From: an uncultured Collinsella sp.
Lineage (GTDB): Bacteria > Actinomycetota > Coriobacteriia > Coriobacteriales > Coriobacteriaceae
Direction of reading: 5' to 3'
NCBI GenBank assembly: GCA_902478835.1
Contig: CABSMU010000009.1
Location: forward strand, 2,214 to 66,213
Length of the DNA: 64,000 nt
Position numbers and translations under genes: made by a program
Shown here: positions 1-64,000 of the stretch, piece by piece
Layout: each line of letters starts with the position of its first letter
Numbering within the stretch: the stretch's first letter is position 1
The notes under the pieces: generated by a model
What the model was told of the DNA's origin: nothing
Databases searched by the model: none
Seen by the model: the letters and a program-made list of their open reading frames with translations, nothing else

Positions 1-855
1 CAGGCGCTCGAGCAGCTCGGAGCCCTCCTCCATAATGGTGAGGTCGGCCGAGAAATCGGTGTCGAACACGTACTCAAAGCCCACGCGGCGCAGCGCGCAA
101 GCCAGGCGCTCGACGGTAGCCTCCTCGCGCGGAATGCCGAGTTCCTCACCCCAGGCGCTACGCACGGCAGGCGCGATCTGCACCAGCACGATCTTGTCGG
201 GATTAGCGAGCGCGTCAAACACGGTCTCGGTATCGTCGCGCTCGCGCAGCGCGCCCGTCGGGCAATGCGTAATGCACTGGCCGCACGCGACACAATCGGT
301 CTTGCCGATCGGCGCACGCCCACGGGTGCCCACGGCGGTATGCGTGGCGCGGTTGGTCAGGTCCCAAATCCCTAAGCCCTGCACGCTCTCGCACACCTTG
401 ATGCAGCGCATGCATTTAATGCACTTGTCGTTATCGCGGATGATGGGGAAATCGAAGTCCCAGCCCTCGCGCGCTAGGTGCTGCTCGTACGGCAGATAGA
501 AGATGCCCAGGTCGTTGGCGATGGTCTGCAGGTTGCAGTTACCACTGCGCACACAGCTCGTACAGCGCGAGTCGTGCTGGGACAGCAGCAGCTGCACGTT
601 GGTGCGACGGGCCTCACGGGCCTTGGGGCTGTTAGTGTGGACCACCATGCCGTCGAGCACGTAGTTGTTGCAGGCGGCAACCAGCTGGTCGCAGCCCTCG
701 ACCTCGACCACACACACGCGGCAGCCGCCGATCTCGTTCAGATCGCGCAGGTAGCACAGGGTGGGAATCTGAATGCCGACGGACTTGGCCGCATCCAGGA
801 TCGTGGTGTGCTCGGGAACCACAACCTCGCAGTTATCGATAATGAGCCTGACCAT
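1..855 (-). CDS. [FeFe]-hydrogenase catalytic subunit, N-terminal 285 codons (gene runs off the left edge)
   Basis: Absent from the ORF track because it has no stop inside the window. My translation of the minus strand from ATG 855..853 gives MVRLIIDNCEVVVPEHTTILDAAKSVGIQIPTLCYLRDLNEIGGCRVCVVEVEG (2Fe-2S ferredoxin-like N-terminus). This is followed by ferredoxin Cys motifs (DKCIKCMRCIKVCE, CVACGQCITHCP) and the start of the H-cluster domain (IAPAVRSAWGEE, FDTDFSADLTIMEEG). The frame stays open to position 1. Confidence 0.8.
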   Translation of the reverse strand, partial: MVRLIIDNCEVVVPEHTTILDAAKSVGIQIPTLCYLRDLNEIGGCRVCVVEVEGCDQLVAACNNYVLDGMVVHTNSPKAREARRTNVQLLLSQHDSRCTSCVRSGNCNLQTIANDLGIFYLPYEQHLAREGWDFDFPIIRDNDKCIKCMRCIKVCESVQGLGIWDLTNRATHTAVGTRGRAPIGKTDCVACGQCITHCPTGALRERDDTETVFDALANPDKIVLVQIAPAVRSAWGEELGIPREEATVERLACALRRVGFEYVFDTDFSADLTIMEEGSELLERL

Positions 856-905
856 GTTGTGCGCTCCGTTTTCGCTGTTGTCGCCGACAGTGGTTTTGTT
901 GAGCT

Positions 906-2738
906 CTACCATTCCAGGTTCCTCCCTCCGCGGAACGCGCCAAAGCCAAAGTGATCGCAACGCAGGCAGCGGCTCGCTTCCTGGCGTGCCTCCTCCTCGG
1001 TGAGGCCCTGCTCGACCAGATTCCAATCGTGAATACGTTCGCCGGCCTCGCGCTCACCCAGTTCGCAGCGACCGCACTCGTGCTTGCCCTTAAACTGGAC
1101 GGTCGGCAGCTCAACGTCAAGTTTGATCTTGTGGTCAAAGCCCAGGTAGCGGTCGATATTTGCCGAAGCAACGCGGCCGGCGTTGATGGCACGGATGACG
1201 GTAGCGGGGCCGGTCTGGCAGTCGCCGCCGCTAAAGAGGCCATCGAAGTTGGGCACGGCGCCGTCCGAATCGGTGACGATGCAGCCCCACTTGCAGGCAA
1301 TGCCCATGTCTTCAAACGGCTTGGAATCGATGTCCTGGCCAATGGCGACGAACACGCGCTCGCAGGAAATGACGCGCTCGGGCGTGGCAGCGGCACGCGG
1401 GGCCGGACGCCCACGACGGGGCTCGCCGATAATCTGCGGCTGCACGCGCAGGCCGCTCACGCGACCGTCCTCGCCCGTCTCAATACCGAGCGGGGCTGTG
1501 AGCTCCAGAACCTCGCAACCCTCGGCCTGGGCACCGGCAATCTCGGCGTCCTGGGCCGTCATATCGCAGATGCGGCGGCGGTAGACAATGCTCACCTTTT
1601 CGGCACCGCAGCGCACGGCAGAGCGAGCCACGTCCATGGCCACGTTGCCGCCGCCGATGACGCACACGCGCTGGCCGCTCAGGTCGGGCAGCTCGTCGTC
1701 ACCGATGGCGCGCAGCATCTTGACGGCCGACTCCACGCCGGGCGCCTCTTCGCCCGGAAGGCCGAGCTTCTTGTCGTTATGGGCACCGATGGCCAGGTAG
1801 ACGGCATCGAACTCGTCGCGCAGGCGAGCGAGCTCCTCGCCGTTGACGGAGTGGTCGAGCTCAACGTCGATACCGGCGCTCAAGATCCAGTCGATCTCGG
1901 CCTGAAGACGCTCGCGCGGCAGGCGGTAGCTGGGAATGCCATAGCGCAGCATGCCGCCCAGGTGGTGGCGCTGCTCAAAGATGGTCACCTTGTGGCCCAT
2001 CACGGCCAGGTAGTAGGCGCAGGAAAGACCGGCCGGGCCGCCGCCGATCACGGCGACGCGCTTACCGGTGTTGTCGGCCACGCTGGGCTTGTAATCGTTG
2101 AGGTCACTATGCTCGACGGCAAAACGCTTGAGGGCGAGGATGTTCATGGGATCATCGACCATGCCACGGCGGCAGTGCATCTCGCAGGGATGCTCGCACA
2201 CCAGGCCGCAGACGAGCGGCAGCGGATTGTTCTTGCGGATGACCTTGACGGCATCGGCATAGCGGCCGGCCTCGACGAGCGAAATGTACCCGGGAATGTC
2301 GACGTGCGCCGGGCAGCCTGAGACGCACGGGACGCGGGCCTCGCGATCAAAGCCGCAGGAGTGCTCGCGGATGTGATGCTCAAAATCGTCGCGGAAGCCG
2401 CGAATGGCCGTGAGTGCCATGGCGCCAGCTTCGTAGCCGATGGCGCAATCGCTCGAAAGGTAGATGGTGCGGGCGGTGCGCTCAATCAAGTTGAGCGTGG
2501 ACTCGTCGGCGCGGCCCTCGAGCACATCGGCGAGCAGATCGCTCAGCGCGCTCAGGCCCACGCGGCAGGGCGTACACTTGCCGCAGCTCTGGGTGGAGCA
2601 CAGGTTGACGAGCGCCGCCGTAAACTCGACGGGGCACGGGGCGAGCGAACTCACCGCCAGACGGCGTCCGAGCGCATCGTGCAGGTCGTCCATGACGGCC
2701 TGAGCGTGGCTGCGTTCCATTACATGCAGTCGTGCCAT
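906..2738 (-). CDS. NuoF-like 4Fe-4S domain fused to a GltD-like FAD/NAD(P)H oxidoreductase, probable electron-transfer partner of the downstream hydrogenase
   Basis: ORF 906..2753. Contains CGKCTPCR, two dinucleotide-binding motifs (VAVIGGGPAGLSCAYY, VCVIGGGNVAMDVA) and GltD-like LRYGIPSYRLP. Start moved to ATG 2738, which has a GAGGGGA RBS. It lies 50 nt upstream of the hydrogenase start on the same strand. Confidence 0.8.
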   Translation of the reverse strand: MARLHVMERSHAQAVMDDLHDALGRRLAVSSLAPCPVEFTAALVNLCSTQSCGKCTPCRVGLSALSDLLADVLEGRADESTLNLIERTARTIYLSSDCAIGYEAGAMALTAIRGFRDDFEHHIREHSCGFDREARVPCVSGCPAHVDIPGYISLVEAGRYADAVKVIRKNNPLPLVCGLVCEHPCEMHCRRGMVDDPMNILALKRFAVEHSDLNDYKPSVADNTGKRVAVIGGGPAGLSCAYYLAVMGHKVTIFEQRHHLGGMLRYGIPSYRLPRERLQAEIDWILSAGIDVELDHSVNGEELARLRDEFDAVYLAIGAHNDKKLGLPGEEAPGVESAVKMLRAIGDDELPDLSGQRVCVIGGGNVAMDVARSAVRCGAEKVSIVYRRRICDMTAQDAEIAGAQAEGCEVLELTAPLGIETGEDGRVSGLRVQPQIIGEPRRGRPAPRAAATPERVISCERVFVAIGQDIDSKPFEDMGIACKWGCIVTDSDGAVPNFDGLFSGGDCQTGPATVIRAINAGRVASANIDRYLGFDHKIKLDVELPTVQFKGKHECGRCELGEREAGERIHDWNLVEQGLTEEEARQEASRCLRCDHFGFGAFRGGRNLEW

Positions 2739-2923
2739 AAGATCCCCTCTCATGCGGCAGCCCGGAGGCGAGGCCGGGCGAAAATGCTACATGCAACACA
2801 CTGACCTAAAAAGTTGTTTGGCAACAACACGGTTCGGCAGGCGGTATGAAATGTCGTCCTTAGCGGTGAAAACGAACATTTCCGCAGATAAATGCCATAT
2901 TTGATAAAACGCGTTACCAAATG

Positions 2924-2964
2924 ACAATGCCCCGCCCGCGCACAACACGCGGACGGGGCATTGT
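2924..2964 (-). terminator. Hairpin downstream of the GH4 gene
   Basis: ACAATGCCCCGCCCGCG-cacaaca-CGCGGACGGGGCATTGT forms a 17-bp stem with one mismatch, 32 nt past the stop at 2996. The U-tract is weak. Confidence 0.5.
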
Positions 2965-2995
2965 TCAAGTTATGTGGCCAGCGGCACTGTCACCT

Positions 2996-4378
2996 TTACT
3001 TAAGCTCGGGCCAGAAGTCCTTGTTAGCCTCGATCATGTCGTCGAGAACCTCCTTGGCGACCTTCATCGACGGCACGGTCTTGTTCAGTGTAAAGGCCTT
3101 GAGCGCCTTCTCGTACGAACCCTCGATCGTAGCCTCGACCACGAGCTTCTCGGAGTTCAGCTGCTGCATCATGAGGCCCTGCTGGAACAGCGGAATGTTG
3201 TCGCGGCTGATGACCTCGGGGCCGTTCTTGCCAATGTAGGCAGGCAGCTCGACCATAGCGTCATAGGGCATGTTGGGGATAGCGCCCTTGTTCTCGCAAA
3301 TGACCAGGAAGCGCTGCTTGGTGTCGTTCTTCAGAGCGATAGCCAGATCGGCAATCCAGTCGCCGTGGCTGCCCGCATAGAACGTGCTCTCGTCGATCTC
3401 GCCCGTCTTCTCGTAGTGGTCGATGCCGTCGAAGAGGTTCTTCTCACGCGTCTCCTCAACCTCGTTAGCACGGGTGCGCTCGGGGTTGGAATGCTCGACG
3501 AACTCCTTCTGCTGCAGGTAGTAGTTCAGGTACGTGTTGGGCAGGTACTCCGGGAAGCACTCCATGATCTCGTACTCGCCCTTCCAGACGTAGTACCAGC
3601 TGCCCTTGGTGTGGCGGTTCTGCTCGGGGTGCTCGTCAGTGGCCTCCTCGGGCTTCTTTGCCATGAGCGAGCCCATGCCCTTGAGGTAGGAGTCGGGCAG
3701 CAGGATCTGGTGCTCCTTGATGTACTCGCGCAGCTGCGGCAGGACCTCCTCGCCCTTGTGGCGGATCGAGGTGAACCAACCAAAGTGGTTGAGGCCAAAG
3801 TAATCGTACTCGACATCCTTCTTGTCGATGTCGAGCGCGGCGCAAACCACGTCGATGATCGCGATCGGCATGTCGCAGATGTTGATGATGCGAGCGTTGG
3901 GACGCAGCACACGGCAGCCCTCGGAGACGATGGCAGCGGGGTTGGAGTAGTTGAGAATCCAGTAGTCCTTCTTGGCGTACTTCTCAACGTCATCGATCAG
4001 CTCGACCATGGGGAAGATGGTGCGCATGCCGTAGGCAAGGCCGCCGCAGCCGCAGGTCTCCTGACCCACGCAGCCGTGACGCAGCGGAATCTTCTCGTCC
4101 TGCTCGCGCATGGCGTAGCCGCCCACGCGCATCTGGGCAAACACGAAGCTGGCATCCGTAAAGGCAGTCTCCTTGTCGGTGGTCACCGTGAGCTTGATGT
4201 CCAGGCCGATGTCCTCGTGCAGAATCCAGTCCACGAGCACGCCGATCTTGCGCTGGCGCTCCTCGTTGATGTCGTACAGGCGAATCTCGTCAACGTCGAG
4301 CTCGTCCTTGCGCAGGGCAATGGACTTGACGATGCCGGGGGTAAAGGTGGATCCGCCACCGCACAGAGTAATGATCAT
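2996..4378 (-). CDS. 6-phospho-alpha-glucosidase, glycoside hydrolase family 4 (GlvA/MalH/AglB type)
   Basis: 460-aa ORF with GGGSTFTPGIV, MRVGGYAMREQDEKIPLRHGCVGQETCGCGG, NYSNPAAIV, ICDMP, LPNTYLNYYL and ANKDFWPEL. These match my memory of B. subtilis GlvA closely. It lies 4 nt after the EIICB stop. Confidence 0.85.
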   Translation of the reverse strand: MIITLCGGGSTFTPGIVKSIALRKDELDVDEIRLYDINEERQRKIGVLVDWILHEDIGLDIKLTVTTDKETAFTDASFVFAQMRVGGYAMREQDEKIPLRHGCVGQETCGCGGLAYGMRTIFPMVELIDDVEKYAKKDYWILNYSNPAAIVSEGCRVLRPNARIINICDMPIAIIDVVCAALDIDKKDVEYDYFGLNHFGWFTSIRHKGEEVLPQLREYIKEHQILLPDSYLKGMGSLMAKKPEEATDEHPEQNRHTKGSWYYVWKGEYEIMECFPEYLPNTYLNYYLQQKEFVEHSNPERTRANEVEETREKNLFDGIDHYEKTGEIDESTFYAGSHGDWIADLAIALKNDTKQRFLVICENKGAIPNMPYDAMVELPAYIGKNGPEVISRDNIPLFQQGLMMQQLNSEKLVVEATIEGSYEKALKAFTLNKTVPSMKVAKEVLDDMIEANKDFWPELK

Positions 4379-4381
4379 TGT

Positions 4382-5998
4382 TTACTGCTCCTTCTCAATT
4401 GCGTTTTCGACCTTGTCGCGCATCTCGGCGACCTTCATGCCAAAGATGATCTGGATATTGTTGCCGTTGCGGTTGATGCCGCTGTTGGGCACGTGGTTGA
4501 TGAGGTTCTCATCGATGAGGTCCGGGTTCTTAACGTTCACGCGAAGACGCGTAAAGCAGTTCTCGAGCTCCTCGATGTTGTCCTTGCCGCCAAGACCTGC
4601 GACCAGGTCGGCAATACCTGCATCGACGCCCTCTGCGGGAGCTGCGGCAACAGCGCCCTGCTTCACCGCGACAGACGCGGCGGCCTCGCCCTCGGCAACG
4701 GACTCAGCGAGCTCGGACTCCTCCTCGCGGCCAGGCGTGTGGAGGTTGAGCTTCTTAATAAGGAAGGTGAAGAGGAAGAAGTACAGAGCGGCGTTGACGA
4801 CTCCGAGCACGAGCATCATCGGCCAGTTGGTCTTATCGACACCAAGGACCAGGTTGGAAACCACGATGTTGATGATGCCGCCTGCAGTCGAAGCGGGCAC
4901 GGAGAGGACCTTGAGCAGGACCAGGAAGATACCGGAAAGAACCGAGTGAACGACAAAGAGCACGGGGGCGGCAAAGACAAAGAGGAAGTCCATGGGCTCG
5001 GTGACACAGGAGAGCACGGCGGTGATGATCAGCGGGATGATAACGGCCTTGGTCTTATCCTTGTTCCCCTTGTAAGCGGTGAAGATAAAGGCGAGACCGA
5101 TACCAATGTAGGGCCACAGGTTGTTGAAGGTGTAGCTGTTGAAGTAGGTGCTATCGGAGAAGGGCTGGCCCGTCATTGCCATCTCGGCAACACGGATGGG
5201 ATAGGCGCCGGCGATAACCTGATCGCCCAGCGTCAGGGTGCCGCCCACATCGGAGAACTGGAACGGAGTGTAGATGAGGTGGTGCAGACCGGTGGGAACG
5301 AGCAGCTTGTTGAGCATACCGTAGATAAACAGACCGATGTTGCCCGACTCCTTAATGATGCCGGCAACGGAGGAGATTGCACCCTGAACCGGAGGCCAAA
5401 CGATGCAGAAGCCAGCACCCATGATCCAGGAAATGATGATCATGATCAGGAACGGGAAGCGAACGCCCGAGAACATCGAAAGGGCAATGGGGAACTGCTT
5501 GTTCGAGTACTTGTTGAACACGGCACCGGTGATGCAACCAAGAATGATGCCGCCAAACACGCCGGTATCGAGCACCTGAATGCCCATAACGGTGCTCTGT
5601 CCGGTTCCGGTAAGGCCGAGCATGCCGCTCGCTTCGGCAAGAGAGCCGGTGGCGTTGAGCACGATGTTATTGGCCTGAAGGAACAGGAAGAACGACATCA
5701 GGGCGATCAGCGAAGCATGGCCCTTGTTCTTCTTTGCCATGGCGCCGGCGATGCCCACGCAGAACAGAATCGAGAGGTTGTTGATGATAAACATCAGCGA
5801 CTGATAGACAACGGCGCCCACAAGCTGGAACGGACCGGAGCCCAGCACGGGAATCATGGCGCAGATGGTCTTGTTGGTCAGAATGATGCCCACGATGAGC
5901 AGAATGCCGGCAACCGAGAGATACATCATCGGCTGGACTATTGACTTCGCGAACACCTCCAACGGCGCTTTGAAATTGAACTTCTTTTTTGCGGTCAT
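4382..5998 (-). CDS. PTS glucose/alpha-glucoside-family EIICB component
   Basis: Polytopic membrane ORF with a C-terminal EIIB domain containing the NCFTRLRV active-site Cys motif. Start set at ATG 5998, which has a GGAAGGGGAG RBS; the ORF track opens at 6025. Confidence 0.85.
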   Translation of the reverse strand: MTAKKKFNFKAPLEVFAKSIVQPMMYLSVAGILLIVGIILTNKTICAMIPVLGSGPFQLVGAVVYQSLMFIINNLSILFCVGIAGAMAKKNKGHASLIALMSFFLFLQANNIVLNATGSLAEASGMLGLTGTGQSTVMGIQVLDTGVFGGIILGCITGAVFNKYSNKQFPIALSMFSGVRFPFLIMIIISWIMGAGFCIVWPPVQGAISSVAGIIKESGNIGLFIYGMLNKLLVPTGLHHLIYTPFQFSDVGGTLTLGDQVIAGAYPIRVAEMAMTGQPFSDSTYFNSYTFNNLWPYIGIGLAFIFTAYKGNKDKTKAVIIPLIITAVLSCVTEPMDFLFVFAAPVLFVVHSVLSGIFLVLLKVLSVPASTAGGIINIVVSNLVLGVDKTNWPMMLVLGVVNAALYFFLFTFLIKKLNLHTPGREEESELAESVAEGEAAASVAVKQGAVAAAPAEGVDAGIADLVAGLGGKDNIEELENCFTRLRVNVKNPDLIDENLINHVPNSGINRNGNNIQIIFGMKVAEMRDKVENAIEKEQ

Positions 5999-6097
5999 AG
6001 CGGTACTCCCCTTCCTTTTCCGCAAATTAAGACAGATGTGCCCTGGACAAGACCGTGAGCCCTGCCTTATATCAATCGATGTGTGGGCACGTTATGC

Positions 6098-6963
6098 CTA
6101 GAGACCAGGTTCTCCAAGCAGGTTAACAATGTGATATGCGAGATAACTCTTCTCGGCATCGGTAACGACAACGTTATAGGTAGACGACAAGTGGGCGGCT
6201 ATGGCGTCCGCGCACGAGAACGCGCACGGATACTTAGTTTCATCGATTCGGAACAGCGCATCGTCATTGATCTGCCCGGCCGCGGGGTCAAGCGCCCGCT
6301 GTGCGAAAAACTGCAGGTGGCGGACGAAACGCTCATAGGGCAACGAGGTGTCGTCGAGGGTCGCAGCGTAACGATCGGAAACAATCGCGAGTACGTCGCG
6401 AACAAGCTGGACCGAGATGATGAGACGGTCGGAGCGTTGCGGCATGGTGGCGTTGACGATATGCAGCGTAATAAAACCCTGCTCTTCTTCGCTCATCTGG
6501 ATGCCCATATACTCCTTGACAATCTGCAGCGCACGGCCCGCAAGCGCATACTCCTTGCGATAGAACTGCTGGATCTCGAGCAGCAACGGATTCTCACAGG
6601 AGACGCCCTTGCGCTCGCGCTCCAAAGCAAGGCCGATATGGTCTGCGAGAGCAATGAGGATCTTGTCGTTGATATCAACATTGAGCTCTCGACGGAGCAT
6701 CTGAACAATGTCCTCGGCAATCACGAGGTTGACGGTGGGGATGGAATCCAAAAGATGTGCCAAGCGGTCGATCGTACGCGAATCCTGAGAAGTGCCCTCC
6801 TGCAGCGCATAGGTCTTTTCGACCGATGCTTCATCGATAGCGTCGCCGGCATGACGGCCAAAGCAGAGGCCTCGACCGATGACAATGGCTCGGAGCCATC
6901 GTCCGAAGTGACCATTGCGACGTTATTGTTGAAAACTCGCTTGATAACCACGGTACCCACCAC
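6098..6963 (-). pseudogene. BglG/LicT/SacY-family PRD transcriptional antiterminator, interrupted by a 1-nt frameshift near 6887
   Basis: ORF 6721..6963 encodes the CAT RNA-binding domain (VVIKRVFNNNVAMVTSDDGSEP). The expected continuation IVIGRGLCFGRHAGDAIDEASVEKTYAL...RLAHLLDSIP is in the -1 shifted frame and runs into ORF 6098..6763 (PRD domains). The two parts plus 1 nt give a 288-aa protein of normal LicT length. Confidence 0.8.
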
Positions 6964-6969
6964 AAGAAT

Positions 6970-7482
6970 TTACTCGGAAAGCCAGACGACAGGCTCTTTA
7001 ACAGCAACAGGGCCGGAAGCGTGCTCACGAAGAGTCGAGTTCTCCGAACGCTCGCACACGATAACGAAGACCGTGGGATCGAAGCCGGCGGCGCGGACCG
7101 CGTCGAAATCGACCTCGACGAGGGGCTGGCCCGCGTCGACATGGTCACCCTGGGCAACAAGCGCATGGAAGCCCTTGCCCTCAAGTTTAACAGTGTCGAT
7201 TCCGATATGCAGCATCACCTGAGCAGAGCTGTCGTCGGACATGATGCCCAGTGCATGCTCGGTCGGGAACAGTGCCGCGACGGTACCGGAGACAGGAGCG
7301 CACACCGTTCCCTCTTGGGGAACCACGGCAACGCCATCGCCCACGGCACGGCTGCTAAAAGCGGGATCGTTGGTTTTTTCTAGGTGAACAAGCTCGCCGG
7401 AAACGGGAGCGAGGATTTCGAACTCGGAGGTTGCAGTCTTCTGCTCATCCGAACCGCCCATCAGGCGAGAAAAGAAACCCAT
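6970..7482 (-). CDS. PTS EIIA-Glc (Crr-like) component
   Basis: HIGIDTVKLEGKGF active-site His region and VFVIV C-terminus. Start set at the MGFFSRLMGG Met (7482) inside ORF 6970..7545. Confidence 0.8.
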   Translation of the reverse strand: MGFFSRLMGGSDEQKTATSEFEILAPVSGELVHLEKTNDPAFSSRAVGDGVAVVPQEGTVCAPVSGTVAALFPTEHALGIMSDDSSAQVMLHIGIDTVKLEGKGFHALVAQGDHVDAGQPLVEVDFDAVRAAGFDPTVFVIVCERSENSTLREHASGPVAVKEPVVWLSE

Positions 7483-7749
7483 GGTGGCATGTCCCTTCAT
7501 AAATATAGCCCAACCAAAATCAAGCGAATGCATCCATAGAGACACACCCGTTCAAAGACTTTGGTTAGGCCCACGTCCGAGGGACTCGGTAACCTTCCGC
7601 ATTTCTTTTTACGGGAGATATTGTAGACAAGCCCAAAGCCAGAACAATCATTATGACCGGTGAGCGGTATTTTTTCTTCGATAAACGGTATTTAGGCGGC
7701 ACTTAGGGACGTTCCTTTCCTGCCGGCACCCAGGGGCACTCCTCACTCT

Positions 7750-7812
7750 GGTGCGTTGGGGACAGGTTTGTTTGCACCAGGTTGGTGCAGATTAACCTGT
7801 CCCCAACGCACC
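7750..7812. repeat. Nested hairpin repeat (GGGGACAGGT family)
   Basis: GGTGCGTTGGGGACAGGT ... ACCTGTCCCCAACGCACC is a perfect 18-bp inverted repeat. It encloses a second hairpin, TTTGCACCAGGTTGGTGCAGA. A related copy lies at 18532..18578. Confidence 0.8.
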
Positions 7813-7825
7813 AATTTCGTATGCG

Positions 7826-8587
7826 CTAGATGAAGAGCTCGCATTCCTTCCGCACGACGCAAACCTTGCTCAACATCTGGGAAACAGCGGATAGCTTGTT
7901 GGGATCAAGCTTGCGAGCGCCTCGCGGACATACGGCGATGCAGCGCATGCAGGAGATGCACGCCTCGCCAGCTGCTCGCTTGGGGTCGCCCTTGTCGATA
8001 GCACAAACGGGGCACGCCGCGGCGCATGCACCGCAGGAGGCGCAATCCTCTGTTGCCTCGGGTGCCATGCGATGACCTCCAGCTTGTTTATAAGGACGAT
8101 TGCCGGGAATAGAGGGCTCGGATGCGTCCTCAGCCAACAGCTTTTGCTGAATTTGCTGCGCAAACTCTGCGAGCTGCGCCGCATCCTGCGCATCCGGTCG
8201 CCCAGCAGCAAACTGACGAGCAACGGAATGCTCAGCAATAGCAGAAACCGCTGCAACCACCCTAAATCCGGCGCGCTTCGCAACGTCCTCCAGCTCTACG
8301 AGCGTGTCCTCAAACGCGCGGTTTCCGTATACACAAACCAAAACAGTCCGAGCCCCGTTGCCGCGCACCATGCCCAACCGGTCAGCCACCACAGCCGGGA
8401 TTCTACCGGCATACGCCGGCGCAGAGATTACGGCCACGTCGTCCTTAGTCATCGACACAGCGCTGAAATCTAGCCCGCTATCGGTCAAATCGACGGTAAC
8501 GGTATTCTTGTCCAGCGCCCCGGCCACAAGGCCAGACACCTTCCGCGTTCCGCCCGTCGGACTAAACACAATTTCGAATACGCTCAT
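7826..8587 (-). CDS. Flavodoxin-like domain protein with a C-terminal 2x[4Fe-4S] ferredoxin domain
   Basis: 253-aa ORF with two CxxCxxCxxxCP motifs (CASCGACAAACPV, CISCMRCIAVCPR) after a flavodoxin-like N-terminal half. Confidence 0.6.
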   Translation of the reverse strand: MSVFEIVFSPTGGTRKVSGLVAGALDKNTVTVDLTDSGLDFSAVSMTKDDVAVISAPAYAGRIPAVVADRLGMVRGNGARTVLVCVYGNRAFEDTLVELEDVAKRAGFRVVAAVSAIAEHSVARQFAAGRPDAQDAAQLAEFAQQIQQKLLAEDASEPSIPGNRPYKQAGGHRMAPEATEDCASCGACAAACPVCAIDKGDPKRAAGEACISCMRCIAVCPRGARKLDPNKLSAVSQMLSKVCVVRKECELFI

Positions 8588-9145
8588 CGAGGCACCCTCT
8601 CCCTACGCCAGGCAACACGTCAAGCCGTTTTCACATTCAGACAGAGTATACGGCGCATGGGGGGGAGCTCCCCGTTTTGGTGCGCTAGGCAGCCCGATAC
8701 ACCAACCCATACTGCCCGCCTTTTCGGTTTGCATAATTCCCGGTACAGATTGCATATATTTACTGGATACCGCCGCGTTCTCCTGAGGTACCCCATCCTG
8801 GCCCGTGCAAAAAACGGAGTATTCTGCAACGTGACCGCGCCAGCACCGCCGCGGGTGGGCAAAACTGTAGGGCGCCGTATCATTCTAAGTCCCGACATGG
8901 CGAGAATGACGCGCCCCTGCTCCGGAAAACGGCGAAATCTGACTCGGAACGCTCGCTAGGGATATCCGAAGGCCACCGTTGGCGACGTCGAATCATATGC
9001 AGACAACTCGAACTGCAGAATACTCCAAAAAATGCACGGCGCACCCCATAGGACCCATTGCTGCATGGCGGAAAATAGGTCCTCAGCATCCCCCAGATGC
9101 ATTCCCGAGAACATCACGTTTGAATTAGCGATGGACACGGCAAAC

Positions 9146-9178
9146 AAAAGGGCCCGAGCGTTATTTGCTCGGGCCCTT
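9146..9178 (-). terminator. Rho-independent terminator after the DEAD-box helicase gene
   Basis: AAGGGCCCGAGC-gttattt-GCTCGGGCCCTT, followed on the minus strand by TTTTGTTTG. Confidence 0.8.
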
Positions 9179-9210
9179 AGCTTGTCTCACGCTAGCGCGC
9201 GATGCGCATC

Positions 9211-11460
9211 TTACTTGCGCTTGCCGCCGCCGTCGCCGGGGCGACGGGAGCTGCCACCGCGCTTGCCGCCACGGCTGTTGCCGTAGCTGCCACGGTTATC
9301 GCGACCGCCGGCACGGCCGCCACGGGAGCCGGCCTGGTTGCCGCCACGACCACCACGATAGCCGCCGCGACGCTCTTCGCGGGTATCGTCGTAGTTGCGC
9401 CAGTCATCGCGACGATCACGGCTGGCACGCGGGTCACGACGATCGCGCGACTCGTTAGAACGACCAGCGCCGCCGCGGCCGCCATTGCCGCGAGCACCCT
9501 CGCGACGCTCGCCGCCGCGGCTACCGCGCTCTTCAAAGCGCTTGCCGCCACGGGACTCACCGCCACGGGCACCTCGCTCACCGCGACCCTCGCCGCCGCG
9601 ACGCTCATCACGGCCACCGCGCTCGTCATCACGACCGGAACGACGGCGGTCGCCCGCACCGCGCTTGCCACCGCGCGAACCGCGGCCCTCGTCCTCGCGC
9701 TCGACACGACGACGGCCGCCACGGTCCTCGTCCTCACGACGACGGCGGTGTGCCTCGCCCTGGAACTGCTTGGCACGACGCTCGGCACGGTTGCCGCGCG
9801 CAGGCTGCTCAGCGGCACCAGCACCGCCGCGCTCCTCGGCAGCTACCTCGCGAGCCACGCTCTCAACAGCCTCGTCCACGCGAGCCTGAACGCCCTCGCG
9901 CACGCGGGTCTTGCCGCCGCGCTTGGGACGGCTCGGACGCTCGCCGTCGCCGCGGCGCTCGTCGCGACCGCGGTTGGAACGACCGGCAACATCGCCGTAA
10001 TCGTCGCCGTTGCGCTTGCCGTCGCGACGCGCCTGCTCAAGCTTCTTCTTGCTCTTGGACTTGCCGCGCTTGGTCTTCTTCTTCACCTTAAAGGCCGCAG
10101 GGTCGCGCTCGGGATCAACCGCGGGCGGGTTGGGACCCACGTGCAGGTCGCCGGCCTCGTAGATGTCGGCGGTCTTGTCCATGAGCTTCTCGATCTCGTA
10201 GAACTCGTCGACGTCCTGCTCGGTCACAAACGTAATGGCCCAGCCCAGCTCGCCGGCACGGCCCGTACGGCCAATACGGTGGATGTAGTCGGTCGGCTCG
10301 GCCGGCACGTCAAAGTTCACGACGTAGCGCACGTCGCTAATGTCGATGCCGCGGGCGAGAACATCGGTTGCCACCAGCACGTCGACGGTGCCGTCGCGGA
10401 AGGCAGAAAGCGCGCGCTCGCGCTGGGCCTGGCTGCGGTTGCCGTGAATCGCGGCGGCCTTGATGCCCTTACGCTCCAGACGACGGCAGCAGCTGTCGGC
10501 GCGATGCTTGGTGCGCATAAAGACAATGGTGCGCTCCGGGCCCTCCTTCTTGAGAAACTCGGGCAACAGGTTATTCTTGGCCTCGATGGACACCGGGAAC
10601 ACAAACTGGTCGACGGTGTCGGCGGTCGACGTGGCGGGCGCGATCTCCACGCGGGCCGGGTCGCTCACAAGGTCGGTGATCTCGCCCACGGCCTCCTCGT
10701 CGAGCGTCGCCGAGAACAGCAGCGTCTGGCGCTCGGCCGGCGTCTCGCGCACAATACGGCGGACGGCGGGCAAAAAGCCCATGTCGAGCATGCGATCGGC
10801 CTCGTCGAGCACCAGCACCTTGACCTCGTTCAGGTGGCAGGCGCCCTGCTCGATCAGGTCGACCAGACGGCCCGGCGTGGCGACCAGGATATCGCAGCCG
10901 TACTTGAGTGCCGCGGTCTGCGGCTTGTAGCTCACGCCACCCACGACGGTCACGGCGACATGGCCGGTGACGTCGGCGATCTTGCTCGCGACCTCGTCGA
11001 TCTGCTGGGCGAGCTCGCGCGTGGGGGTGATGACGAGCATCACGGGGCCACGGCCGTTGCCCTCGGGCTTCTTGGCGCCGCGACGACGGTTGCGGCCGCC
11101 GCGCTCACGCACGGGCTTGGGCGGAGCGATGTGCTCCAGATTGTTCATGGTCGGCAGCAAAAAGGCGGCCGTCTTGCCGGTGCCGGTCTGGGCGGCGGCA
11201 AGCAGGTCGCGGCCCTCGAGCACCACGGGGATCGAGCCGGCCTGCACGGGCGTCGGCGCCGTGTAGCCCAGGCTCTCGATAGCACGAAGCATCTCGTCGG
11301 AAAGCCCCAGCTCGTCAAAGGCGGGCAGGCTCTCGGTAGCGGACTCGACGGCCTGGGCAGCATTTGCCTCGTCGGCGGCATCGAAGGCAGCCTGGGTCAT
11401 GGCCTCGCGGGTCTCGTCCAGAATCTCGGCGTCGGTGACGTCGGATACAGAATTACGCAT
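9211..11460 (-). CDS. DEAD-box ATP-dependent RNA helicase with a ~290-aa Arg/Gly/Asp/Glu-rich C-terminal tail
   Basis: AQTGTGKTAAF (motif I), VLDEADRMLDMGF (DEAD), SAT and HRIGRTGRAG. Start set at ATG 11460, which has an AAGGAA RBS; the ORF track opens at 11496. Confidence 0.9.
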   Translation of the reverse strand: MRNSVSDVTDAEILDETREAMTQAAFDAADEANAAQAVESATESLPAFDELGLSDEMLRAIESLGYTAPTPVQAGSIPVVLEGRDLLAAAQTGTGKTAAFLLPTMNNLEHIAPPKPVRERGGRNRRRGAKKPEGNGRGPVMLVITPTRELAQQIDEVASKIADVTGHVAVTVVGGVSYKPQTAALKYGCDILVATPGRLVDLIEQGACHLNEVKVLVLDEADRMLDMGFLPAVRRIVRETPAERQTLLFSATLDEEAVGEITDLVSDPARVEIAPATSTADTVDQFVFPVSIEAKNNLLPEFLKKEGPERTIVFMRTKHRADSCCRRLERKGIKAAAIHGNRSQAQRERALSAFRDGTVDVLVATDVLARGIDISDVRYVVNFDVPAEPTDYIHRIGRTGRAGELGWAITFVTEQDVDEFYEIEKLMDKTADIYEAGDLHVGPNPPAVDPERDPAAFKVKKKTKRGKSKSKKKLEQARRDGKRNGDDYGDVAGRSNRGRDERRGDGERPSRPKRGGKTRVREGVQARVDEAVESVAREVAAEERGGAGAAEQPARGNRAERRAKQFQGEAHRRRREDEDRGGRRRVEREDEGRGSRGGKRGAGDRRRSGRDDERGGRDERRGGEGRGERGARGGESRGGKRFEERGSRGGERREGARGNGGRGGAGRSNESRDRRDPRASRDRRDDWRNYDDTREERRGGYRGGRGGNQAGSRGGRAGGRDNRGSYGNSRGGKRGGSSRRPGDGGGKRK

Positions 11461-11731
11461 ATGTTGTTGTTCCTTATCTGCACGCGCTATGGGCACGGCA
11501 TGCGGCCGCGCTGGCGTGCTTGGTAGTGCGCTAATACATACAAAAACGGGTGCGCACAGAGAGGACGTTGCTCAGCACGCTGGCGATCGCTTTGGCAGCC
11601 CTATCACGCGCCGTCCAGACGCAGCAGCTCTAAGCGATGGAGCAGATTCGCCGCCGGTTAGTATACCCGCACTCCGTATGCCCCCACGTAAACCACAGAT
11701 GACGAGGCGGACGAGGTGGGCCCGGCCGATT

Positions 11732-11788
11732 ATCTCAATCTGTAACAGATGCAGGGCAAAATCGGGTCCAAATGTTACAGATCAAGAC
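11732..11788. repeat. 57-nt palindromic unit, single copy
   Basis: ATCTCAATCTGTAACA-N25-TGTTACAGATCAAGAC. Confidence 0.85.
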
Positions 11789-11966
11789 AGAGGGGGATTT
11801 CCGTCCAGTCCAAACCAAATCCCTCAGTCTTCCTGCAATTTCGAACATGTGGCCTATAATGTTGCTTTGGTTACGCTATATATTGCGCAGCCATTTAATA
11901 CGTCGCCCACCGGGGCCATTAATTCCTATCGCCATATTGGCTAGGAAGCAATCAAAGGAGGTATCC

Positions 11967-12929
11967 GTGGCAGCAGAGACGCCTTGCTCGGTCCTCTATA
12001 ACGATATTCGCTCGTTCGGCGGTCTTAAACATCTCGAGATCGCCCGAATGCTCATCAATGGAAACTCTTATCTCGGCAGCACCCTGCTCGAGAAATGCTC
12101 TTCCAACCGCTCGTATCTCACCCGTTACATCGTCCATCGCAAGCCTGACCAGTGCGCGCCCGCCATCTACAGCGACTTTACCGTCACCACGCTCAACCTT
12201 TCCGCGGCAATCTGCAGCAAGCTCGGCGGCGGCGAGTCCGCCTATCGGGCAATCGCCGAGCACTATCGCGGTCCGGCCGCCGACGAAATGATGTCGGCTC
12301 TCGCCAGCTACAAGCTGGACAGCCGCCTATATGCAAATGCCCTCAATCGCATCGACAACTTTGACGGCAATGCCGTGCGCGAAAAAAGCACGCTCTTCTT
12401 GATGCTCTTTGTGGCAACGGGGGCGCTCGCCGATCCCGTTCAGGGCGTGGCCACCGTCGAGCGCTTTTGCGACAGCAAGACGGGCGGGCACTTTGGCACC
12501 ACCGAAACTACCGTCGGACGTGGCTTTATGAGCAGCCTGGAGCAGCCGCACGCCGTCGCTCCCAACCTCGGTCTGCTCAGAACCCATGCCGATAACTGCG
12601 CCGACATGCAAATCCATCCCCTCACACGCGATCCGCGCGGCACCGTGATTGGTTCTTTGCCCAAAACCTCGCCCAGCATCACCGATGTAGGCGCCGACGC
12701 CTCGCGCGAGCATCTTCGCATTTGGCTCGAGGGTGAGCACTGGTACGCCCAGGGCCTTGGATCGACCAACGGCACAGTGCTCGAATCGGGCGCGGGCGAC
12801 GGCGATATTGTGATTGAGCCGCCGCGCGACCAACGCGAGCCCGGCAAAGTCTATCCCCCCGTGGAAATCGCCAACAGCGACAGGCTCCATCTGGGTCTCT
12901 ACACGACATTCCTTGTCATTGTGGACTAG
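11967..12929 (+). CDS. FHA-domain protein with an N-terminal domain of unknown function
   Basis: C-terminal FHA signature (GTVIGS...VGADASREHLRIWLEGEHWYAQGLGSTNGTVL...IANSDRLHLG). Start set at GTG 11967, which is preceded by AAGGAGG; the ORF track opens at 11772 inside the repeat. Confidence 0.7.
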   Translation: MAAETPCSVLYNDIRSFGGLKHLEIARMLINGNSYLGSTLLEKCSSNRSYLTRYIVHRKPDQCAPAIYSDFTVTTLNLSAAICSKLGGGESAYRAIAEHYRGPAADEMMSALASYKLDSRLYANALNRIDNFDGNAVREKSTLFLMLFVATGALADPVQGVATVERFCDSKTGGHFGTTETTVGRGFMSSLEQPHAVAPNLGLLRTHADNCADMQIHPLTRDPRGTVIGSLPKTSPSITDVGADASREHLRIWLEGEHWYAQGLGSTNGTVLESGAGDGDIVIEPPRDQREPGKVYPPVEIANSDRLHLGLYTTFLVIVD

Positions 12930-13100
12930 CACGGACAGCGATCGGAAGACGGTCGCCGTCCGTCTTGCGTCTTCTGCCTTCTGCGTCGTAAACGACAATG
13001 CTCAGCGGTATACGTGGGCAGTGCGACTATCATGGTACTTTACCGATACCCGCACTGCTCGCGTATACGTGCGGCAACCCATGCCAGACAAAGGAACGCC

Positions 13101-15214
13101 ATGGATACTACCGATAGCGCCTATGGCGACAAACTCGTCCGTCTCGATACGTTCGATACCGCCGTGGCGGTCGACCCCAGCGCCGAGGACGACGCCAAAC
13201 GCCGGTTTATGACACTTATTCTCCAGACGGCCCACCGCAACAACGGCAACATCGGGCACGTGCTGCGCGCGACCAACACGAGCGGCGAGGTCTTTGCCGT
13301 CAAGCTGCTCAAGGACAACGTCATTCTCTCTGGCCAAGCCCCCGACCGCTCCGCCGAGCAATCGGCCGCGCACCTGGCCAACACCGCTGCGCTGTTTGAG
13401 GAGTACCGTCATCTGTGTACCGTCTCGCACCTGCGCGGATTTCCGCGCGTCTATGGCTACGGATCGTGCGAGGATGACCCGCTCATCCTCATGGAGTGGG
13501 TCGAGGGCACCTCACTCAAGCAGGCGCTGCCCCTGCTTCCTCACGACGCCTCGGGCGGGCTGACCACCCAGATGGTCGCCGCCGTCGGAAACGCCGTGCT
13601 TCGTGCGCTCTTGATGACCCAAGGCCTCGTGAATCCGGTCGTCCATCGCGACCTTTCGCCTGCCAATATCATGTTCCGCACCACCAGCCGAACGCTCGAG
13701 CAGCAGATTGCCGATTGCTCCTTTGACCCCTGCCTCATCGACATGGGCTCCGCGACCATGGCTCTCGGCGACGACACGATCACCCGGTGCGCCGACATCT
13801 GGCGCTTTGCCACGCCCGCATACGCCGCGCCCGAGATGCTCACGCAGGATATCGAAGGCATCGCGGCCCTTCGCCGTTCGCCGGCAATCGACGTCTATGC
13901 GCTTTCGAGCATTCTGTACCAGCTCTACAGCGGTCGCAAACCGTTTGACTTTGAGTCGACGGACGCCGCTGCAACCGGCTCGTTCTATCTCGTAAAGACC
14001 AAGACCAAGCCGGCACCGCTCGAGCCGCGCTGCGAGGGCGATGAAGCGCTCGTCCAAATCATCATGAAGGGTCTCTCAGTCGAGCAGTGCGATCGTCCCA
14101 CCGAGCAGCAGATGCTCGAGGTGCTCTCGGCATACCTCACCGATGCCGAATCCGAGGGCCGCGAAGGCACAGGAGACGAGGCCGCGATTGATATCGATTC
14201 TGGCACGCACCTTAAGGTCGACGTCGCCGGCGAGCGCGCACGAGAGATCCTGAATCAGGCCCGTCACGATGCCATGACCCGCCGCCGCTTTATTATCGGC
14301 TGCGATAGCGCCGCCGCTTTATTATCGGCGGCGCTATCGCAGCCGTTGCGGGGCTCAGCGTTATCGGGGCGGCAACCCATGGCTTTGGCATCCCCGACTA
14401 CCTTGACGGCATCCGCGGTTCACTTGACGACTACACCTGGGATCAGCTGCAGGAGATTTCGCTCAAGATTAAGGCCGCCGAGGCCCGTAGCGAGGCACGC
14501 GAGATTGCCAAGCGCTATCATCTGCTCGATGCCGATGGGCATATCCCCTATCCGTGTACCAAGCGTGTCACGCTCACCAACGGGCTGCAGGTTGGCGCGC
14601 AGCTTGTGGGCATCCGCCACGATGAGCTTCTGGACGGGACGGGCAAGGCCGGACTAACGTTTATGTTCGATGCGGGTATTGCCGAGCGCAACGCTGCGGC
14701 TGAACCGCCGAGCGCCGGCTGGGCAGATTGCGAGCTGCGGGAATGGCTCAACGGCGACGGCCTTAAGCTGCTGCCCAACGAGTTGCGCGCACTCATTAAA
14801 GGGGTCAAGAAGGTCTCGAACAATGTGGGCACCGCCAACAGCGCATCGTGCCTGAGCGAGTTGCCCGCAACCCTTTGGCTGCCCGCCATGGTCGAGCTGT
14901 GCGGTACGCAACCGCCCGATTCGTTTACCGAGGACTATCACTACCTGGCAGACATCTACAACGGCGAGGGCAAGGAGTATCAGCTCTTCCGCGAGCTCAA
15001 GGTAAGCCCGTATTCCACGAACGAGACGATGGTCCGCCAGTGGAAGGGCAAGGACACCTGTTGGTGGGAGCGCACGGTAAGCCCCGACACATCGGAGAGC
15101 GAAGGCACGCTCTATATGAACCGCGTGGGGCACGACGGCGACGTCTTTACGTACGCAACGCCTGCGGACAGCCCCAAGAAGCGGACTTGCGTGATCCCCG
15201 GATTCTGCATCTAG
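13101..15214 (+). pseudogene. Ser/Thr protein kinase - TM helix - extracellular DUF6273-like domain, disrupted by a 29-bp insertion at about 14300..14328
   Basis: Kinase motifs AVKLL, HRDLSPANIMF, DMGSA and YAAPE are in frame 0. After TRRRFIIG the frame becomes nonsense. Deleting 29 nt restores TRRRFIIGGAIAAVAGLSVIGAATHG (TM helix) and joins it to frame 2 (ORF 14606..15214), which carries CELREWLNG...LWLPAMVEL...WWERTVSP. The restored ORF would be 694 aa. Confidence 0.75.
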
Positions 15215-15256
15215 GGAGCGGGCGTCTTGCCGTGACGGGACCCCTCCCCGGCAATT

Positions 15257-15361
15257 GTCTCGATCTGTAACAGTTAGAGGTCATTTTCCCTGCTAGATGT
15301 TACAGATTGAGATGATTGGTTGGGACGGTCCATCGGCCAACCAATCATCTCAATCTGTAAC
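15257..15361. repeat. 57-nt palindromic unit (15257..15313), inner hairpin, and a solo left arm (15347..15361)
   Basis: GTCTCGATCTGTAACA-N25-TGTTACAGATTGAGAT, then GATTGGTTGG-N13-CCAACCAATC, then ATCTCAATCTGTAAC. Confidence 0.85.
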
Positions 15362-15389
15362 GAAATCTCATATATTATTTCTGTACTGG

Positions 15390-15419
15390 ACACCCCCAGG
15401 GGGTATGGGTGTATAGTAT
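15390..15419 (+). promoter_or_regulatory. CsoR-type operator overlapping a -10-like box upstream of copA
   Basis: ACACCCCCAGGGGGTAT (15390..15406) is a GC-rich pseudo-palindrome of the TACCC-N-GGGTA type bound by CsoR repressors. TATAGT lies at 15412..15417. csoR is encoded at the end of the same operon. Confidence 0.6.
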
Positions 15420-15464
15420 CGGATGGTTAACATTTCCGACACTACGTCACAGAAAGGAGAAGCC

Positions 15465-17807
15465 ATGGCTCAAGATAAGTTCGATGTGGGCGGCATGACG
15501 TGCGCCGCATGCCAAGCGCACGTGGACCGTGCCGTGAGCAAGCTCGACGGCGTCGAGAGCGTCGCGGTCAATCTGCTCGCCGGCTCTATGCTGGTGGACT
15601 ACGACCCCGCGCAGGTCTCCCCCGACGATATCTGCACCGCCGTCGACCGCGCGGGCTACTCGGCCTCGCCCGTCGATGTGGGCACCGGCGCCGCCGGCTC
15701 AAACGGCAGTGCACAAGCCAGGTCCGGCGCCGCCCATATGGAGTCGCCTACCAAAAAGCTGGAGGCCGCCGCCTCCGCCATGCGCACCCGCCTCATCGTC
15801 TCGATCGTATTCCTCATCCCACTGTTCTACATAGGCATGGGGCACATGCTTGGCTGGCCGCTACCCGGCATTTTCACCGACCGTACCCACAGCATGACGC
15901 TCGCGCTCACCGAGCTCGTCCTGCTCATCCCCATCGTCTACGTCAACGACGCGTACTTTATCAACGGGTTTAAATCGCTCGCGCACGGCGCGCCGACCAT
16001 GGACGCTCTCATCGCCGTCGGCGCCACCGCGTCGATCGCCTGGTCGCTCTATGCCATGTTTATCATGGCCGACCAGCTGGCCACAGGTCAGGTGCACGAG
16101 GCCATGATGACGAGCATGGACAACCTGTATTTTGAGAGCGCCGGCACCATCCTGTCGCTGGTCACCGTGGGAAAATACCTCGAGACACGCAGCAAATCCA
16201 AAACCGGCGGCGCTATCGAGGCGCTCGTCGACTTGGCACCCAAGACTGCGACCGTCGTTGCCGACGACGGCACCGAAACCACCGTCGACGTCGACAGTAT
16301 CCTTCCCGGCCAGGTCCTGCGCGTACGCCCCGGAGAGTCCATCCCCGTCGATGGCGTGGTGCTCGAAGGCAGCTCGGCCGTGGACGAGAGTGCGCTCACC
16401 GGCGAGTCCATCCCCGTGGAAAAGACCGCCAGCGACACCGTCAGCGCCGCCACCGTCAACCGTACCGGTTCGTTTACCTTCCGCGCCACGCGTGTGGGCG
16501 CCGACACGTCGCTCGCCAAGATTATCCAGCTCGTCGAGGACGCCAACGCCACCAAGGCGCCCATCGCCCGCATGGCCGACAAGGTCGCCGGCGTGTTCGT
16601 GCCCGTGGTGTTCGCAATCTCTGCCGTAACTTTTGTGGCATGGATGGTTTTGACCGGAAGCGTCAACGAAGCGCTCACCTCCGCCGTCGCCGTGCTGGTG
16701 ATCAGCTGCCCGTGCGCGCTGGGTCTGGCCACACCCGTCGCCATTATGGTCGGCACCGGCAAGGGCGCCGAGATGGGCATTCTGTTCAAGAGCGCCGAGG
16801 CGCTGGAGAATCTGCGCAGCGTGGGCACCGTGGTGCTCGACAAGACTGGCACCGTCACCCGCGGCAAGCCTGCCGTGACCGATATCGTGGTAGCCACGCG
16901 CGCTGACGGCTCGCCCGCCATGAGCGAAAAGGCGCTGCTCAAGCTGGCCGCCGCGCTGGAGCGCTCGAGCGAGCACCCGCTGGCCGAGGCGATTATGGCC
17001 GAGTGCGAAGCGCGCGGAATTGTCGCGCGCATGGTCGAGGACTTTGCCGCCGTGCCCGGACGAGGCGTTACGGCACGCGAGGGGCAGAATGTCATCGCAG
17101 CCGGCAACGTGCGCCTGATGGACGAGTTGGGCGTTACCGTGCCCGCGGGTCTTGCCGAGCAGTATGCCGCCGAAGGCAAGACGCCGCTGTTCTTTGCCAA
17201 GAACGGCGAGCTTGTCGGCACCATCGCCGTGGCTGACGAGGTCAAAGAAACGAGTGCCGAGGCCATCGCCGCGCTCCGCAAGCTCGGCGTCGACGTGCGC
17301 ATGCTCACCGGCGACAACCGCGTGACGGCCGAGGCCATCGCCCGCCGCGTGGGGCTGAGCAGCGAACAGGTCATCGCCGACGTCCTCCCCGCCGACAAGG
17401 AGCGCCACGTGCGCGAACTGCAGGATGCGGGCAGCAAGGTCGCCATGGTGGGCGACGGCATCAACGACTCCCCCGCCCTGGCGCGCGCCGACGTGGGCCT
17501 TGCTATCGGCACCGGCGCCGACATCGCCAAGGAGGGCGCCGACGTGGTACTCATGCGCAGCGATCTCATGGACGTCGCCCGTGCCATCGAGCTGTCACGT
17601 GCCACAATCCGCAACATCAAGCAGGACCTGTTCTGGGCGCTGTTCTACAACGGCATCGGCATTCCGCTGGCGGCGGGCGTGTTCTTCCCGCTCACCGGGT
17701 GGCAGCTCTCGCCGATGTTTGGCGCCGCGGCCATGAGCCTGTCGAGCGTCTGCGTCGTAAGCAATGCTCTGCGCCTGAAATCCTTTAAGCCTAAAGTGGC
17801 AAAATAA
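15465..17807 (+). CDS. copA: Copper-translocating P1B-type ATPase
   Basis: N-terminal HMA domain [16 protein letters not shown] motif ([11 protein letters not shown]), DKTGTVT phosphorylation site and [10 protein letters not shown]. Start set at ATG 15465, which has an AAAGGAGA RBS. Confidence 0.9.
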
Positions 17808-17954
17808 GCTCACCATAAAGTCCATTTAGAACGGGTTTTCCAGGTGCCCGAGATTGACCTGAAAGAGGAGCGACGCGTACTTTGGTACGCGAGCGACGGC
17901 TTGAAGGTCAAGGTCGGGTGCCTGGGAAAGCCGACACAACAGAGAGGAATATCC

Positions 17955-18176
17955 ATGCGTTTCACAATTAAGACTTCCGGCCTTATGTGCGGCCACTGCG
18001 ACGCCACCGTCGAGACGGCGTTGCTCAACGTGGCCGGCGTGACCGACGCCGACGCCGATCACGAGACCCAGACCGTCCAGGTGGAGTGCGCCGACACCGT
18101 GACCGCCGAGCAGCTCGCCGCCGCCGTCGAGGGCGCCGGCGAGAAGTTCCACGCCCTGTCCGTAACCGCCGCGTAA
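17955..18176 (+). CDS. copZ: Copper chaperone, heavy-metal-associated domain
   Basis: 73-aa protein with the MCGHC metal-binding motif. Start ATG 17955 has a GAGAGGAA RBS and lies inside ORF 17844..18176. Confidence 0.8.
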   Translation: MRFTIKTSGLMCGHCDATVETALLNVAGVTDADADHETQTVQVECADTVTAEQLAAAVEGAGEKFHALSVTAA

Positions 18177-18214
18177 CGACCCACGCGCACCCCGACCAGA
18201 AACGAGGACCCGCC

Positions 18215-18487
18215 ATGATGGCAGACCATAAATCGGTGACCCGCATGCTCAAGACGGCACGCGGTCAGATCGACGGCATCCTGCGGATGGTCGAGGAGGA
18301 CCGCTACTGCGTCGATATTTCCACGCAGCTCATGGCAACGCAGGCGCTCATTGCGCGCATCAACGCCGACGTGCTCAAGGCGCATATCGAGGGCTGCGTG
18401 ACCTCGGCAATCGAATCGGGCGACGAGGACCTCAAAGCCGCCAAGCTCGCCGAGATCGAACGCGTCGTCGACAAGCTCTCCAAGTAA
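18215..18487 (+). CDS. csoR: CsoR/RcnR-family metal-sensing repressor
   Basis: 90-aa MMADHKSVTRMLKTARGQIDGILRMVEEDRYCVDISTQLMATQALI...HIEGCV, giving the C-H-C ligand pattern of CsoR. Start is ATG 18215. Confidence 0.85.
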   Translation: MMADHKSVTRMLKTARGQIDGILRMVEEDRYCVDISTQLMATQALIARINADVLKAHIEGCVTSAIESGDEDLKAAKLAEIERVVDKLSK

Positions 18488-18531
18488 TTGGGGCATTGGG
18501 GACAGACTTCTTTGCACCGTCTTGGCGTTCC

Positions 18532-18578
18532 GGGGACAGGTATGTTTGCACCACATTGGTGCAGATTAACCTGTCCCC
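18532..18578. repeat. Nested hairpin repeat (GGGGACAGGT family), second copy
   Basis: GGGGACAGGTATGTTTGCACCACATTGGTGCAGATTAACCTGTCCCC. A degenerate half copy lies at 18495..18530. Confidence 0.8.
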
Positions 18579-18633
18579 CTTGCTCTAAATCGGGTATAAA
18601 GGCGTGCAGCATATCGAACGAAAGGCAATTTGC

Positions 18634-19107
18634 ATGAATGACTTTATGAAGGGTCGCAATGGTGCTGACGAGCTCACCATCGTGATGGGTTTTGCCGGCA
18701 TCGTCATCGCGATGATCGGATCGATGGCCCGCATCCAGTGGCTCAGCTGGATCGCCATCGCCGTCATCGTGATTGGCGTGCTGCGCGGCCTGTCCAAAAA
18801 TATCGATGCACGTCGCAAGGAGAACGACGCCTTTGTCGCCGGCTCGGCTAAGGTCCCCGGCTTGGGCAAGTTCGTCGCCAGCTTGGGCGGCGGGGCCGCA
18901 GCGGCCAGCACCTCACGCGCTGCCGGAACGAGCAAGGAAGACTTTGAGCGCGCCAAGCGTACGGCCAAGAAGATGTGGAAGGGCCGCAAAACTACGGCAT
19001 ACCTCAAGTGCCCCAACTGCGGCCAGATGCTCTCCGTCCCCAAGGGCAAAGGCAAGATCCGCGTCACCTGCCCCAAGTGCCACGCCAAGATGGAAACCCG
19101 CTCCTAG
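18634..19107 (+). CDS. Hypothetical membrane protein with a C-terminal zinc ribbon
   Basis: Two predicted TM helices, then CPNCGQ...CPKCH. Start at the MNDFMKG Met is uncertain. Confidence 0.5.
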   Translation: MNDFMKGRNGADELTIVMGFAGIVIAMIGSMARIQWLSWIAIAVIVIGVLRGLSKNIDARRKENDAFVAGSAKVPGLGKFVASLGGGAAAASTSRAAGTSKEDFERAKRTAKKMWKGRKTTAYLKCPNCGQMLSVPKGKGKIRVTCPKCHAKMETRS

Positions 19108-19169
19108 CGCCCGCACGCGGGACAAATTAATCAGGTTCGTTTGTCCCAAATCTTAAGTATTTGTTCGAT

Positions 19170-19208
19170 AAAAAAGCCGAGGCCTCGTGTTGAGACCTCG
19201 GCTTTTTG
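19170..19208. terminator. Bidirectional Rho-independent terminator
   Basis: AAAAAAGCCGAGG-cctcgtgttgaga-CCTCGGCTTTTTG, between convergent genes. Confidence 0.85.
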
Positions 19209-19240
19209 TATACGGCAACGGAGCTGCACCTTTGTCACCT

Positions 19241-20611
19241 CTACGCCACACCGTCGCGGGCGAGCTCCTCGGCCAGCGCCTCGGCCGGCATGGCCATAAT
19301 CGTGTCGAGCTCGGCGTCCACCTCGGGAATGCGCTTCACCTTGAGCTTGCGTACCAGATCACCGCGACACATCACATGCGTCGGCTCACGCAGAGTGCAC
19401 AGGTCATCGAGCGGATTCTTGCGCGTCACCAGGATATCGGCGGCCTTGCCGCACTCGATCGTACCGGTCTCGCCGCCCAGCCCCAGCAGCTCGGCGTTGA
19501 CTTGCGTAGCCGTATGCAGCGCGAAGGCGTTACTCACACCGACATACTTGGCAAAATAGGCAACCTCGCGCCACATGTCGTACTGCGTCACGAACGGGCA
19601 GCTTGAGTCCGTGCCCAGGCCCACCTTAATGCCAGCTTCCAGTGCGGCACGGGCGCTCTCGATGATGCCCGAGCACACGATGTCGCCGTTCTTCTTTTGT
19701 GTATCGGTCGAATGGGTCTTTTCCGGGTCGAGCAATACAAACGGCAGCGCCGGGCTGATCGTGCAGGTCACGCTCGGCGCGCGTCCCTCGAGCTGCGTGC
19801 CCGCGGCGCCGCGATACAGCTCCAGGATCTCGGGCGTCATCGGGGCACCGTGCTCGATCGTGTCGACCCCGGCCTCAAGCGCGGCCTTCACGCCCTCGGT
19901 GCTCTCGACATGAGCCATAACCGGCAGGCCCACCTCGTGCGCCGCCTTGCACGCCGCCGCGGCAACCTCCACCGGCATACGCAGCACGCCCGGCTCGCCC
20001 ACCTCGGTCGCATCGAACACACCGCCCGTCACGAACAGCTTGATGACATCGGCACCGCGCGCATACAGGTCTCTCACCTGCTCGGCTGCCTCGACGGGGC
20101 TGTTGGCCACCTGGGCGAACAAGCCCGCGCCATGGCCGCCCGGCACCGTGACGCCCGTTCCCGGCGCTACCAGGCGCGGACCCCGATACTTGCCGGCGTC
20201 GATAGCGTCGCGCACGGCAATGTCGGCAAACAACGGGTCGCCCGCGCCGCGCACCGTGGTCACGCCGCTTGCCAGCTGCTGCTGGGCACTGCCCTTGAGG
20301 ATGCGGCGGACGATGGCACGGCCCACGGGATTATCGAGTTTCTTCATCAGCGCTCCCGCATCGCCGGCCGAGACAGGCTTGCCCGAGCCGCACAGGTGCA
20401 CGTGCATATTGATGAGACCGGGCATGAGATACGCGCCACCCAGGTCGATAACCTCGGCACCTGCAGGCGCCTGCGCCACAGCACTCGGCCCCATCCAGGT
20501 GATGACGCCGCGCTCAACAGTCACGGCCATATCGGGCTGCGGCTCCATATGCTCCGAACCATCCAGAATGGTCGCATTGATAAACAACGTGGAACGATCG
20601 GCAGATGCCAT
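19241..20611 (-). CDS. Amidohydrolase-superfamily metal-dependent hydrolase
   Basis: GLINMHVHL (HxH) motif and typical length. Start at ATG 20611 has a GGAGGAG RBS; the ORF track opens at 20662. Confidence 0.7.
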   Translation of the reverse strand: MASADRSTLFINATILDGSEHMEPQPDMAVTVERGVITWMGPSAVAQAPAGAEVIDLGGAYLMPGLINMHVHLCGSGKPVSAGDAGALMKKLDNPVGRAIVRRILKGSAQQQLASGVTTVRGAGDPLFADIAVRDAIDAGKYRGPRLVAPGTGVTVPGGHGAGLFAQVANSPVEAAEQVRDLYARGADVIKLFVTGGVFDATEVGEPGVLRMPVEVAAAACKAAHEVGLPVMAHVESTEGVKAALEAGVDTIEHGAPMTPEILELYRGAAGTQLEGRAPSVTCTISPALPFVLLDPEKTHSTDTQKKNGDIVCSGIIESARAALEAGIKVGLGTDSSCPFVTQYDMWREVAYFAKYVGVSNAFALHTATQVNAELLGLGGETGTIECGKAADILVTRKNPLDDLCTLREPTHVMCRGDLVRKLKVKRIPEVDAELDTIMAMPAEALAEELARDGVA

Positions 20612-20759
20612 ATCGAGCTCCTCCCTCACGATTAACTTGAACATTTGTCCATTATCACCCAATGCAGCGACCTAAAGTCGAGCATATCGGTTAACGGAGA
20701 AAAGGGAGGATATGGGGATAGAGAGGCCAGCACGGCGATGCCCCAGCCAGGTGCCAAAC

Positions 20760-20896
20760 GTCCTGATCTGTAACAGATAGACCGTCTTTAGCCTTCCAGA
20801 TGTTACAGATCGAGATCTTTTAACGGTAGCCAACCTTTTGTCTTGATCTGTAACAGTTACGAGGCCAAACGATCCCTTGTTGTTACAGATCGAGAC
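20760..20896. repeat. Array of 2 x 57-nt palindromic units, 80-bp period
   Basis: Units at 20760..20816 and 20840..20896. Confidence 0.9.
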
Positions 20897-20904
20897 AGTC
20901 CGCC

Positions 20905-21981
20905 TCAGCGCCCATACCACTGGCATCTCCACTCCTCAGCCAATTCAACCTGCCGAGGAATACCCGCCAGCCTCATTTTCTCGACTAGCTTCCCCGGGCC
21001 TTTGAGTTCGTTAAACGTAAACCGAAGCACCTTATGCCCGAGCATTGTCAGATGAGATTCCCGCTGACGCTCTGCCACGAATGGGTCAACCGACTCCCGA
21101 CCCTCGCCGCTCTGCAAGGTGTACTTCCCCTTTCCGTCGAGCTCGCCGATGACACACATCCCGTCCTCGAGCCGCCAAAAATAGTCGACACGAAACACCT
21201 GGCTCGGATCGAGCGGGTCGCGAAACTCCACCTGCAGCTCCGGAACCGGAAAGCCGTACGCAATAAAGAATGCTCGGAACCGAGACTCGCCGCCGTTTTC
21301 AGACAGCCCGTCCGCATACGACGCAATCACCTGTGCCCTGCGATACCCTCGCCTGCCCTCGCAATCGGCGCGGAGGCGCTCGCACAAATCCCCACGTGAT
21401 ACGCCTTTCGCCCGCAGTGCAGAATCGGCAATCGCCAACCCGTAGGAGAACGGCGCACGCAGTAGGCAATCCTCCACCATGCGCCAAAACGACGTCACCC
21501 GCACGCCATCAACATGCTCGAGTGCGCCCGCCATCTGCGGACGCAACAACCTGCACCCGCCGCTCAACGTCACCGAACAACCCGTCTTAACAAGAAAACG
21601 CGACCCAAGCAGATCATTCGGCACCTCCAGACCCCACAAAAGCGCCGCGTCATAACCCCAAAACGCCCAATCGGGATGAAACTCTGCAAGCCCTTTGATG
21701 GTACGCAGCGTTCGCTCCGCCGGCGTCAGTACACCCCAATCATGTTGAAAGCAGAACAAATACGGCTCGGGTTCCGCGATATCGTCGGTTCCAACATGAC
21801 GCCGCAGCCACATGAGCTCGGCATTGTCGTGTGTCACAAGCAGCACGCCTTGTTCAGCCGCCTCCGTGAGCCTGGCAAGCATCCTATTCCGCGCCAACGT
21901 GTTACGAGTCGTATGTTTGTGTTTGAGAACGGTATTAGGCACTTCCATCACCACCACATCGGACAAATGGACCATCGTCAC
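20905..21981 (-). CDS. Hypothetical protein with a C-terminal DUF559/Vsr-like (PD-(D/E)xK endonuclease-fold) domain
   Basis: C-terminus ESRFRAFFIAYGFPVPELQVEF...VDYFWRLEDGMCVIGELDGKGKY...ERQRESHLTMLGHKVLRFTFNEL resembles the DUF559 family common in Actinobacteria. The N-terminal part is unassigned. Confidence 0.55.
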   Translation of the reverse strand: MTMVHLSDVVVMEVPNTVLKHKHTTRNTLARNRMLARLTEAAEQGVLLVTHDNAELMWLRRHVGTDDIAEPEPYLFCFQHDWGVLTPAERTLRTIKGLAEFHPDWAFWGYDAALLWGLEVPNDLLGSRFLVKTGCSVTLSGGCRLLRPQMAGALEHVDGVRVTSFWRMVEDCLLRAPFSYGLAIADSALRAKGVSRGDLCERLRADCEGRRGYRRAQVIASYADGLSENGGESRFRAFFIAYGFPVPELQVEFRDPLDPSQVFRVDYFWRLEDGMCVIGELDGKGKYTLQSGEGRESVDPFVAERQRESHLTMLGHKVLRFTFNELKGPGKLVEKMRLAGIPRQVELAEEWRCQWYGR

Positions 21982-22001
21982 CGTTGCCTCCGCTGATAAA
22001 T

Positions 22002-22219
22002 GTCTTGATCTGTAACAGGAAGACCGATTTTTGGACTGTAGATGTTACAGATTGAGACATTCCCCCCAGCCAGGTGCCAAACGTCTCGATCTGTAACAGT
22101 TAGACGTTCTCCAGGCCCCTAAACGTTACAGATTTAGACAAACCAGCGGCGCCCAAGCATTCGTCTCGTTCTGTAACAGGTAGACCGGTTTTTTGCCCCC
22201 AAACGTTACAGATCGAGAC
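22002..22219. repeat. Array of 3 x 57-nt palindromic units, 80-81-bp period
   Basis: Units at 22002..22058, 22083..22139 and 22163..22219. Confidence 0.9.
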
Positions 22220-22259
22220 AAAAAGGCAAAAGGCAAGGCAGGCGACAACTACCCATCCC

Positions 22260-22967
22260 CTACTCCCACTCCTGCTCGTAGATATTGAGCGACTTTACGT
22301 ACCGCCCCTGGGCGCCCATGATGTCGCGGACCAGACGCAAGAAGAAGCTGATGCACGAGGTGTCAAAGCCGTCCTGCAGGTCCTCCGGATGCACCGCACC
22401 CGGCCCATCGACCGCCGTATCGCTCAGCCGCGCGATGTCATACAGGTAGAGCTGTCCCGCCGTAAGCCAGACATCGTCGACGCAGGCGAGGCGCACCGCA
22501 ATCGCGCCGTCACTCCAGTGCTCCTTCTGCACGATATGCGGATCGTAGACATCAAAGCGATGATCGGTGCGCGTGTCCTTCAGCACGACCATGCCGGACG
22601 CAGGATTCTTGTCCAAAATGCCAAAGCGCGAGAAATACTGCGTGTCGCGTACCTGCTCGAGCCGCTTGAGCGAGGCAGACGAAAGCGATGCCGGCGGCTC
22701 GTCAACATATAGCTCGAGCAGCGTTTTGCCATGGCGATAGGGGCGCTCAAACAGCAGCCAATCGGTAAACGCCATGTTGTAGGCCATGATTTCGTTTTGC
22801 GAAGGCTCAGTGCAATAGCTGAGCCACGGGTCGACAATAATCTCGAACTGTTCGCGCGCCGGCTCCAGGAATTGAAACTTCCGCAGCATCCAAAAGTGAG
22901 CCATGTCGGCAATATCGTTGCCGACGGCTTCAGCCAGCTCTGCTCGGTCAAAAGCGTGGTCAATCAT
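22260..22967 (-). CDS. Hypothetical protein
   Basis: 235-aa ORF with coding-like composition. I recognise no motif. Confidence 0.5.
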   Translation of the reverse strand: MIDHAFDRAELAEAVGNDIADMAHFWMLRKFQFLEPAREQFEIIVDPWLSYCTEPSQNEIMAYNMAFTDWLLFERPYRHGKTLLELYVDEPPASLSSASLKRLEQVRDTQYFSRFGILDKNPASGMVVLKDTRTDHRFDVYDPHIVQKEHWSDGAIAVRLACVDDVWLTAGQLYLYDIARLSDTAVDGPGAVHPEDLQDGFDTSCISFFLRLVRDIMGAQGRYVKSLNIYEQEWE

Positions 22968-23280
22968 GGCATCCTCCTCAAACTGATGGACCTCAATTTG
23001 AGCTTACGAGGAGGGTGGGCAGCCACGACCAGCACGGGCAAAATAGGCCTCCGGCTGCAAACCAGATGCTGACCAAACACTTGACGAAAAGCTTGACCGA
23101 AAATGCGCGCCGCAACAAAACCGCAGGTAAACATCGACGGCCAACCCGCCCTTTTGAGCCAGATGCCCGCAGCCACCACAGAAACAACAGGTGACTGCAG
23201 CCCAAGAAGTCGACAAATGAACACCCGTACGTCGACAAACGAGCAAACTGCTCGCAAATCCGCAAGGAGTGTCCCCGAAT

Positions 23281-23340
23281 GCCGACAGAAAAGGAACGTC
23301 CCTAACTGTCGGCACTTAGGGACGTTCCTTTTGTGCCGGC
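23281..23340. repeat. Hairpin of the GGAACGTCCC repeat family
   Basis: CCGACAGAAAAGGAACGTCCCTAA-N10-TTAGGGACGTTCCTTTTGTGCCGG (22/24 complementary). Half copies lie at 7703..7728 and 57630..57653. Confidence 0.8.
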
Positions 23341-23391
23341 AGTTAGGGACAGCCCTTGCCGATTCGATTGTTGAATATCTCCGTGACTACT

Positions 23392-24873
<1,482 letters not shown>

Positions 24874-24878
24874 GGCAC

Positions 24879-27800
24879 TTACGCCTCCTTCTTGGTCGAA
24901 GCAACAGAGCTGGCGGCGGGCACAGCACCAGCGACACCACCCGCCACATCGAAGCGAGCGACATCCGCGGCACTCGCGCGACCGGTCACAATGTCAAACG
25001 CCAGCTCCTCGGCCTGCGCATGCGTCTTGCCGACGGCCTCGGCGGCGGCGACAATCGCCAGCACGCGCTCATACTCGGTCGGAATGACCTTCACAAAGTG
25101 CTTACTCATCGTCTCAAAGCTGTAGAGCAGCTTGATGCCGCGTGGGCTCTGTGTCGCGTCCACGTGCTCCTGGATGAGCTCGCGAATCTGCGCCAGCTCG
25201 CCGGCCGTCGGGGCCTTGAGCTCAACGCTCTCGTGGTTCACGCGGGCATCGAGCGTGCCGTACTGGTCAAAGACATAGGCCACGCCACCCGTCATGCCGG
25301 CGGCAAAGTTCTGCCCGACCTCGCCCAGGATGAGCGCCAGGCCGCCCGTCATGTACTCACAGCCGTGGTTGCCGCAGCCCTCGACCACCACGGTGGCACC
25401 GGAGTTGCGCACGCCAAAGCGCTGGCCGGCCAGGCCGTTGATGAAGCCACGGCCGCTCGTGGCGCCAAAGAACGCAACGTTGCCCACGATGATGTTTTCG
25501 TCGAACTTATAGGTCGCATGCGGGTTGGGGCGCACCGACACCTCGCCGCCCGAAAGGCCCTTGCCAAAGTAGTCGTTGGCGTCGCCGCACACGTTGAGCG
25601 TAATGCCGCGCGGCAGGAAGGCGCCAAAGCTCTGACCGGCCGATCCATCGCAATCGATGGTGATGGAGCCGGCGGGCAGGCCCTCGGGATGTGCCTTGGT
25701 CACCGCGTTACCCAGGATGGTGCCCACGCAGCGGTTGACGTTGGCGATATCGGCGCGGAAGCGAATCGGACGCAGATGTGCGCGGGCGTCGGCCGTGTAG
25801 GGCACGAACAGCGTGGAGTCGAGCGTCTTGTCGAGCTCGCTGTCCGCGGCCATCTGCGGCAGGAAGTGACGACCGTCGGCACCCGGGATGTGGGCACCAA
25901 ACTCACAGGTCGCACTTGCCAGCACGGGCGACAGATCGAGCAGGTTGGCCTTACGGTTGCCCGGGACCTCGATCTGGCGCAAGCACTCGGGATGGCCGAC
26001 CATCTCGTCGACGGTGCGGAAGCCCAGGCTCGCCATGACCTCGCGCAGCTGCTCGGCAACAAAGAGCATAAAGCGCTCGACGTGCTCGGGCTTGCCGCGG
26101 AAGCCGCGACGCAGGCGGCAGTTTTGCGTGGCGATGCCGGCGGGGCAGGTATCCTGCTGGCAGTCGCGCTGCATGAGGCAGCCCATCGAGATGAGCGGCA
26201 TGGTCGCAAAGCCAAACTCCTCGGCGCCCAGCAGGCAGGCGACGGCAACATCGGTGCCGTCCATGAGCTTGCCGTCAGCCTCGAGCACCACGCGTGAGCG
26301 CAGGCCGTTTTGCAGCAGCGTCTGTTGAGCCTCGGCAAGACCGAGCTCCAGCGGCAGACCGGCGTGCCAGATAGAGTCGCGCGCAGCGGCACCCGAGCCG
26401 CCGTTGTGGCCGCTGATCAAGATCTTGTCGGCAGCACCCTTGGCCACACCGGTGGCGATGGTGCCGACGCCCGCCTCACTGACCAGCTTGACCGACACGC
26501 GCGCGCCGGGGTTGGCGTTCTTAAGGTCGAAGATGAGCTCGGCCAGGTCCTCGATAGAGTAGATGTCGTGGTGCGGCGGTGGCGAGATCAGGCCGATGCC
26601 GGGCGTGGACTGACGGACCTCGGCGATCCAGGGGTAGACCTTCTTGCCGGGTAGGTGACCGCCCTCGCCAGGCTTGGCGCCCTGGGCCATCTTAATCTGA
26701 ATCTCGAAGGCGCTGCAAAGATAGCGGCTCGTCACGCCAAAGCGCGCGCTTGCCACCTGCTTGATCGCGGAGTTCTTGGAGTCGCCGTTGGCCAGCGGGG
26801 TCTCGCGACGCGGGTCCTCGCCGCCCTCGCCCGAGTTGGAGCGTCCGTGCAGGCGGTTCATAGCGATAGCCATGCACTCGTGCGCCTCTTTGCTGATGGA
26901 GCCGTACGACATGGCGCCGGTGTTAAAGCGGCGGACGATGTTGAGCGCGGGCTCGACCTCGTCGAGCGAAACCGGCGTGCGGCCGCTGGCATCAAAGTCG
27001 AGCAAGTCGCGCAGGCGCACGGCACGGCCGGTACGGTGCAGACGGGCGCTGTACTCCTTAAAGGTGTCGTAGCTGTCCTCACGGCAGGCGGTCTGCAGCA
27101 AGTAGACAGTCTGAGGGTCGATCAGGTGATCCTCGCCGCCGAGCGGGCGCCACTTGGTCAGACCCAGCGTGGGCAGCTGATCGGGAGCCGGGCTCTTAAG
27201 GATGGCGAGCGCGGCGTCGTAGCGCTCGTTTTGCTCGCGCTCAACGTCCTCGACACCCATACCGCCCACACGGCTCACCGTGCCGGCGAAGTACGCGTTG
27301 ACGAACTCCGGCGTAAAGCCCACGGCCTCGAAGATCTGCGCCGAATGGTAGCTCTGCACCGTGGAGATGCCCATCTTGGACATGATGGAGACGATGCCGG
27401 CGGTCGCAGCCTTGTTGTAGTTGGCGATGCCCTGCTCGGCCGTCACGTCCAGGTCGCCGTGCGCCGCCAGATCGCGGATGCACGCATGTGCGTTGTACGG
27501 ATAGATGCCGCTCGCGGAGTAGCCCACCAGTGCCGCAAAGTCGTGCGGAGACACGGCGTCGCCGCACTCCACCACGATATCGGCAAAGGTACGCACGCCG
27601 GCGCGGATCAGGTGGTTGTGCACGCAGCCCACGGCGAGCAGCGAGGGCACAGGGACCTCGCCCACCGCAGCACGGTCGCTCAGCACCACAATGTTCACGC
27701 CGTCGCGGACCGCGGCCTCGACGTCCTCGGCAAGCTGTTTGAGCGCAGCCTGCAGCGCGCCCTCACCCGCATCACGGCGGTAGACGGCACGGAACCGGCG

Positions 27801-29573
27801 GGTCTTAAAGCCAACACGGTCGATGGCACAAATGCGGTCAAACTCCCCCTCGTTGAGCAGCGGGCGCTCCAGACGCACCAGCTGGCAGGCCGTGCGGGAA
27901 TCCTCGAGCAGGTTGCCGTGGTTGCCCAGGTAGAGCGTGGTCGAAGTCACCATGTGCTCGCGCAGGGCATCGATCGGAGGATTCGTGACCTGAGCGAACA
28001 GCTGATAGAAGTAGTCAAAGAACGAGCGCGTCTTCTTGGACAGGCAGGCCAGCGGCGCATCGATACCCATCGAGGCGAGCGGGGCCTTGCCCTGCTGGGC
28101 CATGGGGCGCACGACCTCGTCAACATCATCCCAGTGATAGCCGAGCTTGGCCATGCGCACGGCGGCGGGCACCTCGGCGTCCTCGGCGGGCGCGGGCGCG
28201 GCGGGCTTGTCGAGCGCGTCGACGGTCAGCGTCTCCTCGGCAATCCAATCACGGTAGGGCTTTTCCTTGGCGTAGCGGGCGCGCAGCTCGTCGTTGTAGA
28301 TCACGCGGCCGCGGGCAAAGTCGACCTCGAGCATCTGGCCCGGTCCCAGACAGCCGCTCGTCAGGATGTTCTCGGGGCGCACCTCGATGGTGCCAACCTC
28401 GCTCGCCAGCATAAAGCGGCCGTCGCGCGTCACGTAGTAGCGAGCGGGGCGCAGGCCGTTACGGTCGAGGGCGGCACCCAGGGTACGGCCGTCGGTAAAG
28501 GCGATGGCCGCCGGACCGTCCCACGGCTCCATGAGCATGGACTGGTAGGCGTCGTAGGCGCGGCGCTCCTCACTCAGGTTATCGTTGTGGTCCCACGGCT
28601 CGGGCAGCAGCATGGACGCGGCACGCGTGAGCGGACGACCGTTCATGACCAAGAATTCAAGCACGTTGTCCAAAATCGCGGAGTCGGAGCCCTCGCGGTT
28701 GATGATGGGCATCACGCGCTCAAGATCGTGCTGCAGCACGGGGCTGTACAGGTTGGGTTCGCGGGCGCGAATCCAGTTGACGTTGCCCTTGAGGGTGTTG
28801 ATCTCGCCGTTGTGGATGATAAAACGGTTGGGGTGCGCGCGCTCCCAGCTGGGCGTGGTGTTGGTGGAGTAGCGCGAGTGGACGAGCGCCGCGGCCGTTT
28901 TGACGGCGGCGTCGTTGAGGTCGATGAAGAAGCGGCGCATCTGCGTGGCCACAAGCATGCCCTTGTACACGATGGTGCGCGAGCTCATGGAGCACACATA
29001 GAAGATCTTGTCGCGCAGGGCAAACTCGGCGTCGGCCTTCTTTTCGATGGTGCGGCGGCACACGTACAGGCGACGCTCGAAGGCATCGCCGGCGGGCGTG
29101 TCGTCGGGGCGGCCCAGGAAGGCCTGCAGGATAGTGGGCATGCAGGCACGCGCCGTCTCACCCAGGTCGTGCGGATCGACCGGCACCTCACGCCAAAAGA
29201 GCAGCGGCACGCCGGCCTCGGCGCAACCCTCCTCAAACACGCGGCGGGCATCCTCTACGCCCTTGTCATCCTGCGGAAAGAACAGCATGGCGACACCATA
29301 GTCGCCCTCTGCCGGCAGAATCTGGCCGCACTTTTGGGCCTCTTTACGGAAAAAGTGATGCGGAACCTGGAACAGGATACCGGCACCGTCGCCGGTATTC
29401 TTCTCGAGTCCCGTGCCGCCGCGGTGCTCCAAGTTAACCAGAATGGACAGCGCGTCATCCAGAATCTGGTGATGGCGCTCACCGTTGATATCGGCAAGCG
29501 CGCCGATGCCACATGCATCATGGTCGAATTCGGGGCGATAAAGGCCCTGCTGCTGAGCGGAATCTGCCTGCAT
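24879..29573 (-). CDS. gltB: Glutamate synthase large subunit
   Basis: 1564 aa. N-terminal amidotransferase domain (HDACGIGALADI), FMN/3Fe-4S central domain and GXGXG C-terminal domain. Confidence 0.95.
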   Translation of the reverse strand: MQADSAQQQGLYRPEFDHDACGIGALADINGERHHQILDDALSILVNLEHRGGTGLEKNTGDGAGILFQVPHHFFRKEAQKCGQILPAEGDYGVAMLFFPQDDKGVEDARRVFEEGCAEAGVPLLFWREVPVDPHDLGETARACMPTILQAFLGRPDDTPAGDAFERRLYVCRRTIEKKADAEFALRDKIFYVCSMSSRTIVYKGMLVATQMRRFFIDLNDAAVKTAAALVHSRYSTNTTPSWERAHPNRFIIHNGEINTLKGNVNWIRAREPNLYSPVLQHDLERVMPIINREGSDSAILDNVLEFLVMNGRPLTRAASMLLPEPWDHNDNLSEERRAYDAYQSMLMEPWDGPAAIAFTDGRTLGAALDRNGLRPARYYVTRDGRFMLASEVGTIEVRPENILTSGCLGPGQMLEVDFARGRVIYNDELRARYAKEKPYRDWIAEETLTVDALDKPAAPAPAEDAEVPAAVRMAKLGYHWDDVDEVVRPMAQQGKAPLASMGIDAPLACLSKKTRSFFDYFYQLFAQVTNPPIDALREHMVTSTTLYLGNHGNLLEDSRTACQLVRLERPLLNEGEFDRICAIDRVGFKTRRFRAVYRRDAGEGALQAALKQLAEDVEAAVRDGVNIVVLSDRAAVGEVPVPSLLAVGCVHNHLIRAGVRTFADIVVECGDAVSPHDFAALVGYSASGIYPYNAHACIRDLAAHGDLDVTAEQGIANYNKAATAGIVSIMSKMGISTVQSYHSAQIFEAVGFTPEFVNAYFAGTVSRVGGMGVEDVEREQNERYDAALAILKSPAPDQLPTLGLTKWRPLGGEDHLIDPQTVYLLQTACREDSYDTFKEYSARLHRTGRAVRLRDLLDFDASGRTPVSLDEVEPALNIVRRFNTGAMSYGSISKEAHECMAIAMNRLHGRSNSGEGGEDPRRETPLANGDSKNSAIKQVASARFGVTSRYLCSAFEIQIKMAQGAKPGEGGHLPGKKVYPWIAEVRQSTPGIGLISPPPHHDIYSIEDLAELIFDLKNANPGARVSVKLVSEAGVGTIATGVAKGAADKILISGHNGGSGAAARDSIWHAGLPLELGLAEAQQTLLQNGLRSRVVLEADGKLMDGTDVAVACLLGAEEFGFATMPLISMGCLMQRDCQQDTCPAGIATQNCRLRRGFRGKPEHVERFMLFVAEQLREVMASLGFRTVDEMVGHPECLRQIEVPGNRKANLLDLSPVLASATCEFGAHIPGADGRHFLPQMAADSELDKTLDSTLFVPYTADARAHLRPIRFRADIANVNRCVGTILGNAVTKAHPEGLPAGSITIDCDGSAGQSFGAFLPRGITLNVCGDANDYFGKGLSGGEVSVRPNPHATYKFDENIIVGNVAFFGATSGRGFINGLAGQRFGVRNSGATVVVEGCGNHGCEYMTGGLALILGEVGQNFAAGMTGGVAYVFDQYGTLDARVNHESVELKAPTAGELAQIRELIQEHVDATQSPRGIKLLYSFETMSKHFVKVIPTEYERVLAIVAAAEAVGKTHAQAEELAFDIVTGRASAADVARFDVAGGVAGAVPAASSVASTKKEA

Positions 29574-29701
29574 CGCGATCCTCCCCTAGATATTAGACAG
29601 TCAGTTGAATAGGCATACTAGGAGCATCGCCGGCCCGTTGTGTTTCCCACCCGTTTCGAAACAATCGCGTAACGCACGCCGGCCATCAACGTCTTGCTAT
29701 C

Positions 29702-29766
29702 AAACGTGTACGTCAGCCTCCAAACATGTCGAAATTTGACATCTTTGGAGGCTGACGTACACGTTT
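29702..29766. repeat. 65-nt near-perfect palindrome upstream of gltB
   Basis: AAACGTGTACGTCAGCCTCCAAA-c-ATGTC-gaaattt-GACAT-c-TTTGGAGGCTGACGTACACGTTT. The outer arms are 23 bp and perfect; the inner arms are 5 bp. Confidence 0.9.
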
Positions 29767-29922
29767 TAGTGCAGGGACAGCCGGCACATATGCATCCAAC
29801 CCCTTTGAATTATTCTGGAAACGAGGGCCACGCAGACTTTTGCATGATGCGACTCGACACCGCAGATCTCAAGGGCGGCAACAAGGCGCCCAAGTTCGGC
29901 TTGTAAGCTCACCGCTTCAAAC

Positions 29923-30139
29923 ATCTCAATCTGTAACAGGAGGAACCGATTTTGGCGCCTAGATGTTACAGATTGAGATTTTCTGCGGGACGGTTTTGGC
30001 TTGTCTCGATCTGTAACACGAAGGGCCGGTTTTGGCGGCAAACTGTTACAGATCGAGACATTCCATAGAACCATTTCTTCCTGTCTCGATCTGTAACACC
30101 TAGGCCCAATTTCCATCCCTAGTTGTTACAGATCGAGAC
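29923..30139. repeat. Array of 3 x 57-nt palindromic units, 80-bp period
   Basis: Units at 29923..29979, 30003..30059 and 30083..30139. Confidence 0.9.
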
Positions 30140-30260
30140 ATTTCGGCAGCCCCCTTTCACCATCCCATTCAATACAACAATTTTGTTAGTCTTGGTTAAC
30201 TTTTTGGCCTAAAACGGGTATCCTTTGCGGCGTCAAGTAAACGGCACGCAGGAGCGCACC

Positions 30261-31517
30261 ATGCTCAACCATCTCAAACAACACTTTGGCTCCCGACGCA
30301 CCGGTGGTCACGGAGGCCTAGACATTGCGCGGCATATCGGCCCCGGGCTGCTCGTGACCGTCGGCTTTATCGACCCGGGCAACTGGGCCTCCAATATGGC
30401 CGCGGGCTCGCAGTTTGGCTACGCGCTGCTGTGGATCGTCACGCTGTCCACGATTATGCTCATCGTGCTGCAGCACAACGCGGCGCACCTGGGTATCGCC
30501 ACGGGCGCCTGCCTTGCCGAGGCCACGACACGTTACCTCCCCCGCTTCGTCGGGCGCACGGTGCTCGCCAGTGCCTATCTCGCGACCATCGCCACCGCCA
30601 TGGCCGAGGTCCTGGGCGGCGCGATTGCCCTTCAAATGCTCTTTGGGCTGCCCGTGCGCGCGGGCTGTGTCATCGTGGCGGCAGTATCGATGGCGATGCT
30701 CATGACGAACTCCTACAAGCATGCCGAACGCTGGATCATCGCCTTCGTAGGCGTGGTAGGACTCTCGTTTTTGGCCGAGCTTGCACTAGTCAAGGTCGAC
30801 TGGCCGCAAGCCGCCGCAAGCTGGATCACGCCCAGTATGCCCACTGGCTCTGCCGCGATTATCGTGAGTGTCCTGGGTGCGGTCGTTATGCCACACAACC
30901 TTTTTCTGCACTCCGAGGTCATCCAATCCATGCACTTCGAAGGCCAAGGCGAGCAGGTTATCGAAGAACGTCTGCGCTACGAGCTCTTCGACACGCTCTT
31001 TTCGATGGGCGTGGGCTGGGCAATCAACTCGGCCATGGTCATCCTGGCCGCAACGACCTTCTTTGCGCACGGCATGGTCGTAGACGACCTCGCCGTCGCA
31101 GCGGCCACGCTCTCCCCCATTCTGGGCCCGGCGAGCTCGACCATCTTTGCGGTAGCGCTGCTGTTCGCGGGACTATCGAGCAGCGTGACAGCGGGCATGG
31201 CGGCGGGAACCATCACTGCGGGCATGTTCGACGAGGAATACGATATCCACGACCGACATTCCTCGATCGGGGTGGCGGCCTGTTTCGTCGGCGCAGTGAC
31301 GGCGTGCCTGGTCGTCCCAAATCCTTTTGAAGGTCTCATCTGGAGTCAGGCACTGCTGTCGCTTCAACTGCCGATTACGGTCTTTGTGCTCATACGGCTC
31401 ACCAGTTCACCCCGCGTCATGGGCAAATTCGCCAACTCGCGTCCACTCAACGCGCTGCTTGTAGGGATCGGTGCCATCGTGACGATTCTCGATGTCGTGT
31501 TGTTGACAGGGATGTAA
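30261..31517 (+). CDS. mntH: Nramp-family divalent metal (Mn2+/Fe2+) transporter
   Basis: DPGNWASNMAAGSQFGY and MPHNLFLHSE are signature Nramp motifs; about 11 TM segments. Start at ATG 30261 has an AGGAG RBS. Confidence 0.9.
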   Translation: MLNHLKQHFGSRRTGGHGGLDIARHIGPGLLVTVGFIDPGNWASNMAAGSQFGYALLWIVTLSTIMLIVLQHNAAHLGIATGACLAEATTRYLPRFVGRTVLASAYLATIATAMAEVLGGAIALQMLFGLPVRAGCVIVAAVSMAMLMTNSYKHAERWIIAFVGVVGLSFLAELALVKVDWPQAAASWITPSMPTGSAAIIVSVLGAVVMPHNLFLHSEVIQSMHFEGQGEQVIEERLRYELFDTLFSMGVGWAINSAMVILAATTFFAHGMVVDDLAVAAATLSPILGPASSTIFAVALLFAGLSSSVTAGMAAGTITAGMFDEEYDIHDRHSSIGVAACFVGAVTACLVVPNPFEGLIWSQALLSLQLPITVFVLIRLTSSPRVMGKFANSRPLNALLVGIGAIVTILDVVLLTGM

Positions 31518-31544
31518 TGGGACGGGGCACCTACCCAGGCAAAC

Positions 31545-31840
31545 GTCTCGATCTGTAACAGGAAGACCCGCTTTTGATGTCTAGATGTTACAGATCGAGA
31601 TCATTCCGAGGGACAGCTCCGTTTGTCTCAATCTGTAACACGTAGACCCCGTTTTCACTGTTAGATGTTACTGATTGAGATCTTTTGCCGGACGGTTTTG
31701 GTTTGTCTCGATATGTAACAAGTGGGCCCAATTTCCACTTCTAGATGTTACAGATCGAGACATTTCTTCAGCTCCAACCTTTTGTCTTAATCGGTAACAG
31801 ATAGACCCGTTTTGAGCCGTTAGATGTTACAGATTTAGAC
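31545..31840. repeat. Array of 4 x 57-nt palindromic units, 79-80-bp period
   Basis: Units at 31545..31601, 31625..31681, 31705..31761 and 31784..31840. Confidence 0.9.
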
Positions 31841-31910
31841 AAAAGGTCGGCCGGATTCACGACAGTCATGGTCGGCTAACAGCAGCCGTAATCCCTTGGG
31901 GACGGAGGAA

Positions 31911-31945
31911 AAGGGTCCCGGCCGGGATATCCGACCGGGACCCTT
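31911..31945 (-). terminator. Terminator after the rubredoxin gene
   Basis: AAGGGTCCCGGCCGG-gatat-CCGACCGGGACCCTT, followed on the minus strand by TTTTCCTCC. Confidence 0.7.
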
Positions 31946-31984
31946 GGACAGAGCTATGTTCGGCTTTCGCCGTGTGCCTGAGAG

Positions 31985-32128
31985 TTACTCCTCGACGAGC
32001 TCGAACTCATCGGGGCCGACGCCGCAGACCGGGCACACGTAGTCCTCGGGCAGCTCGGGCGTATCGACCTCAACCTCGTAACCGCAAACGATGCACACGA
32101 ACTTATACGTCTTCTTCTCCTCAGCCAT
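31985..32128 (-). CDS. Rubredoxin
   Basis: 47-aa [20 protein letters not shown]...[14 protein letters not shown] with two CxxC pairs. The RBS is GAGAGGAGAA. Confidence 0.85.
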
Positions 32129-32217
32129 GATGTTCTCCTCTCGAACGCGACCGGTGATGTACTTCATCTATTAGTATAGATTCTCAATAATATAATGCAA
32201 GTATTTTTAAAACATTT

Positions 32218-32721
32218 CTAGCCTTGATACGAGGACGCCTTCGGAGGCGTCTTGCCCTTCAGGACCTTATGGTAGTAATCGTAGGTGAGCGGCGTCTCGT
32301 CGCTCAGGCGCTCGGCATCCTCGACCTCGCCGATAAACAGTAGATGCGTGCCCGCATCCACAGTGTCGATCAAACGGCAGCTAAACAAGGCCGTCGCGTG
32401 CTCGGGCACATAGGGCATGCCCAGAGCCGTCTCGCGGGTCTCGTATTTGGCAAACTTGTCATAATCGCTGCTGGTGCGGAACCCAAAGTTGCCGATATAG
32501 AGCATGTCGGCGGTCTGATCGATCACAGTCAGCGCGAACGCTTTGGCCGATGCGATGACGCCCGAGGTGACGTTGTCCTTGTTCACGGCAACCGAAATGC
32601 GCGGCGGCATGGACGTCACCTGCACCGCTGTGTTGATAACGCAGCCGGCGCGCAGCCCGTCTGCCGCGGCGCTCACCACGTACAGACCGCTCGGCATGGT
32701 AAAGAACGCAGTTTTGTCCAT
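32218..32721 (-). CDS. Flavin reductase-like (FMN-binding split-barrel) protein
   Basis: MDKTAFFTMPSGLYVVSAA...GTHLLFIGEVEDA is typical of the flavin reductase/DIM6-NTAB family. Start set at Met 32721 inside ORF 32218..32913. Confidence 0.65.
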   Translation of the reverse strand: MDKTAFFTMPSGLYVVSAAADGLRAGCVINTAVQVTSMPPRISVAVNKDNVTSGVIASAKAFALTVIDQTADMLYIGNFGFRTSSDYDKFAKYETRETALGMPYVPEHATALFSCRLIDTVDAGTHLLFIGEVEDAERLSDETPLTYDYYHKVLKGKTPPKASSYQG

Positions 32722-32848
32722 AACGATCACTCCCCTAGCTCGGGTTGGAACCTCATGGATGTATGTACCCACAAAAAAGGCAGCGCCCATAACGGACGCC
32801 GCCTTTGAAACATATGTGTCAGAACAGTAAGAAAGATGAGACACCCGC

Positions 32849-32915
32849 AGTTGCGGTGAAATAGGGACTGAATAGCCCCTCAAACAGGCAAAACAGTCCG
32901 TATTCCATCGCAACT
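32849..32915. repeat. Hairpin of the AGTTGCGGTGAAATAGGGACTG repeat family
   Basis: Arms at 32849..32870 and 32894..32915 are 19/22 complementary. A second copy lies at 46641..46707. Confidence 0.75.
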
Positions 32916-32927
32916 TATACAGAGCAC

Positions 32928-33398
32928 CTAGCGGTTGCGTTCCTTGAGGGCGCGGTCGATCTCGCGTTGGACATCACGCTTGGCCATGTCCTCGCGCTTG
33001 TCGTAGAGCTTCTTGCCGCGACCCAGGCCCAGCAGCAATTTTACGCGACCGTCGGTATTAAAGTAGAGTTCCAACGGAACCAGCGCATAACCACGGTTGC
33101 GAAGTTTGCCGTCAAGAAAGTCGATCTCCTTGCGGTGCAGCAGCAGACGGCGCCGACGGTCGGGATCGCGATTCCACACGCCACCATGGCTATAAGGGTG
33201 GATATGCAGGCCGACGAGCCAGCACTCCCCGCCACGAATCAGTGCAAAGGTATCGGTAATCTGGCACGCGCGCTCGCGAATCGACTTGACCTCGGTACCG
33301 CTCAGCTCAATACCGCACTCAAATGTCTCATCGATAAAGTACTCGTGATGTGCCGAGCGATTCTTGGAAATGAGCTTGCGCTCGCGCTTACTGGGCAT
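32928..33398 (-). CDS. smpB: SsrA-binding protein
   Basis: KLISKNRSAHHEYFIDETFECGIELSGTEVKSIR...LLLHRKEI...GYALVPLELYF. Start set at MPSKRERK (33398). Confidence 0.9.
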   Translation of the reverse strand: MPSKRERKLISKNRSAHHEYFIDETFECGIELSGTEVKSIRERACQITDTFALIRGGECWLVGLHIHPYSHGGVWNRDPDRRRRLLLHRKEIDFLDGKLRNRGYALVPLELYFNTDGRVKLLLGLGRGKKLYDKREDMAKRDVQREIDRALKERNR

Positions 33399-34305
33399 CG
33401 CCGGCCTCCTTGGCGCCATCGGCGTTTGAGCCCGCAGCCTCGCGCTTTGCCCTGCGCTCGGCATTAAGCTCGGCATCACTCTCGCGCACCAGCTTGATAA
33501 TCGCCGCGCATGCCTCCTCGCCCACCAGGTCGCGGGCACGGACCGTCAGACGCGTAGCCTCCTGCTTGTCGCCGTCGCTTGCAGCATCGGTCGCGCACAT
33601 GATCAGGCAGATGGCGATCTCGGCCGAAGGCGAGGTCGGCACGCCCTGCAGGGCGAGCTCACCCATCACATGGTCGTCACTCTCGTCCGCGGCATCCGGA
33701 TAGGTGGTATGGATCTTGTTGAGCAGGCGCGTCGTATGCGCATCATTGGGCGCCAGGCGCAGCGCCAGACGCGCGCAGCCCACGGCAGCCGAAATGTTCT
33801 CGGTCTCGGGCTCCAAGAAGTACTGACCCAAGTTGGTGTAGGCGCGTGCGGCGCACTTACCGTCGCTCGCGCGCTCCAGCACCGAGAACGAGAGCGATGC
33901 CCACTCCTGCTTGTCCTCAAGCGCGCGGAACAGCTCGGCCAAGTCCAAGCGATAGTTGCAGTTCATGGGATCCCAACGCACGGCCTGCATCAGGGCATTC
34001 CGAGCACTCACATAATCCTGCTGGCGAATGTAGGCAAACGCCATGTCAGAGTACAGGCGATCAAACGGCACCTCGACCTGCACCAGCTCGCGCGGATCCT
34101 TCTCCACGCGGCGATAGGCCAAGCGCTCAAACTTGCTATCAAAGCTAAAGTATTGGCGCTTCTCCTCCGTCTTGCACTCAGCATCAATATACTCCTCGGC
34201 GAGCTCCACCAGACGCTCCAGCAGCGGCGTCGCCGTAGCCAGGTCGCCCTGCGCCAGATAGTTCTCGGCATACGTGATGTCTTGCAAGCTGATGGGCAGA
34301 TCCAT
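33388..34305 (-). CDS. TPR-like repeat protein, function unknown
   Basis: Helical repeat composition (YAENYLAQGDLATATPLLERL, YIRQQDYVSARNALMQAVRWDP). Start at MDLPISL is uncertain. It overlaps the smpB start by 11 nt. Confidence 0.5.
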   Translation of the reverse strand: MDLPISLQDITYAENYLAQGDLATATPLLERLVELAEEYIDAECKTEEKRQYFSFDSKFERLAYRRVEKDPRELVQVEVPFDRLYSDMAFAYIRQQDYVSARNALMQAVRWDPMNCNYRLDLAELFRALEDKQEWASLSFSVLERASDGKCAARAYTNLGQYFLEPETENISAAVGCARLALRLAPNDAHTTRLLNKIHTTYPDAADESDDHVMGELALQGVPTSPSAEIAICLIMCATDAASDGDKQEATRLTVRARDLVGEEACAAIIKLVRESDAELNAERRAKREAAGSNADGAKEAGDAQ

Positions 34306-34399
34306 GGCTACTCCTCGATCTGAGCGAAACACGGCAGGCGCCGTATATACGGTCAATACACAAAACCCGGGTCTCTTACGAGGCCCGGGCGTTCAATTT

Positions 34400-34476
34400 T
34401 GGTAGCCCGTACCAGATTCGAACTGGTGATCTCCGCCTTGAGAGGGCGGCGTCCTAAACCGCTAGACGAACGGGCC
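34400..34476 (-). tRNA. tRNA-Glu (anticodon CUC), CCA encoded
   Basis: Manual fold: GGCCCGT/TC/GTCT-AGCGGTTTA-GGAC/G/CCGCC-CTCTCAA-GGCGG/AGATC/ACCAG-TTCGAAT-CTGGT/ACGGGCT/A-CCA. Confidence 0.85.
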
Positions 34477-34493
34477 ATATGTAGCAAATGCAA

Positions 34494-34567
34494 TGGCTGG
34501 GATGGAGGGAGTCGAACCCCCATTGACGGAACCAGAATCCGCTGTCCTGCCATTAGACGACATCCCA
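34494..34567 (-). tRNA. tRNA-Gln (anticodon CUG), CCA encoded
   Basis: Manual fold: TGGGATG acceptor pairs with CATCCCA. The anticodon arm is GCGGA-TTCTGGT-TCCGT and the T-arm is GGGGG-TTCGACT-CCCTC. Confidence 0.85.
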
Positions 34568-34833
34568 ATGACTGCATCGCTGCGCTCGGCTGTGCCTTTG
34601 CGCAAGAAAGAAATATACGGGAAGTCCGGCCGTGACGCAAGCCCCAATTTTGACTTTTTTGAAATTCAGTCAAATACGGCCAACACGTGAAGGACCTGTG
34701 AAGTCGACCGCTGCACACGAAGGGCAAAACGCCGCGAGCGGTAGCCATCAACCGTTGGCAGATTCTACCGCGAAAACGATAGCACCACGCAACACAATCG
34801 AAGTATCAATGATCACGTAGATATCGAGGCGCC

Positions 34834-35244
34834 ATGGACGAAGAGCTTGATTACCTATGGGAGACCCTGGGCCTCGAGATCACTGCTGACCTTTGGCCCG
34901 AACGGGACAAAATCCATCCCACTCTGCGCCCCGCCATCACGGTGATGCAGGCAAAATACCGCCGTGCATCCTTTTTGATCATGCGGATGTCATGGCACGC
35001 GGGACTCCCCGACCTTAAGCGAATCCAGGCAAGCCTCGTCGAGCTGTCCGGTATGCCGACCGTCATATCCGAGGCGCACCTGGAGCAGCGCCAGCGCGAG
35101 CGACTGCAACAGCAGCGGATCCCCTTTATCTGCCCCGGCGTTCAGGCATATCTGCCCTTTATGGACGAGGAGTACTGGAGCGGCAAGCCCAACAAGCACG
35201 TAAAGGTCTACGATCCGCACGAATGGGCACAGCTCAAGGATTGA
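34834..35244 (+). CDS. Hypothetical protein
   Basis: 136-aa ORF, the only plus-strand gene in this neighbourhood. I recognise no motif. Confidence 0.45.
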   Translation: MDEELDYLWETLGLEITADLWPERDKIHPTLRPAITVMQAKYRRASFLIMRMSWHAGLPDLKRIQASLVELSGMPTVISEAHLEQRQRERLQQQRIPFICPGVQAYLPFMDEEYWSGKPNKHVKVYDPHEWAQLKD

Positions 35245-35316
35245 GCCGAGCGAGCCCGCCGATGGAAAACACGTCCCACCCTGAGCGCTCAAAACGGGTC
35301 GCACTTTCCGCAGCCG

Positions 35317-35676
35317 CTACAGCAACGCCTCGGCCCAAGCCGATTCCCTAAAGCCAGGAATCGCAAAGTCGTCGCCCACCAGCAGTGGGCGCTTAACCAG
35401 CATGCCGTCGGTCGCCAGCAGCTCGTAGCACCCCCGATCCGTCATGCCCGCATCCAGACGCGCCTTCAGGCCCAGCTCTCGATATTTCATGCCCGACGAA
35501 TTAAAGAAGCGCCGCACCGGCAGCCCCGAACGAGCAATCCAGGTCGCAAGCTCATCAGCCGTGGGATTGTCCAAAACGATATCGCGGTCGATATACTCTA
35601 CCCCGTGTTCGTCCAGCCATGCCTTGGCCTTCTTACAGGTCGAGCACTTGGGATATTCAACAAACAGTACGGTCAT
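35317..35676 (-). CDS. ArsC/Spx-family (thioredoxin-fold) protein
   Basis: MTVLFVEYPKCSTCKKAKAWLDEHGVEY...LVKRPLL. The RBS is GGAGGA. Start set at 35676 inside ORF 35317..35769. Confidence 0.75.
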   Translation of the reverse strand: MTVLFVEYPKCSTCKKAKAWLDEHGVEYIDRDIVLDNPTADELATWIARSGLPVRRFFNSSGMKYRELGLKARLDAGMTDRGCYELLATDGMLVKRPLLVGDDFAIPGFRESAWAEALL

Positions 35677-35768
35677 GGGAATCCTCCGAATATAGATCGG
35701 CCAACGCAGGCACACGCCACACGAGGCGCCTTCGCATGATGGGCCAATTGTAGCCCACGGGTCACACA

Positions 35769-36821
35769 CTAAACGAACCGTACCCCGAATCCGCGTTTGA
35801 TGAACGGCAGCAGCTCCATTGCCTCGGGCGTGATATGACCCGCAACGTTCATGCGCTCGTCACCGGGAAGATCGACCCGCGCAATCTCAAGCTCGCCTTC
35901 GTAGCGCCCATAGCCGCTATTGCTCACAGCGATCGACCCCGCCTTTCGAAACAGGCCGGCACCGGCATCCGTCGGCACGGAATCCGGCTTAAGCGTCGTA
36001 CGCGACTCCTGAGACCTAAAGATGAGGGTGCTCGAATCGGGCCGGTCGTGATGAATCTGCCCACGTACATAGGCATAACCGGGCTCAAGCTCGCATTGCA
36101 AGTCCACGTATCCGGCGGAAACTTGAGCAAACTGCGCCCAGCCCGCATCGGAAAGATCGGGGTCGCCGACCAACACAATGTCGCAATCGGCGCCATGTGC
36201 AAGCTCAAGCATGTTGAGGGCAACCTTTGACGCGCGACCGCGCTGCGCCTCGACCGTCGGCAGTCCCTCGAATACCGGCCCGCGAACGTTAGCATCACCC
36301 GGCACAAAAGCCATGATTTCGAATCCAAGCGCCGCAAGACGAAGATTCACCCGAGCAATGTCCTCCAGAGCTAAACCGGTATAAGGCTTGGGGTAAAAAT
36401 TGTGGCAGGCGGCAAAACGAGTCACATCGGCACCGGCCTCACGCCACGATGCGATTTCATCAGAACTCACCGTCGATGCATTGACCACAATGCGAAATAC
36501 ACCGGACAGCTCCGCGACCCGCTGGGCGCTAAAGCCATAGTCCAAACGAAGGTATTCCAACCCCAGATCGCGCAGGTCCTCGATGCGCTCAAGCCCGAGC
36601 AAATCGCACGTGCGAGGCCCCACATCGGCAATGAGCGCAATGCCGCGGGCGGAAAGCAGCGACAGCACATGACGGACCTTATCGGCATACGCCGCTCCCC
36701 CATCCTCGGGAATATGCAGCGAGGTGAACGCATAGCGCGCACCCGCCGCGGCACCACGCTCAATTGTCCGCTCAATATCCTGCAGAGGGCTGGAAAGATA
36801 AATCGAAATACCCGTTTTCAC
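35769..36821 (-). CDS. mupG: DUF871/MupG-family 6-phospho-N-acetylmuramidase
   Basis: 350 aa, MKTGISIYLSS...FTSLHIPED is typical of DUF871. Lies in an operon context with murP, murQ and murR. Confidence 0.7.
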   Translation of the reverse strand: MKTGISIYLSSPLQDIERTIERGAAAGARYAFTSLHIPEDGGAAYADKVRHVLSLLSARGIALIADVGPRTCDLLGLERIEDLRDLGLEYLRLDYGFSAQRVAELSGVFRIVVNASTVSSDEIASWREAGADVTRFAACHNFYPKPYTGLALEDIARVNLRLAALGFEIMAFVPGDANVRGPVFEGLPTVEAQRGRASKVALNMLELAHGADCDIVLVGDPDLSDAGWAQFAQVSAGYVDLQCELEPGYAYVRGQIHHDRPDSSTLIFRSQESRTTLKPDSVPTDAGAGLFRKAGSIAVSNSGYGRYEGELEIARVDLPGDERMNVAGHITPEAMELLPFIKRGFGVRFV

Positions 36822-36938
36822 GCTTCAACACTCCTTTAAAAAAGGCCGGCGGAGCAGTTAGCCCCGCCGGCACAACCATAGCATCAAGAAATCTGCCGCG
36901 CGCCGCGAGCCCTGAGCAACACGGCTCGCGATATCAAA

Positions 36939-38369
36939 CTACTCGCCAAAGAACTCGTCGATCTTCTGCTCGTCGACGCCAAAGAACCACGTCAGGACAA
37001 AGCCGGCGGCATAGGCAAGCAGCATAGCGGCAACGTAGCCGAGCTGCTGGCCAGGAACGACGATCAGCAGGCCAAACAGACCGGAAACGCCCTGAGAAAC
37101 CGTGCCGATGTGAAGCAGCGCCGCGAGCGCGCCGCCAAATCCGGCACCCAGGCAGGCCGTCACAAACGGACGAACGAGCGGCAGCGTAACGGCATACATC
37201 AGAGGCTCGCCCACACCGAGGATTCCAACGGGAATGGACTCTGCGACGTACTTCTTGAGCTTGGCGTTCTTGGTCTTAAAGTACAGCGCCAGACCGGCAC
37301 CGACCTGACCGCCGCCAGCCATCATAAGGATGGGGAGCAGGTAATTGATGCCCTTGGTAGCGCCGTCGGGATCGTTGAGCATAGCGTGGATCGGCGTGAG
37401 CGCCTGATGCAGGCCGACGGAAACCAGCGGCAAGAAGCCTGCCGACAGGATATAGCCGCCCAGGACGCCCAGCTTCTCGAAGATAAAGGTCAAAACGCTA
37501 AAGATGGCAGTCGTCAGCCATGCGCCAACCGGCTGGATGACGAGCATCAGAGCAAAGGCGCCGATGATGAGCACCAGCAGCGGGGACAAGAACGTGTCGA
37601 GCGCGTTGGGCATAACCTTGCGAATCTGACGCTCCATCCAGGCAAAAAATGCGCCAGCGATAAGAGCCGCGATCATGCCGCCCGCTGCGGGGTTGTACTG
37701 CGCATTGGTGAGCGGCAGCAGAATGGCAGTGGCAGGATCGGCCGCGCCAGGCGCAAGCAGGGGCATGGCACTGTTGGCGATACACATCATGCCGGCGATG
37801 CCGCCCAGCGCAGCGGAGCCACCAAACTCACGTGCCGCGTTATAGCCCACCAAGATGGGCAGATAGGCAAACAGGGCCCAGCCCATGGAACGAATGCCCT
37901 GGTACCACCACTCGCCCGCAAGCGCGCCTGCCGTCGAGACGTTAATGACGTTGCAGATACCGTTGATGAGGCCAGCCGCAATGATGCCGGGAAGCAGGGC
38001 GACGAAGACATTGGAAATCTTCTTGAGGAAGGCCTGAACCGGCTTGGACTCGTACTTTGCCTTCTGCGCGGCCTTGTTTGTGACCGCAGCGTCGACCACG
38101 CTCTCGTCAGCAACGCCTTTCGCAAGGCCGGTGAGCTTGGAGAACTCTTCGAGCACCTTATTCACCTTGCCCGGCCCCAGCACGATCTGCATCGTGTCGT
38201 CCTCGACTAGGCCCATCACGCCGTCGAGTGCCTTAATGCCCTCCGTGTCGACGTTGCCCGCGTCTTTGACGGTCACGCGCAGGCGCGTCATGCACGCCGC
38301 GTTTGCCAGCACGTTGTCTTTACCGCCCAAAAGGTCCAGCAGCTTTTGAGCCAGCTCTTTGTTCGTCAC
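36939..38369 (-). CDS. murP: PTS EIIBC component, N-acetylmuramic acid-type
   Basis: N-terminal EIIB domain with ACMTRLRV, followed by a polytopic EIIC. It is adjacent to murQ. Confidence 0.75.
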   Translation of the reverse strand: MTNKELAQKLLDLLGGKDNVLANAACMTRLRVTVKDAGNVDTEGIKALDGVMGLVEDDTMQIVLGPGKVNKVLEEFSKLTGLAKGVADESVVDAAVTNKAAQKAKYESKPVQAFLKKISNVFVALLPGIIAAGLINGICNVINVSTAGALAGEWWYQGIRSMGWALFAYLPILVGYNAAREFGGSAALGGIAGMMCIANSAMPLLAPGAADPATAILLPLTNAQYNPAAGGMIAALIAGAFFAWMERQIRKVMPNALDTFLSPLLVLIIGAFALMLVIQPVGAWLTTAIFSVLTFIFEKLGVLGGYILSAGFLPLVSVGLHQALTPIHAMLNDPDGATKGINYLLPILMMAGGGQVGAGLALYFKTKNAKLKKYVAESIPVGILGVGEPLMYAVTLPLVRPFVTACLGAGFGGALAALLHIGTVSQGVSGLFGLLIVVPGQQLGYVAAMLLAYAAGFVLTWFFGVDEQKIDEFFGE

Positions 38370-38426
38370 AACTCCTCCTTGTATTGGGTATCTCGTCTGG
38401 ATGTCATATCAGCTCACGCCGTACAC

Positions 38427-39350
<924 letters not shown>

Positions 39351-39360
39351 TTCATTCACC

Positions 39361-40212
39361 TCATCTTTCCTGTTTCTCGATGTAGTTTTGCTTAATGACA
39401 TGCGTCGCTCGTTCGTAGTCGCTGGCAACGTAAGCAGCGTACAGGGCATCGACAACCATAAGCTGGGCCATACGCGAAGCCATGGCACCGCTGCGGACCA
39501 AGGGCTCACTCGCAGCGACGCCGAGCACGGCATCGGCCATGGTGGCAAGCTTGGATGATCCATCTACTTTGGTCGCGGCCACAACGGGACAGTTGTGACG
39601 TTGGGCCTCGGCGGTGCAGTCCAGCACCTCTTGTGTCAAGCCCGAGTAGCTAAAGGCGATTGCCATATCGCCCTCATGCATGTTCTTGGCACACAAGAGC
39701 TGATCATGCCAGTCGTCGTACAGATGGCACTCTTTGTCGACACGCATGAGCTTTTGCGCCAGATCGTGCGCGACCAAACGAGAGGCACCAATACCGAACA
39801 GATTGACCGCGCGTGCCCGCTTAAGATAGGCCGCACATCGCTCCAAGACGGTGTAATCGAGCGTTCGCGCCGTCGCTTCGATCGTGCGCACGTTGCTTTT
39901 CATCACCTTCCCCACGATACGTTCGACGCTGTCATCCATGGAGATGTCCTCGAGGGCAACGTCTTTCTTGTCACCCAAGAGCGCCAGCTCGGCAATCAGT
40001 TCGCGCTGGAACTCCTTGTAGCCCGCAAAACCCAAGCGCTTGCAAAAGCGCAAAATGCTCGAGGGCGAGGAGAACGTGGCATCGGCAAGACCGCGGACGG
40101 ACAGCCCGACCACCTCGTGCGGATGAGCGCTTACATATGCGATGACATTGCGTTCCGCCGGGCTCGCGCTGAGCTCACGCTCGCGAAGCCGCAAAAGCAA
40201 TCCGTTTGCCAT
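39361..40212 (-). CDS. murR: RpiR/MurR-family transcriptional regulator (HTH + SIS)
   Basis: N-terminal HTH_6 (SPSSILRFCKRLGFAGYKEFQ) and a C-terminal SIS domain. Start at ATG 40212 follows GGAGGTG. Confidence 0.8.
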   Translation of the reverse strand: MANGLLLRLRERELSASPAERNVIAYVSAHPHEVVGLSVRGLADATFSSPSSILRFCKRLGFAGYKEFQRELIAELALLGDKKDVALEDISMDDSVERIVGKVMKSNVRTIEATARTLDYTVLERCAAYLKRARAVNLFGIGASRLVAHDLAQKLMRVDKECHLYDDWHDQLLCAKNMHEGDMAIAFSYSGLTQEVLDCTAEAQRHNCPVVAATKVDGSSKLATMADAVLGVAASEPLVRSGAMASRMAQLMVVDALYAAYVASDYERATHVIKQNYIEKQER

Positions 40213-40416
40213 CTCAAACACCTCCGTTGAGAAGAATTAAAGACCAACGAACGATTCGTACCGGATATAAACAGCTTTTACGGTACATTGTGCCGCATCG
40301 TGGCGCACAAAGGGCGAGCGTTCTACCGCTCGCCCCTCAAATCCGACCGCTCGGAAATACGCGCGACACAAAATAATTCAACAAGGTCGCATTATCAGAA
40401 ACGGGTTTGTTACCGG

Positions 40417-40998
40417 CTAGCGCCTCGCATGAGCGCCGATGGGTCGCGTCGCGTGGTGCACCCATGCGGAGACCAGCAATACCAGCAGCATCGCGGTGAC
40501 ATAGCCCGCAGCATCGAATCCTAAATCGGTAACGTCGAAATGCCTGCCGGGAACAAAGATCTTATGCACCTGATCGCCAATGGAGCAGGCGGCGCAAAAT
40601 AGCAATACGGGCAGGCAACGGGAGCATACGCTCCACGGACGCCTGGAAAAGCAAACCACGACCACCGAGGCGAACAATCCGACGAAGAAAAACTCTACGG
40701 TATGGGCAACGCGACGGACGTTCGTGCCCACCCACATGCGAATGGAAGCAAGTCGGCCAGACCGTACATTCGAGGCAGCCGAATCGGTGCCCCCGGTCAT
40801 TCCGTTCTCCGTCTGAGCTTCACCCGCGACATCGGCAGCCTGTACGCCCGTAGCTTGACCCTCCACCACACGCGCGGTGGACTCGCTCAGCAACGACGTC
40901 TCCACCGCATTTTGCTCCGTCAGCACCCAGATGCCCGCCAGCGTTGCAGCGAACAGAACGATCGCGGTCCATCCGATTATTTGTTTTACGCGCGCCAA
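40417..40998 (-). CDS. VanZ-family membrane protein
   Basis: HTVEFFFVGL...DQVHKIFVPGRHFDVTDLGFDAAGY. TTG start at 40998 lies 7 nt after AAGGAGG; the ORF track opens at 41040. Confidence 0.65.
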   Translation of the reverse strand: MARVKQIIGWTAIVLFAATLAGIWVLTEQNAVETSLLSESTARVVEGQATGVQAADVAGEAQTENGMTGGTDSAASNVRSGRLASIRMWVGTNVRRVAHTVEFFFVGLFASVVVVCFSRRPWSVCSRCLPVLLFCAACSIGDQVHKIFVPGRHFDVTDLGFDAAGYVTAMLLVLLVSAWVHHATRPIGAHARR

Positions 40999-41102
40999 GG
41001 GCCTACCTCCTTTTTTGAATATCAGCGAGTGTAGCCCCAAATGACATCGTCACCGTATCAAAATTTGAATCGCAACAGGAAGCGACAAAGCGACGCAAAC
41101 CC

Positions 41103-41705
41103 CTACCCCGCCTCGCGCATCCAGCGATCGAACGTCCCCACGCACACGCCCAGGCACTTTGCTGCCTGGCTGCGGGTAATATCGCCCGCCTCATAGCTAT
41201 CGCGCACCAGCTCAAACTGAGGAGGGCACGGCTTGCGAGGTCGACCGAAACGAACCCCTCGCGCCCGCGCCGCCGCAATCCCCTCCGCCTGGCGCCGATG
41301 GATATTCTCGCGCTCCACCTGCGCCACGTAGCTCAGCAGCTGCAGCACAATATCGGCAATCAGGGTGTTGGTCACATCCGGCGCGCCGCTGGCCCTGGCG
41401 CGCGTGTCAAGCAATGGCATGTCCAACACCACAATGGCAACCCCGAGCTCCTTGGTAATGCGTCGCCATTCCTCAAGAATCTCGGAGTAATTACGGCCAA
41501 GTCGGTCGATAGAAAGCACCACCAGCACGTCCCCGTCTCCCAGGATGTGCAGCAGCTCGCGATACCGCGGGCGATCGAAGTCCTTGCCGCTCGCATGGTC
41601 GGCATAAATATTCGCCGAGCCCACGCCATAGGCGCCCAGCGCATCCAGCTGCCGATTAAGATTCTGATCGCGCGAACTCACCCGCGCATAACCATACACC
41701 GTCGC
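41103..41705 (-). CDS. Small serine recombinase (resolvase/invertase family)
   Basis: MATVYGYARVSSRDQNLNRQ (catalytic Ser), SIDRLGRN, VAQVERENIHRRQAEGI and a C-terminal HTH (ITRSQAAKCLGVCVGTFDRWM). About 200 aa and apparently intact. Confidence 0.85.
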   Translation of the reverse strand, partial: ATVYGYARVSSRDQNLNRQLDALGAYGVGSANIYADHASGKDFDRPRYRELLHILGDGDVLVVLSIDRLGRNYSEILEEWRRITKELGVAIVVLDMPLLDTRARASGAPDVTNTLIADIVLQLLSYVAQVERENIHRRQAEGIAAARARGVRFGRPRKPCPPQFELVRDSYEAGDITRSQAAKCLGVCVGTFDRWMREAG

Positions 41706-41828
41706 CATCTCATCCCCGCTTTCTTGTAAACCTGCCAAAAAGGGACAGGTTTATTTTGGTAGGTTTTACCTCTCGAATAGCAGGTAAGCGGGCGGCCGAG
41801 CAGACGGCAAGGTAGCCATGATCCAAAT

Positions 41829-41860
41829 GCGGAGGGCGGCCCCGAAAGGCCGCCCTCCGC
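41829..41860 (-). terminator. Hairpin after rnr
   Basis: GCGGAGGGCGGCC-ccgaaa-GGCCGCCCTCCGC. The U-tract is weak. Confidence 0.55.
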
Positions 41861-41885
41861 CCCCACACCATGAGTCGGAATTTGG

Positions 41886-44021
41886 CTAATGGATAAGCTT
41901 AAAGTCCAAGTGCCCACGCGTGGTATTGACGCGCGAGACCTCGATAATCACGCGCTGGCCCAGTTCATAGCGAGTCCCCGTGTCGGCGCCCGTCAGCATA
42001 AGCGCATCCTCGTCGAACTCGAACCACTCGTTGCCCAGGCTCTTGATCGAAACCAAGCCTTCGACCTGTGTCAGGTCCAAGCGTACGAACAGGCCCATAC
42101 TGCTGACCCATGAGACCGTTCCGGCATAGCGCTCGCCCAGGCGATCCTCATAGTACTGGGCAATCTTGATCTTTTGCGTCGCATGGCTGGCGGCATCGGC
42201 CGCACGCTCCGCATCGCTGCACGCACGGCAAATCTGCGGCAGAATGCGCGGCAGCGACTCGCGCCCCTTGCCGATCAGCCGCGGCGTACGGACCAAGGCG
42301 TCCTTGCCGCCAAGCTGCTCATAGGCCAACTGCAGTTTGAGCACGCGGTGCACCACCAGATCGGGGTAGCGACGGATGGGACTCGTAAAGTGGCAGTAGC
42401 ACGGCGCGGCGAGCGCAAAGTGGCCCTCGTTGCGCGGCTTGTACAGCGCGCGCTGCATGCTGCGCAGAAGCAGCGTGTTGACGAGCGGTGCGTTTGCCGT
42501 ACCGGCGGCAGCATCAACTGCAGCCTGCAGCTCATCGGGACTCCCCAGGGCAATACCGGCAGCACGGCGATCGTCGATGATGCCCAGCTGCGCCAGCGCA
42601 ACGGCGGCACCGTGCAGGCTATCGGGGCTCGGATCCTCATGCACGCGATAGCAGGCCTCGATATCACGGTCTGCCAGCCACTCTGCAACGCACTCGTTGG
42701 CGAGCAGCATGGCTTCCTCGATAAGCGACGTGGCACACGAACGCTCGCGCGCCACGATCTGCACGGGCACTCCGTCCTCATCCAATAGAGCGCGAATCTC
42801 GGCCGTGTCAAAATCGACTGAGCCGCGGGCACGACGAATACGACGGCGAAGTTCGGCGAGTTCGTTGGCGGCGACAAGGAAATCGCCGAGGTCGACGTTA
42901 TAGCCGCGAGCAGTTTCCTCGCACGCAAGACCGCGCTCAAGCGCCTCCTCGCGCGAGGCCTCAGCAGCCGCAACATCCTCAGCGGCGCCTTCCAGCGCCC
43001 CATACTCCACCGCGCCGGCACGCACCAGCAGCGCCTCGGCGCCGTCATAGTCCATACGCACACGCGAGCGAATCACGCTGGGGTACGGATCGTAATGCCG
43101 CACGCGACCCTGCGCATCGAGTTCAATGTCAACGGTAAACGCAAGACGGTCCTCGTCAGGGCGAAGCGAACACAGGTCACAGGACAGGCGTTCGGGCAGC
43201 ATGGGAAGCACGCGATCGGCCAGATACACCGATGTCGTACGATGGCGAGCCTCAAGATCGATATGCCCGTCCCAAGCCACATAGTGAGAAACGTCAGCGA
43301 TATGCACACCCAGCTTGTAGCCACCCTCGGGCGTGCGCTCAAGCGAAATGGCATCGTCAAAGTCGCGCGCGTCGACCGGGTCGATCGTGATGACAAAGCG
43401 GTCGCGCAGATCGCGGCGGAGCGGGTCCTTAAGCGCCGCGGACACATCGAGCGAAAGCCCCTCGGCCTCGTCCAGCGCGGCCTCGGGATAGCTATCGGTA
43501 TAGCCGTAACGCGCCATCACGTATTGAACGCCCAAATCGGGCGCGTCATCTCCGCCAATGCGGCGTTCGATCGTCACGGTGCCCGATTCCAGGCGCGTCG
43601 GGTAGGTCAAAATGCGCGCGACAACGGCATCACCCGGGTGGACGCCCAGACGATCCGCCGAGGTATCCTCGGGCAGAATGAAGAAGTCGGCCTTCAGGCG
43701 CGAATCGAGCGGCTCGATCACACCGAGCGGACCAGCGGTCTGGTACGTACCCACCACGCTTATGGCTGCGCGCTCAACCACGCCTTCGATCACGGCGCGC
43801 CGCTCACCGTGCGGGCTGTTCTTAATGCTCACGGCAACGGTATCGCCATCCATGATCTCGCGCTTACCGCGGCCCATAACCTTGTAGTCGCCGCTCTCGG
43901 TTATGACATAGGCGCCATGCTCATGGAGCTGCACGCGCCCGGTCAGGCTCGGACGGCGTTCGCTGCGCACCGGCCCACGTTTATTGCGGGCACCGCGCTT
44001 ATGCTTGTTATTGCGCCCCAT
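41886..44021 (-). CDS. rnr: Ribonuclease R
   Basis: 711 aa with an RNB catalytic domain (ITIDPVDARDFDDAISL), cold-shock-like N-terminal region and a C-terminal S1 domain. Confidence 0.9.
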   Translation of the reverse strand: MGRNNKHKRGARNKRGPVRSERRPSLTGRVQLHEHGAYVITESGDYKVMGRGKREIMDGDTVAVSIKNSPHGERRAVIEGVVERAAISVVGTYQTAGPLGVIEPLDSRLKADFFILPEDTSADRLGVHPGDAVVARILTYPTRLESGTVTIERRIGGDDAPDLGVQYVMARYGYTDSYPEAALDEAEGLSLDVSAALKDPLRRDLRDRFVITIDPVDARDFDDAISLERTPEGGYKLGVHIADVSHYVAWDGHIDLEARHRTTSVYLADRVLPMLPERLSCDLCSLRPDEDRLAFTVDIELDAQGRVRHYDPYPSVIRSRVRMDYDGAEALLVRAGAVEYGALEGAAEDVAAAEASREEALERGLACEETARGYNVDLGDFLVAANELAELRRRIRRARGSVDFDTAEIRALLDEDGVPVQIVARERSCATSLIEEAMLLANECVAEWLADRDIEACYRVHEDPSPDSLHGAAVALAQLGIIDDRRAAGIALGSPDELQAAVDAAAGTANAPLVNTLLLRSMQRALYKPRNEGHFALAAPCYCHFTSPIRRYPDLVVHRVLKLQLAYEQLGGKDALVRTPRLIGKGRESLPRILPQICRACSDAERAADAASHATQKIKIAQYYEDRLGERYAGTVSWVSSMGLFVRLDLTQVEGLVSIKSLGNEWFEFDEDALMLTGADTGTRYELGQRVIIEVSRVNTTRGHLDFKLIH

Positions 44022-44097
44022 GGCGCCTCCTTGCTATCGATGACGAACTCCAAAGAGTCTACCCAAATGATTCGCTTTCCTGCCGTCCCCTAGAGAT

Positions 44098-44132
44098 CAA
44101 AAAACGGGCCGCCCCATAAGAGACGACCCGTT
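44098..44132 (-). terminator. Rho-independent terminator after ftsX
   Basis: On the minus strand: AACGGGTCG-N12-CGGCCCGTT followed by TTTTTGATC. Confidence 0.6.
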
Positions 44133-44156
44133 GGAAGGGATGAATTCCAGACATGC

Positions 44157-45077
44157 CTACACGCGCAGGTAGCGGCGCATGGCTATGGCAGAACCAAAGA
44201 GACCGATAATCACACCGACCAGAATCAGCGCAGCATAGGTCACCAGGTAGTACTGCATCGGCAGGGCAAACGACATCCAGCCGATGCTCTCCTGCAAACG
44301 CGGAATCATCAGATTGCGCAGCAGCTCCAGAACGCCGATGGAAAGCAGCGAGCCCAAAATGGCCTGCAGTACGCCCTCGGTGATAAACGGGCCGCGAATG
44401 AAGCCGTTGCTGGCGCCGACCAGACGCATAATCGCAATCTCACGACGACGCGCCGTGATGGACAGGCGAATCGTGTTGTTGATGAAGATGAATGCGATAA
44501 AGGTCAGAAGGCCAACGAGCACCACGGCGGCGATGCGGATGTAGTTGGTCACCTGGAACAGGCGGCTCACTTCCTCCTGGCCGTACAGCACGCTCGCGTT
44601 GACGTCGCCGTCATCCGCGATCTTCTGGAAGTCGGCGTTCTTCTTGAGCTTCTGGGCCGTGCTCTCGACCTTGGACGGATCGTCCATCTCAATTGCAAAC
44701 GAAGCCGGCAGCGGGTTCTGGCCATCGAGCGCGCTCATGGTGGCGTCGGCGTTGCCCGACATCTTGCTCGTATACTCGGCCAGCGCGTCGTCCTTGTCCT
44801 TATAGGTCACGGACTTGACGTTATTCCACGTCTTAAGCTCGGCCTCAAAAGCCTGAACATCGGCCTGATCGGCGTCATCGCTAATGAACGCGTTGATGAC
44901 AACCTGATCCTCGACGGTGCCGATCACGGAGTTCAGCATCGCGGAGCCCATGATGAACAGGCCGATGATAAACAGCGAAAGGAAGATCGTGATGACGGCG
45001 CCGAGCGAGGTAGTCCAGTTACGGAAGAAGTGGCTGATTGCCTCTTTGAAGGAGTAGCCCACGTTAGTTGGTGCCAT
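44157..45077 (-). CDS. ftsX: Cell-division ABC transporter permease
   Basis: 306 aa with 4 TM segments, a large first extracellular loop and IAIMRLVGASNGFIRGPF. It overlaps the ftsE stop. Confidence 0.85.
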   Translation of the reverse strand: MAPTNVGYSFKEAISHFFRNWTTSLGAVITIFLSLFIIGLFIMGSAMLNSVIGTVEDQVVINAFISDDADQADVQAFEAELKTWNNVKSVTYKDKDDALAEYTSKMSGNADATMSALDGQNPLPASFAIEMDDPSKVESTAQKLKKNADFQKIADDGDVNASVLYGQEEVSRLFQVTNYIRIAAVVLVGLLTFIAFIFINNTIRLSITARRREIAIMRLVGASNGFIRGPFITEGVLQAILGSLLSIGVLELLRNLMIPRLQESIGWMSFALPMQYYLVTYAALILVGVIIGLFGSAIAMRRYLRV

Positions 45078-46284
45078 AGTTGCCGTAACCTCCCCTCTCC
45101 TGGTCGCGGATAACGTGGCCGCCCTCGAGGGCGATCACGCGACGGTGCATGCTATCGACCATCTCGCGGTCGTGCGTGGCGACGATCACGGTGGTGCCGG
45201 TGCGGTTAATACGCTCGAGCAGCTTCATGATGCCCAGCGAGATCGCCGGGTCGAGGTTACCCGTGGGCTCGTCGCAGATCAGCAGCGGCGGACGGTTGAC
45301 CATAGCGCGGGCGACGGCAACGCGCTGCTGCTCGCCACCGGAAAGCTGGTCGGGCAGCGAGTCCATCTGATCGGCCAGACCGACCAGACGCAGCACCTCG
45401 GGCACCTGGCTGCGAATGACGCCCTTGGGCTTGCCGATGCACTGCAGGGCAAACGCCACGTTTTCGTAGGCGGTCTTTTGCGGCAGAAGCTTAAAGTCCT
45501 GGAACACGGCGCCAATCTGGCGGCGCAGGAACGGAACCTTGCGGTTCTTGATCTTCATGAGGTCCTGACCGGCAACCAAGATGCGGCCGCTCGTCGGCTT
45601 GACGTCGCGGTTGAGCGTCGACAGCAGCGTGGTCTTACCCGAGCCGGAATGACCGACCAGGAAGACGAACTCACCCGGATAGATCTCGATGTTGATGTCG
45701 TCGAGTGCAGGCTTGTTGGGCTGTGCCGGATAGATCTTGGTGACATGCTCCATAAGGATGACGGGCTCGACACCGGCCTGCTTGGCCATCTTCTTGCGGC
45801 TGGCCTGCGGATCGATGGGCGCAAACACCGACGTAAAATCGGGGTTGTTGAGCGCGTTATCGAGGCTTGCGACCTCAGCTGCCTGATCGCTCTCGACCAC
45901 CGGGGCAGCAGGCTGCGTGGGATCGGGAATAGCGGCAAAGAGACCGGACTGCGCAGGCTGAGGAACCGGCGTCGCAGGGGCCATGGGGTCGGGAATGCCG
46001 GCCATGGTAGGCTGCGGCGCGGCGGCACCAGCCTGAGGCTGCTCCACGCGAGCGGTCACGGCCTGAACGGGCTCAAAACCCGCCGTGCCGGAAAGCGCGA
46101 CATCGCTGGTGGGATTGTAGGCAAAGGGATCGGATGCCGGCTGTGCCTGATCTGCCGGCTGAGTGGGGGCCTGAGCAACAGGCTGGCCCTCTGAATCCGG
46201 AGTGGCGAAACGACTGCCCTGGACGCCCGTCTGCGTCTTGGGGGCATCATCGCCCGCACCGGAGGTACGGAAGTGGTTACCCAC
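45064..46284 (-). CDS. ftsE: Cell-division ATP-binding protein FtsE with a ~170-aa Pro/Gln/Ala-rich N-terminal extension
   Basis: Walker A GHSGSGKTTL, signature LSGGEQQRVAVARA and Walker B LLICDEPTGNLD. GTG start at 46284 lies 5 nt after AGGAG. Confidence 0.85.
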   Translation of the reverse strand: MGNHFRTSGAGDDAPKTQTGVQGSRFATPDSEGQPVAQAPTQPADQAQPASDPFAYNPTSDVALSGTAGFEPVQAVTARVEQPQAGAAAPQPTMAGIPDPMAPATPVPQPAQSGLFAAIPDPTQPAAPVVESDQAAEVASLDNALNNPDFTSVFAPIDPQASRKKMAKQAGVEPVILMEHVTKIYPAQPNKPALDDINIEIYPGEFVFLVGHSGSGKTTLLSTLNRDVKPTSGRILVAGQDLMKIKNRKVPFLRRQIGAVFQDFKLLPQKTAYENVAFALQCIGKPKGVIRSQVPEVLRLVGLADQMDSLPDQLSGGEQQRVAVARAMVNRPPLLICDEPTGNLDPAISLGIMKLLERINRTGTTVIVATHDREMVDSMHRRVIALEGGHVIRDQERGGYGNYGTN

Positions 46285-46388
46285 TGGTGCTCCTTATCGT
46301 CGTGCGTTTAAACTACATGAGCGCTTTACATTTTAGCAGCATTAGCTTTGCTGCACATAAGAAGCATGGCGTGCTTAGGGATCCCGTC

Positions 46389-46511
46389 GGCCGGGCACAG
46401 GGTTACTCTCCAAATCGTCCTCGGACATGTCGGAGCCCCCGCTGCGCGCTTCGCGCGGCAGGGGCTCCTCCGTCCTGCGGAAAGATTTGGAGAGTAACCC
46501 TGTGCCCGGCC
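46389..46511. repeat. 123-nt long inverted repeat / extended hairpin
   Basis: Perfect 28-bp arms GGCCGGGCACAGGGTTACTCTCCAAATC (46389..46416) and their reverse complement (46484..46511). Inner pairings are GGAGCCCC/GGGGCTCC and CTGCGCG/CGCGGCAG. Confidence 0.85.
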
Positions 46512-46640
46512 TGCGGCTACTAAGAAGTCGATGCGTTCGTCTTGGATGCAGCAAAACCATGCATGGGTCTGGCTGAATTGCACTTTGTCGTGCTGGGCCC
46601 CTATCCCAATAGAAATCCTGCTTGATAAGGTCTCTTTAGA

Positions 46641-46707
46641 AGTTGCGGTGAAATAGGGACTGTTTTAGCAGTTAAAAGCCCTAATCAGTCCTTATTTCAC
46701 CGCAACT
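46641..46707. repeat. Hairpin of the AGTTGCGGTGAAATAGGGACTG repeat family
   Basis: Arms at 46641..46662 and 46686..46707 are 21/22 complementary. Confidence 0.8.
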
Positions 46708-46711
46708 GAAA

Positions 46712-46740
46712 CAGGGGCGCTCTCCAAGAGAGCGCCCCTG
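46712..46740 (-). terminator. Terminator after the transketolase genes
   Basis: CAGGGGCGCTCTC-caag-GAGAGCGCCCCTG, followed on the minus strand by TTTCAGTT. Confidence 0.65.
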
Positions 46741-46810
46741 CCGGGTTTCCATAGTACTGGCGAAGCAGTTTTATAGTTCTGGCGAAGCAGTCCTTGAGAT
46801 CCGTCTTGCC

Positions 46811-47752
46811 TTATGCCAAGAACTCCTTGGTGGTCGCCACGATGTTAGCGGCGTCCAGGCCATACTTGTGCAAGAGCTCGGCACCCGGGCCAGACTCACC
46901 GAAGGTGTCGTTGACGCCGATCTTCTTGAGCGGCGTCGGGCACTGCTCGCACAGGACGTCGGCAACGGCGCTGCCCAGGCCACCGATCACAGAGTGCTCC
47001 TCGACGGTCACGACGTGGCCGGTCTTGGTGGCGCTCTTGACGATCAGGTCGGCGTCGATGGGCTTGATGGTGTGCATGTTGATGACCTCGGCGTCGATGC
47101 CCTCGGCAGCAAGCTGCTCGGCGGCCTCGAGAGCCTCGCCGACCATCAGGCCGCAGGCGATGATGGTCACATCGGCGCCCTCGCGCATGACAATGCCCTT
47201 ACCCAACTCGAACTTGTAGGTCTCGGGGTCGTTAATAACCGGCGAGGCCAGACGGGCGAAGCGCATGTACACCGGACCGTCGCACTCGTAGGCGGCGCGC
47301 GTCACGGCGCGGGCCTCGACGTCGTCGGCAGGAACGATAACGGTCATGCCGGGGATGACGCGCATCAGGGCGATATCCTCGCAGCACTGGTGTGTGGCAC
47401 CGTCCTCGCCCACCGAGATACCAGCGTGCGTGGCACCGATCTTAACGTTGAGGTGCGGGTAGCCGATGGAGTTACGGACCTGCTCAAAGGCGCGGCCGGC
47501 GGCGAACATGGCAAAGGTGCTCGCGAAGGCAACGCGACCGGTGGTTGCGATACCGGCGGCAACACCCATCAGGTTGCTCTCGGCGATACCTACATCGAAG
47601 AAACGGTCGGGGCAGGCGGCCTTAAACTTACCGGTCTGCGTGGCGGCGGCCAGGTCGGCGTCGAGGACCACAAAGTCATCGTGCTCGTTGGCGAGCTCGA
47701 CGAGGGCCTCGCCGTAGCTTACACGCGTGGCAATTTTCTTGACGTCTGCCAT
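46811..47752 (-). CDS. Transketolase, C-terminal (pyrimidine-binding) subunit
   Basis: MADVKKIATRVSYGEALVELA...DADLAAATQT...GIAESNLMGVAAG. Start set at 47752 inside ORF 46811..47836. Confidence 0.9.
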   Translation of the reverse strand: MADVKKIATRVSYGEALVELANEHDDFVVLDADLAAATQTGKFKAACPDRFFDVGIAESNLMGVAAGIATTGRVAFASTFAMFAAGRAFEQVRNSIGYPHLNVKIGATHAGISVGEDGATHQCCEDIALMRVIPGMTVIVPADDVEARAVTRAAYECDGPVYMRFARLASPVINDPETYKFELGKGIVMREGADVTIIACGLMVGEALEAAEQLAAEGIDAEVINMHTIKPIDADLIVKSATKTGHVVTVEEHSVIGGLGSAVADVLCEQCPTPLKKIGVNDTFGESGPGAELLHKYGLDAANIVATTKEFLA

Positions 47753-47753
47753 C

Positions 47754-48584
47754 CTAGAGCTCCTCTCCGGCGGCCGTGAGCTCTGCCATGGCCTGCTCAA
47801 ACTGTTCATCGTTGGGGGCCTTGCCGTGCCAACCAACCTGGTTCTCCATAAAGGACACGCCCTTGCCCTTCAGGGTCTCGGCGATAATGGCGGTCGGCTG
47901 CCCCTTGGTGGCGCGAGCCTCGGCAAAGGCGGCGCGGATCTGGTCGAAGTCGTTGCCGTCGGCGAGCTCCACCACGTGGAACTTAAAGGCGCGGAACTTG
48001 TCGGCGAGCGGCATGGGGTCGTTGACCTCCTCGACGGGGCCGTCGATCTGCAGGCCGTTGTGGTCGACGATCACACAGAGGTTGTCGAGCTGCTGGTTGC
48101 CGGCAAACATGGCGGCCTCCCAGACCTGGCCCTCCTCGCTCTCGCCATCGCCCAGCAGGGCGTACGTGCGATAAGTATCGCCCCAGTGCTTGGCGGCAAC
48201 GGCCATGCCCACGGCGGCGGAGATGCCCTGGCCGAGCGAACCGGTGGACATGTCAACGCCCGGAGTGTCGTTCATGTTGGGATGACCCTGCAGGTGGCTG
48301 CCGATGTGGCGCAGCGTCTCAAGATCCTCCTTGGGGAAGAACCCACGCTCGGCGAGCACAGCGTACAGACCAGGCGCGCAGTGGCCCTTGGAAAGCACAA
48401 AGCGATCGCGGTCGGCCTTGCGGGGATGGGCCGGGTCGACGTTCATTTCCTCAAAGTACAGATAGGTCATGATGTCGGCAGCGCCGAGCGAACCGCCCGG
48501 ATGGCCGGACTTGGCAGCGTGCACGCCGGTGACGATGCCCTTCCTTACCTCGTTGGCAACCTTTTTGAGCTCTTCGTCGCTCAT
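47754..48584 (-). CDS. Transketolase, N-terminal (TPP-binding) subunit
   Basis: SGHPGGSLGAADI, LSKGHCAPGLYA and GDGESEEGQVWEA. Confidence 0.9.
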   Translation of the reverse strand: MSDEELKKVANEVRKGIVTGVHAAKSGHPGGSLGAADIMTYLYFEEMNVDPAHPRKADRDRFVLSKGHCAPGLYAVLAERGFFPKEDLETLRHIGSHLQGHPNMNDTPGVDMSTGSLGQGISAAVGMAVAAKHWGDTYRTYALLGDGESEEGQVWEAAMFAGNQQLDNLCVIVDHNGLQIDGPVEEVNDPMPLADKFRAFKFHVVELADGNDFDQIRAAFAEARATKGQPTAIIAETLKGKGVSFMENQVGWHGKAPNDEQFEQAMAELTAAGEEL

Positions 48585-48791
48585 TGTGCCTTCCTTTCAT
48601 CCTCATTAGACAAAATGCGCACGGCACCGAAGGTAATCCCAACACAGCCGCAATGCACGTACGTCATTCATTATGCTGGAAACTGATGGCTTTACCAGAG
48701 TTTTTATCATTATTTGAACAATTTAGCAGGCAGAACCGCTGATGAAACGGTTTATCAATGTGAACGTCTTTTGGATGGGACGCGGTCGGCC

Positions 48792-49682
48792 CTACGCGCT
48801 AATGTCCTTGAATCCCTCGCCGAAAGCTTCCGTAACGTCGGCGACCGTCACAATGGCGTGAGGATCGCGCTCGCGCACGATCGTCTTGAGGGTATTGAGC
48901 TCTCGACGGTTCACGATGACCATGATCACCGGCTTCTCGGCACCCGAATACATGCCAGTCGCCTTAAACTTGGTACAACCACGACCCAGGCCATACATGA
49001 TATCGGCAGCGATATCAGGGAACTTGTCCGAGATGATGAGTACCATACGGCGTTTGTTGCCACCATCGACCACGGCATCGATCACGTAGCCGCTAATGAC
49101 CATCGAAAGGCCTGCATATAGTGCATTTTCGATTGAAAAGACCGGAGCCGACAGCGCGCATACGGCAACATCGATCGCCATGACGGTCGAGCCCACGGGC
49201 AGCGAGGTATTACGCGAGATGATTTGGCCAATCGTGTCCGAGCCGCCGGTGTTGGCGCCGGCGCGCAGCACCATGCCGTAACCGATGCCTGTAATAATGC
49301 CGCCCCACATGGCAGGGAGCATCAGGTCCGCATCCGCCAGAGGTGCTACAAACGGGGCGAACAGATCGGTAAAGAAGCCCAGCAGCACAAAGCCCGTCGC
49401 GGTCTGCACCACGTAGAACATGCCGCCCTCGCGCATAACGACCAGCAACAGCAAGGCGTTCATCACGATCGTCTGAATACCAACGGGAAGCGATATGCCG
49501 CGCGATGCGCCGACCGCCTGGATAATGGTGGCAAGGCCCGTAACACCACCGGCAGCAAGGCCGTTGGGAATCAAAAACAGGTCGGTCGCAATAGCGGCCA
49601 GAGCGCACCCCAACATAATCTGGGGCAGGTCGTGAAAGAAGTTCATCGATAGAATACGCTTGATGTCCAGACGATATGCCAT
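48792..49682 (-). CDS. YitT-family membrane protein (C-terminal DUF2179)
   Basis: Polytopic N-terminal region with GGVTGLATII. Start at ATG 49682 follows GAGGGAGG; the ORF track opens at 49706 inside a terminator hairpin. Confidence 0.7.
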   Translation of the reverse strand: MAYRLDIKRILSMNFFHDLPQIMLGCALAAIATDLFLIPNGLAAGGVTGLATIIQAVGASRGISLPVGIQTIVMNALLLLVVMREGGMFYVVQTATGFVLLGFFTDLFAPFVAPLADADLMLPAMWGGIITGIGYGMVLRAGANTGGSDTIGQIISRNTSLPVGSTVMAIDVAVCALSAPVFSIENALYAGLSMVISGYVIDAVVDGGNKRRMVLIISDKFPDIAADIMYGLGRGCTKFKATGMYSGAEKPVIMVIVNRRELNTLKTIVRERDPHAIVTVADVTEAFGEGFKDISA

Positions 49683-49694
49683 GCTACCTCCCTC

Positions 49695-49722
49695 AAAAAA
49701 GCGCACCCAAACGGATGCGCTT
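49695..49722 (-). terminator. Rho-independent terminator between prfB and the YitT-family gene
   Basis: On the minus strand: AAGCGCATCCGTTTGGGTGCGCTT followed by TTTTTTGA. It abuts the RBS of the next gene. Confidence 0.75.
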
Positions 49723-49848
49723 CGAACTTCTTGCTGTATTCGATTCTACCGATTCGCCGAACAAAAACCACCCCTGCGCAGGGTTTGCTTTGGATACAAA
49801 ACCACCCTGCTCGGAGGGTTTTATCCATTTCCACATAAACCGGGCGGT

Positions 49849-50996
49849 TTATGCAGATGGGATCTCTGCGTCAGCGTTGCCAGTGGCCCAGCGATGGTAG
49901 CCAATAACAAACGGGTCCAGGTCGCCATCGTCAAGAACTGCCTCGACGTTGCTGGTCTCAACGCCTGTGCGTAGGTCCTTAACCATCTGATACGGGTAGA
50001 GCACGTAGCTGCGGATCTGGTTGCCAAAACCAATCGTGGTCTTGGGCCCGCGAATCTCATCCAGGGCCTCGGCGCGCTTCTCGAGCTCAATCTCGTACAG
50101 GCGAGCCTTGAGGATCTGCATGCACGCGGCCTTGTTCTGGATCTGGCTGCGCTCGTTTTGGCAGGTGACCACAATGCCGCTGGGGAAATGCGTCACGCGC
50201 ACAGCGGAGTCGGTGGTGTTAACGCCCTGACCGCCCGGGCCGCTCGCGTGGTACACGTCCACGCGGATGTCATCGGGGCTGATCTCGATATCGATATCAT
50301 CGGGTAGCACGGGGATGACCTCGACGCCGGCGAACGTGGTCTGGCGGCGTTTCTTGTCGTCGGTGGGGCTAATGCGCACCAAGCGGTGGACGCCGGCCTC
50401 GGCGCGCAGCATGCCAAATGCGTCCTTGCCCTCGACGGTAAAGGTCGCGCGGTCGATGCCGATGACCTCAGCAGCGGGGCAGTCGTTAATCGTGACCTTC
50501 CAGCCGCGACGCTGGCAGTACTTCATGTACATCTTAAAGAGCATGAAGGTCCAGTCCTGGGCCTCCAGACCACCCTGTCCGGGCTTGATGGTCACAATGG
50601 CATCGCCGTGATCGAACTCACCGGTAAACCAGCTCGAAAGCTCAAGCTCATCGATGGCACGGGCCAGGCGCTCAGCCGTGGCTGTAGCCTCCTCGCGAAG
50701 GGCGGCGGCATCGGGGTCATCCCCCATCTCCTCGGCAAGCTCCAGCGCGGCGCGGGCATCGGAAAGCTCGCCGCGCGCGTTGTCCACGGCAGCGATATCT
50801 TCCTTGGTGCGCGCGATTTCCTCCATGGTGGCACGGGCGGCGTCGGCGTCATCCCAAAAGCCGGGGGCCACGCTTTTGGCCTCGAGCTCGGTCACGCGCG
50901 TGCGCTTTTCGTCCAAGTGGAGATACGACTCGACCTCGCCGAGCCGGTCCGCAAACGCGTCCAGCTCGGCGGGCGTTACCTCTAAAGCCTCAGCCA

Positions 50997-50997
<1 letters not shown>
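49849..50997 (-). CDS. prfB: Peptide chain release factor 2, single uninterrupted frame
   Basis: HRLVRISPTDDKKRRQTTF and SGPGGQGVNTTDSAVR (GGQ motif). No in-frame UGA or CUU UGA shift site. The ATG overlaps the secA stop (TAATG). Confidence 0.9.
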
Positions 50998-53825
<2,828 letters not shown>

Positions 53826-54029
53826 CGCCCACGCCGTGCAGCTGCGGGCGAGTTAAACACAGATGATTGTACTTTAGCCAAACAAGGCGCGGCCTATACG
53901 GTCGACCTCGACCGCCACGTAATAACTATGACCAACCTGCCGCAATGGAACAGGTTTATTTTGGCAGGTTTTATCTGAGCAAACGCCGTCTCTCTGCCAT
54001 TTGGTGCAATGGGGGCAGGTTGGTTTGCA

Positions 54030-54076
54030 CCAATAAAAAGAAAAGGGCCGCGCACCCAAACGGATGCACGGCCCTT
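54030..54076 (-). terminator. Rho-independent terminator after rpmE
   Basis: On the minus strand: AAGGGCCGTGCATCCGTTTGGGTGCGCGGCCCTT followed by TTCTTTTTATT. Confidence 0.8.
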
Positions 54077-54111
54077 ATGCCATGAATGCGAGTGCTTCCG
54101 CGGCGAGCTAT

Positions 54112-54525
54112 TTACTCAGCAGCCTCGGTGGTCTCGGCCTCGGCAGCGGCCTCCTCGACGGGAGCCTCTGCGGCCTGCTTGGCAGCCTCCTCGGCAAACT
54201 TAGCAGCACGCTTAGCCTTCTCGGCAGCCTTAGCCTCAGCGGCGGCCTTGCGAGCAGCCTCGGCCTCAGCAGCCTTGGCGGCCTTGGCAGCCTTGGCCTC
54301 CTCGGCCTTCTTGAGCTGGGCGGCAGCGGCGCCACCGAACTTGTCGGCGAAGCGCTGGACGCGTCCACCGGTGTCGACGAACTTCTGCTGGCCGGTGTAG
54401 AACGGGTGGCACTCGTTGCAAAGCTCGACCTTCATCTCGGACACGGTAGCGTGCGTCTTGAAGGTGTTGCCGCAGGAGCACGTCACCGTGCACTCGACAT
54501 ACTGGGGATGGATACCCTGCTTCAT
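54112..54525 (-). CDS. rpmE: 50S ribosomal protein L31 (Zn-binding type) with a ~65-aa Ala/Lys/Glu-rich C-terminal extension
   Basis: [24 protein letters not shown]...[29 protein letters not shown], then [34 protein letters not shown]... Confidence 0.9.
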
Positions 54526-54829
54526 GGTAGGACTCCTTATTGGTCAGGCGCTGGTTACCGATCAGCGCATAAGGCGTCTTGGTTTCCGACCAAGACAACA
54601 AACTCGGCTATGGTACCACGGCGCCGCGCGTCCCACAAAAGGTTCACGGTCTTTGTGCAACGCGGCGTGGCCAACCGCAGCGGACACGCACCCTGTCGCC
54701 CCTTCTCCCATGTTGCAGACGTGTAACGCCGCAGTAAGCACACCCCTTTTGGCGCCAGACAGGTACAATGATGAACACTGTACCGTAGCGGAGCGCCCCG
54801 CGCGCCGCAACCACGCGAAAGGGTTTCCC

Positions 54830-55117
54830 ATGGCCGAGATCTCGTCCTCCCGTATCGTCATCACCGTCCTTGGCAAGAACCGCCCCGGTATCGTCGCCGG
54901 CGTCACCCGTGTTCTAGGCGAGGCCAACGTCGACATCCGCGACATCACGCAGTCCATTATCGAGGACATCTTCACCATGACCATGCTGGCCGATACCGCC
55001 GAGTCCAAGCTCGACTTCGCTGAGCTGCAGAAGGCCCTGGCCGAGGCCGGCGAGCTTTCGGGCGTCAACGTGTCCATCCAGCGCGAGGACGTCTTTAACT
55101 TTATGTACCGCTTGTAG
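54830..55117 (+). CDS. ACT-domain protein (UPF0237-like)
   Basis: 95-aa MAEISSSRIVITVLGKNRPGIVAGVTRVLGEANVDIRDITQSIIEDIFTMTMLAD. Start is ATG 54830 inside ORF 54416..55117. Confidence 0.7.
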   Translation: MAEISSSRIVITVLGKNRPGIVAGVTRVLGEANVDIRDITQSIIEDIFTMTMLADTAESKLDFAELQKALAEAGELSGVNVSIQREDVFNFMYRL

Positions 55118-55194
55118 CGAGCAAGCCGCCGGGGATTGCCTGACACGCGCATGCCCATGCAAGCCACCCCGATGCGGCCCGGAGAGGAGCGCAC

Positions 55195-56613
55195 ATGGCC
55201 TACGACGCCAAGAAAATCTATTACCGCTTCGATGACCACTTGAGCCGACTGGTTCTGGATTACGAAGCAAGCCGCCAGATTTCGTCTGAGAGCGAAAGCC
55301 TCTACCACGGCCTTCCGACCGACCCTTATGAAGAGGGCCTGTTTGTCGAGCACAATGTCAAGCGCGGCCTGCGCAATGCCGACGGCTCGGGCGTGGTCGC
55401 GGGCCTCACTCGTATCTCGGATGTGCACGGCTACAACAAGGTCGACGGAAAGGTCGTGCCCGATCAGGGCAAGCTCACGCTTCGCGGCTACAGCATCGAG
55501 GATCTGGTCAACAATGCCCAAGCCGAGAATCGCTACGGCTACGAGGAAGTCGCCTATCTGCTCATCACGGGTTCGCTCCCTAACAAGGAAGAGCTCGACG
55601 GCTTTTGCGAGCGCCTGGGCGCCTTTAGACATCTGAGCGACGAGTACGTTAAAGAGTTCCCTATGACCACGGTGTCGTCGAGCATCATGAACGTGCTCCA
55701 GCGCGCCGTACTGCTGCTCTACGCCTTCGATGCCGAACCAGACGTGATCACGCCCGAGCACGAAATCGACGTCGCCATTTCCATGCTCGCACGTCTCCCG
55801 CGCATCGCCGCCTTCGCACACATGGCCTCGGTCGCCAAGCTTCGCGGCTCCGAGGTTCACGTGCCGCACCCCACGCCCGGTCTCTCCACCGCCGAGACCA
55901 TCCTGCAGGTCTTGCGCGGTGGCATGGCGTTCACCCGCGACGAAGCCATGCTGCTCGACGTGATGCTCATGCTGCATGCCGAGCACGGCGGCGGTAACAA
56001 CTCCACCTTCGCTTGCCGCGTGCTGTCGTCTTCGGCCACCGACCCGTATTCCGCTTATGCCGCGGCCATCGGCTCGCTCAAGGGCCCGCGCCACGGCGGC
56101 GCCAACGCCAAGGTCGTGTCCATGCACGAGGACATCCGTGCGCATGTCTCCAACTGGGAGGACGAGGACGAGGTCGCAGCCTACCTGGGCAAGATCCTCG
56201 ATAAGCAGGCCTTCGACGGCACGGGCCTCATCTACGGTATGGGCCACGCCGTCTACACGCTGAGCGACCCGCGCGCCGAGGTGTGCCGCCGTTACGCGCG
56301 CACGCTTGCCGCCAAGAAGGACCTGGGCGAGGAGTTCGCGCTCATCGAGCGCATCGAGCGTCTGGCCCCGCAGGTGATGCGCGATCACGGCATGACCAAG
56401 CCCATCTGCGCCAACATCGACCTGTACACGGGCTTTATCTACAAGATGCTCGGCGTGCCCGAGACGCTCTTTACGCCGCTGTTCGCCGTCGCCCGCATGG
56501 CCGGCTGGTCGGCGCACCGCATGGAAGAGCTCTTCTGCGCGCATCGCATCATCCGCCCGGCATACCGTCCGGTGATCGATCCGCTGGAGTACAAGCCGCT
56601 CGCCGATCGCTAG
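55195..56613 (+). CDS. Citrate synthase family protein
   Basis: 472 aa with LMLHAEHGGGNNSTFACRV, GPRHGGANAKV and GMGHAVYTLSDPRA, the catalytic His/Asp regions of citrate synthases. Confidence 0.85.
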   Translation: MAYDAKKIYYRFDDHLSRLVLDYEASRQISSESESLYHGLPTDPYEEGLFVEHNVKRGLRNADGSGVVAGLTRISDVHGYNKVDGKVVPDQGKLTLRGYSIEDLVNNAQAENRYGYEEVAYLLITGSLPNKEELDGFCERLGAFRHLSDEYVKEFPMTTVSSSIMNVLQRAVLLLYAFDAEPDVITPEHEIDVAISMLARLPRIAAFAHMASVAKLRGSEVHVPHPTPGLSTAETILQVLRGGMAFTRDEAMLLDVMLMLHAEHGGGNNSTFACRVLSSSATDPYSAYAAAIGSLKGPRHGGANAKVVSMHEDIRAHVSNWEDEDEVAAYLGKILDKQAFDGTGLIYGMGHAVYTLSDPRAEVCRRYARTLAAKKDLGEEFALIERIERLAPQVMRDHGMTKPICANIDLYTGFIYKMLGVPETLFTPLFAVARMAGWSAHRMEELFCAHRIIRPAYRPVIDPLEYKPLADR

Positions 56614-56700
56614 GACGCGGACCGTTATAGAACCCGAGCGTGGCCAGGGCATCACCGCCCTCGGCCACGCTTTTTATGCCAGTAGAAAGGGCTGCATCGA

Positions 56701-57543
56701 ATGATTGTGTTTTCCGATATGGATGGAACGCTGCTGACGAGTGACAAGCAGATGAGCGACGCCACCTGGGCGATGCTCGACGAGCTTGCGCGCCGCGGTG
56801 TTGAGTTTGTGCCCTGCACGGGGCGCCCGCTGTCAGGCATCTTTGAGCCCATCCTCGCTCACCCCGCCGTACACTACGCGGTCTGCGCCAACGGTGCCAG
56901 CGTCTGGCAGCTCGACGCCGGTACGCCCACCGACGTCTCGCGCGCCACGTGCATCTTGAGCCGTCCGCTCGACCGTGGCATTGCCCACCGCATCCATCGC
57001 ATTGCCGCCGGCCACGATGTGACCTTCGATATCTTCGCGGATGGGCAGTGCTTCCTCCCCCGCTCGCTATACGGGCGTCTGGATGAGTTCTGTGGCGGCG
57101 ACCCCCACATCGCGGCTTCGCTCAAGCGCACACGAACACCGATCGACATGGATATCGACAGCAAGATCGACGAGGTCGAGACGCTCGAACGCATCGCCAT
57201 GTACTGGCACGACCCGGCCGATCGCGACGCCATCGCGGCGGCGCTCGACACGCTCGAAGGCATTGAGGTCACGCGTTCGTACGCCATGAATATCGAGGTC
57301 ATGGGCGAGGGCGCCACCAAGGGGACGGCCCTCACGTGGTTATGCGAGCACCTGGGCGAGCGTCTCGCCGACGCCTGGGCGTTCGGCGACAACATCAACG
57401 ACATCCCCATGCTACAGGCAGCGGGCCACGGCATGGCCATGATCAACGCCGAGTCCGAAGACCGCGAGGCCGCCGACGCCATCACCGAATACGACAACGA
57501 CCACGACGGCGTCGCCCGCACCATCATGGCCGCCCTCGCTTAG
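56701..57543 (+). CDS. Cof-type HAD-IIB family hydrolase
   Basis: MIVFSDMDGTLL (DxD nucleophile motif), TGRPLSG and FGDNINDIPML. Confidence 0.8.
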   Translation: MIVFSDMDGTLLTSDKQMSDATWAMLDELARRGVEFVPCTGRPLSGIFEPILAHPAVHYAVCANGASVWQLDAGTPTDVSRATCILSRPLDRGIAHRIHRIAAGHDVTFDIFADGQCFLPRSLYGRLDEFCGGDPHIAASLKRTRTPIDMDIDSKIDEVETLERIAMYWHDPADRDAIAAALDTLEGIEVTRSYAMNIEVMGEGATKGTALTWLCEHLGERLADAWAFGDNINDIPMLQAAGHGMAMINAESEDREAADAITEYDNDHDGVARTIMAALA

Positions 57544-57551
57544 TCGTTGGG

Positions 57552-57598
57552 TAGTCATTGGGGACGTTCTTAAACGACTAGTCGTTGGGGACAGTCTT
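57552..57598. repeat. Left copy of a 47-bp inverted repeat flanking the second HAD gene
   Basis: TAGTCATTGGGGACGTTCTTAAACGACTAGTCGTTGGGGACAGTCTT. It matches the reverse complement of 58621..58667 at 43/47 positions. Confidence 0.85.
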
Positions 57599-57663
57599 CG
57601 CAAAAAAGCTGCAAGGACTGTCCCCCCACTGCCGGCAGAAAAGGAACGTCCCCATCTGCCGGA

Positions 57664-58458
57664 TTAAGCGAGACTCTCCAGCACGCGACGGAGCTCCTGC
57701 TGGACGGCGTGGTCGCGATTACAACCCACCACGCGATCGGCCACCGCCTTGAGCGCGGGACGCGCGTTTTCCATCGCGCAGCCCGTGCCGACAAAGCGAA
57801 TGATCTCGTAGTCGTTCATCGAGTCGCCAAACGCCATGACCTCGTCGCGTTCGACGCCATAGTGCTCCATGAGCTGCTCGATTCCCGAGGCTTTCGACAC
57901 ACCGGGCTGCATGGCATCGATCCATGCGTTTCCAGAAGGCGCAAAGGTAAAGAGCTGGCCAAGCTCGCGCTGCAGTACGTAGGCACTGTCCATAACGGCA
58001 CAGTCATCGCAAAAGATACTCGCCTTGATGATATTTACGCTGGGATCGGGCAGCTCCCAAATGCGCTCGGCATTGGGAAGGTCCTTATCGACCTCACGCA
58101 CGAACTTGCACTCGTCATCGAGCAGGAAGGACTTGGTTCGGTCAAAGAGCGCAAGATGCAGATTGGGAAACGTCCTGACGGCTTGGGCGAGCCTTCGAAT
58201 CGCCAGGTGGGAATACACCTCACGGTCTACCATCTTACCGTCGGCGTAGACCTGGGCGCCGTTAGCGGCGACAAAGTCCATCTTGTCGCGAACGGGCGCA
58301 AAGAACTCGCACAGGCGATCGTAGCGACGACCTGACGATGCAGCGAAATGCACACCATGCTCGTGTAGCGCCAGAATCAGTTCGTAGGTCTCGGGAGGCA
58401 CCTGGCCGTTTTCGTCAAGCAGTGTGCCGTCCATATCGGATGCAATCAGTTTAAACAT
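57664..58458 (-). CDS. Cof-type HAD-IIB family hydrolase
   Basis: MFKLIASDMDGTLLDENG, SGRRYD and FGDSMNDYEI. Confidence 0.8.
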   Translation of the reverse strand: MFKLIASDMDGTLLDENGQVPPETYELILALHEHGVHFAASSGRRYDRLCEFFAPVRDKMDFVAANGAQVYADGKMVDREVYSHLAIRRLAQAVRTFPNLHLALFDRTKSFLLDDECKFVREVDKDLPNAERIWELPDPSVNIIKASIFCDDCAVMDSAYVLQRELGQLFTFAPSGNAWIDAMQPGVSKASGIEQLMEHYGVERDEVMAFGDSMNDYEIIRFVGTGCAMENARPALKAVADRVVGCNRDHAVQQELRRVLESLA

Positions 58459-58620
58459 AGAAAAGCTCCCTTCGGGCTTGATGGAATCGGACGTATATCC
58501 AAAATCACCGTACCCAAAGGGAGCTCAAATAAGACTCCGCGGGCGCAAACGTTACAAGGACCTAGCAAATAGCTCACGCGCGCCAGAGGCCCCACGGTCG
58601 CGACGTCAGGCAGCCCGCCA

Positions 58621-58667
58621 AAGAGTGTCCCCGACGATTAGTCGTTTAAGAACGTCCCCGATGACTA
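58621..58667. repeat. Right copy of the 47-bp inverted repeat
   Basis: Reverse complement: TAGTCATCGGGGACGTTCTTAAACGACTAATCGTCGGGGACACTCTT. It overlaps the stop codon of the adenine deaminase gene. Confidence 0.85.
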
Positions 58668-60485
58668 GTCGGCATAGGTGAAGGTTGTAACGTCGAACAT
58701 GCCCTCGGGGCGGATGCGGAGCGTCGGGATGACCGGCAGGGGCAGGAAGATGATGCCCATGATGGGGTCGAGCGGCGGCTCAATACCCATGGCGCGCGCC
58801 TTGACCATAAAGTCGTCGTGCTGCGCAGCAACGTCCTCGGCCGTGCCTTCGCTCATAAGGCCACCGAGCGCCAGCGGAATACGCGCCACGACCTTGCCGT
58901 TGCGCACCAGCACGTGGCCGCCCTGGCCCACGGCCTCGACGGCAGCCATCATATCAGCCGCGCTGTCGCCCACCACGCACACGTTGTGCGAGTCGTGGCC
59001 GATCGTCGAGGCGATGGCACCGCCCGTGATGGTAAAGCCGCGCACCCAGCCGCGACCGATATGCTTGCCGACCAGGCCCAGGCCAGCGGGGCCGTCGCCA
59101 TCGGCGCCCTCGGCCTGCAGCGACACGCCGCGGCCGTGGCGCTCGATAAGCATAATGCGGCGCAGGCCCTCGGCACTCTCGGGGCGAGCCATACCCGTGA
59201 TGGCCATACCCGGGATGACATCGATAACGGCCTCGCCCGGCTTAAAGGCATAATCGAATACGTCGAGCGAAAGCTTCGGCAGTTTAACGGAAGCGCGCAG
59301 CTCATCGGCAAGGGCCGCAACCTCGACCATCTCGGGTGCAATCTCGCCCACAAAGGTGCCGTCCTGCGCCACCAGAGCACCGGCGGCATAGACACGATGC
59401 GGAGCCTTGGCAAACGTCAGGTCATCGAGCAACAGCAGGTCGGCGCGTTTGCCCGGGGCGATTGCGCCGCGGAGCTCGTGCGGGTCGCGGCAGCCGTGGT
59501 CCAGGCCAAATGCCTCAGCCGTGGAAAGGGACGCCATGGAGATGGCGACCACCGGGTCGACGCCAGCCTCGATGGCCACGCGGCAGGCATTGTCGATCAT
59601 GCCGGTCGAAAGCGCGTCGGAGGGAGCGCGGTCGTCGGTCGCAAAGCAGCAGCGGCGGGCGCGGGCGGGGTTTTCCAGCAGCATCGGGGACAAATTGGCC
59701 AGATCGTGGCTGCACGTGCCCTCACGCAGCATCACATACATGCCGCGGGACAGTTTATCGAGCGCCTCCTCGGGAATCGTCGACTCGTGGTCGGCGATAA
59801 TACCCGCCGCGGCATAGGCGTTGAGGTCCTTGCCGGCAACGAGCGGCGCGTGGCCGTCAACCTGCTTGGACGGCGTCTGGTTGGCAGCATCGATGCGAGC
59901 GCAAGTCTCGGGGTCGGCCATAAAGACGCCCGGCAGGTTCATCATTTCGCCCAGACCAAAGACATCGCCTGGATGCTCGGCAAAAAACGCCTGCATATCG
60001 GCAGCAGAAATAACGGCACCGGCCTGCTCGTCGGGCAGCGCGGGCACGCACGAAGGCATCATGTATTTGATGGAGATGGGTGCGCGGCGGCCGTCCTCAA
60101 TCATAAAGCGCAGGCCGTCCAGGCCCGCCACATTAGCAATCTCGTGGCTGTCGGCAATGGCGGTGGTAGTACCGCGCGTCGCGGCCATGCGAGCATACTC
60201 GGCGGGACGGATGTTCGAAGACTCGATATGCAGATGCCCGTCAATAAAACCGGGAGCGAGATAGCGACCCTGGCAGTCGATGACCTCAGTTGCCTCATAG
60301 GTGCCAGCGGCATCGTCGCGACCATCGTAGAGCACGCCGACGATCACACCGTCCTTGACGGCAACGCTACCGGGCGCCACGCGCTGGCCATACACGTCGA
60401 CGATCTGTGCATTGGTAAACAGCGTGTCGACGGGCACGCGGCCCTCAGCGGCCTCGATCACAGTCCTCATGACCTCAACGGACAT
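58665..60485 (-). CDS. ade: Adenine deaminase
   Basis: PGFIDGHLHIESS, a large two-domain amidohydrolase of about 600 aa. Start at ATG 60485 follows AAAGGAG; the ORF track opens at 60527. Confidence 0.8.
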   Translation of the reverse strand: MSVEVMRTVIEAAEGRVPVDTLFTNAQIVDVYGQRVAPGSVAVKDGVIVGVLYDGRDDAAGTYEATEVIDCQGRYLAPGFIDGHLHIESSNIRPAEYARMAATRGTTTAIADSHEIANVAGLDGLRFMIEDGRRAPISIKYMMPSCVPALPDEQAGAVISAADMQAFFAEHPGDVFGLGEMMNLPGVFMADPETCARIDAANQTPSKQVDGHAPLVAGKDLNAYAAAGIIADHESTIPEEALDKLSRGMYVMLREGTCSHDLANLSPMLLENPARARRCCFATDDRAPSDALSTGMIDNACRVAIEAGVDPVVAISMASLSTAEAFGLDHGCRDPHELRGAIAPGKRADLLLLDDLTFAKAPHRVYAAGALVAQDGTFVGEIAPEMVEVAALADELRASVKLPKLSLDVFDYAFKPGEAVIDVIPGMAITGMARPESAEGLRRIMLIERHGRGVSLQAEGADGDGPAGLGLVGKHIGRGWVRGFTITGGAIASTIGHDSHNVCVVGDSAADMMAAVEAVGQGGHVLVRNGKVVARIPLALGGLMSEGTAEDVAAQHDDFMVKARAMGIEPPLDPIMGIIFLPLPVIPTLRIRPEGMFDVTTFTYAD

Positions 60486-60504
60486 ACATACTCCTTTAAC
60501 CGTA

Positions 60505-60541
60505 GAAAAAAGCTGCGGAGCGGACAAGCCTTCACCGCAGC
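60505..60541 (-). terminator. Terminator-like hairpin with U-tract 20 nt upstream of the ade start (possible attenuator)
   Basis: On the minus strand: GCTGCGG-tgaaggcttgtccgct-CCGCAGC followed by TTTTTTCTACGG, then the RBS. Confidence 0.6.
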
Positions 60542-60849
60542 ATGCTCATAGCCATTGTATGCCCAAACGATGGGCCAACAATACGCCCCTCCGCTTAACG
60601 GCACACGCCACTTGGTGCAATGGGGACTGCCGCTGAGCACCAATGACTACTCGACGACTACTAACTGCCGTCCCGACAACAAAAACGCCGATGTTTTGGC
60701 AACGACAGCGAGCGGGTCGCATTTGAGACAAGGTGACGTGAAACGAAAGGGCGCTGACCTTCTGGTCGCGCCCTTGAAGTTGAACGTCAGATTGTCCAAA
60801 TGCGGCCCGCGCAGCGTCGGCCGGTCCGCCGTTCGGTAGAACGGCGGAA

Positions 60850-62061
60850 CTAAATCAACTTAAAGCCCTTGCGCTTGCCTACGGAGAGGGTGTCGCCCAG
60901 CTTGAGGGCGCTCGGATCGATGTTGTAGCTCTTGGAAGCCACAGCCTTGCCGTTGATCTTGACGCCGCCGCCGTCGATGTCGCGGCGGGCCTGACCGGCG
61001 CTGGCCGAAAGGCCCAGGTCCTTGAGCAGGCCAGCGAGGTAAATCTGGCCCTCGTCGTTGACGGTCAGCTCAACGTGCTTCTCGGGGAAGTCGGCAAGCT
61101 GGCCCTCCTTGAACACACGGTCGAACTCGGCCTGAGCCTCGTCGCCGGCGCCAGCACCGTGGTAGGTGTCGCACAGGTCGCGGCCTAGAGCGCGCTTGAG
61201 CTCGTAGGGGTCGGCGGAGCCATCGGCCAGGGCGGCATCGATCTTGTCGACCTCGGCCGGGGCGAGCGAGCTGGCCAGACGATAGTACTTGCCGATCATC
61301 TCGTCGGGGATGGACATGGTCTTGCCGAACATATCCTTGGGAGCGTCGGTCAGGCCGATGTAGTTGCCATAGGACTTGGACATCTTGCGCACGCCGTCGG
61401 TGCCCTCGAGCAGCGGCATGGTAAGCGCGATCTGCGGCTCCATGCCCATCTTCTCCATGAGCTCGCGGCCGGCGAGCAGGTTGAAGAGCTGGTCGGTGCC
61501 GCCCATCTCGACGTCGGCCTTGATCTGAACGGAGTCGAAGGCCTGCATCACGGGGTACAGAAACTCGTGCAGGGCAATCGGCGTCTGGGACTGGTAGCGC
61601 TTGGTAAAGTCGTCGCGCTCAAGGATGCGGGCGACGGTGAACTTGGAGCACACCTGCAGCAGGCCGGCCAGGTCCATCGAAAGGATCCAGTCGCCGTTGT
61701 GCACGATGGTGGTCTTCTCGGGGTCCAGGATCTTCATGGCCTGGCTCACGTAGGTCTCGGCGTTGGCCTCGATCTGCTCCTGCGAAAGCTGCGGGCGGGT
61801 GGAGTTCTTGCCCGAGGGGTCGCCGATCAGCGCAGTGCCGTTGCCGATGATAAGGGTGACGTTGTGGCCCAGGTCCTGGAACTGACGCATCTTGCGCAGG
61901 GGCACGGCATGGCCCAGGTGCAGGTCGGGGCTGGTGGGATCGACGCCGAGCTTGATGTTGAGGGGCTCGCCCTTCTCAAGCTTCTTGCGAAGGTCGGCCT
62001 CGGGGACGATCTGCGCTGCACCCGAGGTGATGATACGCATTTGCTCGTCAACAGACAGCAT
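60850..62061 (-). CDS. tyrS: Tyrosine--tRNA ligase
   Basis: PDLHLGHAVPL (HIGH), KMSKSYGN (KMSKS) and a C-terminal S4 domain. Confidence 0.9.
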   Translation of the reverse strand: MLSVDEQMRIITSGAAQIVPEADLRKKLEKGEPLNIKLGVDPTSPDLHLGHAVPLRKMRQFQDLGHNVTLIIGNGTALIGDPSGKNSTRPQLSQEQIEANAETYVSQAMKILDPEKTTIVHNGDWILSMDLAGLLQVCSKFTVARILERDDFTKRYQSQTPIALHEFLYPVMQAFDSVQIKADVEMGGTDQLFNLLAGRELMEKMGMEPQIALTMPLLEGTDGVRKMSKSYGNYIGLTDAPKDMFGKTMSIPDEMIGKYYRLASSLAPAEVDKIDAALADGSADPYELKRALGRDLCDTYHGAGAGDEAQAEFDRVFKEGQLADFPEKHVELTVNDEGQIYLAGLLKDLGLSASAGQARRDIDGGGVKINGKAVASKSYNIDPSALKLGDTLSVGKRKGFKLI

Positions 62062-62158
62062 TGGGTATCCTCCTTTTGCTATAGCACCCTCACCGGATAC
62101 GGCGGTGCTGGAAGTTCATAAACCCATTAATAATAACCAAAACAGCGCGACGCGGCAC

Positions 62159-64000
62159 CTACGACAGGAAAATCCTCGTCCTGCCGCACGCGTCGATAAC
62201 GACCGGCAAACGCGTGCCGTCACGTTCGACCAAAAAGCGCGCCTGCTGACGGCGCGAGCAGTCACGGCAACGGACCTGCCCCGTTGCATCCGTGGCGCAG
62301 GCGCCCTCGGCAGTCAGCAAGCAGTGCTCGCACACCATGAGCTCGGGACGGTCGGCATCGACAGGCCCCAAGACACCGGGACAAGCGGCAAGCTCGGCAA
62401 CACGCTCCGCATCATTGCCGAGCAACTCGGCCGACAAGTACACCCGCCCCGCCCCGAGTCCGCGCAGCCAGGTAAGCGTGACCCGATTCGCGCAGAACAC
62501 CGGCGCCGCCACGTCAAACGTCATGCCCAGCTCGCGAGCGATCACCACCTGTCCCAGGTTGCGGCAGACGACGCGCCCGGCACGCTGCATAAGTGAGCGG
62601 GTCCGATCAACGTCACCCGTGCGGCACACCTCGTCCAGCACCACAACGGCGTCGGATAAATCGCGTTCTCCGCGCGGATCGGCATCCATCAGCTGCCAAG
62701 CAAAAACCATGTGAGCGGGAACCGCGCGCTCCGCCAACTCCGTCGACGCACCGCCATCCACCGCAACGTCCTCAAAGGGCAGCACCTCAACGGCGCGCGC
62801 AACGGGTGCAATCGCATCCGCCTCGGCCCGCATGCGCTCCAACACCGCCGCTGTCTGATCCAACACGCCGGCGCTGCGAATCAGGTATACCTCGCAGCCC
62901 GTGTCAACCTTACGCTTGCAATGCACGACGACGCGCTTCCCCGCTGCGGCATCCACCGGGCAGGGCACCTGCGGCCAGCGCTTGGGCACATCGGGGCGCG
63001 CGTCGACGCCCGGATAGAACCGAATCTCGAGCGTGTCACCCGCCGCCACGGCGGCATCGAGCTCAACGGTCACCTCTTCGTGGCCCACAGCGACCAAGCG
63101 CCCCACGCGCACGCCCTGGTTAATTGCACGCTCAAAGCTCATCAGCTCGGCACCCGAACGCCCTCGCAGGTACGCATCGGTAAACCCACGGTTAAACGAC
63201 CTTCCCAGCTCGCGCTCAAGCTCTTCCACGGCACCGGGGTCCCACGCGCCGTCGCGCAGCATATCGAGCGCCCGGCGCCAAACCCGCACCACGTTGAATA
63301 CGTAATCGGGGTTCTTCATGCGCCCCTCGATCTTGAGCGACGCCACGCCGGCATCTACAAGCTCGGGCAGATGCGCAATACCCAGATAGTCATGCGGACA
63401 CAGCAGACGATCCCCCTCAACGGCGACAACGCTCTGTCCCGCCTCGTCCACTAGGTCGTACGCCAGACGGCACGGCTGTGTGCAGTCGCCGCGCATCGCC
63501 GATCGTCCACGCCGCAGGGCCGAGAACTCGCACGCCCCCGAATAGCCGATGCAAATCGCACCGTGGCAGAATACCTCGATGGGCACGCCCGTGGCACAGA
63601 GCGCCGCAATCTCGTCGACCGTCAGCTCGCGCGCCGTCGTCACGCGCTCGACCCCCAACTCATCGGCGGCAAGCCGCACGGCGCCTTCGCTATGAACGCC
63701 CGCCTGCGTAGACAGGTGAATCTCGACCCCGGGAATCGCCGCGCTCAGCGCGCAGGCCAACCCGGCATCGACCACAATCAGAGCATCGGCGCCCAGCTCC
63801 AGTGCATGAGCTCCCAACGCCACCGCGTCGGACAACTCATCGTCAAACACGAACACGTTGAGCGTCACGTACACACGCACGCCATGGGCATGCGCCACGG
63901 CGCAGCCGCGCGCAAACTCGTCATCCGTAAAGCCGTGGGCGCTCACACGGGCGTTAAAGCCGCCCAACCCCGCATAGATGGCATCGGTACCCGCGGCGAT
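62159..64000 (-). CDS. Peptidase U32-family protein, N-terminus beyond the right edge
   Basis: GGFNARVSAHGFTDDEF...VYVTLNVFVFDDEL...EVFCHGAICIGYSGACEFS is typical of U32. The frame stays open upstream of the TTG at 63967 (IAAGTDAIYAGLGG) to position 64000. Confidence 0.75.
   Translation of the reverse strand: MAAGTDAIYAGLGGFNARVSAHGFTDDEFARGCAVAHAHGVRVYVTLNVFVFDDELSDAVALGAHALELGADALIVVDAGLACALSAAIPGVEIHLSTQAGVHSEGAVRLAADELGVERVTTARELTVDEIAALCATGVPIEVFCHGAICIGYSGACEFSALRRGRSAMRGDCTQPCRLAYDLVDEAGQSVVAVEGDRLLCPHDYLGIAHLPELVDAGVASLKIEGRMKNPDYVFNVVRVWRRALDMLRDGAWDPGAVEELERELGRSFNRGFTDAYLRGRSGAELMSFERAINQGVRVGRLVAVGHEEVTVELDAAVAAGDTLEIRFYPGVDARPDVPKRWPQVPCPVDAAAGKRVVVHCKRKVDTGCEVYLIRSAGVLDQTAAVLERMRAEADAIAPVARAVEVLPFEDVAVDGGASTELAERAVPAHMVFAWQLMDADPRGERDLSDAVVVLDEVCRTGDVDRTRSLMQRAGRVVCRNLGQVVIARELGMTFDVAAPVFCANRVTLTWLRGLGAGRVYLSAELLGNDAERVAELAACPGVLGPVDADRPELMVCEHCLLTAEGACATDATGQVRCRDCSRRQQARFLVERDGTRLPVVIDACGRTRIFLS

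Follow-up and report, generated by a model that had tools for sequence, protein, structure and literature searches.

Dispersed palindromic repeats are common in bacteria. In BIMEs, each REP is a stem-loop, and the elements bind gyrase, IHF, or Pol I. To our knowledge, the recognizing protein has been identified for few such families, namely for REP (RAYT) and, recently, for NTS (SsnA). The REP/BIME and RAYT system of Proteobacteria (the REPtron) comprises short palindromic intergenic arrays with alternating orientation, fixed linker classes, and polymorphic copy number, together with a single-copy gene flanked by the repeats that its product is thought to recognize (PMC3333891; PMC3733652). 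NTS/dRS3 repeats have been tied to SsnA, a GIY-YIG single-strand nuclease of Neisseria, by the lineage-specific hairpin repeats that occur on either side of the homologous genes in many taxa (PMC11893778). AbiEi and Rv2827c, winged-helix proteins of type IV toxin-antitoxin systems, bind tandem inverted repeats located upstream of their own genes, each arm being occupied by one monomer, and bend the DNA (PMC7319586); Rv2827c occupies four inverted repeats in a row, and the operators are private to each protein (PMC7319586; PMC3985639).

Here, we describe a repeat family from Collinsella, identified in a 64,000-nucleotide stretch of DNA from an uncultured member of the genus (the window), which shares with the REPtron all of the features listed above. 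The candidate cognate protein, p358, is, however, not a Y1/HUH transposase; the arms of the Collinsella repeat are not hairpins themselves (unlike in BIMEs, the 16-nt arm is not a stem-loop), carry no GTAG/CGTC tag, and their pairing has not been maintained; copy number is low (an estimated 25 to 30 sites and approximately 70 units per genome); and the host belongs to the phylum Actinomycetota. As in the case of NTS/dRS3, the repeats are linked to a protein through lineage-specific modules at its homologues, cluster non-randomly, and bracket genes (PMC11893778), whereas p358 combines an AbiEi-like with a DUF559-like part instead of being a single-domain GIY-YIG protein, and the sequence evidence presented here favors a double-stranded over a single-stranded DNA target. 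The likeness to AbiEi and Rv2827c lies in inverted repeats that adjoin the gene of the putative binder and are private to each protein. The differences are that no gene for an AbiEii toxin partner adjoins p358, that its C-terminal part is DUF559-like, that the modules occur on both sides of the gene, and that in Collinsella the sites have been amplified into arrays and dispersed genome-wide. Similar to Neisseria intergenic mosaic elements (NIMEs) and the BIME mosaics of Escherichia coli, conserved short inverted arms surround variable segments of few sequence classes and are joined with a second type of motif, in Collinsella a terminator-like hairpin (H), but the segment lengths are strictly fixed (25 and 23 to 24 bp) and the sequences are unrelated. 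The H hairpin adjoins the arrays at 11 of 24 sites. Regular short repeats and intervening segments of constant length are also reminiscent of CRISPR; in contrast to the latter, the Collinsella arms alternate, the segments carry conserved motifs instead of being unique, cas genes do not adjoin, and the arrays are short and number in the dozens. Literature searches yielded no description of this Collinsella repeat.

The window contains 29 matches to the arm (GTCTCGATCTGTAACA, up to 3 mismatches), compared with a chance expectation of 0.27, and none of 100 shuffled sequences reached this number. The matches constitute 14 units of 57 nt, each with a 25-nt loop, and a solo arm, exactly where the original prediction, made by reading the sequence, had placed 14 units and one solo arm. 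The 57-nt length and the 79- to 81-bp start-to-start spacing within arrays were reproduced as well, and Tandem Repeats Finder reported a period of 80 across positions 31545 to 31764. When the 64 kb was searched with an nhmmer profile of 325 unique units, nothing beyond the 14 units and the solo arm was recovered at E ≤ 10, which upholds the earlier statement that the window has no copies elsewhere. All units, given here without strand, are intergenic and fall into six sites between 11.7 and 31.8 kb. Site A is a single unit (11732–11788) between a DEAD-box helicase gene (minus strand) and an FHA gene (plus strand); the open reading frame that seems to overlap it (11772–12929) has a spurious start, the annotated orthologue beginning approximately 180 bp downstream of the unit. 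Site B, between a kinase/DUF6273 gene and a copper-type P-ATPase gene, consists of one unit (15257–15313) and the solo arm (15347–15362, plus strand, 3 mismatches), which, together with the arm before it plus flank, makes up a perfect tail-to-tail inverted repeat of 25 nt. Sites C (units at 20760–20816 and 20840–20896) and D (22002–22058, 22083–22139, and 22163–22219) bracket the gene for p358 (20905–21981, minus strand), with the last arm of C ending 8 bp from its stop codon and D beginning 20 bp upstream of its start codon. Site E (29923–29979, 30003–30059, and 30083–30139) occupies the divergent region between gltB and an Nramp gene, and site F (31545–31601, 31625–31681, 31705–31761, and 31784–31840) lies downstream of the latter.

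The window and 120 additional Collinsella loci together contain 151 arrays, which represent at least 24 conserved intergenic sites genus-wide; confinement to a 20-kb stretch, which the original prediction had named, together with copy numbers identical across strains, as an argument against mobility, is thus not the case. Arrays range from 1 to 8 units, and the representative sites that we examined are all located between called genes. In 900 kb of one C. aerofaciens chromosome, we found 14 arrays with approximately 28 units, all of them at 400 to 900 kb versus none at 0 to 400 kb. Copy number differs between species in whole 80-bp modules, a polymorphism for which the original prediction had suggested a search: orthologues of site A have 1 or 2 units, those of site B 1 to 5, site D 2 to 5, and site E 1 to 3, and orthologues of site F range from a solo arm up to 4 units. 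The sites themselves are ancient, with a single case of presence/absence polymorphism observed, in which the empty site differs by a duplicated H hairpin and not by a short duplication. Unit polarity is uniform within clusters. It is unrelated to GC skew across sites or along the 900 kb, and a tie to replication direction was discarded. We also rejected an origin from phages (there was no phage match, and matches to viral contigs were mostly single chance ones) or plasmids (the sole "plasmid" match is a mislabeled 900-kb chromosome piece). Cassette exchange between bracketing arrays was not seen, and recent copying from another site was dismissed for the array of one locus, L120, the best match to which is just 75% identical.

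The geometry of the arrays is nearly invariant. Of 363 left-to-right arm distances, 360 equal 41 (a loop of 25 bp), and of 237 right-to-left distances, 225 equal 39 or 40 (a linker of 23 to 24 bp); arms alternate in orientation in nearly all arrays, in the form (><)n. Units end in GTCTC and GAGAC, and arm positions 2–4 and 7–16 are 93% to 100% conserved among 351 unique units. The remaining pairs (1/57, 5/53, and 6/52) vary independently, with G-T counts equal to A-C counts; the covariation score is 0.101 in units and 0.103 in shuffles; real units fold no better than chimeras joining halves of different units; and units with single-stranded stability reduced from −19 to −7.5 kcal/mol are still present at conserved sites. 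Given that compensatory changes in the arms are lacking, it is the arm sequence and not arm pairing that is conserved. The triplet at the loop center is AAA, TTT, ATT, or AAT, in either orientation, in 289 of 325 units, and TpA steps are almost absent. Arm conservation without covariation, together with an A-tract that occurs in either orientation, points to units being read as double-stranded DNA by a protein rather than as structured RNA. Across paralogous units, the unconstrained positions of loops and linkers are near random, and the arm sequence, the 25-bp loop, and the central A-tract have been kept. Between close species, the arms diverge by 3.7% versus 5.0% for other intergenic DNA, that is, not clearly more slowly; sequence comparisons indicate selection on the arms in situ over the deep, paralogous time scale only. 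A first estimate of 3.4% for arms versus 12% to 17% for loops and spacers had suggested purifying selection among close species, but was weakened by the intergenic value of 5.0%, and the high divergence of loops and spacers probably reflects turnover of units. A 10-bp helical phasing of the A/T tracts was considered and abandoned, the spacings worked out by hand not fitting.

The same data bear on the alternative that the repeat acts at the RNA level, with transcript hairpins stabilizing mRNA 3′ ends, insulating genes, or yielding tandem small RNAs, the last of which the original prediction had raised. Transcripts crossing the arrays would fold strongly (z = −7.5 for array F), many arrays are located downstream of genes, and array D sits between two genes that are probably co-transcribed. 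Nevertheless, structured RNA or hairpin selection was rejected on the basis of the pair counts, a formal covariation test, and the half-swap folding control. The units lack covariation and show no G-U versus A-C strand asymmetry, the A-run and T-run at the loop center are interchangeable, which would matter in RNA, and the arm sequence is invariant, although pairing alone would permit compensatory change. Furthermore, polarity is independent of transcription direction (compare sites C and D with site B), divergent promoter regions account for 7 of 23 sites, and the units themselves lack promoter and terminator signals. Searches of the arrays and a composite locus against Rfam returned nothing at gathering thresholds and only chance microRNA or snoRNA matches at E ≤ 10; no known RNA family was found, and the Collinsella-1 motif had no match even at E ≤ 10. 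A promoter or terminator function was not supported either, there being no enrichment, in the terminator scan included; units are followed by ATTC or AAAC, not by a T-run. We regard an RNA-level element as highly improbable.

The original prediction likened the arrays to REPINs and BIMEs, which implies a REP/REPIN family whose mobility and maintenance depend on a RAYT, the latter being a Y1 HUH transposase that acts on hairpins of single-stranded DNA. The alternating phased arms and the intergenic position hold up; the RAYT link is not supported. Such a model accommodates units that are palindromic, strictly intergenic, and dispersed in BIME-like arrays of polymorphic copy number, and Y1 transposases do occur in Collinsella (an IS200). 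However, the E. coli RayT query (tblastn and phmmer) identified no RAYT-like open reading frame in the window or in 0.85 Mb of DNA flanking the arrays in over 100 Collinsella assemblies, and none is annotated in the 900 kb of C. aerofaciens, a coverage outside of which approximately 60% of a Collinsella genome lies. The lone Y1 gene type in the 900 kb belongs to an ordinary 767-bp IS200, present in 2 copies with unrelated end hairpins of its own and no flanking units; a tnpA gene at the orthologous site F of C. aerofaciens, which had looked promising, is this element. The nearest genes at the array sites examined do not include a transposase. Single arms are not self-complementary, hairpin pairing is not maintained, and no conserved GTAG or CGTC tag is found at the unit end, GTAG occurring only inside the loop in a minority of units, with G at loop position 2 in 97 of 325. 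Mobilization by a RAYT thus appears very unlikely.

Decaying miniature transposons (MITEs) derived from a DDE insertion sequence, or else a minisatellite that evolves neutrally, with neither a trans-acting partner nor a function, would account for the 16-bp terminal inverted repeats of the units and for their VNTR-like variation by whole units, as well as for arms diverging between close species about as much as other intergenic DNA and for ancient sites with a single presence/absence polymorphism. Yet none of the IS21, IS30, IS256, IS3, IS110, IS1249, IS1595, and IS200 copies in the 900 kb has these ends, no target-site duplication is evident, and no arm adjoins an annotated transposase there, except at the IS200, which has its own ends. 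Neutral decay would not retain the arm, the 25-bp loop, and the A-tract as loop and linker sequences were randomized, and this explanation, which we find quite unlikely, leaves unaccounted for the private modules at relatives of p358 described below.

In the original prediction, a Y1 transposase was sought as the partner of the repeat; the likely partner is instead encoded by an unannotated gene that lies between arrays C and D. In both the window and 10 of 10 syntenic species, p358 (358 amino acids) is bracketed by arrays C and D, at distances of 8 and 20 bp, respectively, and the gene is single-copy in the 900 kb of C. aerofaciens. Arrays bracket other genes as well (the Nramp gene, an AAA ATPase gene, and the lac gene sets), so that bracketing alone is not specific to p358. 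The protein itself has no significant Pfam or PADLOC match, with DUF559 reaching an E value of 0.15. Its assignment as AbiEi-like in the N-terminal part rests on a Collinsella paralogue (35% identity), which matches the PADLOC AbiEi models (E = 4e-9), and on 2 of 61 p358 homologues that match Pfam AbiEi_4; this indirect AbiEi match and the DUF559 value weaken the case for p358 as the putative binder. The pattern D...E-x-D-G-x-x-K is invariant in the 61 homologues, and the DUF559-like C-terminal part may be a PD-(D/E)XK nuclease domain. The AlphaFold model of p358 was unusable (pLDDT 43.6), and PDB sequences contained no match to a profile of the family. The family is large, with at least 4,492 clusters at 50% identity, and unannotated. 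A gene for the AbiEii nucleotidyltransferase toxin partner (DUF1814) adjoins p358 neither in the window nor in the homologue loci.

Private inverted repeats stand directly beside the gene not only for p358 but also for its relatives. The Collinsella paralogue has its own palindromic modules of 116 to 132 nt on both sides of the gene. Among 8 distant homologues (33% to 43% identity), 7 are adjoined by lineage-specific palindromic modules: 4 (L176, L177, L179, and L181) have the same module on both sides and 3 (L173, L174, and L178) have a module on one side, L180 being the homologue with none. In these loci, the repeats occur beside the homologue and essentially nowhere else (7 to 9 flank matches of the best seed versus 2 to 3 in shuffles). 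At L177, the arm (TGTCTCGTTTATGGGGTAACA) has the same two ends as that of Collinsella (TGTCTCGATCTGTAACA).

We propose that each 16-bp arm is a sequence-specific double-stranded DNA site for p358, spread genome-wide in a REPtron-like manner, a reading to which we assign an even chance. The AbiEi-like winged-helix N-terminal part would be the predicted binder, and the 57-bp unit would present two inverted sites exactly 25 bp apart around a central A-tract, such that two arm-bound p358 monomers could touch across bent DNA, as AbiEi and Rv2827c have been shown to do on their operators; an array would then be a series of inverted-site pairs. The putative sites differ from AbiEi operators in their dimensions, with 16-bp arms and a 25-bp gap versus 23 bp and gaps of 3 to 13 bp. 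Given the private palindromic modules that lie on both sides of homologues from other lineages, the ancestral role of a p358-type protein may have been to control its own gene. In Collinsella, the module would also have spread to approximately 25 to 30 intergenic sites before the genus radiated, and the phased direct copies of the arm would then permit unequal recombination or slippage, by which arrays gain or lose whole 80-bp modules.

The evidence for double-stranded DNA recognition would apply equally to another Collinsella protein, such as a nucleoid-associated, topology, or segregation factor, for which the arrays would be binding sites and the position of p358 coincidental. Gyrase and IHF act at E. 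coli BIMEs, and both the uneven chromosomal distribution of the Collinsella arrays and their flanking genes, which are diverse housekeeping genes without a common theme, are in line with this alternative. It leaves unexplained, however, why the paralogue and 7 of 8 distant homologues possess palindromic modules of their own, and we consider it unlikely. A regulon, suggested by the copper ATPase, CsoR, and Nramp neighbors, was rejected in view of the housekeeping genes at the other sites.

A bolder version of the p358 proposal, possible but doubtful in our judgment, is that p358 represents a third class of single-copy DNA enzyme with its own genome-wide palindromic repeat, following RAYT-REP (HUH) and SsnA-NTS (GIY-YIG), in which the winged helix would read the arms and the DUF559-like PD-(D/E)XK domain would nick or recombine DNA there. 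Nicking or recombination at the arms would drive the spread of the arrays and their unit-by-unit turnover. The same activity may also influence recombination, transformation, or the expression of nearby genes in Collinsella, a genus that carries comEC and dprA.

The repeat is a mark of an entire genus of Actinomycetota that is very abundant in the human gut, and comparative evidence ties it to one candidate gene; p358 and the repeat would be a new kind of pairing between a protein and a dispersed repeat. If p358 does bind the arms, a large protein family gains a function, the arrays exemplify a private operator that escaped to colonize a genome, and the sites could be used as strain-typing markers (80-bp copy-number variants) or sequence-specific DNA tools. 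If it does not, the arrays are a well-characterized new BIME-like family of unusually strict geometry.

Upstream of p358 lies another unannotated gene, p235 (22260–22967, minus strand). The p235 and p358 homologues of a related organism share a 4-nt overlap and are not separated by an array, and p235 may be an operon partner of p358.

At up to 3 mismatches, the 16-nt arm GTCTCGATCTGTAACA has 29 matches in the window against 0.27 expected by chance, all falling at the positions reported in the original prediction, and these resolve into 14 complete 57-nt units, each made up of an arm, a 25-nt loop, and the arm inverted, with one solo arm left over at 15347-15362. Units start 79-81 bp apart inside the arrays, and Tandem Repeats Finder assigns array F a period of 80. 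All 14 units are intergenic, lying between the genes for a DEAD helicase and an FHA protein (site A), kinase-DUF6273 and a P-type ATPase (site B), an amidohydrolase and p358 (site C), p358 and p235, an unannotated upstream gene (site D), gltB and Nramp (site E), and Nramp and a rubredoxin-like protein (site F). A profile of 325 unique units, searched against the whole 64 kb, added no match to these, which bears out the earlier impression that the rest of the window holds no copies. The repeat is real and represents a genus-wide family with unusually strict geometry.

A scan of 185,579 species genomes with the pattern ATCTGTAACA-N23-27-TGTTACAGAT identified at least 120 matching loci, nearly all from Collinsella among the matches listed; the pattern allowed gaps of 23 to 27, and the gap is 25 in every match listed. 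Of 363 left-to-right arm distances taken across the listed loci and the window, 360 are 41; right-to-left distances are 39 (n = 138), 40 (n = 87), or 38 (n = 8). Arrays nearly always take the form (><)n, with n = 1-8. The 151 arrays of the window and the 120 listed loci reduce to at least 24 genomic sites, 6 of which are those of the window. Gene context at 23 sites is convergent (8), divergent (7), or tandem (8), and the neighbors are housekeeping genes with no relation to one another, among them the genes for EF-Tu, RF3, aconitase, GlmS, Dxs, and glycogen phosphorylase. We also took whole a 900-kb piece of the Collinsella aerofaciens TSDC17.2-1.1 chromosome (NZ_OY725717.1, 1-899693), which PLSDB files as "plasmid 6" and which is chromosomal, carrying ribosomal protein operons, rpoBC, recA, ftsK, and dnaE. 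It contains 14 arrays with 27-28 units, which are confined to 402-877 kb and leave the first 400 kb free. On this basis, we estimate that a genome carries about 70 units at about 25-30 sites. Three of its arrays, at 751-761 kb, come after paralogous lacG/PTS/LacI gene sets, with which they seem to have been duplicated. No description of the family was found in the literature searched; one published survey of REP families leaves Actinobacteria unmentioned (PMC3733652).

The main result is comparative, namely a putative link between the repeat and the family of p358, a candidate cognate protein with putatively AbiEi-like N-terminal and DUF559-like C-terminal parts (20905-21981, minus strand, 358 aa); this link is directly testable. 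Array C ends 8 bp from the p358 stop codon and array D begins 20 bp from its start codon, a tight bracketing that the window shares with all 10 syntenic species. The gene is single-copy within the 900 kb of C. aerofaciens. Against Pfam, p358 matches nothing significantly (DUF559 reaches E 0.15); a Collinsella paralogue with 35% identity matches AbiEi at E 4e-9. The family comprises 4,492 clusters at 50% identity, and D186, an E-N-G-G-E-S..R block, D266, E280-x-D282-G-x-x-K286, E304, R307, and R320 are invariant in 61 homologues.

Inspection of gene surroundings has tied RAYT to REP (PMC3333891) and SsnA to NTS (PMC11893778), and we applied the same logic to relatives of p358. The Collinsella paralogue is bracketed by its own modules of 116-132 nt, with the arm GAGCGTGGATAATC. 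Among 8 distant homologues (33-43% identity), 4 (L176, L177, L179, and L181) carry a lineage-specific palindromic module that is the same on either side, each module consisting of a pair of direct arms about 30 nt apart, then a centre, then a pair of inverted arms; the two modules of L179 are near-identical 134-bp copies. Three others (L173, L174, and L178) have a module on a single side, and the L180 homologue has no flanking module. Within these loci, the repeats adjoin the homologue and occur essentially nowhere else. The L177 arm TGTCTCGTTTATGGGGTAACA and the Collinsella arm TGTCTCGATCTGTAACA have both ends in common. In L173, the p235 and p358 homologues overlap by 4 nt and adjoin gltD, so that the gene order is that of the window minus array D.

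Conservation within the units was informative as to what is recognized. Conservation is 93-100% at arm positions 2-4 and 7-16, CpG transitions account for the variation at positions 1, 5, and 6, and the left and right arms of one unit vary independently. G-T and A-C pair counts are equal, the covariation score is 0.101 versus 0.103 for shuffles (335 of 500 scoring at least as high as the real units), and chimeras joining the left half of one unit to the right half of another fold at least as well as real units; at conserved sites, some units persist with less than half of the hairpin stability left. The loop runs from G.TAGa through a G/C-rich stretch, an A-tract, and a second G/C-rich stretch to CTAGA, with a central triplet of AAA (125 of 325 units), TTT (114), ATT (35), or AAT (15) and hardly any TpA steps. 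Loop and linker lengths are fixed, and unconstrained positions are near random among paralogous units. Constraint thus acts on sequence and spacing rather than on base pairing, an argument in favor of a protein that recognizes double-stranded DNA, and one against both a structured RNA and a hairpin under selection. The units have no match in Rfam, Collinsella-1 included, nor do they contain promoter or terminator signals; together with the lack of covariation, this speaks against the earlier suggestion of tandem small RNAs. The reading of constraint carries a caveat: between close species, arms diverge by 3.4-3.7% versus 5.0% for other intergenic DNA, not clearly slower, and loops and spacers diverge by 7-21%, probably reflecting unit turnover. 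Nearly all arm polymorphism consists of CpG transitions (GTCTCGAT to GTCTCAAT or GTCTTGAT; further, C-G to C-A at the outer junction and TAACA-G to TAACG; positions 1, 5/6, and 16/17 overall), with GATC kept in 347 and TCGA in 326 of 748 arms. Such a pattern suggests that CpG is hypermutable, perhaps through methylation of cytosine; the 900-kb record includes a dcm gene.

AbiEi-family winged-helix proteins bind inverted repeats upstream of their own genes with one monomer per arm and bend the DNA, and Rv2827c occupies four tandem inverted repeats (PMC7319586). Features of the Collinsella arrays in keeping with such binding are their independent, sequence-constrained arms, the gap of fixed length centred on a bendable A-tract, the serial repetition of pairs, and the first arm 20 bp upstream of p358. 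On the strength of this anatomy, we propose the arms as predicted p358 binding sites. In Collinsella, such sites would have escaped the flanks of the gene to about 25-30 intergenic positions and been amplified there into phased arrays, in a manner like that of REPtrons; the DUF559-like part may provide cutting or recombination. Binding and cleavage by p358 are inferred, as is any role of the dispersed arrays in the cell.

The REPIN/BIME-like architecture of the original prediction holds in its alternating arms and phased arrays; mobilization by RAYT does not, since searches of the window, of 0.85 Mb flanking the arrays, and of the 900-kb record gave no RAYT. Among the insertion sequences of that record, none shares the arms. 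At site F of C. aerofaciens TSDC17.2-1.1 (L155:22741-23507 versus window 31840-31909), a solo arm and loop are left and a 767-bp IS200 (tnpA WP_055287554.1) is inserted a few bases beyond the arm. This tnpA was considered as a mobilizer and rejected, as it belongs to an ordinary IS200, present in two copies and ending in hairpins of its own; the second copy, 99.5% identical, lies at 533 kb of the record. The L093 locus has the same arm-only allele without the insertion sequence.

Copy number is polymorphic, and orthologous sites differ among species by whole 80-bp modules, with 1-2 units at site A, 1-5 at B, 1-4 at C, 2-5 at D, 1-3 at E, and 0.5-4 at F. Mappable sites are filled in all sampled genomes with a single exception, at which L120 carries 2.5 units and its C. 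aerofaciens counterpart a hairpin alone. Old sites thus hold dynamic arrays. Unit polarity, set by the loop ends (G..TAGA ... CTAGA), is uniform inside clusters and bears no relation to gene direction or GC skew.

The hairpin at the exceptional site belongs to a second, terminator-like repeat, H (AAA-CCACCACAAAGG-GGACAGGCA-CCTTTGTGGTGG-TTT, with GGACAGGCA or its complement), and stands there as a single copy where the order is otherwise H-array-H. At 11 of 24 sites, H accompanies the arrays at a distance of 7-85 nt (distance modes 10-16, 22-24, and 33-34 nt; L120:5960-6260, L112:3990-4300, L075, L039, L014, L010, L034, and L035), faces them consistently (15 versus 4), and flanks both sides of the array at several sites. 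NZ_OY725717.1 has 13 copies (252193, 733846, and 11 other positions), and the window none. Given this preferred distance and facing, the arrays are parts of mosaic intergenic elements, resembling BIMEs and NIMEs. The loop of H, GGGGACAGG, also occurs as a motif in a palindrome (TGGTGC..GGGGACAGGT../..ACCTGTCCCC..GCACCA) with two copies in the window (7749-7813 and 18532-18578). GGGACRG is also found in several linkers of the arrays, such as those at 31605-31612 and 29987-29993.

Two long hairpins are unrelated to the 57-bp units: one with 39-nt arms upstream of gltB (29695-29773) and one with 52-nt arms between p235 and gltD (23257-23364). The segment holding the former (29680-29850) has no counterpart in L002 and is likewise absent where several other loci and the C. 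aerofaciens record are aligned. Inside the kinase/DUF6273 gene, a G+C-rich 29-bp tandem repeat (14280-14345) has one copy more than in C. aerofaciens TSDC17.2-1.1, where the gene is a single 695-aa CDS; the resulting frameshift splits it into ORFs 13014-14657 and 14606-15214, which could be a pseudogene or a phase-variable switch. About 4.9 kb of the window (2923-7807) has no counterpart at the orthologous place in the same strain. An ordinary L31-Coriobacteria ribosomal leader lies at 54533-54568 (35.1 bits, gathering score 33), and two ordinary tRNA genes at 34403-34567.
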